Shown here in pieces: positions 1 through 64,000 of a stretch of 64,000 bases of DNA. The stretch is taken from contig NW_026782423.1 in NCBI RefSeq assembly GCF_031769215.1, positions 372,001 through 436,000 of the forward strand, written 5' to 3'. This DNA is from Ylistrum balloti (taxonomy: Eukaryota). The notes under the pieces are model-generated. The model had not been told where the DNA came from. It was given only the letters and a program-made list of their open reading frames with translations, and did not search any database. The stretch's first letter is position 1, and each line of letters starts with the position of its first letter. The position numbers and the translations under genes are program-made.

Positions 1-1045
1 CTACCATATAGTCTCCAGTCCCAGTCTACAGTGGTATAGGTACCTACCATATAGTCTCCAGTCCCAGTCTACAGGAGTATGTACCTACCATATAGTCTCC
101 AGTCCCAGTCTACAGGGGTATAGGTACCTACCATATAGTCTCCAGTCCCAGTGTACAGGAGTATGTACCTACCACATAGTCTCCAGTCCCAGTCTACAGG
201 AGTACGTACCTACCATATAGTCTCCAGTCCCAGTCTACAGGAGTAAGTACCTACCACATAGTCTCCAGTCCCAGTCTACAGGGGTATAGGTACCTACCAT
301 GTAGTCTCCAGTCCCAGTGTACAGGAGTATGTACCTACCATATAGTCTCCAGTCCCAGTCTACAAGGGTATAGGTACCTACCATATAGTCTCCAGTCCCA
401 GTCTACAGTGGTATAGGTACCTACCATGTAGTCTCCAATCCCAGTCTACAGGAGTATGTACCTACCATATAGTCTCCAGTCCCAGTCTACAAGGGTATAG
501 GTACCTACCATATAGTCTCCAGTCCCAGTGTACAGGAGTATGTACCTACCATATAGTCTCCAGTCCCAGTCTACAGTGGTATAGGTACCTACCATATAGT
601 CTCCAGTCCCAGTCTACAGGGGTAAAGGTACCTACCACATAGTCTCCAGTCCCAGTCTACAGGGGTAAAGGTACCTACCATATAGTCTCCAGTCCCAGTC
701 TACAGTGGTATAGGTACCTACCATATAGTCTCCAGTCCCAGTCTACAGGAGTATGTACCTACCATATAGTCTCCAGTCCCAGTCTACAGTGGTATAGGTA
801 CCTACCATATAGTCTCCAGTCCCAGTCTACAGGAGTACGTACCTACCATATAGTCTCCAGTCCCAGTCTACAGTGGTATAGGTACCTACCATAAAGTCTC
901 TTGTCCCAGTGTACAGGAGTATGTACCTACCATATAGTCTCCAGTCCCAGTCTACAGGGGTATAGGTACCTACCATATAGTCTCCAGTCCCATCTACAGG
1001 GGTATAGGTACCTACCATACAGTCTCCAGTCCCAGTCTACAGGAG
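1..1045. repeat. 41/43-bp minisatellite (~25 copies, truncated by window start), derived from the cathepsin exon 6 end plus its 5' splice site
   Basis: Unit ctaccatatagtctccagtcccagtctacag(t/g)ggtataggtac (43 nt) or ...tacaggagtatgtac (41 nt), with one 42-nt unit at 974-1015. On the minus strand it reads CCT GTA GAC TGG GAC TGG AGA CTA TAT G|GTAGGTAC, i.e. the codons for PVDWDWRLYG plus a donor site. Confidence 0.97.
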
Positions 1046-4000
1046 TGTCTTTCTCACTGTATTTGGTCTTGTCAAAAGGAAGTCCACCATGATGCCCAGG
1101 AGTCCGCCTAAATCCATTCATCATTGACAATTCTTCTACAGATTTATCTGCTAGGTGATTCACAGCTAAAGAGAATGAAAGACCAGCTCTGTTCTTCGAG
1201 TGGATGAATCTAGTGATCAGAAGAAAGAGTCAGATTGTAAAAGATAATATACATAATATTTTTAATCAATATTTATTGATGTATATAAAAAAAATACACG
1301 CTAGAAAATAATTGTATTATAAACATTGCTTTACCTCAGAAATAATTCACAAAAAAGACACCCAAATGTTAAAAGTTTTCAAAACTGATGGAGGTAATGT
1401 TTCCTAAGAATCTCCAGATAGTTGGTGGCAGAGTAAATATAGATATTTAAATATCTCATCGGACAATAACCAGTACCCCATGATCACAACACTTGAAAAA
1501 TACTATAAGTTTATGGAGAATAATATAACTCACAATCATATATTATTTATAAAGATCTCATAAAGATTATAAATACCAATAAATACCCTTAGGCAACTTA
1601 GGATGAATCAAACTGAAAGAATACCTTAGGTTGTTTCTGAAATGATGTTGTCTCTGAGCATGCTCTTTGACTGATTGATATTCACGGCCATGTTTGATTT
1701 TGAATTTTCCGAACAAATCCTCCACATGCTGATCATAGTGGTGAATGTATTCTTTCATGGGGTTCATCAGCACCTGATGTTCACTTGCACCTGGACCAGG
1801 GAAGTCTCCACAAGTCATCCCTATCAAGAACAAGCACATTTATTTAGAACTGAAAGCACAATGTAGGTCTTGCCAACCAAGATAATTTTAATAAGAAAAC
1901 TGGTTAAATACTTCAGATACAGTTTGACCAATCAGATGCCAGCAACGATTCAGTAACTGGACAAGCATCAGTAGCCTTTGATAACAGAACACCCAAATGC
2001 TCAATGCTAGGGGTTTATCTGATACAACATTTGTAAAATTTCATTGAAATCAGCTGACTAGTCTGATAGTATATGTAGATGTTTTGACAAAGATTTATAC
2101 TCGTTTTTAATGAAGAACTAAACATACATTGAAAGGATAAGAATAGATAATCAAGACACAAAACCTCATATGTGTTTTGTTGCACTGGCAAAAGAGCCTA
2201 AGAGGAATTGCTTAAACAAACATTTATGAACTTGCAGGAAGGGTCAGAATAGAAAAGTAAAAAAGGAAATGCATACCTTAGAGGAAAGTTAAAATTTGTG
2301 TACATGTAAAGCTTTATCGAAAATGAAAAAGAGGAGTTGTATAATAAGAAATTATCTGTTTCCCTTGTGTGCTATTTCACAACTAAGGCTCATAACTTTG
2401 CAAGAAAGATGTGCATCACCACAGAGAAAATATGATGCATGCTAAGTTTCACTGAAATTGATCCAAGAGTATTGGATGAACTGTGTCTAGATTTTGTTTG
2501 CACTGGAAGTTAATTTTTGCAAACCTTACCTATTGCAGATTTACTCATCAAAATGAAAAGGTATTTACCTTTAGGATATGCAAATGTACTGTCATCAAAT
2601 TTAGAACTGGCTGTGAAATTTGTGTACTTGATGTAGTATTTGTCATAGTGGGAGCCAAGTAGCGTGTCATAGCCCATCATCTCGTAAAACAATGGACTGC
2701 CGTCAGAGGCAATCCATATTGTATAAGTGTTCTTCTTGTTCCCGACAACATTCACCAGCTGCCACTGGTCAGCCTTCTGACCCAGAATCATACCTTTCCC
2801 AATGTTCTGAAAAAAGAATGGTTAATGAGTTAATACCTTGTTTTGTTAAGTTCAAACAGGAAACATTTACACACCTTTAGATTTCATATCCTACTATATC
2901 ACTATACAATACATCTGTCACAGGTGAAAAAAAACACCAAGAAAATACCAACATGTCAACATAATCATAATCCAATCTCAAATTCCATAAATCTATGGCA
3001 AAATGAACAAAACAGATATTTACACAGAAACTCCTGAAAAAATAGATGAAGAATAAGACCAGGTGTTCCATAAGAGTAAGTATCTTCTGTTTCATCGATG
3101 ACAATCACCATGTGAACCTGGGTCAATTCAAGTATGTAGAATCACATTCTCAAATGAGAACAAGGTATACAACAATGGAACCAACAGGCAAGCTAACGAG
3201 CATCAAACACGCCCACTCCATATCACACAAAGAAATATAATTTTTCTCAATGAGATCACTATGGCAACCATAAGACTTCCCCATAATTTTCATCAACCTG
3301 CATGTTTTGAAACCCTTTGTTATGAGTTTGTCCATCAGTTGACGATTTCTTGCATGAAAATTGTGATAATGGGAACAGGATCTTGAATATTTAATAAACT
3401 GTGACATGTAAATACCATAGGTATGGGATGTAGGAATATTGCAATCAAGAAATGGAAAATTCACAGTAGGGAAATTGAAATCATCACGTTTATCATACAG
3501 CTTGATGTAAAGCTGTCCAAGCTGGTTTTGTTGTAGGAAATGATCAAAATAAGCAGTTGCTGCAGAAAGCCTATTGTGTCTTTGATTTCCAGTTCCAGGT
3601 ATATACGATAGGTGTGGTCAATAAATTTCTGGTTATTTAAAGACAAGACATCATTAATATATCTGAAAGTGTAATAAAAATTACTTTGCAAGGTCTTTGT
3701 GAGGCTTTCAATAAATTCAGCCTCATATGAAAACAAAAACAAGTCAGCCAACAGAGGGGCACAGTTAGTTTCCATAGGTATTGCTAATAGCCATGAAAGA
3801 TCTTATCACTGAACATGACAAAGATGTTGTCGATCAGAAAATCTATCATTTTTACGGTTTCGTCCTCTATATATTTTCTTGGTTTGGACATTTTTTTTAT
3901 GAAATATGCTCCAGTATAGTTCACAACCATATACTGATACTGCCGTTTACCTTTCTCGGAGAAGAAAGCTCTCATAACAAGAGACGAAAGGCATACCTTT

Positions 4001-6712
4001 ATTTATGAATGGGGTATGGTGGTTATCATGGTGAAAAATCTAATGTTTTTATGTTTTTTAGAAGAGGTGTTGAAGATTGGTCGAAAGCTCATTGGAGTTC
4101 TTCAAAACCCAAATACTACCATACATGGGTGTTGAGAAAATGTTTTCTGAAATTTAAGTTAATATTTTGGCCCCACCCCTCAGGCCTCTGATGGTGAAGG
4201 GACACAGTAGTTCATTTTGTTTTTGGTTCATCTTAGGCCAGGGAATCTTTCTGCAAAATTTCATTGAAATTGAAGTAAAAAATATTAAAAGTTTACAGAC
4301 GTATGATGTCAGATAAATGGCGATTGCAATATGTCCCTCTGAGACTTTGTCTCAGGTGACCTAAGAAAATTCAATCTCATTTACCCATAGAAAGCTGGCA
4401 AAAAAAGATACTTAAGTCTGACCGACAAAAAGATTGACATATGGACAGAGAGACAGACTGGTCATATGTCCTGATCACAAAGATACAAAGATAACATGTT
4501 CTGTACCTGGAAACCAGTCAGGTCTGGTAACACACTTTGTATGGTAATGGGTCCATCACTGGTGCCATTCATTCCAAAACAGGTCATTTGGTTTGTCACC
4601 TTGTATGTAGTGATTGGAGCAATCTTAAACCCAACACCATAGGGTTTGACATCTTGGCGCTGAACAGTTTTCACCATTCCTGAAATTTAATCAAATCTGC
4701 AAACGTAAATTCACGCAAGGGCTCGGTGAAACATGTTAACAACTCAATAACCCATGGAATGTTTTTTTATATCTTATAGATTAGACTATGATACCATATT
4801 TGCATGAAAAGAATTCTACTTTGATGAATGAATAAACTAACACCTTTAGATTACAAGTCACAATAACTGTATCACTATAGTTGGTCATACTGGCATGTGT
4901 TGGCTTTATTTATCTTACAGCTAATTACATGATATGTACAAAACATTGTTAATAATATCACATATGTATGTGACTTTTAGGAAATTTTGACATTTTCATT
5001 CAGGGAAAGAATTGGGAGGGGTGGAGGGTTGTTGTTGTTCTCTCCTTCATTCATAATCTTTGTACATAGCTTCTGTTATTTTTAGATTTTACATAAGCAT
5101 TATTGTTGTGAGATATACAAGTAAACAAAAGCAGCCTGATTGTAGGAAACTTTTTCTAATTGAAAATTGGGTGATCAAGCTATAAACTAAATACAATGCA
5201 TGTTTATTGAATAGAACATAGATGAAGACTGATTTAAATATTAACATTTCTGATCATCAGTAATTCTCACTGTTTTTCATAGTGTCATTTTTCCAACCGT
5301 TTCTGGTAATCAATTAATTTGATACAGTCAGCTGAAAACAGCTAGTTACATGTACATATCTCAAATTTTCATTTTTTTGCCCCCTTCCCCTCACCCCTTA
5401 TTGCTCTCACGCTATTATTATACCTCCATAATAGTCCACTCGGCTCATGTTGTTGACACCATCATAATAGGCAGTGAATGGCTCTTTGATTTCTGCATAT
5501 GGTAACTCTAGATCAGCTGTGAGCATATAGCTGGTAGGCCATTGTGGTGGATTATCGCCCCTACACAAGCAGATCACTGGAAAAATATGATATATTTCAT
5601 AGAATATTAGAGTAAATAATGAATATTACTCTGTGGAGCTAATAAATTTTGATGAAACTGATTAAGTTTATGATACAATACAATTGACAAGTAAATGTAG
5701 AAAACAATCATACACTTGTATAATGAACTGTGATTAGGAAAGTTCTTCAACTCAACATTGCAGACTTGTGAAGAATCTTTACCAAAAGGTTGCACAACTT
5801 CACCATAAATGTTGATATTTTCAAAGTTAATTGTAAAAAAATAAATGAGTGTTATGAAATAACAAAGTCATCATTTGGTAAAACATCTATTACCCAAAAT
5901 GAAACATGGGCATCTATTTTTTCTCTTTTTTTTCTGATTTCATTAAAGGTAAAAAAGAGCAAACAACATTCAACAAGAGTTCAACATTTGACAGAAAATA
6001 AGCACCATCCAGCAATAAATATCCTCCCTTGCTCAAAATTAAGCCCCCGCCCTTACCCCAACCCTGACCAAAATTTACGTCTGTTGTTTTTTTATCTGAG
6101 AGAATCTGTACTGGAACTCCCAATGCACCTTCTTAGTGTGATATGTTTGCATTGTCTGATAATGTGTAAGCCATCATGTGTGTTTTTTTTTTGTTTTTTG
6201 ATTTTTTATATTTCTTAAAAAATAAGCAGACCTAGACAAAAACAAGGGATTTTTTTCTCAATCAGGTATCTATAACTAAAGGCAAAAGCTATACGCATTT
6301 GCAAATAAAAAATTCAACCATTACTATGGTTATCAGTGGCAAGATTGAATTGCGATAGGGTTTACCAATGGACGTAAAGAGTACACAGTAATGTATATTT
6401 TTGATAACTTAATGGTTTATCTCACGTACACCAATGCGTCTGAGTTGACAGGAGAAAACTTCTCTGAGTCTCTGTAACGAGTTTACTTTCTTATTGTCTG
6501 ATTATATCCTCGGACAAAACACCTCTTTCATTGAAAACGTCATTTCTATCTTTTTCTTTCCAAAAAATAGACAACTGGAACACATTTCGTGGAAAAGAGT
6601 GTGTAAAAAGTGGAAGTAAAATGGTTAATAGCAGGCATTGTTAAATAGGAAGGATAAATTTGTAATTACCTGCTAAGAGTAAGACAAAACGTCCTGGTCC
6701 TCCTGTCGCCAT
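1016..6712 (-). CDS. 26/29-kDa proteinase / CfaD-like cathepsin L (peptidase C1A with N-terminal extension and I29 propeptide); 5' six exons, catalytic-domain exons lie beyond the left edge
   Basis: Exons (minus): 6712-6670, 5576-5424, 4679-4507, 2806-2569, 1820-1625, 1209-1016. All are GT-AG with matching phases (1,1,0,1,2,1). Translation: signal peptide MATGGPGRFVLLLAVICLC; PQWPTSY..LPYAEIKEPFTAYYD..SRVDYYGG; MGYDTLLGSHYDKY; propeptide FRNNLRFIHSKNR..LAVNHLAD; mature-enzyme start PVDWDWRLYG. Confidence 0.93.
3050..4010 (-). mobile_element. Degraded Penelope-like retroelement RT fragment (intron 3 of the cathepsin)
   Basis: Broken frames give FLIDNIFV, TNCAPLLADLFLFSYEAEFI, FRYINDVLSLNN (YIDD-like), ELEIKDT and VNFPFLDCNIP..YGIY.SQ.I.YSRSCS. 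This RT signature differs from LINE RTs and is recognised as PLE-type; the Naiad/Chlamys clade assignment is inference. Confidence 0.75.
4060..4368. mobile_element. HINE/Helentron-associated-like non-autonomous repeat fragment
   Basis: Ends in ...gacgtatgatgtcagataaatggcgattgcaatatgtccctctgagactttgtctcaggtgacctaa, resembling the bivalve HINE terminus (gacggacg...tgatggcaata...aggtgagctaa). Recognised from memory; no database search run. Confidence 0.5.
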
Positions 6713-6729
6713 CTTGACTGCGATAGAAA

Positions 6730-6815
6730 TATCACATGACTTTCAATGTACAATCATATCACATGATCATGACACAAAGTACTTTCGGTTTGTCAAGTGA
6801 CTCGATCACGTGTGA
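6730..6815. promoter_or_regulatory. Cluster of CLEAR/M-box-like E-boxes upstream of the cathepsin ATG
   Basis: TCACATGAC at 6732-6740, TCACATGA at 6759-6766, GTCAAGTGAC at 6792-6801 (one mismatch from CLEAR GTCACGTGAC) and TCACGTG at 6806-6812, all within 100 bp of the ATG at 6712. Confidence 0.55.
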
Positions 6816-9800
6816 CGAATCAGCATGCCTTTCGGAACAGTTACATTAGGCTTTACTGTGACATTTATCCAACTATTTCATAGTTTTATAGATTCACGCA
6901 TAAAAAATGTTGACCTCACTTTTTATATCACGGTCATATATGTAACTACATTTTGCCAAGCTGGTGACTTAAATCCGGAAGTTTTTATTTCTTTACTTTT
7001 CACATCAGTGTATTCAAGTTAGATAACAAATAAAAAAAACTTAATTCCTAATGCACACAAGATTTTTCTTGTATTTCTACAAATATTCCTCGCTCCGACC
7101 AAAACCACTTCCAGAACATTACCAGCAATCTTTCCTGTAGCGTGCTGCGCATGCTCCAGCCTGAGTCGATTTTTCACCTGTACTGTTACTATAGATTATA
7201 TAGAGAGAAAATCTTTAAACTTGAATAAAGCATTTTTTCGTTCAAATGACAGTATTTTCCCCGTATACATTTGGATGATAATTTTATAAGCTTTAATATG
7301 ATATTTGAAAATTAAAAACAAGTTGTGAGGAATCGGTGCCATCAGACGTTTCTGACGTCAATTTTCCTGGCTTATCAACAACAAGTCGATGGGACGGCTG
7401 TAACTTATGCTATCAGTGTTATTTCTTCCGTGCAGAACCATTATTTTTTTTATAACACATATGCGTGTGTTTAATGTACTTTAACTATCATTCTGATTAA
7501 GATCTAGGCAGTTTACATACTAAAAGTCAGTGTCTTTTGAGTTGTACAATTTTTCAGTGATGACAGATACAAAGCAAGCGTGACTACTATAGGTCAGATG
7601 GATATTCGTCAAACGGGACATTAATTCAATACAGGGGCATATGTTGACTTGATTGAGCATATGGCTGTTTAGCATGACTTAAGTTCACCCAATCGCTATC
7701 TCGGAAACCCACGGAGCATGTGCCACAAACATAGATTCACTACCTTTCTCTATCGTATCTTGTTTTCCACCCCCTCCCCCATCTCCCCAAAGAATATGAC
7801 ATCGCAGAATACGCGACCAACTTCATGATAATCAACAGTAAACAAACAATATAGATGAATTGAGAAGAAAGCATTTGCAGTTTGACTTTAAAACGATGTT
7901 TTCAGTATATATAGATAAAAACGTTGAAAGATTTCAAGTTTGTGTGAGAGTCCTGGTTTATATGATATGAAAATAGGACTAGATGTGATGTGTGACAGAT
8001 TGTTCCACGACAGGTACAAGGAAAAAAAGACTGTGAATGGCAATTTATGGTCGAAGGAGTAGTCGGGAAGAAACTGGTAATCCATCTTTTTCAATTGTCC
8101 TACCAGACCGTGTGTGATATTGAGGATCAAGTTCTGGAGCGTTTAATAATTTATTTTTAATGTGTTAGAGACGCTGTCTGTATCTTACTGATTATTTAGG
8201 TTTGTACCTTGACCGCTCTTCTTTGAATCATTACAGTTTTCAGCCTTAAGTCCCCGAGAGTGCTATGGTACTGCATTTTTGGGCGTACATATATCTAGTC
8301 GGGTTGTTCTTTTGTTTCATGATGTTGTTTCATTTCAGTGCTTCTAAGTATAAGCCTTGGTATGACTTTTTCTACTGTGATTGTAATATTGTTTCCTTGG
8401 TATTTGATTGGATTGCATTAGCGTGTTTCAATCATTTCACACTTGTCAGGGTTAAGGATATCAGCCATTACTATTCCCAGTTTTCTTAAAGATGAAGATC
8501 TTCTTGGAGCACAGGCACAAGACAGAACCTGGAGGGTACCGTGGCGCCTGACAGGACTAAGCAAGTGCTGGACTCTGAAAAAAAACCCCAAAATTACTTT
8601 TTTATGTATCAACAATACTTGGATTAATACCGAAACTTGTAAGTTTAAGTAGAAATCCTCGGTTCTCAATTTTATCCGATGCTTTTGAAAAATTCATAAT
8701 GGCTACATCAGTTTGTTTCTCTTTTGATTTATGTAGCAAAGGAGGGTATCTTTCTCATCATCTATCCATTAGTTTTGTAGAAATGAATGGCACGTCAAAT
8801 GTTTCAATAAAAAAAAATGAAAAATACAAATATATATCAAATATATTTCTATATTTGTTATTTGTTCAAAACTTAAAAAATCTATATATGATGAGCTGTT
8901 CAAATCGACCTGCGTCTCGCATCCGTCGTCCTTTCTTAAACAACATTTATTATCACTATAGATGAAGAGGTGTTCGATGATTCTCAGATTTCATTTGCAG
9001 GTTCAGCTTGGGCCCTGGTTGCAGTCTCTTCTGGAACTGATCGATAAAATAGCTGATAAACGGTCGTCGGGAATTTTAACTACGAATATAAATTTGTTCT
9101 GGAGAATTATGTGATCGATCACTATTAAATACCATACGCAGGTTCGCCTTGGTCCCTAGTTGTGCATAACCCTTGCTGGCTTGGACTGGTCGAAAAAATA
9201 TGACTGACAGATGGCCGTCTGGATTTTGACTATGAAAATTGTTATCGCTGTTTCTTGAAAAGTACAAGAGTTACCTCTCTCATATATCATATGCAAGACC
9301 CTCTTGGACCCAAGAAATTTCAAATAGTTAAAAGAAAGAGGAAAGATGAGAAAAGAAGCTAAAATATCCAATTTTTGATGAAAAAAGAAAGATAAAACAA
9401 TATCTATCCACAAACTCTAGTGATGCTCTTTTCATCATCTTTTCTGTTTTTTTTTTCATTTAGAATTTCATACACGTCAGTGTTGGTGGAAACAGAAATT
9501 ACGATGTTTTCGTCTTTTTCCACAACAGCCGCACATCTCTTTTGTCGGCGATTTTACTACACGCTCAATTGCATATTTTGTATGTTTTTTAATTCTTACA
9601 TGTTATAAAACTTAAGATAGTACCACTACATGTGTATGACTTCATCTACAAGAAAAGTAGTTATATTCTGTAAAATAGCAAAATTTTCGCGAAAATGTAT
9701 TTTTTCTTTCTTTCTTTTTTTTTTTAGCTTTCGGAGAGTATTCAGAAAATTGGATCTTTCACCTAACCATGACAGGTTTATTTCTTTTGACTTTCAATTT

Positions 9801-10324
9801 TGCGGTCCAGTGGTCCATGGTAAATTATATCGCTATTTCTAATCTCTTCACTTTATTGCATTACTCGCTTGACAAACATTATCCTTATTGACCGAGGTGT
9901 CGCGCGCTTTAAAAGGAGAGGAAGCATAAATTACCCAATTTCCTGTCTGAATGATATTTTAAAGACATATGTAATGTGGCCTTTCACCCTGTACGCGAGC
10001 AGCGATAAGGAGCACGCTTGTCGGACATGCGTACACGTATCATTTAATACTTCCGATAGTTAGATACAACATCGTACACATCGTACAAGCAGAGGCACGA
10101 AGGTATGTATTCGTTGTTTATATACGCGAATAGATATTTGTGAAATATGCATGTTGATGCACATCTATCACGTGCACTGGTGTCAGGTCATTTTGTCTCA
10201 GAGGATTGGAAAGACAGGTGAAAAATAAGAACATTTGATTAATTGAAGGAATATGAGTGTCTGTACAATATTGCTACATGTGCCGCCTGGGTAAGAGGAT
10301 ACTAGCACACGATGTCTATTTTTA

Positions 10325-10700
10325 AATGTTTTATACGCCCATCGTATAACAGGCCGTATTATGGTATGATATTGTCCGTTCGTCCGTCCATTCGGACGTC
10401 CTTATTAAACTTTTCCGTGCTTGCCCACTTTGGCACTATTGTTCTATTATTATTTTTTCTCCAGTATGCACAAATAAAACATATTATATGTACACACGAA
10501 GTGGTATTTGTTGACACGCGCCACCAGGATAAGTTACAAACCTTTTTTTAAAAAATTGCATTCGGTCCAGGCATTGGCCATTATGTCAATTTATATCGTC
10601 ATTTTACGATAATTGTGAGCAAATCTTACCTGTGATTTAATTTCAAGTATAAAATATGATTGATTTATTGATACCCTCATATATGTTAATGTATTTTTCC
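10325..10700 (+). mobile_element. HINE/Helentron-associated-like repeat, 5' fragment
   Basis: Starts ttttatacgcccatcgtataacaggccgtattatggtatg followed by a (GTCC)-type microsatellite (tccgttcgtccgtccattcg), the typical HINE/DINE-1-like head. The right end is approximate. Confidence 0.45.
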
Positions 10701-11218
10701 TTGATTAATTTTCATAGTTTATGTCAAATATATTTATAGTCACCACACGATCCAAACCGTAGAATCGTTCCACCGTACCGACTTCCTTCATATTAGTCTT
10801 ATCATTACTTCACGTGACTTTGCTCTTTTTTGCCAATTCAGTGCTTTTTGTTTACATGACATGTTCTGTTTGTTCTTTTAAATGTAGTTCTATAAGTCTG
10901 TTTCAAATGCTGGTTTGAACAATATGGTTTATTCATGAAATTCAAGATACCGATCCGTTATTCTACTTCGTACTTGGGTTTCACATTTGAAAATGGGTAA
11001 TTCTTTAATGTGTTAGAGAATAGCGACCGGTACCTTTTATTGTAAGGTCTACGGAAGATGTTTGATGACGTAATTTATCACTTTTTATTTTGGTGTAAAC
11101 TCTTCATCGATTTCATAGCTCTTTGTTTTCGTTAATTTATCAGTTTAATACTATGTTTTATTGTTTCCGAAATTTTGAATTTTCAATGATTTTGTTAATG
11201 TCAGTCCTTCAGCATATG

Positions 11219-11242
11219 GATGTCGAGTCCAATCCTGGTCCG
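11219..11242 (+). other. 2A-like (StopGo) motif DVESNPGP at the N-terminus of the LINE ORF2
   Basis: GAT GTC GAG TCC AAT CCT GGT CCG = D-V-E-S-N-P-G-P, a perfect D(V/I)ExNPGP match. It is preceded by a hydrophobic run (MILLMSVLQHM) and lies directly before the APE domain. Confidence 0.8.
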
Positions 11243-13187
11243 AGATTTGGCGAGATTTCCATATTTCATTTAAATGTTGATAGTGTGAGACACAAATTAG
11301 ACAACATTGAAGACATGGCAAATGAATATGACGTTGTGTGTCTAACCGAAACTCATTTAGGTGATCAGGTTACTACCAATGCTTTATGTATTGAAGGTTT
11401 TCATTCTCCTTTTAGACTTTGCCGGGGATGGTATTTTGGTTTATATAAATAGTCTTTTGAAAGTTGATCGTTTGTCTGAATAAGGATATCCTGGTGATTA
11501 GGTAATATGGACCAAAATTAGCCTTCCTCACTCTATTTACATTATTGGAAAGGCTTATAGACCAAAAAACTCTAACTTATCGTTTTGGGAAACTTTCAGG
11601 TTGTCTGTAAATAATGCTCTCGATATATCTCCTAGTGTTAAAGTAACTAGGGATTTAAATGCTGACTTCCTCACTGCTTCAAATAATCATGTGCTGTTTG
11701 ATATCATTAACTCCTTGTCACTAACTAATGTTATAAAATATCCTACTCGTGCTGGACGTACTAGATCTAGCTTACTAGATCCTATACTATTATCTGATTC
11801 TATTTCCTGTATTGACTCTTCTGTATTTTCTATTGGTAGATCTATTAGTGACCATGAATGTTGTACGGCTTCAATTAATATTCCTTGTCTTTTTAAACCG
11901 ATCTATAAACCTAAAATTTGGCAGTAAAAAAGGGCAAATTTTGAAAAATTCAATGAACTTATATCTAATCGTAATTGGATAGATATTGTTTTATAATTGT
12001 GATTAAGTTAATGCTGCCTGTGATTGTTTTACGGACATACTTCTGTCGTTTGCTAATGAGCGTACTCCCAGTAAAGAAGTAAATATACACCCTAATGATA
12101 AGCAGTGGATGACCTCTGAACTTAGAAAAACTTAAAAATAAGGGATAGGCTTCATGAAATAGCAAGGTCAACCAAACGTTTGGTAGATATTGATAAATTG
12201 AAATAACAGTGAAACAAAGTTAATAACATGAAAAAGCATGCACGTGCTACTTTTTATGAAAATGTCTTTGATATCATTGACGGATAGTCGTCTTCGGATA
12301 CAAGTCTTATTGGAAATTAATCAAAAGGTTAATTAAAACGTCCGATACTTCTCAACCTATATCTTCCCTTATAGATCCTGTTACCTATGACATAATTACC
12401 AGAGATGAAGATAAAGCTGTATTATTAGATAGTAGAATCACTAGATTAGAGAACATGTTCTACAGATATTGAAGCTCGACATGGCCTCGGGTTTGGATGG
12501 AACTAGCTACCACATGCTAAAAAATGCTGCACATACTGTTCGTACTCAACTCGAAATTTTATTTAATATGTCTTTATCAGCAGGGATTTATCCAAACAAA
12601 TGGAAATAAGCTAATATCATGCCATTTTTTAAACAGACATTCTCCTTCGAATTATAGACCTATTTCCTTGCTGTCAACTGTTGGTAAAGATTTTGAAAGA
12701 GTGATTTTTAAACATTTGTACAACTATGTTATAAAAAATTCTTTGTTTTACAAATATCAGTGTGGTTTTATGCATGGCCATTCAACAGCGTATCAACTCA
12801 TTAATATTTACCACAAATTTGTATTGCACTTGAAGAAAAAGACATACATGTAATGTATTCTGCGACATTTCCAGAGCCTTTGACAGGGTCTGGCATAGAG
12901 GTCTTTTGGCGAAATTGAAAGCATACGGAATTTCAGGAGAATTGCTTACTTGGATGGAAAAGTATTTATCTCACAGATATCAAAAGGTGTTTTTAAACAG
13001 TTCATATTATTGTGAAGGGCTCATTGAGACAGGAGGCTCTATTCTGGGACCACTTTTATTTCTTATTTTTATCAATCACATAGCAGATGTTTTTGAATCG
13101 ACGTCTCGTCTCTTTGCAGACGATATGTCATTTCTTAAGTCATCTTCATCTTGTCTAGAATTTCAAGAAACGTTGATTAGAGACCTG

Positions 13188-13426
13188 GCCCCACTTGTAT
13201 AAAACATCTCAACTTGAGATTTCCTCAAGTCGAGATTTTCCTCAGCTAATATCTCCTTGAAAATATCTTGTATGAAAATTCCTCAAGGAATTTCAGGACA
13301 TCCTAGCCGATGCCTTCCTCCTGTTCCTTGAGAATATTTTGTACAAGCCGTTTTTGAGGAGATATCAGCTGAGGAAAATCTCGACTTGAGGAAATCTCAA
13401 GTTGAGATGTTTTATACAATTGGGGC
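13188..13426. mobile_element. 239-bp MITE (PIF/Harbinger-like) inserted in the LINE RT
   Basis: ~75-bp terminal inverted repeats (gccccacttgtataaaacatctcaacttgagatttcc... / ...ggaaatctcaagttgagatgttttatacaattggggc). Flanks are CTG (13185-13187) and ATG (13427-13429), an imperfect 3-bp TSD. Excision restores RT reading IRDLKTLNTWSKT. Confidence 0.85.
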
Positions 13427-15464
13427 ATGAAGACTTTAAATACTTGGTCAAAAACTTAGTTGGTTAATTTTAATCCTGAAAAAAACCCAAATGTATTATT
13501 TATATTAAATTCAACTGATATCGAAGAAGATTTAGACTTTGAGATGGAAAGTTTTAAATTTTACAGACTATCATAAACATTTAGGTGTAACCTTTAATTC
13601 GAATGCAAAGTGGGGGGATAATGTAAATGAAATTGACACTTCGGTTTTGAAAAATTAATGTCTGAAGGAAATTGAAACGCTTATTACGTAGGGGTGCTCT
13701 TTTAAAATAATTATAAGACGTTTATTTTACCTGTTTTAGAATATACTTGTGAGTTGTGGGACGGTTGCAGTATGTTTGAATCAGAAAAGTTAGAAAAAGC
13801 CCAACGTGAAGCGGCTCGCATTATCTTAGGACTGCCTTCATATTCCCCTATTAATACTTTATACTACGAAACGGGTCTTGAAACCCTATCTAATCGCAGA
13901 AAAATAGGAAATTTCAACTAAGGTAGAAGATGCGTAATAAATTAACTCCTGAATACCTTGATCATCTTTTGCCGCCTTTCTCTGGCGAAAATAATCGTTA
14001 CGACTTACGTAACAATAATAACTATAGGATTCCTCCTTTCAGAATGTCTCTAACTAATTCTTCTTTTCTTCCTTCTAAAATTTACTGTTGGAATAACTAA
14101 GAAAATTTGGTTCGATCCCAACCCACTATTAATTCATTCAAATCTTGTTTAACACAAAATAATCAGTTAAACCCACCAATTCACTATAAAATTGGAAATC
14201 GCAAACTTAATACATTGCAAACTAAGCTCTGACACCATTGCAGTTCCCTTAATTATGGCCTTTTTAGAGTTGATATCGTTGAGAATGCCTCTTGTGAATG
14301 TGGTCATCCTTGTGAGAATGTCTTTCACTATTTTATTTAATGTCAACGTTTCTCGAACGAAAGACGTGTTTTAGTTAAAAATCAAATAATTGGAACGTTG
14401 CGTTAGATATAGAAATTCTATTGTTTGGCAATTCTCAATTTTCCGTGGACCTTAATGCAAACATTTTTAGATCTGTGCAAAACTGTATTTAATCCAACAA
14501 GAGATTTTTATGCCAGTGTGTAACAATAATTGTCATGATTGTAATATCATTTGAAATGTATATTGGGAGAAGGCTTTGATAAGTTGCAATAACTAATCCT
14601 AACTTTAAACGGAAGTGTGGCTGGAACTTTCTTATCCACATTTGTTTTTGTTTTTGTTTTTTTTTCAGCAAAAAAAAACGCAGTTGATGTGATATTGGTC
14701 AAATTCTTTTAAATATATGTCTTTATATTGATTTTCTGGGTCTCAGCAGTGTTTACAACTTTACCCTCCTTTTTCTACCAAGATTAAGTAAATATTGCTT
14801 AAAAAACTGAAGGCTCTAAAGAATTTTTGATTTGTTAAACAAAACGAAAACACAATAGCAGAGAGAAGAGAAAACGGTGGGTGAGAGCAATCTGGTTTTA
14901 GTTATGAAAACTGGTTAAACGTAAGCACCACCTTTACAAATCCGACTAAAACTATATTGTCTTTAACCATATTTTGATTACATTTCATTACATTACTCAC
15001 TTCTTATCTCTGTGTAACTCTGAAAGGGAAACTTTTGTATATTTATTTTGAAGACTTTTTTTTATCATTTTTTTATAATCTAAATATGTTGTCAAAGACT
15101 TTATTCATACATTTTCTATTGTCATGGAAACACATAACCCTCATCACAAATTTAAGGTGTTTTGGTCCAACGCTCTGAAACCTTTCAAGATAATTGCTAA
15201 AAACATCTTACACTTATTAAGCTAGTAGTATATTTTGCTATGGGGAAGTTCTCCATTAAATGCTTTATCTGTTATGATGGATAGCCCAGATCACAAAGTT
15301 CAGTTTTTTTCAGATCAGTTCTCTTAAACCTTTCAAGGTAATTACCCGGTACTCAGAACTTTGTACATGCATCAAGCTAGTACTCTAGTAGAACTTCTCA
15401 ATTTCATTACTTTGTATGGAACAATTAAAGATAAGAAACAGAAATTAAACTTGTTGTAATATTA

Positions 15465-15520
15465 ACACACACACTCTCACATACACACACCACACACACG
15501 CCCACCCTCACACACACCAC
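15465..15520. repeat. Imperfect (CA)n microsatellite
   Basis: acacacacactctcacatacacacaccacacacacgcccaccctcacacacaccac. Confidence 0.8.
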
Positions 15521-16819
15521 TGCCGGTTTATGTAACAAACCGAGGTAAATTTGAAACAATTACAGGAAGAAGCAAAGTGAGGTCTACCGAAATTAACGAT
15601 GGGAATGGAATACATTTCTGATTAACATGTTTAAAACTATCGCCAAAGCTTGAGCGGTACATAGATTAACAGTTATTCTGATATTTGAAAATTTGAATTT
15701 TCACATACATTGTGAGACACAATTGTGTCATGTCATGTCGTGGTATAGACAAACTGAGGTAAACACACTCAAATCCAATTTAACCCAATCCAGCGTAGTA
15801 AGGTACATAAAACTTATCTCACTTTAACGAACTACTGTTAACAAACACAATGTAGTAATTCCAGCCAACCTAGCCATGTACCTCAATTTAACGAAATTCT
15901 GTTAGCCCCTTAACTCCCAGCTACGCATTTCTACGCATTGTGACGTCGATGTTGGAAAAATTGTCATATCTCCCTTATTGGTGGAGGTATTGACCTACTG
16001 ATTATATCTCGTGAATTTGTAGAAAATGCTTAACATGTTTTATTAGTAGTAAATTTTGATTTGGTAAATATTTCTTGCGCTTTTTGCGTGTTGAAAATAT
16101 AAGGCATTTTTCCCGAACATTGATGACGTCGTGTGCACGTTGTACGTAAATGTCTATTCGCGGGTCCAGTTTGTATTCCACGTATATGTTAATAAAGACT
16201 GAGATATTTCTCTCGAATGTTAATACATGGATACCTTATATCCAAAATCGTATGCACGTACATTGCGCGTCTGTATTGATAAAGAAGCGATTGAAATTCT
16301 CTTTTTTGAACATGCCTCCATTTACGATCGTTGCCGAATCAAAGTCGGAAAATCCTTTAGACGTTTCCGTGAGATGATACCTTTACAATACAATGTATGT
16401 CCTATTAAGACTATACGGCGATCCCTCGAATGATTATACACATGCATTTTTCCTGTGATATGACTTCAGAAAACGCGATAAATTTGAAAATCAGGTTTTT
16501 ATGCATATAAAACAATGACTGCACTCAACTTACACAACTGATAAATATGAATTCATTAATATAGGTGTTCCATGCTTGTTCAATAAAAAAGTACAAACTT
16601 GTAGGATACGCTTACGAATAGATTTGTAAACGAACGGAAGAAATTGGAAAAAAATCAATAAAAAATAACAGAATAACCCATCCTATTCATGTAAATAGTT
16701 ATATATTTTACATACAATATGCAATGATAAAATCCGACTAAATTCATTACATCAGTTTCATCAGTCTCTGACACGATCGGTGTGCATAAGATGGCGATGA
16801 CACGGAGATAGATCGAAGT

Positions 16820-16960
16820 CTGTGGTAACACATTCGTATATGTGGATATGTCGGCATGTGTTAGTGAAGCCATGAATGTTGATCATCTTGCGTTCACTTT
16901 TTGGAAGTGTCGATTTTCTGGTAATTAAACTTTGTTTCGATATCCACACAAATTTTATTT
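16820..16960 (-). repeat. Dispersed repeat fragment, homologous to 41890-42075 (+)
   Basis: Minus strand here has cttccaaaaagtgaacgcaagatgatcaac and gccgacatatccacatatacgaatg. The 41.9-42.07 kb segment has ctgcctaaaagcgagcgcaaattggtgaac and gtcggcacatccacacgtaccgatg. Confidence 0.55.
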
Positions 16961-17104
16961 TAGCTGATATACCACCCAGCTTAGTATGTTGATATCGTCG
17001 TGTTTTTCTCACATGAAAGCTTTTGCTGGAAGCAACCGGCGACAAAACTACGACAATCATTGTGTTAAATGACCTCTATCACTATCGTCATGGTTTATAT
17101 AATG

Positions 17105-17270
17105 GCTTCGGCGGTGTACTTCAGTGTAGTAGCACTTTCAGTTCCGTACTATCACAAGGGGGCTTACACGATTAAGCCTCCAACTACTTGCACTCGGCTC
17201 ACTTACAGAATTAAGTCGTGTTTAAGATGAGTATAGCAATAAATAGGACGTTAGACAGTATAAAACCATA
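17105..17270 (+). mobile_element. Probable 3' fragment of a bivalve SINE-like repeat
   Basis: cttcggcggtgtacttcagtgtagtagcact...actatcacaagg...gcctcc...aataggacgttagacagtataaaacc resembles the tail of a common bivalve SINE as remembered; not verified by search. Confidence 0.35.
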
Positions 17271-18000
17271 AATCTTAAATCAAGTTTTTTTTTCTGGACA
17301 GATAACGAAAAAATAAATAACTGCCATTACAAAAACGTTTTTGACTCGATTTCTACCTGGGTTGTCTTTATCTTTTTAATTTTAATTTTCTACTTTATTT
17401 CTTGGTTTGATATTCAGGTATTCCTTATATTTATATTCTGACCCTCGTTTCTATTAATTTAAGCTTTGTATGCCTGTTTGTGTTCTAATGTATAGATGAA
17501 TATAATTCAGGAGTTATATTCCATATCAGAAGAGAAAAATAGGTGTTTACTTGTTAATTGTATAAACGATGTAACGTATAAAACGGGCATGCAACCAGGC
17601 AACTATACACTGGGGTTTAATGTAAAGCCTTTAGCGCAGTTTAGCTGTTAAACAACACCTTTGTCACTACCATTCGTAGAACTAGGAAATCTGGGTTACA
17701 ACCGTATTGTGATAATGTTACTCAAGAAGTAAAATTAATTGGTAGATTTGAAATAACTCCAAACAGCTTTTGACCAATCTTAAACATTTTTTCTAAACGC
17801 ATTTCTTCAAGAAAGTTTGATATTTCAACTCTGTACACTATCATACCCAACCATTATAGGAAAGAACGCCTTCGTTCCGTTGCTGCGAGCGTTTTCTATT
17901 CCACGAAAGTTGGACGATGGTATCAGTGTACGGTTGTAAACTATACTAAGCGAAGAAGTACACGAAGAACAAAATAATAAAAGTGACCGAGTTTCTAGAT

Positions 18001-18530
18001 AACTTCTTTATCGAGTTTGGTGGTAAGATCTCCTAACAGGCTATTGACATACCTGTAGGAACTAACTTTGCCCCTGGGTTGGTTGACTTGTTTTTGTTTT
18101 CATATGAGGTTGAATTTATATAAATTAAAGACGTCTTGTCGTTAAATAACACGAAATTTATTGACCACGTCTATTGCACATTTTTGTCTAAAAATATTAG
18201 AATTGAAAGTCAATAGGTTCTTCTACATCAGCCGCTCGATATCTTCCTAAAACGAAGCCACCATGACAGTTTTCCACCAAGTTGTATGATAAGTGTGGTG
18301 ATTTCAATTTCCTCTTGTGAATTTCGCATTTCTGGATAGCAACCTTCCTGCATCCCTAACCTATTGTGTTTGCATGTCGCAGTTGATTCAATATTCAAGG
18401 GGTTCTTCTTTTAATCACTATTTTCCTGCAAGAAGTCTTAAAATGACAGACAAATTGGTAACACAGCGTTTCGAATGATGCAAGTTGATGAAAGGTAAGA
18501 CTAGGTATTCATGATAGAGTAGATTTCCTT
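18001..18530 (+). mobile_element. Second, more degraded Penelope-like RT fragment (same family as 3050-4010)
   Basis: Reads FIEFGGKI..IDIPVGTNFAPGLVDLFLFSYEVEFI, then DVLSLNN..FIDH, KLYDK.GDFNF, NFAFLDSNLP and SQLIQYSRG in shifting frames. Confidence 0.7.
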
Positions 18531-19051
18531 CCAGAATAAACGATATAATATTTTGGTTATTCAGATTAATTTCTAATTTTAAACATTTGCCCTTGATTAT
18601 ATAATGCTATACATTAAGTATTCTCGAGGTTTTTAAATCAAAATAAGTATATATTTACCACAACTGAATTCTTGTTGATCAAATCATAGCACCAGGGTTT
18701 TAGCCATAATCTTCTGATTTAAAAAAAAAATATTATATACATTTTCACAGTCCAATTATTATTTTTGGGTCGATTTTGTAGATATTGTTTGATTAATCAA
18801 TTTTGAATAAAACTGAATTATAGTGAGAGACTGTGGTTTATTGTCTCTTAATTCCCTCGGTGTTAAATGGTCTGTATAATGTAATCCTGCCGACTGACTT
18901 CTTCTGCTAACGGCTATACTGTAGCGTTGACGTCGTTACTGTGTTGGTCGATGGGTTTACTATGATAAGGGTTCTGATTACGAATGAAGTCATACATGTT
19001 ACAAGCTATTACGCTCTATCTTATAATATTTAATGCAATCTAACTCTGCTC

Positions 19052-19095
19052 TATTTAAATACGTGGCATACATCAAAATTTAGTCACCATTCCAG
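19052..19095 (+). promoter_or_regulatory. Possible TATA-like box, Inr and short non-coding first exon of the oxidase gene
   Basis: TATTTAAA at 19052, TTAGTC about 28 nt downstream, then CCAG|GTATGT donor at 19095/19096. The coding ATG at 19815 directly follows an acceptor (ttttcag|ATG), so an upstream UTR exon is likely. Confidence 0.35.
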
Positions 19096-19814
19096 GTATG
19101 TTTCAGTGTCCGGGTGAATTTCGTTATGCAAGAGATAGTTTGTTGCTATGTTATCATTCCTTTACTGGTTATTACTGTTCCTGTAAGATATAAGGCCGCT
19201 GATCGTTCGATTGTTTATCTGATGTTATTGTATCGACTGCAACCTCCTATATCTGTATTTATAGTTGAAAATTTGATGACGCCTATGTGTAGTCGCACTT
19301 AAGGTATCACTTATCCCATTTAGATATTCCACTCACTGTCATGTAGCATACTTCTCTTCTAGTTCTTTGCTGTCCAGATATGGCAAGATAGTAACGTATG
19401 CTTTGTACGAAACGCATGAACCAGTGACAAGAGTAGTTAGTCCGTTTTATTTACCATGTGCATAGTTGTATTTCATTTTTGTTAATGACATGACATTTTA
19501 AACTCATTAGTGTAGGTGTTGATGTTTTGTCAACGTTATGTTGAAAAATGGATAAATAATTATTTATCCAGTTTTGCAGGAATGGGTTAGGGATTTTGTC
19601 ATTGATTTTCAGAAAGAACATTAAGGTTTATTAAAAATGCTATATGTTGGCAAAATGTGAACTTTGAAAACGTGACAGTCAGGATCGGGTTAATCGCCTT
19701 TGAAAAGTTAGAGGTTACAAGGGACGTGTCCGAATTTATCATCGTGTAAATATTTAACACTGTTGGAGTATTTTATCACCCACGTGTGTTGTGTACATTT
19801 TCAACTGTTTTCAG

Positions 19815-22800
19815 ATGCGTCGCCGTGTGTGTGTACTGGGTGCCGGAGTGATAGGACTGTCATCAGCTGTGTTTATCCAGGACTTGATCCCAGACGTTGA
19901 CGTCACAGTAGTGGCAGATACATGTACGCCATTCACACTGTCGGACGATTGTGCTGGCTTATGGATGCCATACCTTGTAGATTTAACGGACAAAGACGTC
20001 ATGTAAATAAAAATTTATATGAGAATCTCTGTCAAATGTCGTGCTATAACTATGATCACTTATATATATATGTATGGCTGAAACTTTAGTACTATTTCCC
20101 AATTATTACAATCTATGTTTAACTTTAGCCATATGGCCAATCATTATACAAATATACAACACCATGTACTTAGTTGTACAATATAGAATATGTGAAATTC
20201 TTGCTGAAAAAGGATACATGTTTCATTAAGAAAAAATACCATAAACCGCCACCATGTGTTAGTGATTTAGCTGCCTTCCACTTGACACATATTACATGCT
20301 ATAATCAAACGAAACCAGAACTTCTCTTGATATAGGATGAAATTATTGCCATTTCGGCCGTTCGAATATGTTCAGTCCTTAGAACAAACATAACGTCTAC
20401 AGTACGTTAATGATAGGGAAGATATGTCAGTAAAAGGTCGTAATCGTTGTAACCAACCAAATGTTTACAATAATGCTAAGAAGATACATGAAAAACGTCG
20501 TAGTCCTAATTAAGGCTTATTTGTTATCATACAATGATAGCACTCTCTAACAAAACAGAGATAAAAAGGTAAAACCCCAAGAAAACGCAGTTCATCTTGT
20601 TCTAGCAAAATCAGAATGGTACATTACGTTTCTGTTGTTCTCTTGACAAGTTTATAAAAATCAACACAGTATATAATTCTTCCCTCCATGTGTTATTTAT
20701 ATATAGATGTAGACTTCTTGATAGAATTTTGGAGAATGTTTCGCGTTTTATATTTTAAGGCGATGGTCAAGTGACACGTTTGACTACCTTAAAAGTCTTG
20801 GTCATTCAGAAGAAGCCGGTGACGCTGGAATACAGTTTGTGTCTGGGTACTACTTTGTGAGGGAATCAGCATATACAGGCCAGGTATCTAGGACAATAGT
20901 GTAATAAAAAATGATAATCATTTATAGTTATAACAAGTTGTATTCAGTATTTATATGTAACATAAGAGGGTAATGTAAAGGTCATAGGGGATTTCGAATT
21001 AAAAATATCTGCACACTCTCTCTACACGGGCACGTTAACCAATGTTACATTTCATAAGGTAGTACATGTCTGTTATCGGTGATCACTTATCATTTCCCTG
21101 GCACATAACTCCTGCAAGATTGTACAAAAGACACACAAGTTATTAGTACCTTTTACAGTTGTTACATGTTGTGGAGCTATAAACAATTAACTTTACTGCA
21201 TCATACTGCTATTTCGTCCTTCTAGGACTCGTCATTGACGTTAACCGCGACTGAGGAAAATCCAATGTGATGAAAAGAAAAGTCAAAATCTAGATGCGGA
21301 GGCGCACAAGTCCCGTAATCAATAAATTTCGTAATTTTCATAAATGTCATGAACAAGTGTTTATTGAAACGATGTTTGTTTATTTATGTAATACACAAGC
21401 ATTATTTGATACCCGTATATAGATACAAGTGTAAAAATACAACTAAGGTAAACGACACAGCTTACCTATATAATATACAGGCGAGGTAACTACTTCATCA
21501 AGTATAAATGCAATACAGGTACGCACATTGCGCAGGTATGGTACATATTTTACCTAGATATGAATTTATTTCAGATAATATGCATATTTTATGAATGTAG
21601 GGATACAACATACAGACAATAATCTCTACATACTGTTTATCATACTCATTTATGTATCCGATGCATTGCTTATGATTTGAAGAAAGAAACATAAAAGTTT
21701 TGTTAACTAATAATTATACATAATGCCTTAATATTCAAGTGTACTATTACCAGGAACCTCCATGGAAGGACCTTGTTGTAGGGTTCCGTAAACTGACGCC
21801 AGAGGAACTTCAAATAAGCCCTAAGGCACGGTCAGTTTCCCTTTATTTTTATCAAATTTATAAGTCGAATTAGGGTATGAATGTATAAATGATAATTATT
21901 ATTAATCTTTTGAGCCCTGAATATGCGCGTAATTAGAAGTCATTACGTTGAACATACATGTATGTAACATATTGTGCGATTGTGATTGTGTAAGAAATAG
22001 GAGTAAAGGAGGAATTTTGAAGTATTTATTTAAAACCCTCATGATAACATGAACTATTCTTACACTATTTTTAATCAGGATATCAGGATAATCATATATG
22101 TTGGACACACTCTCGAAATGTTTCTATTATACTTTTGTTTCATCATTTCAGCGATGGCTATTTCTTAACGACAGTGATAATGGATGTAAAGCGTTATCTT
22201 CCTTGGCTCACGAAAAGGTAAATCTATTAACATAGATTCCAAAATGATTTTGAGCTAGTTATCTGTATTTATACATTTGATTGTTTTATGTTATTAATAG
22301 ATGCTATGGGCCAAGATTACTATTTATCTGATAATCTGTATTCGATTTAACGTTCCGTTGCAGGATATTAGATAGACGTGGGAGGATTCAGAATAGAAAG
22401 ATCCAAAACTTGGATGAGGTAGGGACATTCTGCATTGAAATGTAACTAAATGTATGAACATTATTACTATCAAAATTGTTTCTATTGTAATGTTTTGTGC
22501 TGTATATAATTAAAATATATATTATACAATTTTAAAGTTTATTCCCTCTTCCGTTATCATTGCCTTCGAAATATCTCTTAAGTTCATATGTTTATTACTG
22601 ATTGTGGCAATATCGAATGCCAATCAGATTATTATAGGGCGAGACAATACCTGTAAGTACATTCAATAACTGGAATAAATGGAATTTTATATTATGTTAC
22701 CGAACGATGTGTGATGACGTCGTGATACTGTCGACTGTAACGTCAACTTCCTTGGTTTTTTAGGTAGAATTAAATTACTTCATATTTGTGCCGTGAAAGG

Positions 22801-25800
22801 TCGATGGGAAATGCAAAACGTCGTCAAATTCTAATACTTTAAGACGGCAATACTGTGGTTAGTTGAGATAATGCCGTATTCCAGATGAAGATCGTTATTT
22901 GTTTCTTTCATCGCAATCCGCTCAACTGTGTTGTTGCTGACGTTCTTCAGCTGACAGAAGAATATGACGTTGTGGTGAACTGCTCTGGGATGGGTGCTAA
23001 CCAGTTGTGTAATGATTCACTTCTTCGTCCGCTCAGAGGGCAAGTGATAAAGGTTCGTATATCAAGAATTGTACAAAAGACATCTGTAGGTTCAGCTCTG
23101 ATTCTTTGTTGGCGATGACTTTACAATATTGTCAACGTTATTGAGTTAGATGTCAGACAGTCTTGCAGACAATGGGAGCACACTTCTTGATTGCAGCTGA
23201 CACTGGCGATGTCCCCGAAGTTTTAATTTACTCGAATAGTGCCACGGTTCAGAACATACATATGGTCACATGTCATTGACGTTGTTCTGGAATTTAAGTG
23301 TCAGGATAAGTGGAAATTAAGAAGTTAATTGAACTATTGGGCTAAAGCGCCTCCCAAGCTGTATTTTGTTCGTATTTACTTTTGAAAGGTGATAGTGAAT
23401 TGTGTGTCTTTTACACAACCTTAGCACCCCTCTCAACTCCAAAGACATTTCGGTACTCTACCGTCATAGGTTTAATTCAATCATCATATAGTTTAACATT
23501 ACCACATTATTATCATTTACTAGTAGGCTTCAGTTAAGCTTGGCGATGTTGCATTTTCTTTTGCGATACTTTCCTCTCTCTGTATCGCTCCGGAGTACTG
23601 TGTCGTAGTTGATTTGTTACCAAATACCTTTCTCATCATACCATGAGGTCTGATCTTATATAGATGCTAACGAAGAGGGTTTTTGAAAGTGTCATATTGC
23701 CTGTTAACGAAGAAATGGGTTAGAAAGTTACAGATTATTTTGTTTTCGCAGACTAATAACATATATCTTCATTTTTTGCACGGAATGGGGGTTGGTTTTT
23801 GGTTTGACGATGCGTTACTCCGATTCTCTATTTGAGGTAACCTAGACGCCTGGCGGATGTCTTCGCTTAAGCAGAAGGCCATCTCATCCACATCTTTTCA
23901 TTCGTGTTCACATTTTTCTGTACGCTATTTCAAATGATAAAGGGACATAATTTCTGTTATATACATACCTAATACAAGAAATAGCTTGTGGTAAAAAACC
24001 AAAAAAGTAATTGGCTAAAATTGATGATGTTATTTTGAAAATATTGTGTATTTGAAATGCTTCCTCTTTGTCAAATGTATTATGCGCTATAGACCCATTT
24101 CGTTTGGCTCCTCGAATATGATGTAAATTATAAATTTATTTCGATGATGTGTGATAATCAATGATAATTAACAAAAAATAACTGAAGACAGCGAAACCTT
24201 ACTTTAACATTGGTACAATTTTGCAGAATGAAGCATAGTAAAAAAACAAATTAACACCATTAAATATTTCATTTGCAGGTATCTGCTCCCTGGGTTAAAC
24301 ACTTTTACATAAATCCAGATCCTACAGATGAACATAAAGAAGTATACATACTTCCAGGGTAAGCTGTAAATGGTTTATAATGCAAACAACATATTCCCAG
24401 TTCTTTAAATATTTAAAAAAAAAAACCCGTAGTTCTTTAAGCCGCAAATGTCCTTCTTATCTTAGAAAAGCAAAACATGTACATAAGAACTGTTGTACTG
24501 GAAGTCGTAGATGTCATTGAAATTTCAGCTATAAAGAACTTGTCAGCAGTCCTTACCATTGATAATTATTTTCAAAGTATAAAACTACTGATGCATGTAA
24601 GTTTACGCTTTTTTCATAAAATAATTGTGTGAAATGAATGCTGAACATTTACTTAACATTTAAGACAATGTGCAGAAAAAATGTTGAATTCATTGTTCGG
24701 AAAGAGATTCATTGTTTGGCATAGGTATATTCCAGATTTCTATGTTTATCACAAACAGCGATTGAAAACTATATTTTGCAGTTTTTATAGCTTTCTGTGG
24801 CTATTTGTACTAAAGATAAACAAATTTCTTGAATTCAATTATGGCAATGGCAAATATTTCTTTTGTGAAGGATCAGGCTTAACAAGGTTGTTTTAAAAAG
24901 TTTTTTACGTCATGATTTTAAACAGTTTTTATATCACGATTTGAATTATAAGATAGATATGACCATTAGGTTTAAACAAGAACATTTATTATATTGCCAG
25001 GCCATATGATGTAACTCTAGGGGGTACTGGTCAACTCAACGACTGGAATATTGATATGGATGAGAAAGATAAGCAGAGAATATTAAAGGATGTGTGCAAA
25101 CTTGTGCCAAGCCTCCGGGTACGTTTTAAGGGGCATTATTATATTAAATGCGACATCTCGAAATTCAGTGCATCATCATGCTATATGAAGTGTCACATAA
25201 TATAGTTAACTATTGACTGTGCAACGTCTCATAAAACAGTACATTATAGTGCTAAATGTGACGTCATTTAATACGATACATTATAGTACTAAATGTGCCA
25301 GACGTCACATCTAGCATTATAATTTACTGCATTATGGGCCGTCTCACGATACAGTATATAATAATGCTAAATGTGACATTTCATAATAAAGCACATTAAA
25401 ATGCTATTATATAGTATTTAATAGTGCTAAATTTGGCTTCTGATAATACTTTATGTAGTAGTGCTAAATGTGAATTATCATAACAAACAACATTATAGTG
25501 TTAGATTTAGCTTTTCGTAATACAGTATATCACAGGACCAAATCTGACGTCTCATAATACAGTACACTGTAGTGCTAAATGTGACTTCTCATAATACAGT
25601 ACATTATAGTGCTGAATTTGACGTCTCATAACTGCTCATCATAGTGATAAGTGTGATTTTTATAGCACAGTGTATTTAAGTTTTAAGCGATGTGTCAGGA
25701 TACAGTGCATTGTAGTTAAACGCGACGTCTAATACTACAGTATATTATAAAGCAACGTTTTTTGGTATAGTAGTTTTCAACTTTACTTTCTCGATAATCA

Positions 25801-28800
25801 GATTTTGATGTATAGAATGCAAATTATTATTGCTTGCGGATTGTGTCAGCTATTGGGACTGGACTCTGTAACTTCGATGTTTTATTTTGTGGCAAAGTCA
25901 GAATGATAATCCTTGCCAAGAGGGGTACATCAACTAGTCATGCTATTCATTCAACTGCAGAATTGACAGTTTTTGAGATTCATGTATTAGTAAACGCAAA
26001 TGGGATTTCTGTGTAATTGAATAATATACTAGATAATTCTTTTACCAAATATCAAGAAATTTCGAAGGTTATTTCATAAATTTAATTCCACAATTGGGAT
26101 ATATGAAAATACTTGATTTTTTATACCTACATTTACGAAACATTTTGATTGGACATTAATGTACTTTGTTTCCAATTTGTTTTATTTCCACTTTTTTTGT
26201 TTGAATATAGATCGTCACACCTAAAAATGTTTAAATGTGGGAGACGTCAGTATTTCTCTAAACTCTTGTGTCAATGGAATATGTGGAACACTTATGTTAG
26301 ATAAGACATTGATAGGTACGTCTGTTAATGTTGAATTTTCTTTTTCTGGTACTCGTCTTCTTTATGTTTACAGACCGCAAGACAGTTACGTGACTGGGTC
26401 GGTTTACGACCGCTGAGGTCTCCTGTACGTTTGGAAGCCCAAAAATTGCCAGGAAAGAAAACGGTATTGTCACGCACTCCTAAAATTCTATTTTTATATT
26501 TCATACTATCCTTAATGTCTCCTACCCCACATTCCCCGCTGACTAAATGTTGGGGTAATTTGAAATCTGAGATGGCCACCATGCCCGCCATCTTGAAAAA
26601 AACATATTCTTAACATCGTCTCCAGTTCTACTGGTCCCATTGAGTTAAAAATTGGTCGGAATGATTAGGAAAGGTAGCAAACCAAGTTTTGTTGTTTTTC
26701 GACCTTGTCAAAAGTCCACGTTTCTATATGAAGTACCATTAGATGGATGGTGGTTTCGTTTTTCCGAATATTGTTGAGAGAATCAATAACATTTCTTGAA
26801 AGGAGAGTGCTATTATAATGCAATCCATGTAAGCATAAACATAAATGAATTGCGGATAGAAATGATGAGGTAACGCAACCAATTGATATCCAACCAAGAT
26901 TATTACAATTTGATAAAGTCTCCTGTCTTTCAGGCAAATATAGTGTTCCTTATCAATATTAGTTACGCTAATCATGTACTGTCATTTTGATTAAGAATAC
27001 TATATATCAAGATCAATACTAGTACAGAAAAACACCACAAACCTGGTATTAAAGGGCAATTGTAAATTTAAATAAATGTTTTAACTGTATGTTATTAAAT
27101 ATATGACAGTGACAAAAGAAAATGATACATAGACGAACAATGAGGATTCGAAAACAAGTGCATAAGTACTCATATCGATTCGTCCCAAATGGATTGTAAC
27201 TAGTTGGAATGCAATCGCTGAAGAAGTAACATTAATGAGCTCAGTATCAGAATGGTTTAAGTACATTATATTGATTTAAAACACGAAGTATTCTGATATT
27301 TTGTATTCATACGTTAAATCTGTATTGTACATTTACACGTGTTACAAGCTTTCTCCAATAATACAGATTTCAAAGTTATTATAGATTGTTTTAACCAACA
27401 CAATAATTACACAAAAATAATCTTGCACTCAAATAGTTTAGACTCACAAATAAATCAGGATTTCCATATTACAGCTGATCGTCATTATACCCATTATACA
27501 TCATTATATTTCACATTGTAGTCTTAACTGATGGAAGTTTGGAGAGTGGAAGAGAAAGTATACAGTAGTTTCGACAGAATGGTTAAAAGAACAAATGGGA
27601 CTTTCAACTAGATTTCGTAAAAAAGGATTATCAAGAGAAATATATTTCATCTTTTACAGTTATAGTAATAGGATGGAGCAAGATCATTGAGAGAGTTGAC
27701 CTTCATGGACTTCTTAATGTTAGTGAGTGGTGGCTTATGCTTAACGTTGAAAAGAAGAGCATTCCGTTAGTCAACAGAAGACGGTGAAAAAGAGTCTTTA
27801 TTTTAATTTCATCTGACAGTAATTATTCGCGTTTTTAGTATAATGAGAATGAATGTCAGAATGACGAGCGGGGAGTATGTTAGGTTAGTAGGAGGGACAC
27901 TGATTATGATTAATCTGATGAAACTGTGTTGTTTTGTGTTTACATCTTCTCTCAATATGATCGTCCCAACCAGTGAAAATTGATGTCAATGCTAGCATTT
28001 TCTGACAATAAGCTCTTTTATGTTAATTGATCATATCTATGTCGGTAAGAACGTGTACCTTTACATGTATGCAAGAATGAAACAAAATCTAAACAAGCAC
28101 GTAATAAAGAGAAAAACTAAATTAACTTTATAGCAGAGTTTGTTTCAAGGCCACCAGACTCTTCAACTAATTCTGATGACAAAAGCAGGATGAAATTGTC
28201 ATAATTAAACCAAACAGTTTAAGATTACTTGTGCGTGTTTTATTAAGTGTATGTTACCAATCGCTAGACATAAGACATTAAAGACGTAAAAGTCTACACA
28301 GAATTATATTGTTATGGCATTGGTCGTTGTCATAGTTCGTCGGCATAACTGCATTTAAAAAAAACGCTATCAACATTTGATAAACGACAAAAACATACAC
28401 TAAATACACAGTTACATGCTTCTATTTATTGATTAAATGATTGATTATTGATAGGAAAATAAAATAAAACATGCAACAGTTAGTACAATTTTAATTTCAT
28501 TGATTACAGATTCGCAATGTTATAACTTACTTAAAAAAAAAAAAAAAAAACAGGAATGAAAAATAGAAACGATGGACCTACAAGTTCCATTAAAAAAATT
28601 GAATAATAATTAAATTAAAGTCATCTAGTACGTCATTAACTATTTCACTTACTCTCAGTGTTGTTTAAATACCTCAAGTTGAACCTCGTGCTAAATTTAT
28701 ATGGTAGATATGTTTTTTTCTTATATAAACAAAGTATTGATGTTAATGTACTACAAACTCAGAAAACATATATCCATGTGACATAAATTATGTAGCCGTT

Positions 28801-29217
28801 CGGATTTCTAAAATTGAGATGTCATTTATGAAAGATGTCTTAGAGTGTGATTTTAAAGCGCGCTAAAATGCAGAACTTGTGATGAAATTCAAAATGCACA
28901 TATAAAAAAGAAATGCATTTAAAATCCTTTTAATCGTATGATCGTATATTCAGATACATATAAGAAAATGACATTTCTATGTCAAACTTGATATCATTTT
29001 AGGTTAATATATATGCAATATACAAAACACATCACCTGGGTATGTTCACTGAATAACCAGGAAATCATGAAGTCAATTTCAAATATATATATTATAGGTC
29101 ATTCACAACTACGGACACAGCGGTTCTGGTGTGACCTTCCACTGGGGATGTGCCAAAGACACTGCTCACCTAGTGCAGCTGACATTGGAGACACATCAAT
29201 TGACCTCAAGGATGTAG
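19815..29217 (+). CDS. D-amino-acid oxidase / D-aspartate oxidase family flavoenzyme, 339 aa, complete
   Basis: Exons 19815-20002, 20760-20883, 21754-21830, 22152-22217, 22364-22418, 22951-23052, 24279-24358, 25001-25118, 26374-26463, 29098-29217. All GT-AG, phases consistent, total 1020 nt. Motifs: [14 protein letters not shown] (FAD binding), [55 protein letters not shown]-terminal SRM. DAO versus DDO orthology not resolved. Confidence 0.95.
25180..25760. repeat. Degenerate ~37-bp tandem repeat in oxidase intron 8
   Basis: Recurrent acagtacattatagtgctaaatgtgacgtctcataat-like units, roughly 14-15 diverged copies. Confidence 0.75.
26540..26680. mobile_element. HINE-like internal fragment
   Basis: gagatggccaccatgcccgccatcttgaaaa...aacatcgtctccagttctactggtcccattgagttaaaaattggt, matching the palindromic aagatggccgcc..gccatctt motif of bivalve HINE-type repeats. 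Confidence 0.45.
27845..28310 (+). repeat. Diverged direct duplicate, copy 1 (oxidase intron 9)
   Basis: Colinear blocks shared with 29735-30182: atgaatgtcagaatga..gggagtatgttag..gtaggaggga, accagtgaaaat..gtcaat, aaagcaggat.aaattg, gacattaaag..tctaca.agaattat. Confidence 0.75.
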
Positions 29218-29734
29218 AGGTCCTGTTTACAAAGACGGCAAATATATTTTCTTGGTAATTCCCGCGTCCGATGTATCAGTAATTTCATACAATCTGTAAA
29301 GGAACTCTAATGCATACAATATACACAAAATGAATGTTCATGCATAATTTTGATTTGAAGAAAAAATATTAGTAATTATTTAAATTTCAAATATACAATG
29401 AAGATATATATATGTCAATTAATATATTCTATATGAATATATAATTACCGAGAAGTGAATTTAAAATCTGATAAAGGTCAAGCATGACCAAAGCAAGACA
29501 AATCAATATAATGGAGATGCAAAGCGTTACACTTTCCTCGGATACTGCTGTTTATTGTTACAATAATAGGTATTACTTACATTTCACCACTGTTACTGGT
29601 ATTTGGATGTAGATCTTCTTTAATGCTGATGGTTTCAATATGGTTTGGCGATACTCAAATTTTAATGATTACATAAGCAATAACTTTTACTACACAATTT
29701 GTGATCAATATGAATATGAGAGTTGCTAGCATCA

Positions 29735-30182
29735 TGATAATGAATGTCGGAATGAAGAGCTGGGAGTATGTTAGATTGGTAGGAGGGATACTGCTCATGA
29801 TCAGTCTTCAATATGATGGTCCAAACCAGTGAAAATGTATGTCAATTCTAGTATATTATGACAATAAGCGCTTCTATATATTGAAATAAAAATAAAGGTA
29901 ATTGGTTCATATCTAGTATGTATAACAATTAAATAAATATCTATCATATCTATGTACATGATAACGTGTAATTTCACATGTATGCAGAAATATAGATGGA
30001 AAGAAATTAATATAAATATGTAATTACAGAAATATCTGGCTATAAATCAATTGATCTTTTACAAAAGCAGGATTAAATTGCTAAAATGAAACCAACAAGT
30101 TCAAGTACACATGTACGCGTTTCCATAAGTATATATTACGAATCACCAGACTTAGGACATTAAAGTCTACATAGAATTATTT
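29735..30182 (+). repeat. Diverged direct duplicate, copy 2 (downstream of the oxidase stop)
   Basis: Same colinear blocks as 27845-28310, with indels. Confidence 0.75.
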
Positions 30183-31581
30183 AACAAAATTTTGCATCAC
30201 CACAAAGTATAGTCTTTCAGGACCCGATTTTGGAAAAAATGGCTATTTGAGTGAACCTTTCCTTTTAAGATTATGAAAAACATCCCTAGTTATTTCTTTA
30301 TCAAAACACAGTAGAAAAGACAGAATTCAGAAGATGTTCAAATAGAAATTGAAGTCATTTTTCAAAATGTATTTGGGCTGCTTTGCAGTTTTAAGCTTGT
30401 TAAATGTTTTTGTTTTTCTCATAATCCAAATGTCATTATGCATTTTAGTGAATTCAATTTAAATGAAAGAGAAAAGGTCACCATGAAAATATCAATGAAT
30501 ATATGGTTTTCAGAACAAATGAAGAATGATATGCGAAAATGGATATTTCGTGTTGATCATATTCTGACACTTGTGTCAAAAGAAGCACCATTGCATATTG
30601 ATTTTCGCTTTGGATTAACTTTGTAAAATCTAACATTTAAAATATCATCACTAGAACGAAATATGAATATTTCGGCCATCAGACAAGCATCCTCAAAGAA
30701 GATCAGAATTTTAAATTTTACAAAGAACTTCCATTTCACGATGTGACGGGTATCTAGTAATGTATGTGCTGTATGACGTAATGGTAAAATCTGAAATTCA
30801 TCGTTAGTTTAATTTGAAATAGCGAAACATTATATAACATGGTTTTGCAGCAATCAGAAGATAATAAAGTATATTATTTAGCGTCATATACTACCTATAA
30901 ATGATCCTAAGCAAAATTAACGATTACAAACATAAGGCTTTTCGTTAGAAAAAACTCTATGTGAATATTCCGATATTACAATTGAAGACCAATCCAGTAT
31001 TTTCCCTTTATTTAGGCAATACTCAATATGTAGTTTATTGCAGAGATTTGCGTAATCCCTGTATGGATATTCTCTTCGTTATGTAATAGATACGATTTGA
31101 TATTTTCTTTAGGTGAAGTAAAATATACACGTATTACATCTTATTACGAATTTCATTTCATATTTGTGACATCATCCTGATATATTTAGCAAATAGCACG
31201 GCCAGTGATATGAAACATTTCTCGTTTACATTATGATTCAACTTCTGGATATAAAATATAGTCTACAAACGAAGAAAAGTTAGTCAAAAAAGAAATTTTA
31301 AACAAAGCCTGATGTAGCTGTATTTACCAAACGAGCTTTAAATTACAAAAAATGAATTGATAAGATAAACAATTTTTACGAGAAGTTTTACATTAAATAT
31401 TGAGTATAAACTGTAGATCAATTACTCATTGTAGTGTTATTCTTAGAATAGAAAAATATGTTATCATAAATCCATAGAGACATTATCGCCAATCCACTGA
31501 TCCCCAATTAGTTAATGTGCTGCGACAGACAAGGTATCAATAGCAGTAATATATTCACTGACGAAATTCAACAACAGCTTG

Positions 31582-34500
31582 TCAATTTTCCCTTTTCCCT
31601 GGTGTTACCACCACATAATCAAAATGGTCTACTTCGGGGACAGAAGTGTCACTTGCCGGACGCATGCTCATATCAACTTGACCACTTGATGTCGTGTCGG
31701 AAGACATTCTTCGAGGAGCATCAGTATGATTGATGGGAGTGATGTAGTTGTTATCCAATTGCTCACTCGTTGGATTTAAGTAATCCTGTTCGTTTCGTCG
31801 AATTGGTTGTTCATAATCGTAATCTTTATCACCATTGTGACCAGCTGATGGAGTAATGTCAGGTTCATTGTACGGATTATTGGCCTCCCCATTCGGAACA
31901 TTTAGGGAATCCTGTCTTACCATTTTAGTCTCGTCAAGATAATCATATTCTTCTACCGTCGTATCATTGACTGTGTCGTATGGGTCATGTGGGAATACAT
32001 CGTATCTATTACGGACTTCCGGCGGCACTATCATTGGATCTGGACGCTTTGTCCTGTAATCGTAAGAGAATCTGACAAGTCAAAGGCTTAATGTCGATTA
32101 ATACTTTTTATTTGTAATATGAATTCAAACACAGTTATATGCACATATTTAAATAGCTGATACTTCACTTTTATGTGCTTTTTCAGTTACGTTTTAATTC
32201 ATTCAATTAGTGATGCGGTTCAGAATATACCCGTGTACTTGACTTTCTTCTGAAATGATCAGGTTAATGAAAATTACGAATTTATTGAATAACGGAGATA
32301 GTGCATCTTTCAATTTACAAACTTTTGAGCTTCTTGTCCTCGTTTCACTGATTTTTTGTTTGAATAAATATTTCAGTTTGGATTCAGACCCTGTGATTTA
32401 ATGTAGATTTTGTTGATGATGTTGTAGCAAGATGCTTGGAAAAAAGTTTAGTTGGACGAGTAGACAACGTTTTCCTTGTAATGATTTTAACAAAAGATTT
32501 TCATGGTATCGTGTACTTACAACTTTTTATTCCTCAGACAAACGATGAGAATAATTGCTCCTACAACCAATATTGCTGCAGGTACACCGATTATGTATGG
32601 TATGTACTCTGAAAGCATATATTGAAATCCAGATACATTTCTTTTGTATGTAAATTGTGATGAAAAAATAGTTCCGTGTGTAAACAGCAAATGTCCATAA
32701 CCTTTCAAGCAATACAAGTCACATGAATGAAGGTTTCTTCATTATTCCATATCGATATGTGGAACGGATTGCTCCTTTTCGGTTGTATACCATTGAAAAT
32801 CTAAGCGGCCTATGTGGCTTAATTGTAAAATAATTTTCAAGTCATGAATGGAGACCCATCATTTCAAAATACAAGTTGGGTCTTTTTTTCGTTTTAATAT
32901 AAGGACGAAATGAGTTTTACGAAAATAAAATATATAATTAAAGGAAGTGATCAAAGATATCATAAGTAAAATAAATGAATTAATAAAAAAGACAAATACC
33001 GTTCAGGTCTATTTTTGTTGTGGCTGTAGTGGCGCTGACAACAGATTGTCCCGATGTGGTTGGCAACGTTGTTGATAGGGATGTATACTTAGGCACTTCG
33101 GTCGTTGATAAGTGAAGGTTCTCACAATCTGTCACCAGAAAAATGGCAAATGTATTGTCCTTCTATATAGTGTGGAAGTCCTTCATAAGTTCACGTATCA
33201 TTCGCAAAAAAAAAGGTTTCAAACACTCTCATTTCAAATGTGCTCAGAGAGAGATAGTTTAAAATAAATGCATTAAATTTTTTATCAGAAAGTGTAATAT
33301 ACTCGGTGATGTATCCGTTGAAATAATAAATATTACATTTATAATTACATCTATCTAGCTAAAGTTCAAGATCTCGAAACAAATATCATTAGTATACTTT
33401 AAGATAAATAAAATTTTGTCATCGTCATATGCAAATTAAGTATAGGCTTTAATAAGAGTTAAGCAAAGAACTTGAATCGGTTGAGCAATTGCACGTGTCT
33501 GGAAAAGTCAGCGGTGATCAGTTAAAAATTCTTTTTAAAATGGTTTCGACTGCCTGTCCATGGCTACACTGATATAAACTTTACTTAACAACAATTACAA
33601 AACAAGCTTTAAGCTTTATTCATCACTCTTGTAAGCCGAAATTGAAGCGTACGAGTATTCTTTCTTTAGGCGGAAAAGAGTACCCCGTGAATTTCCATAT
33701 GGCCGGGCAGGTGAAACCCGTACCATTTCACGTCCGTTCCGGGTATCGAGCTCAGGCCGGTTAGGTGAAAGGCAAGTGCATAACCACTGAGCCACCCGAC
33801 CACAAACCCAACCAATTGTTACACTTGCATAATGAATTGAGGGAAAGAATTAAAGACTGTTATATGTATCCTGTCTCGACTTGATGTATAAGTTAAATCA
33901 TATAAACTAAAATGACGGGTGCGATATTAGTACCGATACATTTGATTATACTAGAGGTACAGACACTGGAGTCTTCATTATTAAGTATGTCACACACTAA
34001 CACTCATCCACTAAATAGCCTAACCTATGATATACGGTACAAGCAACAATGCCGAAAGTAGCCGCAGAATAGAAACGTCGTAAAATGTCAAAACATGAAA
34101 TTAAGAAAAAATCATATTAATCCTATTTTTACATATGTTTTTTACACATTGAAACAAAATTGATAATGATACCGATCTTAAACATTTTAAAATGAAATTT
34201 TATGTACATAATTCTTTTAACATAATCTTACTTTCTTGCAAGCATTCTGTATGCAGGACTTGGATATTGTCCAGGGCAATTATGCTGTATATGTCATATC
34301 CCATGACGGCTTCAAACGATATCTGTAACAAGGAAAAATAAAACTTATCACCAATTAGCATTATACACACATATCGATAAATATTATATATATGCCATTT
34401 TTTTGGATGATAAAAGAAACTGTTTGTCAATTTTAGGTTTACCTTGAATCGAAGTGATGTTATATCGACTGCAGCACAATGCCATACATCACTTTGATTT

Positions 34501-36293
34501 CCACTTTTTTTCCACACAACATTATTGTCTACAAGAACATTCAGATCTCCCATCGTTTCTCCGAACATGTGATACCAGAAGCGTAGACATAGGCTATTGG
34601 TCGAAGCAGGTACTGTTATGTTACCAGTGTCGAGGGTTGCAGTATAATCATCCCCGACCCCTTTTGACGAGGTATCCAGGTAAACATAGAAATCTGTGAT
34701 GTGATAAATATCAAAACAGAAACTGATCCATAAATATATGTCAAAGTCGGCAACACATTTCCCATCAATTTCATATCACATGTACAAATTTTATATAATC
34801 CATATTTGAAATGAAATCGGCAACACATTTTCCATCAATTTCATATCATATGTTGTACAAATCTGATATAATTTATATCTGAAATGAAATCGGCAACACA
34901 TTTTCCATCAATTTCATATCATATGTTGTACACATTTTATATAATTCATATTTGAAATGAAATCGGCAACACATTTTCCATCAATTTCATATCATATGTT
35001 GTACACATTTTATATAATTCATATTTGAAATGAAATCGGCAACCCATTTTCCATCAATTTCATATCATATGTTGTACAAATCTGATATAATTTAAATTTG
35101 AAATGAAATCGGCAACACATTTTCCATCAATTTCATATCATATGTTGTACAAATTTTATATAATTCATATTTGAAATGAAATCGGCAACCCATTTTCCAT
35201 CAATTTCATATCATATGTTGTACAAATCTGATATAATTTAAATTTGAAATGAAATCGACAACACATTTTCCATCAATTTCATATCATATGTTGTACAAAT
35301 CTGATATAATTTAAATTTGAATATGAAATCGACAACACATTTTCCATCAATTTCATATCATATATTGTACAAATCTGATATAATTTAAATTTGAAATGAA
35401 ATCGACAACACATTTTCCATCAATTTCATATCATATGTTGTACAATATGTATAAAAACTTTTGATGAGCTTGATAACCTGTAGCATAAAATGGTCACACT
35501 AAATACGAGTTTAAGCAGAGCACCTTGTTTTTGTATCCATTACTTTTTTTGCGTTAGTTACTATTGTTTAATCTTTGCCGTACTCACTGCCGCTTTGAGC
35601 ATGTCTGGGTCCACTTCTGTCACTGAGAATACTAGGAAACTCAGTACGTGATAAGTTCTCATGAGTCCAACCACATAGATTTGTCTCGAAATCACACGCA
35701 ATATCTGAAAATATATCCAATATCAGTATACACATTAAACATTATAGGTACATGTACATTGTGTCGAAAGTGAACAAAGTTGATTTGCAAATGTAGCCTC
35801 AAAGACAATTAAACCCGGTCAGTATATAATATCATAGTATGTACAATGTTAGACCAGCAGTCTGTACACAAACGCCTATTTTCCTTAAGAATTTCAGTTA
35901 TCTGGGGTCGTATGTTACAGGAAGAAATATACTGTCTGGTAGAACAAGGAAGTGTATTAATAACTTCACAAAAACTACATATAAATTGCGAACATGTCGA
36001 CATAAAGCTCGCACTTGTTATGAATGTGACTTAAATTGTATAAAATTACTTACTGCTGTAAGAAGTATTTAAACACTTATACTCATCACACCCTGAATAT
36101 ACAATGTAACTAAATCTGACAAACCAGGATATAAGTGGTTAAAATATCTACACACACGAATCGTCGGAGAAGCCCATATTAACACGTATTATCTCATCGT
36201 GTACCTACCAAACACCGAAGTCTGTGTTCTGACTACAATACACTGTAGTATTGTAATGGTCACAGGTATTATCAAACATCCATGCCATCCCAT
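31582..36293 (-). CDS. Single-MAM-domain type I transmembrane protein with Ser/Thr stalk and Tyr-rich cytoplasmic tail, 410 aa
   Basis: Exons (minus): 36293-36209, 35704-35588, 34693-34443, 34322-34232, 33128-33000, 32608-32521, 32053-31582. GT-AG, phases consistent, 1233 nt. Signal peptide MGWHGCLIIPVTITILQCIVV; MAM motifs CDFETNLCGW, YVYLDTS, CLRFWYHMFG..MGDLNV, IALDNI; TM YIPYIIGVPAAILVVGAIILIVCL followed by RNKK. Confidence 0.88.
33600..33803 (-). mobile_element. tRNA-derived SINE (intron 4 of the MAM gene)
   Basis: Minus strand: ggtggctcagtggttatgcacttgcctttcacc (A box), gagctcgatacccgg (B-box-like), central ggggtactcttttccgcc block, tail ...acaagagtgatgaataaagc. Confidence 0.7.
34745..35446. 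repeat. 73-bp AT-rich minisatellite, ~10 copies, MAM gene intron 2
   Basis: gaaatgaaatcggcaacacattttccatcaatttcatatcatatgttgtac... recurs at 34808, 34881, 34954, 35027, 35100 and onward (period 73). Confidence 0.95.
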
Positions 36294-39080
36294 GCTGATA
36301 TCCGGCTTTCTATTTCATACACTTCACATCGTTCTTAACCATTTAGAAATAACACATATGTACCAGGATATTGTTGCTATACCTGTATTGGTTACAGGTA
36401 ATTTCGTTCTTCACGACTCGGTAAGCACGTCTGTATGTAGGTGTGTGTATTTAAATAACAAGACGTGCTATTACTTCCGGGTTGTGTTTGTGGAGAAATA
36501 GCCCAAGTTTGTCTGTGTAAGCGGAGGGGGTCAAAGTTGATTAAGTTAATTGAAGTACGAGGTCTTTTCTTCATGGTAACTCCCCCGCAATGTTCTTTGT
36601 ATCGGCTTAGTAGAACAAAGTGGAGTTTAAATATTTATATATATATGTTGTTTTTTCAAAACTGAAATTATTAAAATGTGTACATACAGCTTCAATGCCT
36701 AAATATTTATATAGAAGTAAAAATGAATGTCAGTAAAGATATGACGCCAGCATTAATTTCTGACCGGCACAGGCAATGGAAAACGATACAGTGTATATAA
36801 AAAGAACTAGATATGGGTGAACTCCCTAAACAACAAGCGATTAAAAGGTAAAAATGTTTCTGTATCTGTCTCAAGAGTGTGTTCCCGCATATGGTAGTCT
36901 CTATACCATGCGATGTTATAACAATGTTTGAATTTAATCATCTGAAAATAAAATTCAAATATTTTTCGATCAGTCAATCACCAAAAATGCGTATGTAGTC
37001 TTCTTGAATATGTACATGTGTTATTATTTTATCATAACAATTAACCATTTCAAGTTACGTGCACCAGTAAACGTTTCGCTTAAGATACATGTATCATACC
37101 GTTTTTTTCTGATTTTTTGAAATAAGGACAATGGTGTGAATGTTTTTTTGCCGGTCATATTGCTCTTAACATTCACTATACTTGAATTGCTTCCCTTTAA
37201 GCTGATAGGGTAGGGATTCAACTGTACCGCAAAATTTGGTTTTTACTAGGCTAACTGAACTCTTTAATATATTAGAAGTAAAATACAGACATAGAGACAT
37301 GTAGTAAAAATCAAATACAGACGTGTAGTAGAGCTGAAATTCAGATATACAGACGTGTTGAAACAATCCGAGACGTAAAAATGTTTGCTTAAATTGTCGG
37401 ATATTATCTTGTCCTAGCAGTTTATTCTCAACCATTCCAAATAAAATTTAAATGTTGAGATCATATTTGTTCGGGGTCAACATTATCTTTACTTATCGAC
37501 CTATTGACTTTTTTAATTCGATATCGCGTTCTGAATCTCTGACATCAAGACATACACCCATCGATATCATAATTTGGCCTTATATTGATAGAATTGATTA
37601 ATCGCTCACAGGAAAATGTAATCTTCTTAACAGATAAAGTTACTCGGCATTTCTATCCAAGTCTTCACTAAAAAAAATGAAGTCTAATATAACCAAGTCA
37701 TGTTTACTTGTACATAACTTCGTCATGGAAACTAGATAGTAGAGGCATATAACATGTTACGTATGTTACCTAAGTTATACTTCATTAGATATAAACGCTT
37801 TTTTTCATTTTCTATTTGTTTGTCAGAGTTATTCCTATATAAAAACGATATATCAGAGAAAAGGATTTTGCTAAAAGACTCCAAGTTGTTAAGTATTTTA
37901 CTGATCAAATCCGCAATGCTAAAAAGAATTTTGCATTAACATTTTGAACTTCACATTTATGTATATAAAAAGTACATGACATCGAATTTGATTGAAATGA
38001 TTGCTTAAGAGATTAACATACTTCTATACAAATTTAGAACATGATAAAGCAGAGCTGAATAAGGAATCAAACTGCACCAAACAACTGTTCTGGGATGATT
38101 TCAAAAGAACGTCCAGTGCATGCATTTTATCGTGCACTATATCACTGTGTGTGTCCCATGCATATATTACGGCGCGCAGTCTACGTACTGGAATCCCAAA
38201 AGATTGTACTTAAGACATTGGAAACGGCGGAGGAAAATAAAACTTCGTTGTAAGAAATGTCAACATGAGTAGCCGAGGAAGTAACTGTGCAAAACATTAA
38301 ATACACTAGCTCATTGTGATATCGTTAATTTGATCAAAAAAACTGACCAGTGTTATGTTTTTCGACTAATTCTCTTTTCGATGAGGTATTGACACTGTGG
38401 AGAACAGTTTACTTACGTCGTAGGTTAAGACAGATTGATCCTACTTAAGACTCACTTTGACCTGTAATGATTAAAAACAGAGTTATTCTATCGTATTTGA
38501 TGTGGTATGTAACTCCATTCACAACGGAAATTAATCTATCTTAGAGAGGTTTCACAACTTGACACGTGTGTGGTGCAATGTCTATAAAGCAAGACTCGAT
38601 ATGGTATTTACGGTCCGTTAAATGACAGAATGAGTGTAACCAAAACAATATTATGAGGTCCAACATACGTATATATCGAGTATCTTCTGTATTTTGCATT
38701 TATATATATATTGAATACGTCATAATGTCGTTACCATGCTATTAAAACAATAGCCTGAATATGGTCTTTAGGCCTTAAAACAGTTTTGCAGTTCCTGAAA
38801 AATATGAAATTCTTAGCTTTATGAAATAATATACTTGCTGGCAGTGATGTTTTAAACACAATGTTAAATCAGAAAGACACTACCTGTAGTCGATACAGGT
38901 CTGACAGTGTGAGGGAGAGTATTTTTTTTTCTCACATTTCGCTGATCACGGGTATATCACTCACAATTACTTAGATATGTTGTTATATATTCAATAACTT
39001 TCTTTTGTCAATATACTCCACACAGACCTAGATAGTTTCATTATACATTCAATCTTATACTTTTCCCTAATGAGGTAACT

Positions 39081-39309
39081 CTCTCTGTTGAACGCCAATG
39101 TACTTGGTGTACATCGGTTATTCTATCACTTCAACGGCAATACCTTAAGACAACTCGACAACACTTTTGAAATGTGTGGCAAAGTATGTATGTAACACTC
39201 CCTGTTGAACTTAAATGTACTTAATGTACATCGGTTATTCTATCACTTTAACAGCAATACGTTAGGACAACTCGACAACACTTTTGAAATGTGTGTCAAA
39301 GTATGTATC
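39081..39309. repeat. Two-copy 117-bp tandem duplication
   Basis: ctc(t/c)ctgttgaac...gtacatcggttattctatcact...gacaactcgacaacacttttgaaatgtgtg starts at 39081 and again at 39198. Confidence 0.85.
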
Positions 39310-40507
39310 AGAGGACAAAGGTAATTTTAAAATACCAGCTTACACCAGCTTATCTTGTGTATACTTATTACCATAGGATCACTGAAACATATTTGTGGAA
39401 AAAAGGAAATGTTTGATCTACATCTTAAACACGACACACTGTAACCTCTTATAAATGTTTGTAATTGTGTATGTACAATCAATACTGGCTTCCCATTTAA
39501 GTAATAGTGAAATTTGTTTGGTCAAAGTATTTCAGCCAACAGCTATTGTAATGTCATTCCAGAAGAGGAATGAGATTTTCGAAGACATATTAAATTGTTG
39601 CGACTGACTACTAATCTATATGATCAATAAAATACGAATCTACCCTTGGTGGTATTAATCTTAGTGTAGTTAGTGCTTTCTATTAGTTATTTACTAACCT
39701 GGACTCAGGGTTCTCTTAAAACAGAGAGATGGACATATCTTTATGAAGGGAACGTGGTAAGTTTGGAAATAAACTTTTTCTTGAAACCAAATTAATAACG
39801 GGATGAATTAAAAAAAACTTAAATGTGAGCAAGTAGGTTCTAATAACGACTTCGGATACGTAAAGGCACGATAATAGTAACTCTGATATAGGAAATGGTA
39901 CCAAGTTAACTAGATACTTAGTTATATTTTTTTCTTTATAGAAATTTGAGATTTAAAGGAATGTTAAAGATGAAGCTATTTAAACTGCTTACCAAAACGG
40001 ATAATAATGTCATACATACTATGTTTTTGTCTTTGCTTGATTTGTAAATATGGTATTGTAATACTTTATGTCATAAATGGATCGATAGTTTTTCAAATAT
40101 AAGGAATATCTGAAGCAAACTAGGTATTTAAAAAAGGATATTGTATCTTATGAAGACAATTAGATTCAACGATACGTTTGTATAATCGTTTGATTTAACA
40201 TAGTTTTTTTTTTTTAAATTTAAATTGCCAGAAAGTTTGTGAAAAATTACATTGTATCTATTTATTTATTTGAACTTACTTTCTCTTATGTTCACGGTAA
40301 AAGATAAGTGTTTGTAAGATCAGATAAAATATGCTCTTTTAAAAGGATATTAAAATTTTATCATGTCCATTTTTTCAGAACTCGTTTTTTATTCCATAGT
40401 CTAAATCTTATGATAATTATGCACTAAATTTGAATTTCTAGTCACCCGATAAGGAAATGCTACCTGTTTTCGTCGAAGGAGAGTCAGTTGAAAAGTCTTG
40501 GACTGTA

Positions 40508-43500
40508 ATGCACTTTGGTGCTCTACTGTTTCTGGCTTCTATAACCTTATCATGTGGTGAGTTATAGATTAAGTAAATATAAGGATCAAATACCGAGCAT
40601 TAATTTCAAAGATAAATGAAATTAAAAAGACATTTTAGTGTCTTTAGGTATGAACTGTCTTATCAATGTCAAAGTCATAAACGGTGAAGTTTAACTCAGT
40701 GATTATGTATTGTACGGAAAGCTTTGAGACAGTAAGATGAAATATATTTGATGGTTAGAATGATTTTTACGTGAACATTTTCATACCATCACCGTTTTAT
40801 GTGATATCTGTCTTTGTCTAGTTTGATCAATTACAGGGTGGATTTCAAAACTGTTCAAATCACGTTGTTGATTAAAAGGTTCCATAACCTAATGCTTGAA
40901 TAAATTATTTAAAAGTTAAATACATGATTTTTGAGTTACCGAATTCCGAACGGAATTAGTCGTTTTCGCAAAGTTCTAGCTTTAATCATGCATTTAGTAC
41001 GGCATGAAATCATTTCATTTAACGAAAACCAACTCCAGAAAACTATTGCTAATTTTGCAAATGCATTAGGACCGCATGCATTTATATCGACGAACGATTT
41101 TTGACGAGACCTTTGGGAGCCCGTTCTGTTGGCATGGACGCTGAATATATCTTTTATCGGACGTTACGGTCATAAAGCATGTGCCGACGAACCTACCAAC
41201 ACAATTAGATATTAATCTTACCTACACAATTAGATATTAATCTTAATGTTTTCCGTTCCATATTTCTTATCTGATTCTATATATAGACACATGAAAACAC
41301 GTATTTGCTATCGAACGTGCCTTGATTTTTTCTTCAATTAATAAGGAAGCAGTCGATGCTGATATATCCAGTTTCTTTTAAAATCGAAAATTTACAAGAT
41401 TGTTTTTCCCGTGATAGATATTTATGTATCAAATTTCGTTAGGCTTCGAATTAAAATACAACAGTGGATACATGCTTATCAACATGGGCTACTGTTTTAT
41501 CATGTGGAAAAATAAAGCAACATTTAATGATAAATGAAAAGAAATCATTAAATTGCACCGAACCCAAGCGCCTGTGATAGTTTTTAAAAGCTAAAATGGT
41601 CTGCATATACATATCTTATGTCCATTTTCAAGTTATGATAAGGATATTTATACACGTGCGATTTTAGGGTATTAATTAAAGATTGTTAGTGTAATTTAAT
41701 AGTTTCAAACTATGTTATTGACATGTGAACGATGTATAACAAAGAACATAGACATCAAACAGAAACTATTTAAGTCCTTTTCTACACATAACGTTATAGT
41801 AGTACAAGACAAAAAATTAAACATACACTTTAGTCATTAGATGATAATAATATTGCAATGTAATACAAGGGTATAACTTCCTTTCTACCTGTATTTTGAT
41901 ATTGTGTAATAAGAAATATGAACTGCCTAAAAGCGAGCGCAAATTGGTGAACAAGATGCACATTTTGAACTGCCTAATACATGTCTGCACTGAAGCATGT
42001 TTTAAAGATTTCTTTTATATTTTGCAAGATTTTAACCAAACGTCGGCACATCCACACGTACCGATGTATTATTATCATCATCATCATCATCTAAAAAAAC
42101 AGCACCAGCATGATCAGGCTTCGATTTCAGGGTTCGATTCCTGAATAGAAATGGGTTTCCTCCCACAGTAAGACCCCTCGCATGCGTTCAACAAGAGTGA
42201 TTTTTAGGAGTTGAAATAAGTTTCCATATGTAAATAATTCATGCACATACAATCATACAACATGAAGACATACAATGAAGAATAAAACAAATGACGACAA
42301 GATAACGCAAAGCTTGACATTACCTACGCGCCCGCTTACCCCCGCGCCCCGCTGTATAAAAGAATGACGAACAATCATATGTATATGTTAATATTACAAC
42401 AAGTTTAATTTCTATTTGTTATCTTTCATTGTAATTTGGCCAAGTATTAAAATGGTGTATTTTCCCATATCAAAAGATACTACTAGCTTAATAAGAGTAA
42501 AAAGTTTTAAGCTTTGCTCTAGAATGGTTTCAGAGCATTGTGTCAAAAACCTGAAATTTGTGATGAGGATTATCTGTCTCCATGGTAACAGAAAATGTAT
42601 GAATAAAGTCTTTGACGACATATCTACATTATAAAAATTGATCACAAAATTTTCAAAACAAATGTGAAAGAGTTTCCTTTACAAAGTTTGTAGATTGCAG
42701 AGAGTACTACCTATCACCTTATATATATATATATATATATATATAACAATAAATGGGAAATAACACTTCACTTTTGTCAGGTCACGTGCAAGTTGAACCT
42801 GATGGCCGAGTTCTCATCACTAGCAACTCTTTGTCCATTTTCGGCACAATTTGTGGAGATGGATGGAGCGACGAGTCAGCAAGCGTGGTTTGTCGTAATG
42901 CGGGTTTGTCCAATACAGGTACAGCTATCATGTTACCGCCTTCCTCTGTCTATAGGACGATGTCTGTGTTGCATTTAGCTTGCACAGGAAAAGAGGCAGA
43001 CTGTAATCAGTGCCACAAGGAGGATTTCATTATCGGTATCTCGGTATGTCCCTCCAACATGGAAGCTGGCGTGGACTGTTTCGGTGGCATGGTGACACCG
43101 TCACCGACACCTGGTAATTTGGCTTCCTCTACAAAGATGCCTATTACAAGTTAGTAAACTATTCATTCTTTTATCTATATTAATATAGTGAATAATTCTT
43201 ACTTGCTTAATGTCCTTACGCTATCAACACTTTAAAGATCTGCTCACATACAAAGTGCAGAATAATATTGTTTCCTGATGAGAAGTAACGGGCTACTTAA
43301 TCAGCGACTGAACGGTAATGTGATGTATTCGGTTATTCAAGTATATATTGATGAAGTCTCCGTAATATATTACATGCATATATCTTTTTTATACCTTTCC
43401 AACAATTCCAAACAATGTGTATGGTTATCGTGCGTAACGGAACGGAAAATGCTAAGATTTCATAATATCTGATTGTTACCTGAGCCTATACAAGTGAGTG

Positions 43501-46500
43501 TAAATTTCAAGTGTTTGAAACCGATCTTTGACACTGACGATGCAAATCTAATTCTTGTTCGTATATACTGGCTATGTGACCATGTAAATTTCAATACTAA
43601 AAGTACTCATTAATGCATTTTCTTTACCATGGTTTAATTATCGTCGATGATTTAGAGAAAATGATGGCATCCGTTTGATCGATTCTAAAAATTCGAGATA
43701 TGTAAGGCGAAATCATTTAGAAACAAGCAGATTGTTGATAAAACATGATAGATATTTTCATTTAACTGAAATATTGAATAATCGTAGATTTTTGCATCTT
43801 GACGATGCTGTTTTCAATTGGTTTTGTAATTGGAATATCTAATATATCATTATATCATTAACCTGTTAATAAATATATGCAACGATAACTGGGAAATAAC
43901 ACTTGACTATTTTCAGGTCACGTGCAAGTTGAACCTGATGGCCGAGTTCTCATCACTGGCAACTCTTTGTCCATTTTCGGCACAATTTGTGGAGATGGAT
44001 GGAGCGACGAGTCAGCAAGCGTGGTTTGTCGTAATGCGGGTTTGTCCAATACAGGTACAGCTATCATGTTACCGCCTTCCTCTGTCTATAGGACGATGTC
44101 TGTGTTGCATTTAGCTTGCACAGGAAAAGAGGCAGACTGTAATCAGTGCCACAAGGAGGATTTCATTATCGGTATCTCGGTATGTCCCTCCAACATGGAA
44201 GCTGGCGTGGACTGTTTCGGTGGCATGCTGACACCGTCACCGACACCTGGTAATTTGGCTCCTCTACAAAGATGCCTATTACAAGTTAGTAAACTATTCA
44301 TTCTTTTATCTATATTAATATAGTGAATAATTCTTACTTGCTTAATGTCCTTACGCTATCAACACTTTAAAGATCTGCTCACATACAAAGTGCAGAATAA
44401 TATTGTTTCCTGATGAGAAGTAACGGGCTACTTAATCAGCGACTGAACGGTAATGTGATGTATTCGGTTATTCAAGTATATATTGATGAAGTCTCCGTAA
44501 TATATTACATGCATATATCTTTTTTATACCTTTCCAACAATTCCAAACAATGTGTATGGTTATCGTGCGTAACGGAACGGAAAATGCTAAGATTTCATAA
44601 TATCTGATTGTTACCTGAGCCTATACAAGTGAGTGTAAATTTCAAGTGTCTGAAACCGATCTTTGACACTGACGATGCAAATCTAATTCTTGTTCGTATA
44701 TACTGGCTATGTGACCATGTAAATTTCAATACTAAAAGTACTCATTAATGCATTTTCTTTACCATGGTTTAATTATCGTCGATGATTTAGAGAAAATGAT
44801 GGCATCCGTTTGATCGATTCTAAAAATTCGAGATATGTAAGGCGAAATCATTTAGAAACAAGCAGATTGTTGATAAAACATGATAGATATTTTCATTTAA
44901 CTGAAATATTGAATAATCGTAGATTTTTGCATCTTGACGATGCTGTTTTCAATTGGTTTTGTAATTGGAATATCTAATATATCATTATATCATTAACCTG
45001 TTAATAAATATATGCAACGATAACTGGGAAATAACACTTGACTATTTTCAGGTCACGTGCAAGTTGAACCTGATGGCCGAGTTCTCATCACTGGCAACTC
45101 TTTGTCCATTTTCGGCACAATTTGTGGAGATGGATGGAGCGACGAGTCAGCAAGCGTGGTTTGTCGTAATGCGGGTTTGTCCAATACAGGTACAGCTATC
45201 ATGTTACCGCCTTCCTCTGTCTATAGGACGATGTCTGTGTTGCATTTAGCTTGCACAGGAAAAGAGGCAGACTGTAATCAGTGCCACAAGGAGGATTTCA
45301 TTATCGGTATCTCGGTATGTCCCTCCAACATGGAAGCTGGCGTGGACTGTTTCGGTGGCATGGTGACACCGTCACCGACACCTGGTAATTTGGCTTCCTC
45401 TACAAAGATGCCTATTACAAGTTAGTAAACTATTCATTCTTTTATCTATATTAATATAGTGAATAATTCTTACTTGCTTAATGTCCTTACGCTATCAACA
45501 CTTTAAAGATCTGCTCACATACAAAGTGCAGAATAATATTGTTTCCTGATGAGAAGTAACCGGCTACTTAATCAGCGACTGAACGGTAATGTGATGTATT
45601 CGGTTATTCAAGTATATATTGATGAAGTCTCCGTAATATATTACATGCATATATCTTTTTTTATACCTTTCCAACAATTCCAAACAATGTGTATGGTTAT
45701 CGTGCGTAACGGAACGGAAAATGCTAAGATTTCATAATATCTGATTGTTACCTGAGCCTATACAAGTGAGTGTAAATTTCAAGTGTCTGAAACCGATCTT
45801 TGACACTGACGATGCAAATCTAATTCTTGTTCGTATATACTGGCTATGTGACCATGTAAATTTCAATACTAAAAGTACTCATTAATGCATTTTCTTTACC
45901 ATGGTTTAATTATCGTCGATGATTTAGAGAAAATGATGGCATCCGTTTGATCGATTCTAAAAATTCGAGATATGTAAGGCGAAATCATTTAGAAACAAGC
46001 AGATTGTTGATAAAACATGATAGATATTTTCATTTAACTGAAATATTGAATAATCGTAGATTTTTGCATCTTGACGATGCTGTTTTCAATTGGTTTTGTA
46101 ATTGGAATATCTAATATATCATTATATCATTAACCTGTTAATAAATATATGCAACGATAACTGGGAAATAACACTTGACTATTTTCAGGTCACGTGCAAG
46201 TTGAACCTGATGGCCGAGTTCTCATCACTGGCAACTCTTTGTCCATTTTCGGCACAATTTGTGGAGATGGATGGAGCGACGAGTCAGCAAGCGTGGTTTG
46301 TCGTAATGCGGGTTTGTCCAATACAGGTACAGCTATCATGTTACCGCCTTCCTCTGTCTATAGGACGATGTCTGTGTTGCATTTAGCTTGCACAGGAAAA
46401 GAGGCAGACTGTAATCAGTGCCACAAGGAGGATTTCATTATCGGTATCTCGGTATGTCCCTCCAACATGGAAGCTGGCGTGGACTGTTTCGGTGGCATGG

Positions 46501-49500
46501 TGACACCGTCACCGACACCTGGTAATTTGGCTTCCTCTACAAAGATGCCTATTACAAGTTAGTAAACTATTCATTCTTTTATCTATATTAATATAGTGAA
46601 TAATTCTTACTTGCTTAATGTCCTTACGCTATCAACACTTTAAAGATCTGCTCACATACAAAGTGCAGAATAATATTGTTTCCTGATGAGAAGTAACGGG
46701 CTACTTAATCAGCGACTGAACGGTAATGTGATGTATTCGGTTATTCAAGTATATATTGATGAAGTCTCCGTAATATATTACATGCATATATCTTTTTTTA
46801 TACCTTTCCAACAATTCCAAACAATGTGTATGGTTATCGTGCGTAACGGAACGGAAAATGCTAAGATTTCATAATATCTGATTGTTACCTGAGCCTATAC
46901 AAGTGAGTGTAAATTTCAAGTGTCTGAAACCGATCTTTGACACTGACGATGCAAATCTAATTCTTGTTCGTATATACTGGCTATGTGACCATGTAAATTT
47001 CAATACTAAAAGTACTCATTAATGCATTTTCTTTACCATGGTTTAATTATCGTCGATGATTTAGAGAAAATGATGGCATCCGTTTGATCGATTCTAAAAA
47101 TTCGAGATATGTAAGGCGAAATCATTTAGAAACAAGCAGATTGTTGATAAAACATGATAGATATTTTCATTTAACTGAAATATTGAATAATCGTAGATTT
47201 TTGCATCTTGACGATGCTGTTTTCAATTGGTTTTGTAATTGGAATATCTAATATATCATTATATCATTAACCTGTTAATAAATATATGCAACGATAACTG
47301 GGAAATAACACTTGACTATTTTCAGGTCACGTGCAAGTTGAACCTGATGGCCGAGTTCTCATCACTGGCAACTCTTTGTCCATTTTCGGCACAATTTGTG
47401 GAGATGGATGGAGCGACGAGTCAGCAAGCGTGGTTTGTCGTAATGCGGGTTTGTCCAATACAGGTACAGCTATCATGTTACCGCCTTCCTCTGTCTATAG
47501 GACGATGTCTGTGTTGCATTTAGCTTGCACAGGAAAAGAGGCAGACTGTAATCAGTGCCACAAGGAGGATTTCATTATCGGTATCTCGGTATGTCCCTCC
47601 AACATGGAAGCTGGCGTGGACTGTTTCGGTGGCATGGTGACACCGTCACCGACACCTGGTAATTTGGCTTCCTCTACAAAGATGCCTATTACAAGTTAGT
47701 AAACTATTCATTCTTTTATCTATATTAATATAGTGAATAATTCTTACTTGCTTAATGTCCTTACGCTATCAACACTTTAAAGATCTGCTCACATACAAAG
47801 TGCAGAATAATATTGTTTCCTGATGAGAAGTAACGGGCTACTTAATCAGCGACTGAACGGTAATGTGATGTATTCGGTTATTCAAGTATATATTGATGAA
47901 GTCTCCGTAATATATTACATGCATATATCTTTTTTTATACCTTTCCAACAATTCCAAACAATGTGTATGGTTATCGTGCGTAACGGAACGGAAAATGCTA
48001 AGATTTCATAATATCTGATTGTTACCTGAGCCTATACAAGTGAGTGTAAATTTCAAGTGTCTGAAACCGATCTTTGACACTGACGATGCAAATCTAATTC
48101 TTGTTCGTATATACTGGCTATGTGACCATGTAAATTTCAATACTAAAAGTACTCATTAATGCATTTTCTTTACCATGGTTTAATTATCGTCGATGATTTA
48201 GAGAAAATGATGGCATCCGTTTGATCGATTCTAAAAATTCGAGATATGTAAGGCGAAATCATTTAGAAACAAGCAGATTGTTGATAAAACATGATAGATA
48301 TTTTCATTTAACTGAAATATTGAATAATCGTAGATTTTTGCATCTTGACGATGCTGTTTTCAATTGGTTTTGTAATTGGAATATCTAATATATCATTATA
48401 TCATTAACCTGTTAATAAATATATGCAACGATAACTGGGAAATAACACTTGACTATTTTCAGGTCACGTGCAAGTTGAACCTGATGGCCGAGTTCTCATC
48501 ACTGGCAACTCTTTGTCCATTTTCGGCACAATTTGTGGAGATGGATGGAGCGACGAGTCAGCAAGCGTGGTTTGTCGTAATGCGGGTTTGTCCAATACAG
48601 GTACAGCTATCATGTTACCGCCTTCCTCTGTCTATAGGACGATGTCTGTGTTGCATTTAGCTTGCACAGGAAAAGAGGCAGACTGTAATCAGTGCCACAA
48701 GGAGGATTTCATTATCGGTATCTCGGTATGTCCCTCCAACATGGAAGCTGGCGTGGACTGTTTCGGTGGCATGGTGACACCGTCACCGACACCTGGTAAT
48801 TTGGCTTCCTCTACAAAGATGCCTATTACAAGTTAGTAAACTATTCATTCTTTTATCTATATTAATATAGTGAATAATTCTTACTTGCTTAATGTCCTTA
48901 CGCTATCAACACTTTAAAGATCTGCTCACATACAAAGTGCAGAATAATATTGTTTCCTGATGAGAAGTAACCGGCTACTTAATCAGCGACTGAACGGTAA
49001 TGTGATGTATTCGGTTATTCAAGTATATATTGATGAAGTCTCCGTAATATATTACATGCATATATCTTTTTTATACCTTTCCAACAATTCCAAACAATGT
49101 GTATGGTTATCGTGCGTAACGGAACGGAAAATGCTAAGATTTCATAATATCTGATTGTTACCTGAGCCTATACAAGTGAGTGTAAATTTCAAGTGTCTGA
49201 AACCGATCTTTGACACTGACGATGCAAATCTAATTCTTGTTCGTATATACTGGCTATGTGACCATGTAAATTTCAATACTAAAAGTACTCATTAATGCAT
49301 TTTCTTTACCATGGTTTAATTATCGTCGATGATTTAGAGAAAATGATGGCATCCGTTTGATCGATTCTAAAAATTCGAGATATGTAAGGCGAAATCATTT
49401 AGAAACAAGCAGATTGTTGATAAAACATGATAGATATTTTCATTTAACTGAAATATTGAATAATCGTAGATTTTTGCATCTTGACGATGCTGTTTTCAAT

Positions 49501-52500
49501 TGGTTTTGTAATTGGAATATCTAATATATCATTATATCATTAACCTGTTAATAAATATATGCAACGATAACTGGGAAATAACACTTGACTATTTTCAGGT
49601 CACGTGCAAGTTGAACCTGATGGCCGAGTTCTCATCACTGGCAACTCTTTGTCCATTTTCGGCACAATTTGTGGAGATGGATGGAGCGACGAGTCAGCAA
49701 GCGTGGTTTGTCGTAATGCGGGTTTGTCCAATACAGGTACAGCTATCATGTTACCGCCTTCCTCTGTCTATAGGACGATGTCTGTGTTGCATTTAGCTTG
49801 CACAGGAAAAGAGGCAGACTGTAATCAGTGCCACAAGGAGGATTTCATTATCGGTATCTCGGTATGTCCCTCCAACATGGAAGCTGGCGTGGACTGTTTC
49901 GGTGGCATGCTGACACCGTCACCGACACCTGGTAATTTGGCTTCCTCTACAAAGATGCCTATTACAAGTTAGTAAACTATTCATTCTTTTATCTATATTA
50001 ATATAGTGAATAATTCTTACTTGCTTAATGTCCTTACGCTATCAACACTTTAAAGATCTGCTCACATACAAAGTGCAGAATAATATTGTTTCCTGATGAG
50101 AAGTAACGGGCTACTTAATCAGCGACTGAACGGTAATGTGATGTATTCGGTTATTCAAGTATATATTGATGAAGTCTCCGTAATATATTACATGCATATA
50201 TCTTTTTTATACCTTTCCAACAATTCCAAACAATGTGTATGGTTATCGTGCGTAACGGAACGGAAAATGCTAAGATTTCATAATATCTGATTGTTACCTG
50301 AGCCTATACAAGTGAGTGTAAATTTCAAGTGTTTGAAACCGATCTTTGACACTGACGATGCAAATCTAATTCTTGTTCGTATATACTGGCTATGTGACCA
50401 TGTAAATTTCAATACTAAAAGTACTCATTAATGCATTTTCTTTACCATGGTTTAATTATCGTCGATGATTTAGAGAAAATGATGGCATCCGTTTGATCGA
50501 TTCTAAAAATTCGAGATATGTAAGGCGAAATCATTTAGAAACAAGCAGATTGTTGATAAAACATGATAGATATTTTCATTTAACTGAAATATTGAATAAT
50601 CGTAGATTTTTGCATCTTGACGATGCTGTTTTCAATTGGTTTTGTAATTGGAATATCTAATATATCATTATATCATTAACCTGTTAATAAATATATGCAA
50701 CGATAACTGGGAAATAACACTTGACTATTTTCAGGTCACGTGCAAGTTGAACCTGATGGCCGAGTTCTCATCACTGGCAACTCTTTGTCCATTTTCGGCA
50801 CAATTTGTGGAGATGGATGGAGCGACGAGTCAGCAAGCGTGGTTTGTCGTAATGCGGGTTTGTCCAATACAGGTACAGCTATCATGTTACCGCCTTCCTC
50901 TGTCTATAGGACGATGTCTGTGTTGCATTTAGCTTGCACAGGAAAAGAGGCAGACTGTAATCAGTGCCACAAGGAGGATTTCATTATCGGTATCTCGATA
51001 TGTCCCTCCAACATGGAAGCTGGCGTGGACTGTTTCGGTGGCATGCTGACACCGTCACCGACACCTGGTAATTTGGCTTCCTCTACAAAGATGCCTATTA
51101 CAAGTTAGTAAACTATTCATTCTTTTATCTATATTAATATAGTGAATAATTCTTACTTGCTTAATGTCCTTACGCTATCAACACTTTAAAGATCTGCTCA
51201 CATACAAAGTGCAGAATAATATTGTTTCCTGATGAGAAGTAACGGGCTACTTAATCAGCGACTGAACGGTAATGTGATGTATTCGGTTATTCAAGTATAT
51301 ATTGATGAAGTCTCCGTAATATATTACATGCATATATCTTTTTTATACCTTTCCAACAATTCCAAACAATGTGTATGGTTATCGTGCGTAACGGAACGGA
51401 AAATGCTAAGATTTCATAATATCTGATTGTTACCTGAGCCTATACAAGTGAGTGTAAATATCAAGTGTTTGAAACCGATCTTTGACACTGACGATGCAAA
51501 TCTAATTCTTGTTCGTATATACTGGCTATGTGACCATGTAAATTTCAATACTAAAAGTACTCATTAATGCATTTTCTTTACCATGGTTTAATTATCGTCG
51601 ATGATTTAGAGAAAATGATGGCATCCGTTTGATCGATTCTAAAAATTCGAGATATGTAAGGCGAAATCATTTAGAAACAAGCAGATTGTTGATAAAACAT
51701 GATAGATATTTTCATTTAACTGAAATATTGAATAATCGTAGATTTTTGCATCTTGACGATGCTGTTTTCAATTGGTTTTGTAATTGGAATATCTAATATA
51801 TCATTATATCATTAACCTGTTAATAAATATATGCAACGATAACTGGGAAATAACACTTGACTATTTTCAGGTCACGTGCAAGTTGAACCTGATGGCCGAG
51901 TTCTCATCACTGGCAACTCTTTGTCCATTTTCGGCACAATTTGTGGAGATGGATGGAGCGACGAGTCAGCAAGCGTGGTTTGTCGTAATGCGGGTTTGTC
52001 CAATACAGGTACAGCTATCATGTTACCGCCTTCCTCTGTCTATAGGACGATGTCTGTGTTGCATTTAGCTTGCACAGGAAAAGAGGCAGACTGTAATCAG
52101 TGCCACAAGGAGGATTTCATTATCGGTATCTCGGTATGTCCCTCCAACATGGAAGCTGGCGTGGACTGTTTCGGTGGCATGCTGACACCGTCACCGACAC
52201 CTGGTAATTTGGCTTCCTCTACAAAGATGCCTATTACAAGTTAGTAAACTATTCATTCTTTTATCTATATTAATATAGTGAATAATTCTTACTTGCTTAA
52301 TGTCCTTACGCTATCAACACTTTAAAGATCTGCTCACATACAAAGTGCAGAATAATATTGTTTCCTGATGAGAAGTAACGGGCTACTTAATCAGCGACTG
52401 AACGGTAATGTGATGTATTCGGTTATTCAAGTATATATTGATGAAGTCTCCGTAATATATTACATGCATATATCTTTTTTATACCTTTCCAACAATTCCA

Positions 52501-55500
52501 AACAATGTGTATGGTTATCGTGCGTAACGGAACGGAAAATGCTAAGATTTCATAATATCTGATTGTTACCTGAGCCTATACAAGTGAGTGTAAATTTCAA
52601 GTGTTTGAAACCGATCTTTGACACTGACGATGCAAATCTAATTCTTGTTCGTATATACTGGCTATGTGACCATGTAAATTTCAATACTAAAAGTACTCAT
52701 TAATGCATTTTCTTTACCATGGTTTAATTATCGTCGATGATTTAGAGAAAATGATGGCATCCGTTTGATCGATTCTAAAAATTCGAGATATGTAAGGCGA
52801 AATCATTTAGAAACAAGCAGATTGTTGATAAAACATGATAGATATTTTCATTTAACTGAAATATTGAATAATCGTAGATTTTTGCATCTTGACGATGCTG
52901 TTTTCAATTGGTTTTGTAATTGGAATATCTAATATATCATTATATCATTAACCTGTTAATAAATATATGCAACGATAACTGGGAAATAACACTTGACTAT
53001 TTTCAGGTCACGTGCAAGTTGAACCTGATGGCCGAGTTCTCATCACTGGCAACTCTTTGTCCATTTTCGGCACAATTTGTGGAGATGGATGGAGCGACGA
53101 GTCAGCAAGCGTGGTTTGTCGTAATGCGGGTTTGTCCAATACAGGTACAGCTATCATGTTACCGCCTTCCTCTGTCTATAGGACGATGTCTGTGTTGCAT
53201 TTAGCTTGCACAGGAAAAGAGGCAGACTGTAATCAGTGCCACAAGGAGGATTTCATTATCGGTATCTCGGTATGTCCCTCCAACATGGAAGCTGGCGTGG
53301 ACTGTTTCGGTGGCATGGTGACACCGTCACCGACACCTGGTAATTTGGCTTCCTCTACAAAGATGCCTATTACAAGTTAGTAAACTATTCATTCTTTTAT
53401 CTATATTAATATAGTGAATAATTCTTACTTGCTTAATGCTCACATACAAAGTGCAGAATAATAATTTTTCCTGATGAGAAGGAGAAGGCTATTTCAACAA
53501 TGACTGAACGGTTATAAGATCTGATGCATTGGTTTATGGGTATGTGTATCGTATCTAACGGACCGGAAGTGCATTCGTTCATCTTTTGGTTCTTGTAAGA
53601 ATGTGTTTAAGACATAAATATTTGCGATTCATATGTTTAAAAAATTAGATCTGATTCCATGTGTTTTCATTGCTGGCCTGCACTGAACGTTCTTTTCATC
53701 ATCATAACTCGCCGATACATGTAGAAATTGCTATCGCTTTGATAATACACGTTGACTGATGTGGATATTATAAATGTGGCGTTAATGAAAACCCAATTCG
53801 TCCATTACAGATAACAGGACGGAAGAAGTATATATCGGTCCGAATGGTCGTGTCATGGTGTTTGACAAAGTTAAGGGAATAGAAGGTACAGTGTGCAGTA
53901 ACGCTTGGGATGATCGAGATGCCGAAGTTGTTTGTCGGTATCTTGGTCTAGGTAGTCCAGCTGTGGCGGAAACTCTGCCAAGGGACTTTGGCTTCAACAG
54001 GACAGCGTTTGGTATACATTGTCTTGGCAACGAGACTGATATTTCGCAATGTAGTGCCGATACATATGATGTAACTATGGGAGCATGTGACCAAATGGGC
54101 GATGCTGTGGCGAGATGTGCAATGATGCCAGTGACAAGTACGTCTTGTTTTCTTTCGTTCTTTTAAATGAAAGGTGTTGTACTTTCCGAGAAATTCGTAT
54201 GTGTTCATACCGATTTCAACAGTTACATGAGTATCTATTTTCGAACGTAACATGGATTCCATATCAGAAAAAATTCCAAAAGATTGTTAAAGTGGAAATA
54301 TCCCTTTTATCGGGATTTTGCATATGTATATTCGCATCTTGCTCTACAAGAATAGTTTCATTCATAGTTGTTACTATCAACGTTTACATTGATATTAACT
54401 AGAGAATAGATTTTGTTGGAGTTGATATTGAAGTTGAGGATCAAGTCTAGGATGAATAGACATTGCCCTTCTGGTGTGTCAACGAAATCGTTTAAAACCA
54501 TGTGTGATATTGTGTATAAGTAGTTGTTCCTTTCGATAGCTCGAAAGTAACTGAAATGCTTTGATCATTAGAAGAATTGTTAATGTGACTGATATAAATA
54601 TTTGAACGTCGTGTTTATTGCAGACAACATAACACACGACGTATACATTGATCCAAGTGGTCGAGTTATGATGTTTGATAAAGCAAAGAGAACTGAGGGC
54701 ACTGTGTGCAGTAACGCTTGGGATGACCGAGACGCCGAAGTGCTTTGTCGATATCTTGGTCTAGGTGGTCCGGCTTCAGCAGAAACTTTGCCAAGGGACT
54801 TTCGCTTTAACAGAACAGCGTTTGGTATACATTGTCTTGGAAATGAGACTGATCTTTGGCAATGCAAGGGTGACAACTACGACGTAACTATGGGAGCTTG
54901 CAACTATATGGATGATGCCGTGGCGAGATGTGGAATCACGCCCAAGACAAGTATGATTCATTAGCAAATTATTTAAACTTTGATACGTATCAGTGTTCTG
55001 ATTTATCTTCGATAATGCAATACTATGTTTTATTTGTGGGAATGTTACATCTATCACAGAAAATATTCATTCAATTGGGGAAATAGAGGAAATAGGCGAA
55101 ATCGTCATTTGATCAATATTTCGGAAAGAAGTAAAACGCGTGGATGTTAACTTTCAGATAGACGAAGAAAAACTCCGCTTCGCATATTCTCTATTATTTG
55201 CAATTCTTTCCTCTTTGCTTCTTCCAAGCATATGTTTACCAAGGAGAGACATAAGCATTTGCGATTCATATGTTTAAAAAATTAGATCTGATTCCATGTG
55301 TTTTCATTGCTGGCCTGCACTGAACGTTCTTTTCATCATCATAACTCGCCGATACATGTAGAAATTGCTATCGCTTTGATAATACACGTTGACTGATGTG
55401 GATATTATAAATGTGGCGTTAATGAAAACCCAATTCGTCCATTACAGATAACAGGACGGAAGAAGTATATATCGGTCCGAATGGTCGTGTCATGGTGTTT

Positions 55501-58500
55501 GACAAAGTTAAGGGAATAGAAGGTACAGTGTGCAGTAACGCTTGGGATGATCGAGATGCCGAAGTTGTTTGTCGGTATCTTGGTCTAGGTAGTCCAGCTG
55601 TGGCGGAAACTCTGCCAAGGGACTTTGGCTTCAACAGGACAGCGTTTGGTATACATTGTCTTGGCAACGAGACTGATATTTCGCAATGTAGTGCCGATAC
55701 ATATGATGTAACTATGGGAGCATGTGACCAAATGGGCGATGCTGTGGCGAGATGTGCAATGATGCCAGTGACAAGTACGTCTTGTTTTCTTTCGTTCTTT
55801 TAAATGAAAGGTGTTGTACTTTCCGAGAAATTCGTATGTGTTCATACCGATTTCAACAGTTACATGAGTATCTATTTTCGAACGTAACATGGATTCCATA
55901 TCAGAAAAAATTCCAAAAGATTGTTAAAGTGGAAATATCCCTTTTATCGGGATTTTGCATATGTATATTCGCATCTTGCTCTACAAGAATAGTTTCATTC
56001 ATAGTTGTTACTATCAACGTTTACATTGATATTAACTAGAGAATAGATTTTGTTGGAGTTGATATTGAAGTTGAGGATCAAGTCTAGGATGAATAGACAT
56101 TGCCCTTCTGGTGTGTCAACGAAATCGTTTAAAACCATGTGTGATATTGTGTATAAGTAGTTGTTCCTTTCGATAGCTCGAAAGTAACTGAAATGCTTTG
56201 ATCATTAGAAGAATTGTTAATGTGACTGATATAAATATTTGAACGTCGTGTTTATTGCAGACAACATAACACACGACGTATACATTGATCCAAGTGGTCG
56301 AGTTATGATGTTTGATAAAGCAAAGAGAACTGAGGGCACTGTGTGCAGTAACGCTTGGGATGACCGAGACGCCGAAGTGCTTTGTCGATATCTTGGTCTA
56401 GGTGGTCCGGCTTCAGCAGAAACTTTGCCAAGGGACTTTCGCTTTAACAGAACAGCGTTTGGTATACATTGTCTTGGAAATGAGACTGATCTTTGGCAAT
56501 GCAAGGGTGACAACTACGACGTAACTATGGGAGCTTGCAACTATATGGATGATGCCGTGGCGAGATGTGGAATCACGCCCAAGACAAGTATGATTCATTA
56601 GCAAATTATTTAAACTTTGATACGTATCAGTGTTCTGATTTATCTTCGATAATGCAATACTATGTTTTATTTGTGGGAATGTTACATCTATCACAGAAAA
56701 TATTCATTCAATTGGGGAAATAGAGGAAATAGGCGAAATCGTCATTTGATCAATATTTCGGAAAGAAGTAAAACGCGTGGATGTTAACTTTCAGATAGAC
56801 GAAGAAAAACTCCGCTTCGCATATTCTCTATTATTTGCAATTCTTTCCTCTTTGCTTCTTCCAAGCATATGTTTACCAAGGAGAGACATAAGCATTTGCG
56901 ATTCATATGTTTAAAAAATTAGATCTGATTCCATGTGTTTTCATTGCTGGCCTGCACTGAACGTTCTTTTCATCATCATAACTCGCCGATACATGTAGAA
57001 ATTGCTATCGCTTTGATAATACACGTTGACTGATGTGGATATTATAAATGTGGCGTTAATGAAAACCCAATTCGTCCATTACAGATAACAGGACGGAAGA
57101 AGTATATATCGGTCCGAATGGTCGTGTCATGGTGTTTGACAAAGTTAAGGGAATAGAAGGTACAGTGTGCAGTAACGCTTGGGATGATCGAGATGCCGAA
57201 GTTGTTTGTCGGTATCTTGGTCTAGGTAGTCCAGCTGTGGCGGAAACTCTGCCAAGGGACTTTGGCTTCAACAGGACAGCGTTTGGTATACATTGTCTTG
57301 GCAACGAGACTGATATTTCGCAATGTAGTGCCGATACATATGATGTAACTATGGGAGCATGTGACCAAATGGGCGATGCTGTGGCGAGATGTGCAATGAT
57401 GCCAGTGACAAGTACGTCTTGTTTTCTTTCGTTCTTTTAAATGAAAGGTGTTGTACTTTCCGAGAAATTCGTATGTGTTCATACCGATTTCAACAGTTAC
57501 ATGAGTATCTATTTTCGAACGTAACATGGATTCCATATCAGAAAAAATTCCAAAAGATTGTTAAAGTGGAAATATCCCTTTTATCGGGATTTTGCATATG
57601 TATATTCGCATCTTGCTCTACAAGAATAGTTTCATTCATAGTTGTTACTATCAACGTTTACATTGATATTAACTAGAGAATAGATTTTGTTGGAGTTGAT
57701 ATTGAAGTTGAGGATCAAGTCTAGGATGAATAGACATTGCCCTTCTGGTGTGTCAACATCGTTTAAAACCATGTGTGATATTGTGTATAAGTAGTTGTTC
57801 CTTTCGATAGCTCGAAAGTAACTGAAATGCTTTGATCATTAGAAGAATTGTTAATGTGACTGATATAAATATTTGAACGTCGTGTTTATTGCAGACAACA
57901 TAACACACGACGTATACATTGATCCAAGTGGTCGAGTTATGATGTTTGATAAAGCAAAGAGAACTGAGGGCACTGTGTGCAGTAACGCTTGGGATGACCG
58001 AGACGCCGAAGTGCTTTGTCGATATCTTGGTCTAGGTGGTCCGGCTTCAGCAGAAACTTTGCCAAGGGACTTTCGCTTTAACAGAACAGCGTTTGGTATA
58101 CATTGTCTTGGAAATGAGACTGATCTTTGGCAATGCAAGGGTGACAACTACGACGTAACTATGGGAGCTTGCAACTATATGGATGATGCCGTGGCGAGAT
58201 GTGGAATCACGCCCAAGACAAGTATGATTCATTAGCAAATTATTTAAACTTTGATACGTATCAGTGTTCTGATTTATCTTCGATAATGCAATACTATGTT
58301 TTATTTGTGGGAATGTTACATCTATCACAGAAAATATTCATTCAATTGGGGAAATAGAGGAAATAGGCGAAATCGTCATTTGATCAATATTTCGGAAAGA
58401 AGTAAAACGCGTGGATGTTAACTTTCAGATAGACGAAGAAAAACTCCGCTTCGCATATTCTCTATTATTTGCAATTCTTTCCTCTTTGCTTCTTCCAAGC

Positions 58501-61500
58501 ATATGTTTACCAAGGAGAGACATAAGCATTTGCGATTCATATGTTTAAAAAATTAGATCTGATTCCATGTGTTTTCATTGCTGGCCTGCACTGAACGTTC
58601 TTTTCATCATCATAACTCGCCGATACATGTAGAAATTGCTATCGCTTTGATAATACACGTTGACTGATGTGGATATTATAAATGTGGCGTTAATGAAAAC
58701 CCAATTCGTCCATTACAGATAACAGGACGGAAGAAGTATATATCGGTCCGAATGGTCGTGTCATGGTGTTTGACAAAGTTAAGGGAATAGAAGGTACAGT
58801 GTGCAGTAACGCTTGGGATGATCGAGATGCCGAAGTTGTTTGTCGGTATCTTGGTCTAGGTAGTCCAGCTGTGGCGGAAACTCTGCCAAGGGACTTTGGC
58901 TTCAACAGGACAGCGTTTGGTATACATTGTCTTGGCAACGAGACTGATATTTCGCAATGTAGTGCCGATACATATGATGTAACTATGGGAGCATGTGACC
59001 AAATGGGCGATGCTGTGGCGAGATGTGCAATGATGCCAGTGACAAGTACGTCTTGTTTTCTTTCGTTCTTTTAAATGAAAGGTGTTGTACTTTCCGAGAA
59101 ATTCGTATGTGTTCATACCGATTTCAACAGTTACATGAGTATCTATTTTCGAACGTAACATGGATTCCATATCAGAAAAAATTCCAAAAGATTGTTAAAG
59201 TGGAAATATCCCTTTTATCGGGATTTTGCATATGTATATTCGCATCTTGCTCTACAAGAATAGTTTCATTCATAGTTGTTACTATCAACGTTTACATTGA
59301 TATTAACTAGAGAATAGATTTTGTTGGAGTTGATATTGAAGTTGAGGATCAAGTCTAGGATGAATAGACATTGCCCTTCTGGTGTGTCAACGAAATCGTT
59401 TAAAACCATGTGTGATATTGTGTATAAGTAGTTGTTCCTTTCGATAGCTCGAAAGTAACTGAAATGCTTTGATCATTAGAAGAATTGTTAATGTGACTGA
59501 TATAAATATTTGAACGTCGTGTTTATTGCAGACAACATAACACACGACGTATACATTGATCCAAGTGGTCGAGTTATGATGTTTGATAAAGCAAAGAGAA
59601 CTGAGGGCACTGTGTGCAGTAACGCTTGGGATGACCGAGACGCCGAAGTGCTTTGTCGATATCTTGGTCTAGGTGGTCCGGCTTCAGCAGAAACTTTGCC
59701 AAGGGACTTTCGCTTTAACAGAACAGCGTTTGGTATACATTGTCTTGGAAATGAGACTGATCTTTGGCAATGCAAGGGTGACAACTACGACGTAACTATG
59801 GGAGCTTGCAACTATATGGATGATGCCGTGGCGAGATGTGGAATCACGCCCAAGACAAGTATGATTCATTAGCAAATTATTTAAACTTTGATACGTATCA
59901 GTGTTCTGATTTATCTTCGATAATGCAATACTATGTTTTATTTGTGGGAATGTTACATCTATCACAGAAAATATTCATTCAATTGGGGAAATAGAGGAAA
60001 TAGGCGAAATCGTCATTTGATCAATATTTCGGAAAGAAGTAAAACGCGTGGATGTTAACTTTCAGATAGACGAAGAAAAACTCCGCTTCGCATATTCTCT
60101 ATTATTTGCAATTCTTTCCTCTTTGCTTCTTCCAAGCATATGTTTACCAAGGAGAGACATAAGCATTTGCGATTCATATGTTTAAAAAATTAGATCTGAT
60201 TCCATGTGTTTTCATTGCTGGCCTGCACTGAACGTTCTTTTCATCATCATAACTCGCCGATACATGTAGAAATTGCTATCGCTTTGATAATACACGTTGA
60301 CTGATGTGGATATTATAAATGTGGCGTTAATGAAAACCCAATTCGTCCATTACAGATAACAGGACGGAAGAAGTATATATCGGTCCGAATGGTCGTGTCA
60401 TGGTGTTTGACAAAGTTAAGGGAATAGAAGGTACAGTGTGCAGTAACGCTTGGGATGATCGAGATGCCGAAGTTGTTTGTCGGTATCTTGGTCTAGGTAG
60501 TCCAGCTGTGGCGGAAACTCTGCCAAGGGACTTTGGCTTCAACAGGACAGCGTTTGGTATACATTGTCTTGGCAACGAGACTGATATTTCGCAATGTAGT
60601 GCCGATACATATGATGTAACTATGGGAGCATGTGACCAAATGGGCGATGCTGTGGCGAGATGTGCAATGATGCCAGTGACAAGTACGTCTTGTTTTCTTT
60701 CGTTCTTTTAAATGAAAGGTGTTGTACTTTCCGAGAAATTCGTATGTGTTCATACCGATTTCAACAGTTACATGAGTATCTATTTTCGAACGTAACATGG
60801 ATTCCATATCAGAAAAAATTCCAAAAGATTGTTAAAGTGGAAATATCCCTTTTATCGGGATTTTGCATATGTATATTCGCATCTTGCTCTACAAGAATAG
60901 TTTCATTCATAGTTGTTACTATCAACGTTTACATTGATATTAACTAGAGAATAGATTTTGTTGGAGTTGATATTGAAGTTGAGGATCAAGTCTAGGATGA
61001 ATAGACATTGCCCTTCTGGTGTGTCAACGAAATCGTTTAAAACCATGTGTGATATTGTGTATAAGTAGTTGTTCCTTTCGATAGCTCGAAAGTAACTGAA
61101 ATGCTTTGATCATTAGAAGAATTGTTAATGTGACTGATATAAATATTTGAACGTCGTGTTTATTGCAGACAACATAACACACGACGTATACATTGATCCA
61201 AGTGGTCGAGTTATGATGTTTGATAAAGCAAAGAGAACTGAGGGCACTGTGTGCAGTAACGCTTGGGATGACCGAGACGCCGAAGTGCTTTGTCGATATC
61301 TTGGTCTAGGTGGTCCGGCTTCAGCAGAAACTTTGCCAAGGGACTTTCGCTTTAACAGAACAGCGTTTGGTATACATTGTCTTGGAAATGAGACTGATCT
61401 TTGGCAATGCAAGGGTGACAACTACGACGTAACTATGGGAGCTTGCAACTATATGGATGATGCCGTGGCGAGATGTGGAATCACGCCCAAGACAAGTATG

Positions 61501-63956
61501 ATTCATTAGCAAATTATTTAAACTTTGATACGTATCAGTGTTCTGATTTATCTTCGATAATGCAATACTATGTTTTATTTGTGGGAATGTTACATCTATC
61601 ACAGAAAATATTCATTCAATTGGGGAAATAGAGGAAATAGGCGAAATCGTCATTTGATCAATATTTCGGAAAGAAGTAAAACGCGTGGATGTTAACTTTC
61701 AGATAGACGAAGAAAAACTCCGCTTCGCATATTCTCTATTATTTGCAATTCTTTCCTCTTTGCTTCTTCCAAGCATATGTTTACCAAGGAGAGACATAAG
61801 CATTTGCGATTCATATGTTTAAAAAATTAGATCTGATTCCATGTGTTTTCATTGCTGGCCTGCACTGAACGTTCTTTTCATCATCATAACTCGCCGATAC
61901 ATGTAGAAATTGCTATCGCTTTGATAATACACGTTGACTGATGTGGATATTATAAATGTGGCGTTAATGAAAACCCAATTCGTCCATTACAGATAACAGG
62001 ACGGAAGAAGTATATATCGGTCCGAATGGTCGTGTCATGGTGTTTGACAAAGTTAAGGGAATAGAAGGTACAGTGTGCAGTAACGCTTGGGATGATCGAG
62101 ATGCCGAAGTTGTTTGTCGGTATCTTGGTCTAGGTAGTCCAGCTGTGGCGGAAACTCTGCCAAGGGACTTTGGCTTCAACAGGACAGCGTTTGGTATACA
62201 TTGTCTTGGCAACGAGACTGATATTTCGCAATGTAGTGCCGATACATATGATGTAACTATGGGAGCATGTGACCAAATGGGCGATGCTGTGGCGAGATGT
62301 GCAATGATGCCAGTGACAAGTACGTCTTGTTTTCTTTCGTTCTTTTAAATGAAAGGTGTTGTACTTTCCGAGAAATTCGTATGTGTTCATACCGATTTCA
62401 ACAGTTACATGAGTATCTATTTTCGAACGTAACATGGATTCCATATCAGAAAAAATTCCAAAAGATTGTTAAAGTGGAAATATCCCTTTTATCGGGATTT
62501 TGCATATGTATATTCGCATCTTGCTCTACAAGAATAGTTTCATTCATAGTTGTTACTATCAACGTTTACATTGATATTAACTAGAGAATAGATTTTGTTG
62601 GAGTTGATATTGAAGTTGAGGATCAAGTCTAGGATGAATAGACATTGCCCTTCTGGTGTGTCAACGAAATCGTTTAAAACCATGTGTGATATTGTGTATA
62701 AGTAGTTGTTCCTTTCGATAGCTCGAAAGTAACTGAAATGCTTTGATCATTAGAAGAATTGTTAATGTGACTGATATAAATATTTGAACGTCGTGTTTAT
62801 TGCAGACAACATAACACACGACGTATACATTGATCCAAGTGGTCGAGTTATGATGTTTGATAAAGCAAAGAGAACTGAGGGCACTGTGTGCAGTAACGCT
62901 TGGGATGACCGAGACGCCGAAGTGCTTTGTCGATATCTTGGTCTAGGTGGTCCGGCTTCAGCAGAAACTTTGCCAAGGGACTTTCGCTTTAACAGAACAG
63001 CGTTTGGTATACATTGTCTTGGAAATGAGACTGATCTTTGGCAATGCAAGGGTGACAACTACGACGTAACTATGGGAGCTTGCAACTATATGGATGATGC
63101 CGTGGCGAGATGTGGAATCACGCCCAAGACAAGTATGATTCATTAGCAAATTATTTAAACTTTGATACGTATCAGTGTTCTGATTTATCTTCGATAATGC
63201 AATACTATGTTTTATTTGTGGGAATGTTACATCTATCACAGAAAATATTCATTCAATTGGGGAAATAGAGGAAATAGGCGAAATCGTCATTTGATCAATA
63301 TTTCGGAAAGAAGTAAAACGCGTGGATGTTAACTTTCAGATAGACGAAGAAAAACTCCGCTTCGCATATTCTCTATTATTTGCAATTCTTTCCTCTTTGC
63401 TTCTTCCAAGCATATGTTTACCAAGGAGAGACATAAGCATTTGCGATTCATATGTTTAAAAAATTAGATCTGATTCCATGTGTTTTCATTGCTGGCCTGC
63501 ACTGAACGTTCTTTTCATCATCATAACTCGCCGATACATGTAGAAATTGCTATCGCTTTGATAATACACGTTGACTGATGTGGATATTATAAATGTGGCG
63601 TTAATGAAAACCCAATTCGTCCATTACAGATAACAGGACGGAAGAAGTATATATCGGTCCGAATGGTCGTGTCATGGTGTTTGACAAAGTTAAGGGAATA
63701 GAAGGTACAGTGTGCAGTAACGCTTGGGATGATCGAGATGCCGAAGTTGTTTGTCGGTATCTTGGTCTAGGTAGTCCAGCTGTGGCGGAAACTCTGCCAA
63801 GGGACTTTGGCTTCAACAGGACAGCGTTTGGTATACATTGTCTTGGCAACGAGACTGATATTTCGCAATGTAGTGCCGATACATATGATGTAACTATGGG
63901 AGCATGTGACCAAATGGGCGATGCTGTGGCGAGATGTGCAATGATGCCAGTGACAA
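40508..63956 (+). CDS. Very large secreted/surface multi-SRCR protein (DMBT1-like scavenger receptor cysteine-rich), 3' end beyond window
   Basis: Signal exon 40508-40556 (MHFGALLFLASITLSC, G|GTGAGT; in-frame upstream ATG at 40457). Ten type-A exons (369 nt) start at 42781, 43917, 45052, 46189, 47326, 48463, 49599, 50735, 51871, 53007. B1 exons (327 nt) start at 53811, 55448, 57085, 58719, 60356, 61993, 63630. B2 exons (327 nt) start at 54624, 56261, 57895, 59532, 61169, 62806. All are AG/GT flanked, phase 1-1. SRCR motifs GRV..GT(I/V)C..W....A.VVCR..G...C.G.E.....C...C...AGVDC/AVARC. Confidence 0.88.
42115..42230 (+). mobile_element. Internally deleted tRNA-derived SINE (related to 33600-33803)
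   Basis: B box GGTTCGATTCC, then ggtttcctcccacagtaagacccctcgc and tail caacaagagtgattttt..aataag. Confidence 0.55.
42720..42745. repeat. (TA)13 microsatellite at the left edge of the SRCR array
   Basis: Perfect TA run ending 35 nt before the first SRCR acceptor. Confidence 0.95.
42750..53440 (+). repeat. SRCR array A: 10 exon copies in ~1136-bp tandem units (exon + intron)
   Basis: Periods of 1135-1137 bp from the ORF track. Only a handful of substitutions and 1-nt indels are visible across units, in introns as well as exons. Confidence 0.97.
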
Positions 63957-64000
63957 GTACGTCTTGTTTTCTTTCGTTCTTTTAAATGAAAGGTGTTGTA
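53610..64000 (+). repeat. SRCR array B: 1637-bp two-exon (B1+B2) units, about 6.4 copies, runs off the window
   Basis: Period 1637 bp, one period 1634 from a 3-bp intronic deletion near 57757. The translated ORFs of all units are identical. Confidence 0.97.

Follow-up and report, generated by a model that had tools for sequence, protein, structure and literature searches.

A predicted mucus-type surface glycoprotein gene with two homogenised arrays of SRCR exons in the scallop Ylistrum balloti

Human DMBT1 (SALSA, gp340) is a mucin-like hybrid glycoprotein in which each tandem SRCR domain has its own exon and glycosylated Ser/Thr-rich stretches are interspersed. Its array varies in copy number through tandem repeat units, giving 7 to 21 SRCR domains per allele; shorter forms bind bacteria less well, and by long-read cDNA most transcripts carry the genomically encoded repeat number (PMC9038570). 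In SRCR superfamily genes of sea urchins and sponges, single-exon SRCR domains are tandemly duplicated in replication units of one or two domains, but these arrays, unlike the scallop arrays described here, consist of diverged paralogous domains or genes; mucin is unmentioned in that paper, and no report of units identical through their introns was seen in it (PMC10855680). Membrane-tethered and gel-forming mucins share with the scallop gene a very large central exon with Ser/Thr/Pro tandem repeats. In the LPA kringle IV type 2 array, multi-kilobase units of exon plus intron stand in tandem, nearly identical and frame-keeping, and their copy number differs widely between alleles and sets protein size.

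A gene design resembling that of DMBT1 is already known in kind. We give a probability of about 0.75 to the reading that a single gene of ~35 kb in Ylistrum balloti, with two homogenised SRCR arrays, encodes a mucus-type surface glycoprotein. The gene runs from position 40508 of the window (the 64,000-nucleotide stretch of DNA that was analysed) to ~11.8 kb past the window end and has 29 SRCR domains, one per exon, with a predicted product of ~4,950 to 5,060 residues. In contrast to DMBT1, the homogenised blocks are of two kinds, one with a single domain per unit and one with two; linkers are encoded within the SRCR exons instead of in separate SID exons; and the gene has a single 1,541-residue Ser/Thr/Pro (PTS) exon and a hydrophobic tail at the C terminus, but no CUB or ZP domains. 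Identity with DMBT1 SRCR domains is low (E value of 1e-5 in sequence search, 22 to 25% in structural alignments). In contrast to the mucins, the gene has an SRCR array as its N-terminal half and showed no SEA, VWD, or cystine-knot domains; LPA differs in encoding a plasma protein with kringle domains, in having two exons per unit, and in lacking a mucin region.

The predicted order is a signal peptide, 10 A-type SRCR domains, and 8 B1-B2 SRCR pairs, followed by a ninth B1 joined to the PTS region, 2 divergent SRCR domains, a second Thr/Ser-rich region, and the hydrophobic tail. The signal exon, the choice of A donor, the link from the A to the B array, and the last exon are predictions from genomic sequence. 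The 5' end of the gene would be as follows.

40508-40556, + strand, predicted exon 1: 49 nt, ATG and 16-residue hydrophobic signal-type peptide, donor GTGAGT, phase 1
40557-42780, + strand, intron 1: dispersed repeat at ~41900-42700, (TA)13 run at 42720-42745

The 12.8 kb that precede A1 contain only four ATG-started frames that reach a GTRAG donor in phase 1, and exon 1 is the only one of these with a signal-like hydrophobic core. The dispersed repeat in intron 1 has 99 genome-wide matches, and the (TA)13 run borders the A array on its left side. A further in-frame ATG lies upstream of exon 1, at 40457.

The A array consists of the following features (coordinates from the exon table).

42746-53515, + strand, A array: 10 units of 1135-1137 bp arranged head to tail, with one SRCR exon and a short Ser/Thr/Pro linker per unit
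42781-43149, + strand, A1 exon: 369 nt with the distal donor A|GTTAGT, proximal alternative after 43113; Pfam SRCR 46.5 bits
43917-44249, + strand, A2 exon: 333 nt, proximal donor
45052-45420, + strand, A3 exon: Pfam SRCR 45.9 bits
46189-46557, + strand, A4 exon
47326-47694, + strand, A5 exon
48463-48831, + strand, A6 exon
49599-49967, + strand, A7 exon
50735-51103, + strand, A8 exon
51871-52239, + strand, A9 exon
53007-53375, + strand, A10 exon

The repeat finder placed the 10 A copies, with the same spacing of 1135 to 1137 bp, at 42.7 to 53.3 kb. Similarity among units begins ~48 nt 5' of the A1 acceptor and array-like sequence stops ~176 nt 3' of the A10 donor. When nine A units were aligned, 8 of 1,137 columns were variable (3 of them within the 333-nt core of the exon, 1 in the linker, and 4 in the intron), and variant states were common to neighbouring units, e.g., units 3 to 5 and units 7 to 9; 1-bp indels occurred at columns 344 and 605. 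Two candidate donors stand in phase in each unit, G|GTAATT and, 36 nt downstream, A|GTTAGT. The indel at column 344 is a 1-bp deletion in unit 2, within the 36-nt linker between the two donors, so the distal donor is out of frame in that unit. The NCBI model takes the proximal donor at A2 only.

The A array is joined to the B array, in this prediction, by an intron of ordinary length (435 to 471 nt).

53376-53810, + strand, A10-to-B1 intron: chimera
53573-64000 (part in window), + strand, B array: 1,637-bp units of B1, 486-nt intron, B2, 497-nt intron
53811-54137, + strand, B1 copy 1: 327 nt, donor A|GTACGT
54624-54950, + strand, B2 copy 1: 327 nt, donor A|GTATGA
55448-55774, + strand, B1 copy 2: Pfam SRCR 52.7 bits
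56261-56587, + strand, B2 copy 2: Pfam SRCR 51.3 bits
57085-57411, + strand, B1 copy 3
57895-58221, + strand, B2 copy 3
58719-59045, + strand, B1 copy 4
59532-59858, + strand, B2 copy 4: NCBI model P0002 terminates here, running into the intron
60356-60682, + strand, B1 copy 5
61169-61495, + strand, B2 copy 5
61993-62319, + strand, B1 copy 6
62806-63132, + strand, B2 copy 6
63630-63956, + strand, B1 copy 7: final exon in the window

The 5' 176 nt of the chimeric intron resemble the A intron (80%) and its 3' 238 nt the B2-to-B1 intron (93%); contigs of sample X1 map on 53409-53649, within this region. The repeat finder gave 13 B-type copies at 53.8 to 63.9 kb with spacing alternating between 813 and 824 bp, i.e., 6 units and one B1; the full array has 8 units and reaches extended coordinate 66911 (L009:2911). 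Seven of the 8 are identical, introns included, over 1,637 bp, apart from one 3-bp intron indel (unit 3), and the last differs at its 3' edge only. Thus, by unit alignment of both arrays, introns are as alike as exons, as the preliminary description had claimed. B1 and B2 have 80% nucleotide identity (dS, 0.79; dN, 0.13), and the ratio of 0.17 points to purifying selection and coding constraint; the B1-to-B2 and B2-to-B1 introns are not alignable with each other.

The preliminary description had also proposed at least 23 symmetric SRCR exons in two tandem arrays, ordered as a signal exon, (A)x10, and (B1-B2)x6 plus B1, with every domain a single phase 1-1 exon. The repeat finder and the exon table both give 23, the order agrees with the exon table, and all 23 are bounded by an AG acceptor and a GT donor, are a multiple of 3 nt long, and have phase 1-1, a phase kept also in the probable Argopecten orthologue. 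Its figure of ~2,660 residues encoded in the window is reproduced with the distal A donor (16 + 10 × 123 + 13 × 109 = 2,663) and becomes 2,543 with the proximal one; the second candidate donor and the deletion in the unit 2 linker are what has to be corrected in its gene structure.

Past the window the numbering is continued on the same contig (L009, 64001-74000; L010, 74001-84000).

Start 64443, + strand, B2 exon
Start 65267, + strand, B1 exon
Start 66080, + strand, B2 exon
66912-71843, + strand, B1'+PTS exon: ninth B1 fused to the 1,541-residue Ser/Thr/Pro repeat
72069-72383, + strand, SRCR C exon: divergent SRCR
73988-74302, + strand, SRCR D exon: divergent SRCR
74833-75414, + strand, second Thr/Ser-rich exon
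75726 to stop at ~75805, + strand, predicted last exon: short, hydrophobic C-terminal, in phase
75953, + strand, AATAAA: 150 nt after the stop

The open frame of the B1'+PTS exon has 1,653 codons. Its PTS part is 41% Ser, 13% Thr, and 10% Pro (64% together), with repeats of 54, 159, 426, and 480 nt, i.e., nested periods of 18, 53, 142, and 160 residues. This continuation of the ninth B1 frame supports the earlier suggestion of a mucus protein. A transmembrane segment, CUB, and ZP had been proposed as possible downstream features; a hydrophobic tail exon was found, which looks like a putative GPI-attachment signal or membrane anchor, but there was no CUB or ZP open frame in the gene and no ZP match on this contig.

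The unit counts (10 A, 8 B) come from one assembly. It is rather unlikely that the gene is real but these counts and the perfect identity stem from repeat mis-sizing or polishing. The 100% identity of seven B units is what polishing would yield, the 1-bp A-unit indels are typical of long-read assembly errors, and 1 or 2 B units are enough to account for the contigs of four other samples, versus 8 in the assembly. In those samples the contig k-mer depth of A is also far above that of B (~12 to 28:1 versus 10:8.5 in the assembly), such depths not being copy numbers. However, blanket homogenisation would have removed the 8 variable A columns with their neighbour-shared states. In addition, the A unit collapses into one cyclic unit-length contig in independent short-read assemblies (a contig of sample X5 returns onto itself after 1,136 bp, and one of 1,170 bp from X1 spans one A unit), so high within-animal identity is real. 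Tandem repeats are collapsed by assemblers more often than they are expanded, which also argues against an artefact. The other samples are different animals, so copy-number polymorphism accounts equally well for a differing count. The identity of units could nevertheless have been exaggerated by polishing with multi-mapped reads.

Both the head-to-tail order of the A units and the junction of B1 with the mucin region are confirmed by contigs of the other samples: a 441-bp contig in 4 of 4 other runs joins B1 to the PTS exon, and an unbranched X5 contig leads from the B1-to-B2 intron across B2 and a B1'-type exon to the PTS exon. Their B-unit contigs differ from the reference at 8 to 16 sites, and several of these differences recur across runs at one unit position, whereas the eight reference units mutually agree. 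Together with the 1 or 2 B units that suffice there, these differences fit a recent amplification, or concerted evolution, combined with differing copy number. The same origin had been proposed in the preliminary description, and the equal identity of introns and exons, the low identity within other multi-SRCR arrays of the genome, the collapse of the A unit, and the recurrent B differences support it. The length variation proposed there gains a lead, not a measurement, from the samples in which 1 or 2 B units suffice.

Length might vary instead mainly by regulated skipping of identical symmetric exons, as somatic or isoform diversity, and not by germline copy number. Phase 1-1 throughout means that every exon subset splices in frame, and the frameshifted unit 2 would be tolerable if skipped. 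We consider this unlikely, as skipping is minor in DMBT1, whose transcripts mostly carry the genomic repeat number (PMC9038570), and the contigs of other samples suggest germline differences.

That the array domains are SRCR domains is indicated by Pfam (PF00530, 46 to 56 bits; cut-off, 26.1 bits), by sequence matches in the PDB (CD163, PIT54, CD5L, neurotrypsin, and DMBT1), and by an AF2 model of the A domain (pLDDT, 81) for which the top Foldseek matches listed were all SRCR structures (TM, 0.56 to 0.69). Part of the gene already bears a name at NCBI, [quoted passage not shown] This name, the tandem single-exon SRCR domains with Ser/Thr-rich stretches, and the weaker bacterial binding of short DMBT1 forms would suit a true DMBT1/SALSA-type receptor, which binds microbes or polyanions through a dual cation site and in which domain number sets avidity. 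The cation-binding residues of DMBT1 SRCR8 are D1019, D1020, and E1086 (site 2) and D1058, D1059, and N1081 (site 3), and either D1019A or D1020A is enough to abolish binding (PMC7043408). Alignment places G-D, no acidic pair, and M at these positions in the A type; in the B type they are occupied by S-N, G-I, and G or D. In place of the Trp of the GRVEV....W stretch, A carries Phe and B carries Glu, and the scallop domains have 6 or 7 Cys instead of the 8 in DMBT1. Because the cation-site residues are missing, the product would not use DMBT1's Ca2+-bridged ligand site, and a receptor of this type is quite improbable. The parallel to DMBT1 drawn earlier holds for the design, including the difference of two blocks; with cation-binding residues, CUB, and ZP absent, the gene is DMBT1-like in design but no member of the family.

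It is very unlikely that two or more separate genes or a partly decaying pseudogene array are present, despite the split NCBI annotation (P0002 covers A1, in part, to the fourth B2) and the A2 deletion, since the internal Met start of P0002 and its final read-through into an intron are typical of a truncated prediction, all 30 internal exons have phase 1-1 and intact AG/GT sites without stops, neither a start-type exon nor a poly(A) signal context lies between the arrays, the A10-to-B1 intron is ordinary, B1 and B2 are under apparent purifying selection, and the B1'-PTS contig recurs in four samples.

A- and B-type exons are confined to this locus in the genome, in which no second haplotig of the locus was found; units of the other multi-SRCR arrays (C712 and C121) have 22 to 46% protein identity. 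A locus of Argopecten irradians (CM084269.1:6.94 Mb), annotated piecemeal as "neurotrypsin-like" (P0001, L013), is the probable orthologue. Its first A-like exon is 69% identical, Ser/Thr linker included, and in the same phase, and at least 11 tandem single-exon SRCR units of phase 1-1 follow; the 5 kb upstream of the Argopecten array yielded no counterpart to the signal exon. However, the amplified subtype, A', is 53% identical to Ylistrum A and 60% to its own first exon, and the period is ~580 bp. Exons of the Argopecten units are 98.7% identical and introns only 91.6%; its array is thus older or less homogenised.

In the single-gene reading, the symmetry of the exons leaves the frame intact when units are gained, lost, or skipped. 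Unequal exchange or gene conversion among units would lengthen, shorten, and homogenise both arrays, and the B array of the reference haplotype may be a very recent expansion from one B1-B2 unit. The product, as predicted from the gene, would be a putatively heavily glycosylated mucus-type glycoprotein, tethered to the surface or shed, with a variable number of SRCR modules.

A repeat finder applied to 40 to 64 kb of the window revealed two families of direct repeats. The first runs from 42.7 kb onward and has 10 copies at a spacing of 1135 to 1137 bp; the second runs from 53.8 kb onward and has 13 copies with spacings that alternate between 813 and 824 bp, so that the repeating unit measures 1,637 bp and consists of two related halves. 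Neither family was seen by TRF because its maximum period was 500. Each unit has a stop-free frame that matches the SRCR domain (Pfam PF00530) at 46 to 53 bits, the cut-off being 26.1. The first unit, with one SRCR domain, is called A, and the two halves of the second are called B1 and B2.

When exons were defined by splice motifs, the window contained 23 SRCR exons (10 A, 7 B1, and 6 B2, with B1 and B2 both 327 nt long). All have AG acceptors, GT donors, and lengths that are multiples of three, and all are phase 1-1, as are all the SRCR exons of the whole gene (27 arrayed and two single). Four ATG-started frames with a phase-1 GTRAG donor lie in the 12.8 kb 5′ of A1, and only the one at 40508 has a signal-like core. 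The preliminary description had proposed 23 symmetric SRCR exons in two tandem arrays behind a signal exon; the repeat finder and the exon table reproduced this arrangement, and that description was right in every countable detail. The ~2,660 amino acids (aa) it assigned to the window became 2,663 aa or 2,543 aa, depending on whether the distal or the proximal of two candidate splice donors is used in the A exons (discussed below). Total protein lengths are sums of exon lengths, and similarity searches were run exon by exon. The exons outside the arrays are as follows (coordinates above 64000 continue the window numbering past its end).

40508 to 40556, + strand: predicted exon 1, 49 nt; ATG plus 16 residues, most of them hydrophobic; the donor, GTGAGT, follows the first base of the next codon
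72069 to 72383, + strand: SRCR exon C; Pfam 46.2 bits; phase 1-1 with good splice sites
73988 to 74302, + strand: SRCR exon D; phase 1-1; genome-level SRCR match at C566:446014-446289 (C566 is the contig that contains the window, at 372001-436000)
3′ of D, + strand: Thr/Ser-rich exon, 582 nt, phase 1-1; ~190 aa, Thr 29%, Ser 22%
From 75726, + strand: predicted last exon; 26 residues in phase 1, a 17-residue hydrophobic run, then two residues and a stop

The Pfam scores were 45.9 to 46.5 bits for A, 52.7 for B1, 51.3 for B2, 46.2 for C, and 55.6 for B1′, a ninth B1 that ends the B array (cut-off, 26.1). An AF2 model of the A domain (pLDDT 81.3, pTM 0.74) was compared with the PDB by Foldseek, and the top matches listed were all SRCR domains (MARCO, CD163, PIT54, neurotrypsin, M2BP, and DMBT1; TM 0.56 to 0.69). 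Thus, as modeled, the A domain has the SRCR fold. By the usual criterion, SRCR domains with six cysteines belong to group A and those with eight to group B. B1 and B2 have six, and A has seven, i.e., the six framework cysteines, which are invariant in an alignment of 24 sequences, plus an extra one before the fourth. The extra cysteine, also found in the first A-like exon of a second scallop, Argopecten irradians, is presumably unpaired; that the ten free thiols of the A domains could cross-link the protein is speculation.

The units are nearly identical. Aligned from acceptor to acceptor, nine A units differ at 8 of 1,137 columns; three of these are in the exon core (all change an amino acid), one is in the linker that follows it, and four are in the intron. 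Variant states tend to be common to neighbors, e.g., units 3 to 5 and units 7 to 9. Across 1,637 bp the eight B units show just two departures from identity: a 3-bp indel in an intron of unit 3, and the 3′ edge of the last unit. These alignments bear out the earlier observation that the introns are as alike as the exons. B1 and B2, however, are only 80% identical to each other in nucleotides (dS 0.79, dN 0.13, ratio 0.17), and the two introns that accompany them are too different to align. The dS value suggests that the B1-B2 pair may be older than the scallop genera. B1 and B2 are therefore old copies under purifying selection, yet the B units are identical, from which it follows that an old two-domain unit was amplified recently. 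The edges of the arrays diverge more than the interior. A (TA)13 run lies at the left edge of the A array, and the intron between A10 and the first B1 is a chimera of the start of an A intron and the end of a B2-to-B1 intron. A search of the 648.5-Mb assembly found no A- or B-type exons outside this locus and no second haplotig. Because the units of other multi-SRCR arrays, on contigs C712 and C121 of the same assembly, are just 22 to 46% identical in protein, the near-identity of the A and B units is exceptional even within this genome.

Chance can be ruled out as the origin of ten copies that are ≥99.7% identical over 1.1 kb. A satellite or a transposon is ruled out by the dN/dS ratio of 0.17, by the conservation of exon phase and protein in Argopecten, and by the presence of the units at one locus only.

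Several other repeats were observed nearby. A dispersed repeat of ~800 bp lies in intron 1 (window 41900 to 42700) and at 15016 to 15473 on the − strand; it has at least 99 matches in the genome at 67 to 92% identity, often in two or three collinear pieces, and is probably a non-autonomous transposable element. An open frame within it has only a subthreshold match to DUF6615. Short tandem duplications are at 39075 to 39308 (117 bp, two copies, 5′ of exon 1) and 41194 to 41245 (25 bp, two copies, intron 1). Other large single-exon SRCR arrays, with spacings of 0.5 to 1 kb, are at C712:257-276 kb and C121:648-676 kb, and in clusters on contigs C789, C376, and C731 the SRCR domains are split across two exons.

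Each A unit has two candidate donors in one phase, G|GTAATT and, 36 nt 3′ of it, A|GTTAGT. The distal donor extends the exon by a 12-residue Ser/Thr-rich linker. It is predicted to be preferred because the NCBI partial model of this gene (P0002) uses it in nine A units, and because the first A-like exon of Argopecten has no GT at the proximal site, a strong GTGAGT at the distal site, and the linker conserved in frame. A unit 2 (43917 to 44285) has a 1-bp deletion (TT to T) in the 36 nt between the donors, and consequently its distal donor is out of frame. None of the other differences among the 27 arrayed exons breaks the frame. The deletion is either an error of the assembly or real, in which case use of the proximal donor or skipping of the exon would bypass it.

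We fetched and examined 40 kb past the end of the window. The B array reaches past that end and has eight units in total. It is followed by B1′, which is 94% identical to B1 with the divergence starting at nucleotide 244, and whose open frame continues into a 4,932-nt exon. Beyond B1′, that single exon encodes 1,541 aa rich in Ser (41%), Thr (13%), and Pro (10%) (PTS), with nested tandem repeats (TRF periods of 54, 159, 426, and 480 nt). A long Ser/Thr/Pro-rich tandem-repeat region in a large exon is a feature of mucins, and by its sequence the 1,541-aa region is a mucin-type PTS domain. In addition, every B domain has three N-x-S/T sequons, one of them at each exon junction. The PTS exon is followed by C, D, the Thr/Ser-rich exon, and the predicted last exon, which is preceded by a Ser/Gly-rich stretch; if the preceding donor were read through, the C terminus would be different. 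An AATAAA is 150 nt past the predicted stop. The summed exons predict a protein of 4,944 to 5,064 aa, the C-terminal tail of which resembles a GPI signal or a short membrane anchor.

The preliminary description had asked whether exons for a transmembrane segment, a CUB domain, or a ZP domain lay downstream. The hydrophobic tail is a candidate anchor; the other two were not seen, in that a ZP family search of the genome gave no match on this contig and no CUB domain was seen among the open frames of the gene (+ strand frames ≥70 aa, 64 to 76 kb). The frames in that interval are SRCR, PTS, their out-of-frame shadows, or intronic, and among the Pfam families scanned none matched the intronic frames above the cut-off. 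Further downstream, a single-exon frame of 368 codons with a Sulfotransfer_2 domain (PF03567, E 1e-37) lies at L011:437-1540 (84437 to 85540, + strand; L011 and L012 are downstream stretches). It is 8.6 kb 3′ of the predicted mucin-like stop, an adjacency that proves nothing and may or may not be meaningful. L011:3184-3748 and L012:5996-8586 are minisatellite-like and open in all three + strand frames, with repeating Cys/Leu/Pro/Val-rich and Tyr/Phe/Thr/Val-rich peptides; they are probably noncoding tandem repeats.

Part of this gene is already known from automatic annotation as DMBT1-like. When the B1′-plus-PTS frame was used in a word search, the one protein retrieved was P0002 (2,034 aa), which NCBI calls [quoted passage not shown] The model spans about 42970 to 59870 of the window; its first residue is a Met inside A1, and past the fourth B2 it reads five codons of intron before it stops. 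Judged against the exon table, P0002 is an automatic model truncated at both ends, and the real product is probably ~5,000 aa rather than 2,034 aa. Our literature search turned up no account of either this gene or the Y. balloti genome; the assembly (GCF_031769215.1) is listed in PMC13004937.

DMBT1 is a mucin-like hybrid with 7 to 21 SRCR domains, the number of which varies by tandem copy-number variation (PMC9038570). Like it, the scallop gene has tandem one-exon SRCR domains in frame-neutral exons. In contrast, DMBT1 domains are group B, with eight cysteines, and the scallop domains have six or seven; DMBT1 has CUB domains and a C-terminal ZP domain, neither of which was found in the scallop gene; and the scallop linkers are not separate exons. 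We also compared the cation-binding residues, mapping them onto DMBT1 numbering via the canonical CDD, LDD, and SEDAG motifs. The DMBT1 sequence around these motifs agrees with the published numbering. In SRCR8 of DMBT1 the dual cation site consists of D1019, D1020, and E1086 and of D1058, D1059, and N1081, and it is needed for all ligand binding (PMC7043408). At these positions A has G-D and M, with the acidic pair absent; B has S-N, G-I, and G or D; and C and D have S-F and S-K. B, C, and D retain the structural site (D1023, D1026), and A does not. Thus, the parallel with DMBT1 drawn in the preliminary description holds for the tandem symmetric SRCR architecture and fails for the eight cysteines, the ZP and CUB domains, and the dual cation-site residues. 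As far as the sequence goes, the gene is like DMBT1 in architecture and evolutionary mode, and it falls outside DMBT1 on the features tested.

Word-index protein searches, run per exon under a length filter that hides long proteins, gave one relative for each exon. The A exon found P0001, “neurotrypsin-like [Argopecten irradians].” At the locus of that protein (L013), a first A-like exon 69% identical to Ylistrum A is followed by at least 11 exons, A′, at ~580-bp spacing and in phase 1-1. The identity of A′ is 53% with Ylistrum A and 60% with the first exon of its own locus; since A′ was amplified in one scallop and A in the other, different subtypes expanded in the two. Identity between the Argopecten units is 98.7% for exons and 91.6% for introns, values that argue for an array older or less homogenized than that of Ylistrum. 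Searches of the 5 kb 5′ of the Argopecten array for a counterpart of exon 1 (blastn and tblastn) gave only chance-level matches, the best of which has no ATG. Also at this locus, L013:844-1548, 3.4 kb 5′ of the array, is occupied by a long microsatellite of the (ATAC/TACA) type that has no stop in three frames, and the last unit has an insertion-like interruption past ~12,400. A B-type exon, 63 to 67% identical to B1 and B2 and with the acidic pair replaced by S-N as in B, is on a 1.4-kb metagenome contig (k141_139996, ENA ERZ27315697, 647 to 1033), which presumably comes from another bivalve present in an environmental sample. In sea urchin and sponge, too, domain-level duplication has been described, in units of one or two single-exon SRCR domains (PMC10855680).

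Five sequencing runs from other samples cover 51800 to 57800, all as DNA-type contigs, and four of them (X1, X2, X3, and X5) were compared with the reference. X5 has a 1,082-bp A contig that “goes back 1136,” and X1 has a 1,170-bp contig equal to one A unit; therefore, in those animals too the A units are head to tail and nearly identical. A 441-bp contig present in all four runs departs from B1 at position 295 and continues with the start of the PTS exon. An unbranched X5 contig of 1,650 bp extends from the B1-to-B2 intron, through B2 and a B1′-type exon that has variants at exon positions 44 and 244, and on into the PTS exon, as would be expected of a single B1-B2 unit. The B unit is spanned in X2 and X3 by one contig that is 30 nt longer than the unit. 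Relative to the reference, the B-unit contigs have 8 to 16 differences, several of which recur across runs at the same place in the unit (the equivalents of 54640, 54902, 55088, and 55242); the eight reference units, in contrast, all agree with one another. The A-unit contigs also differ from the reference, at some sites recurrently across runs.

Concerted evolution or very recent amplification would be expected to give this combination of uniformity within arrays and difference between animals. The pattern is independent of how the reference was polished. Together with the identical introns, it supports the earlier proposal that the arrays result from recent amplification or ongoing concerted evolution; as far as the sequence could test it, the wider reading in that description is supported too.

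Unit number is a separate question. The contigs, which are not reads, from the four other samples fit one or two B units, versus eight in the assembly, and many A units. The k-mer depths of the contigs were 232 to 437 for the A unit, 8 to 30 for the B unit, and 11.5 to 15 for the unique junction. Although depths are not copy numbers, these would imply many A units and only one or two B units in these animals, which we take as a lead only. The lead cuts both ways: it may reflect copy-number polymorphism or a mis-sized reference.

The closest analogue for such identical exon-intron units is the kringle IV-2 array of LPA. Unequal crossing-over or gene conversion between units would expand, contract, and homogenize the arrays, and the eight identical B units of the reference may represent a very recent expansion. 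The product would be a glycoprotein of the surface or of mucus, with heavy O- and N-glycosylation and a variable SRCR valency. The gene is a modular SRCR-mucin hybrid whose homogenized exon arrays probably vary in copy number. We hold a stronger reading only tentatively, at roughly one chance in three: within a single scallop species, the locus acts as a hypermutable “valency dial,” with haplotypes several-fold apart in SRCR number (1 to 8 B pairs and ~10 to 30 A units), 1.1- to 1.6-kb exon-intron units amplified and homogenized on a population time scale, and different subtypes in different scallop lineages.

Proteins are known to vary in size and valency among individuals through tandem arrays of frame-neutral domain exons, as in DMBT1, LPA, and the mucin VNTRs. 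The scallop gene is an unusually clean case, with two unit designs, intron-deep identity, another subtype in a related scallop, and early indications of several-fold differences in unit number from animal to animal. Loci of this sort are likely mis-annotated and mis-sized in many mollusc assemblies. If the stronger reading is true, size polymorphism of the DMBT1 or LPA type would have a counterpart in an invertebrate, in a surface mucin whose SRCR domains have lost the canonical cation site. If confirmed, the gene would make it practical to measure, in an invertebrate, how fast unequal exchange and concerted evolution proceed within a coding region, and to test whether SRCR valency in a mucosal glycoprotein matters for how a filter feeder handles microbes or particles.
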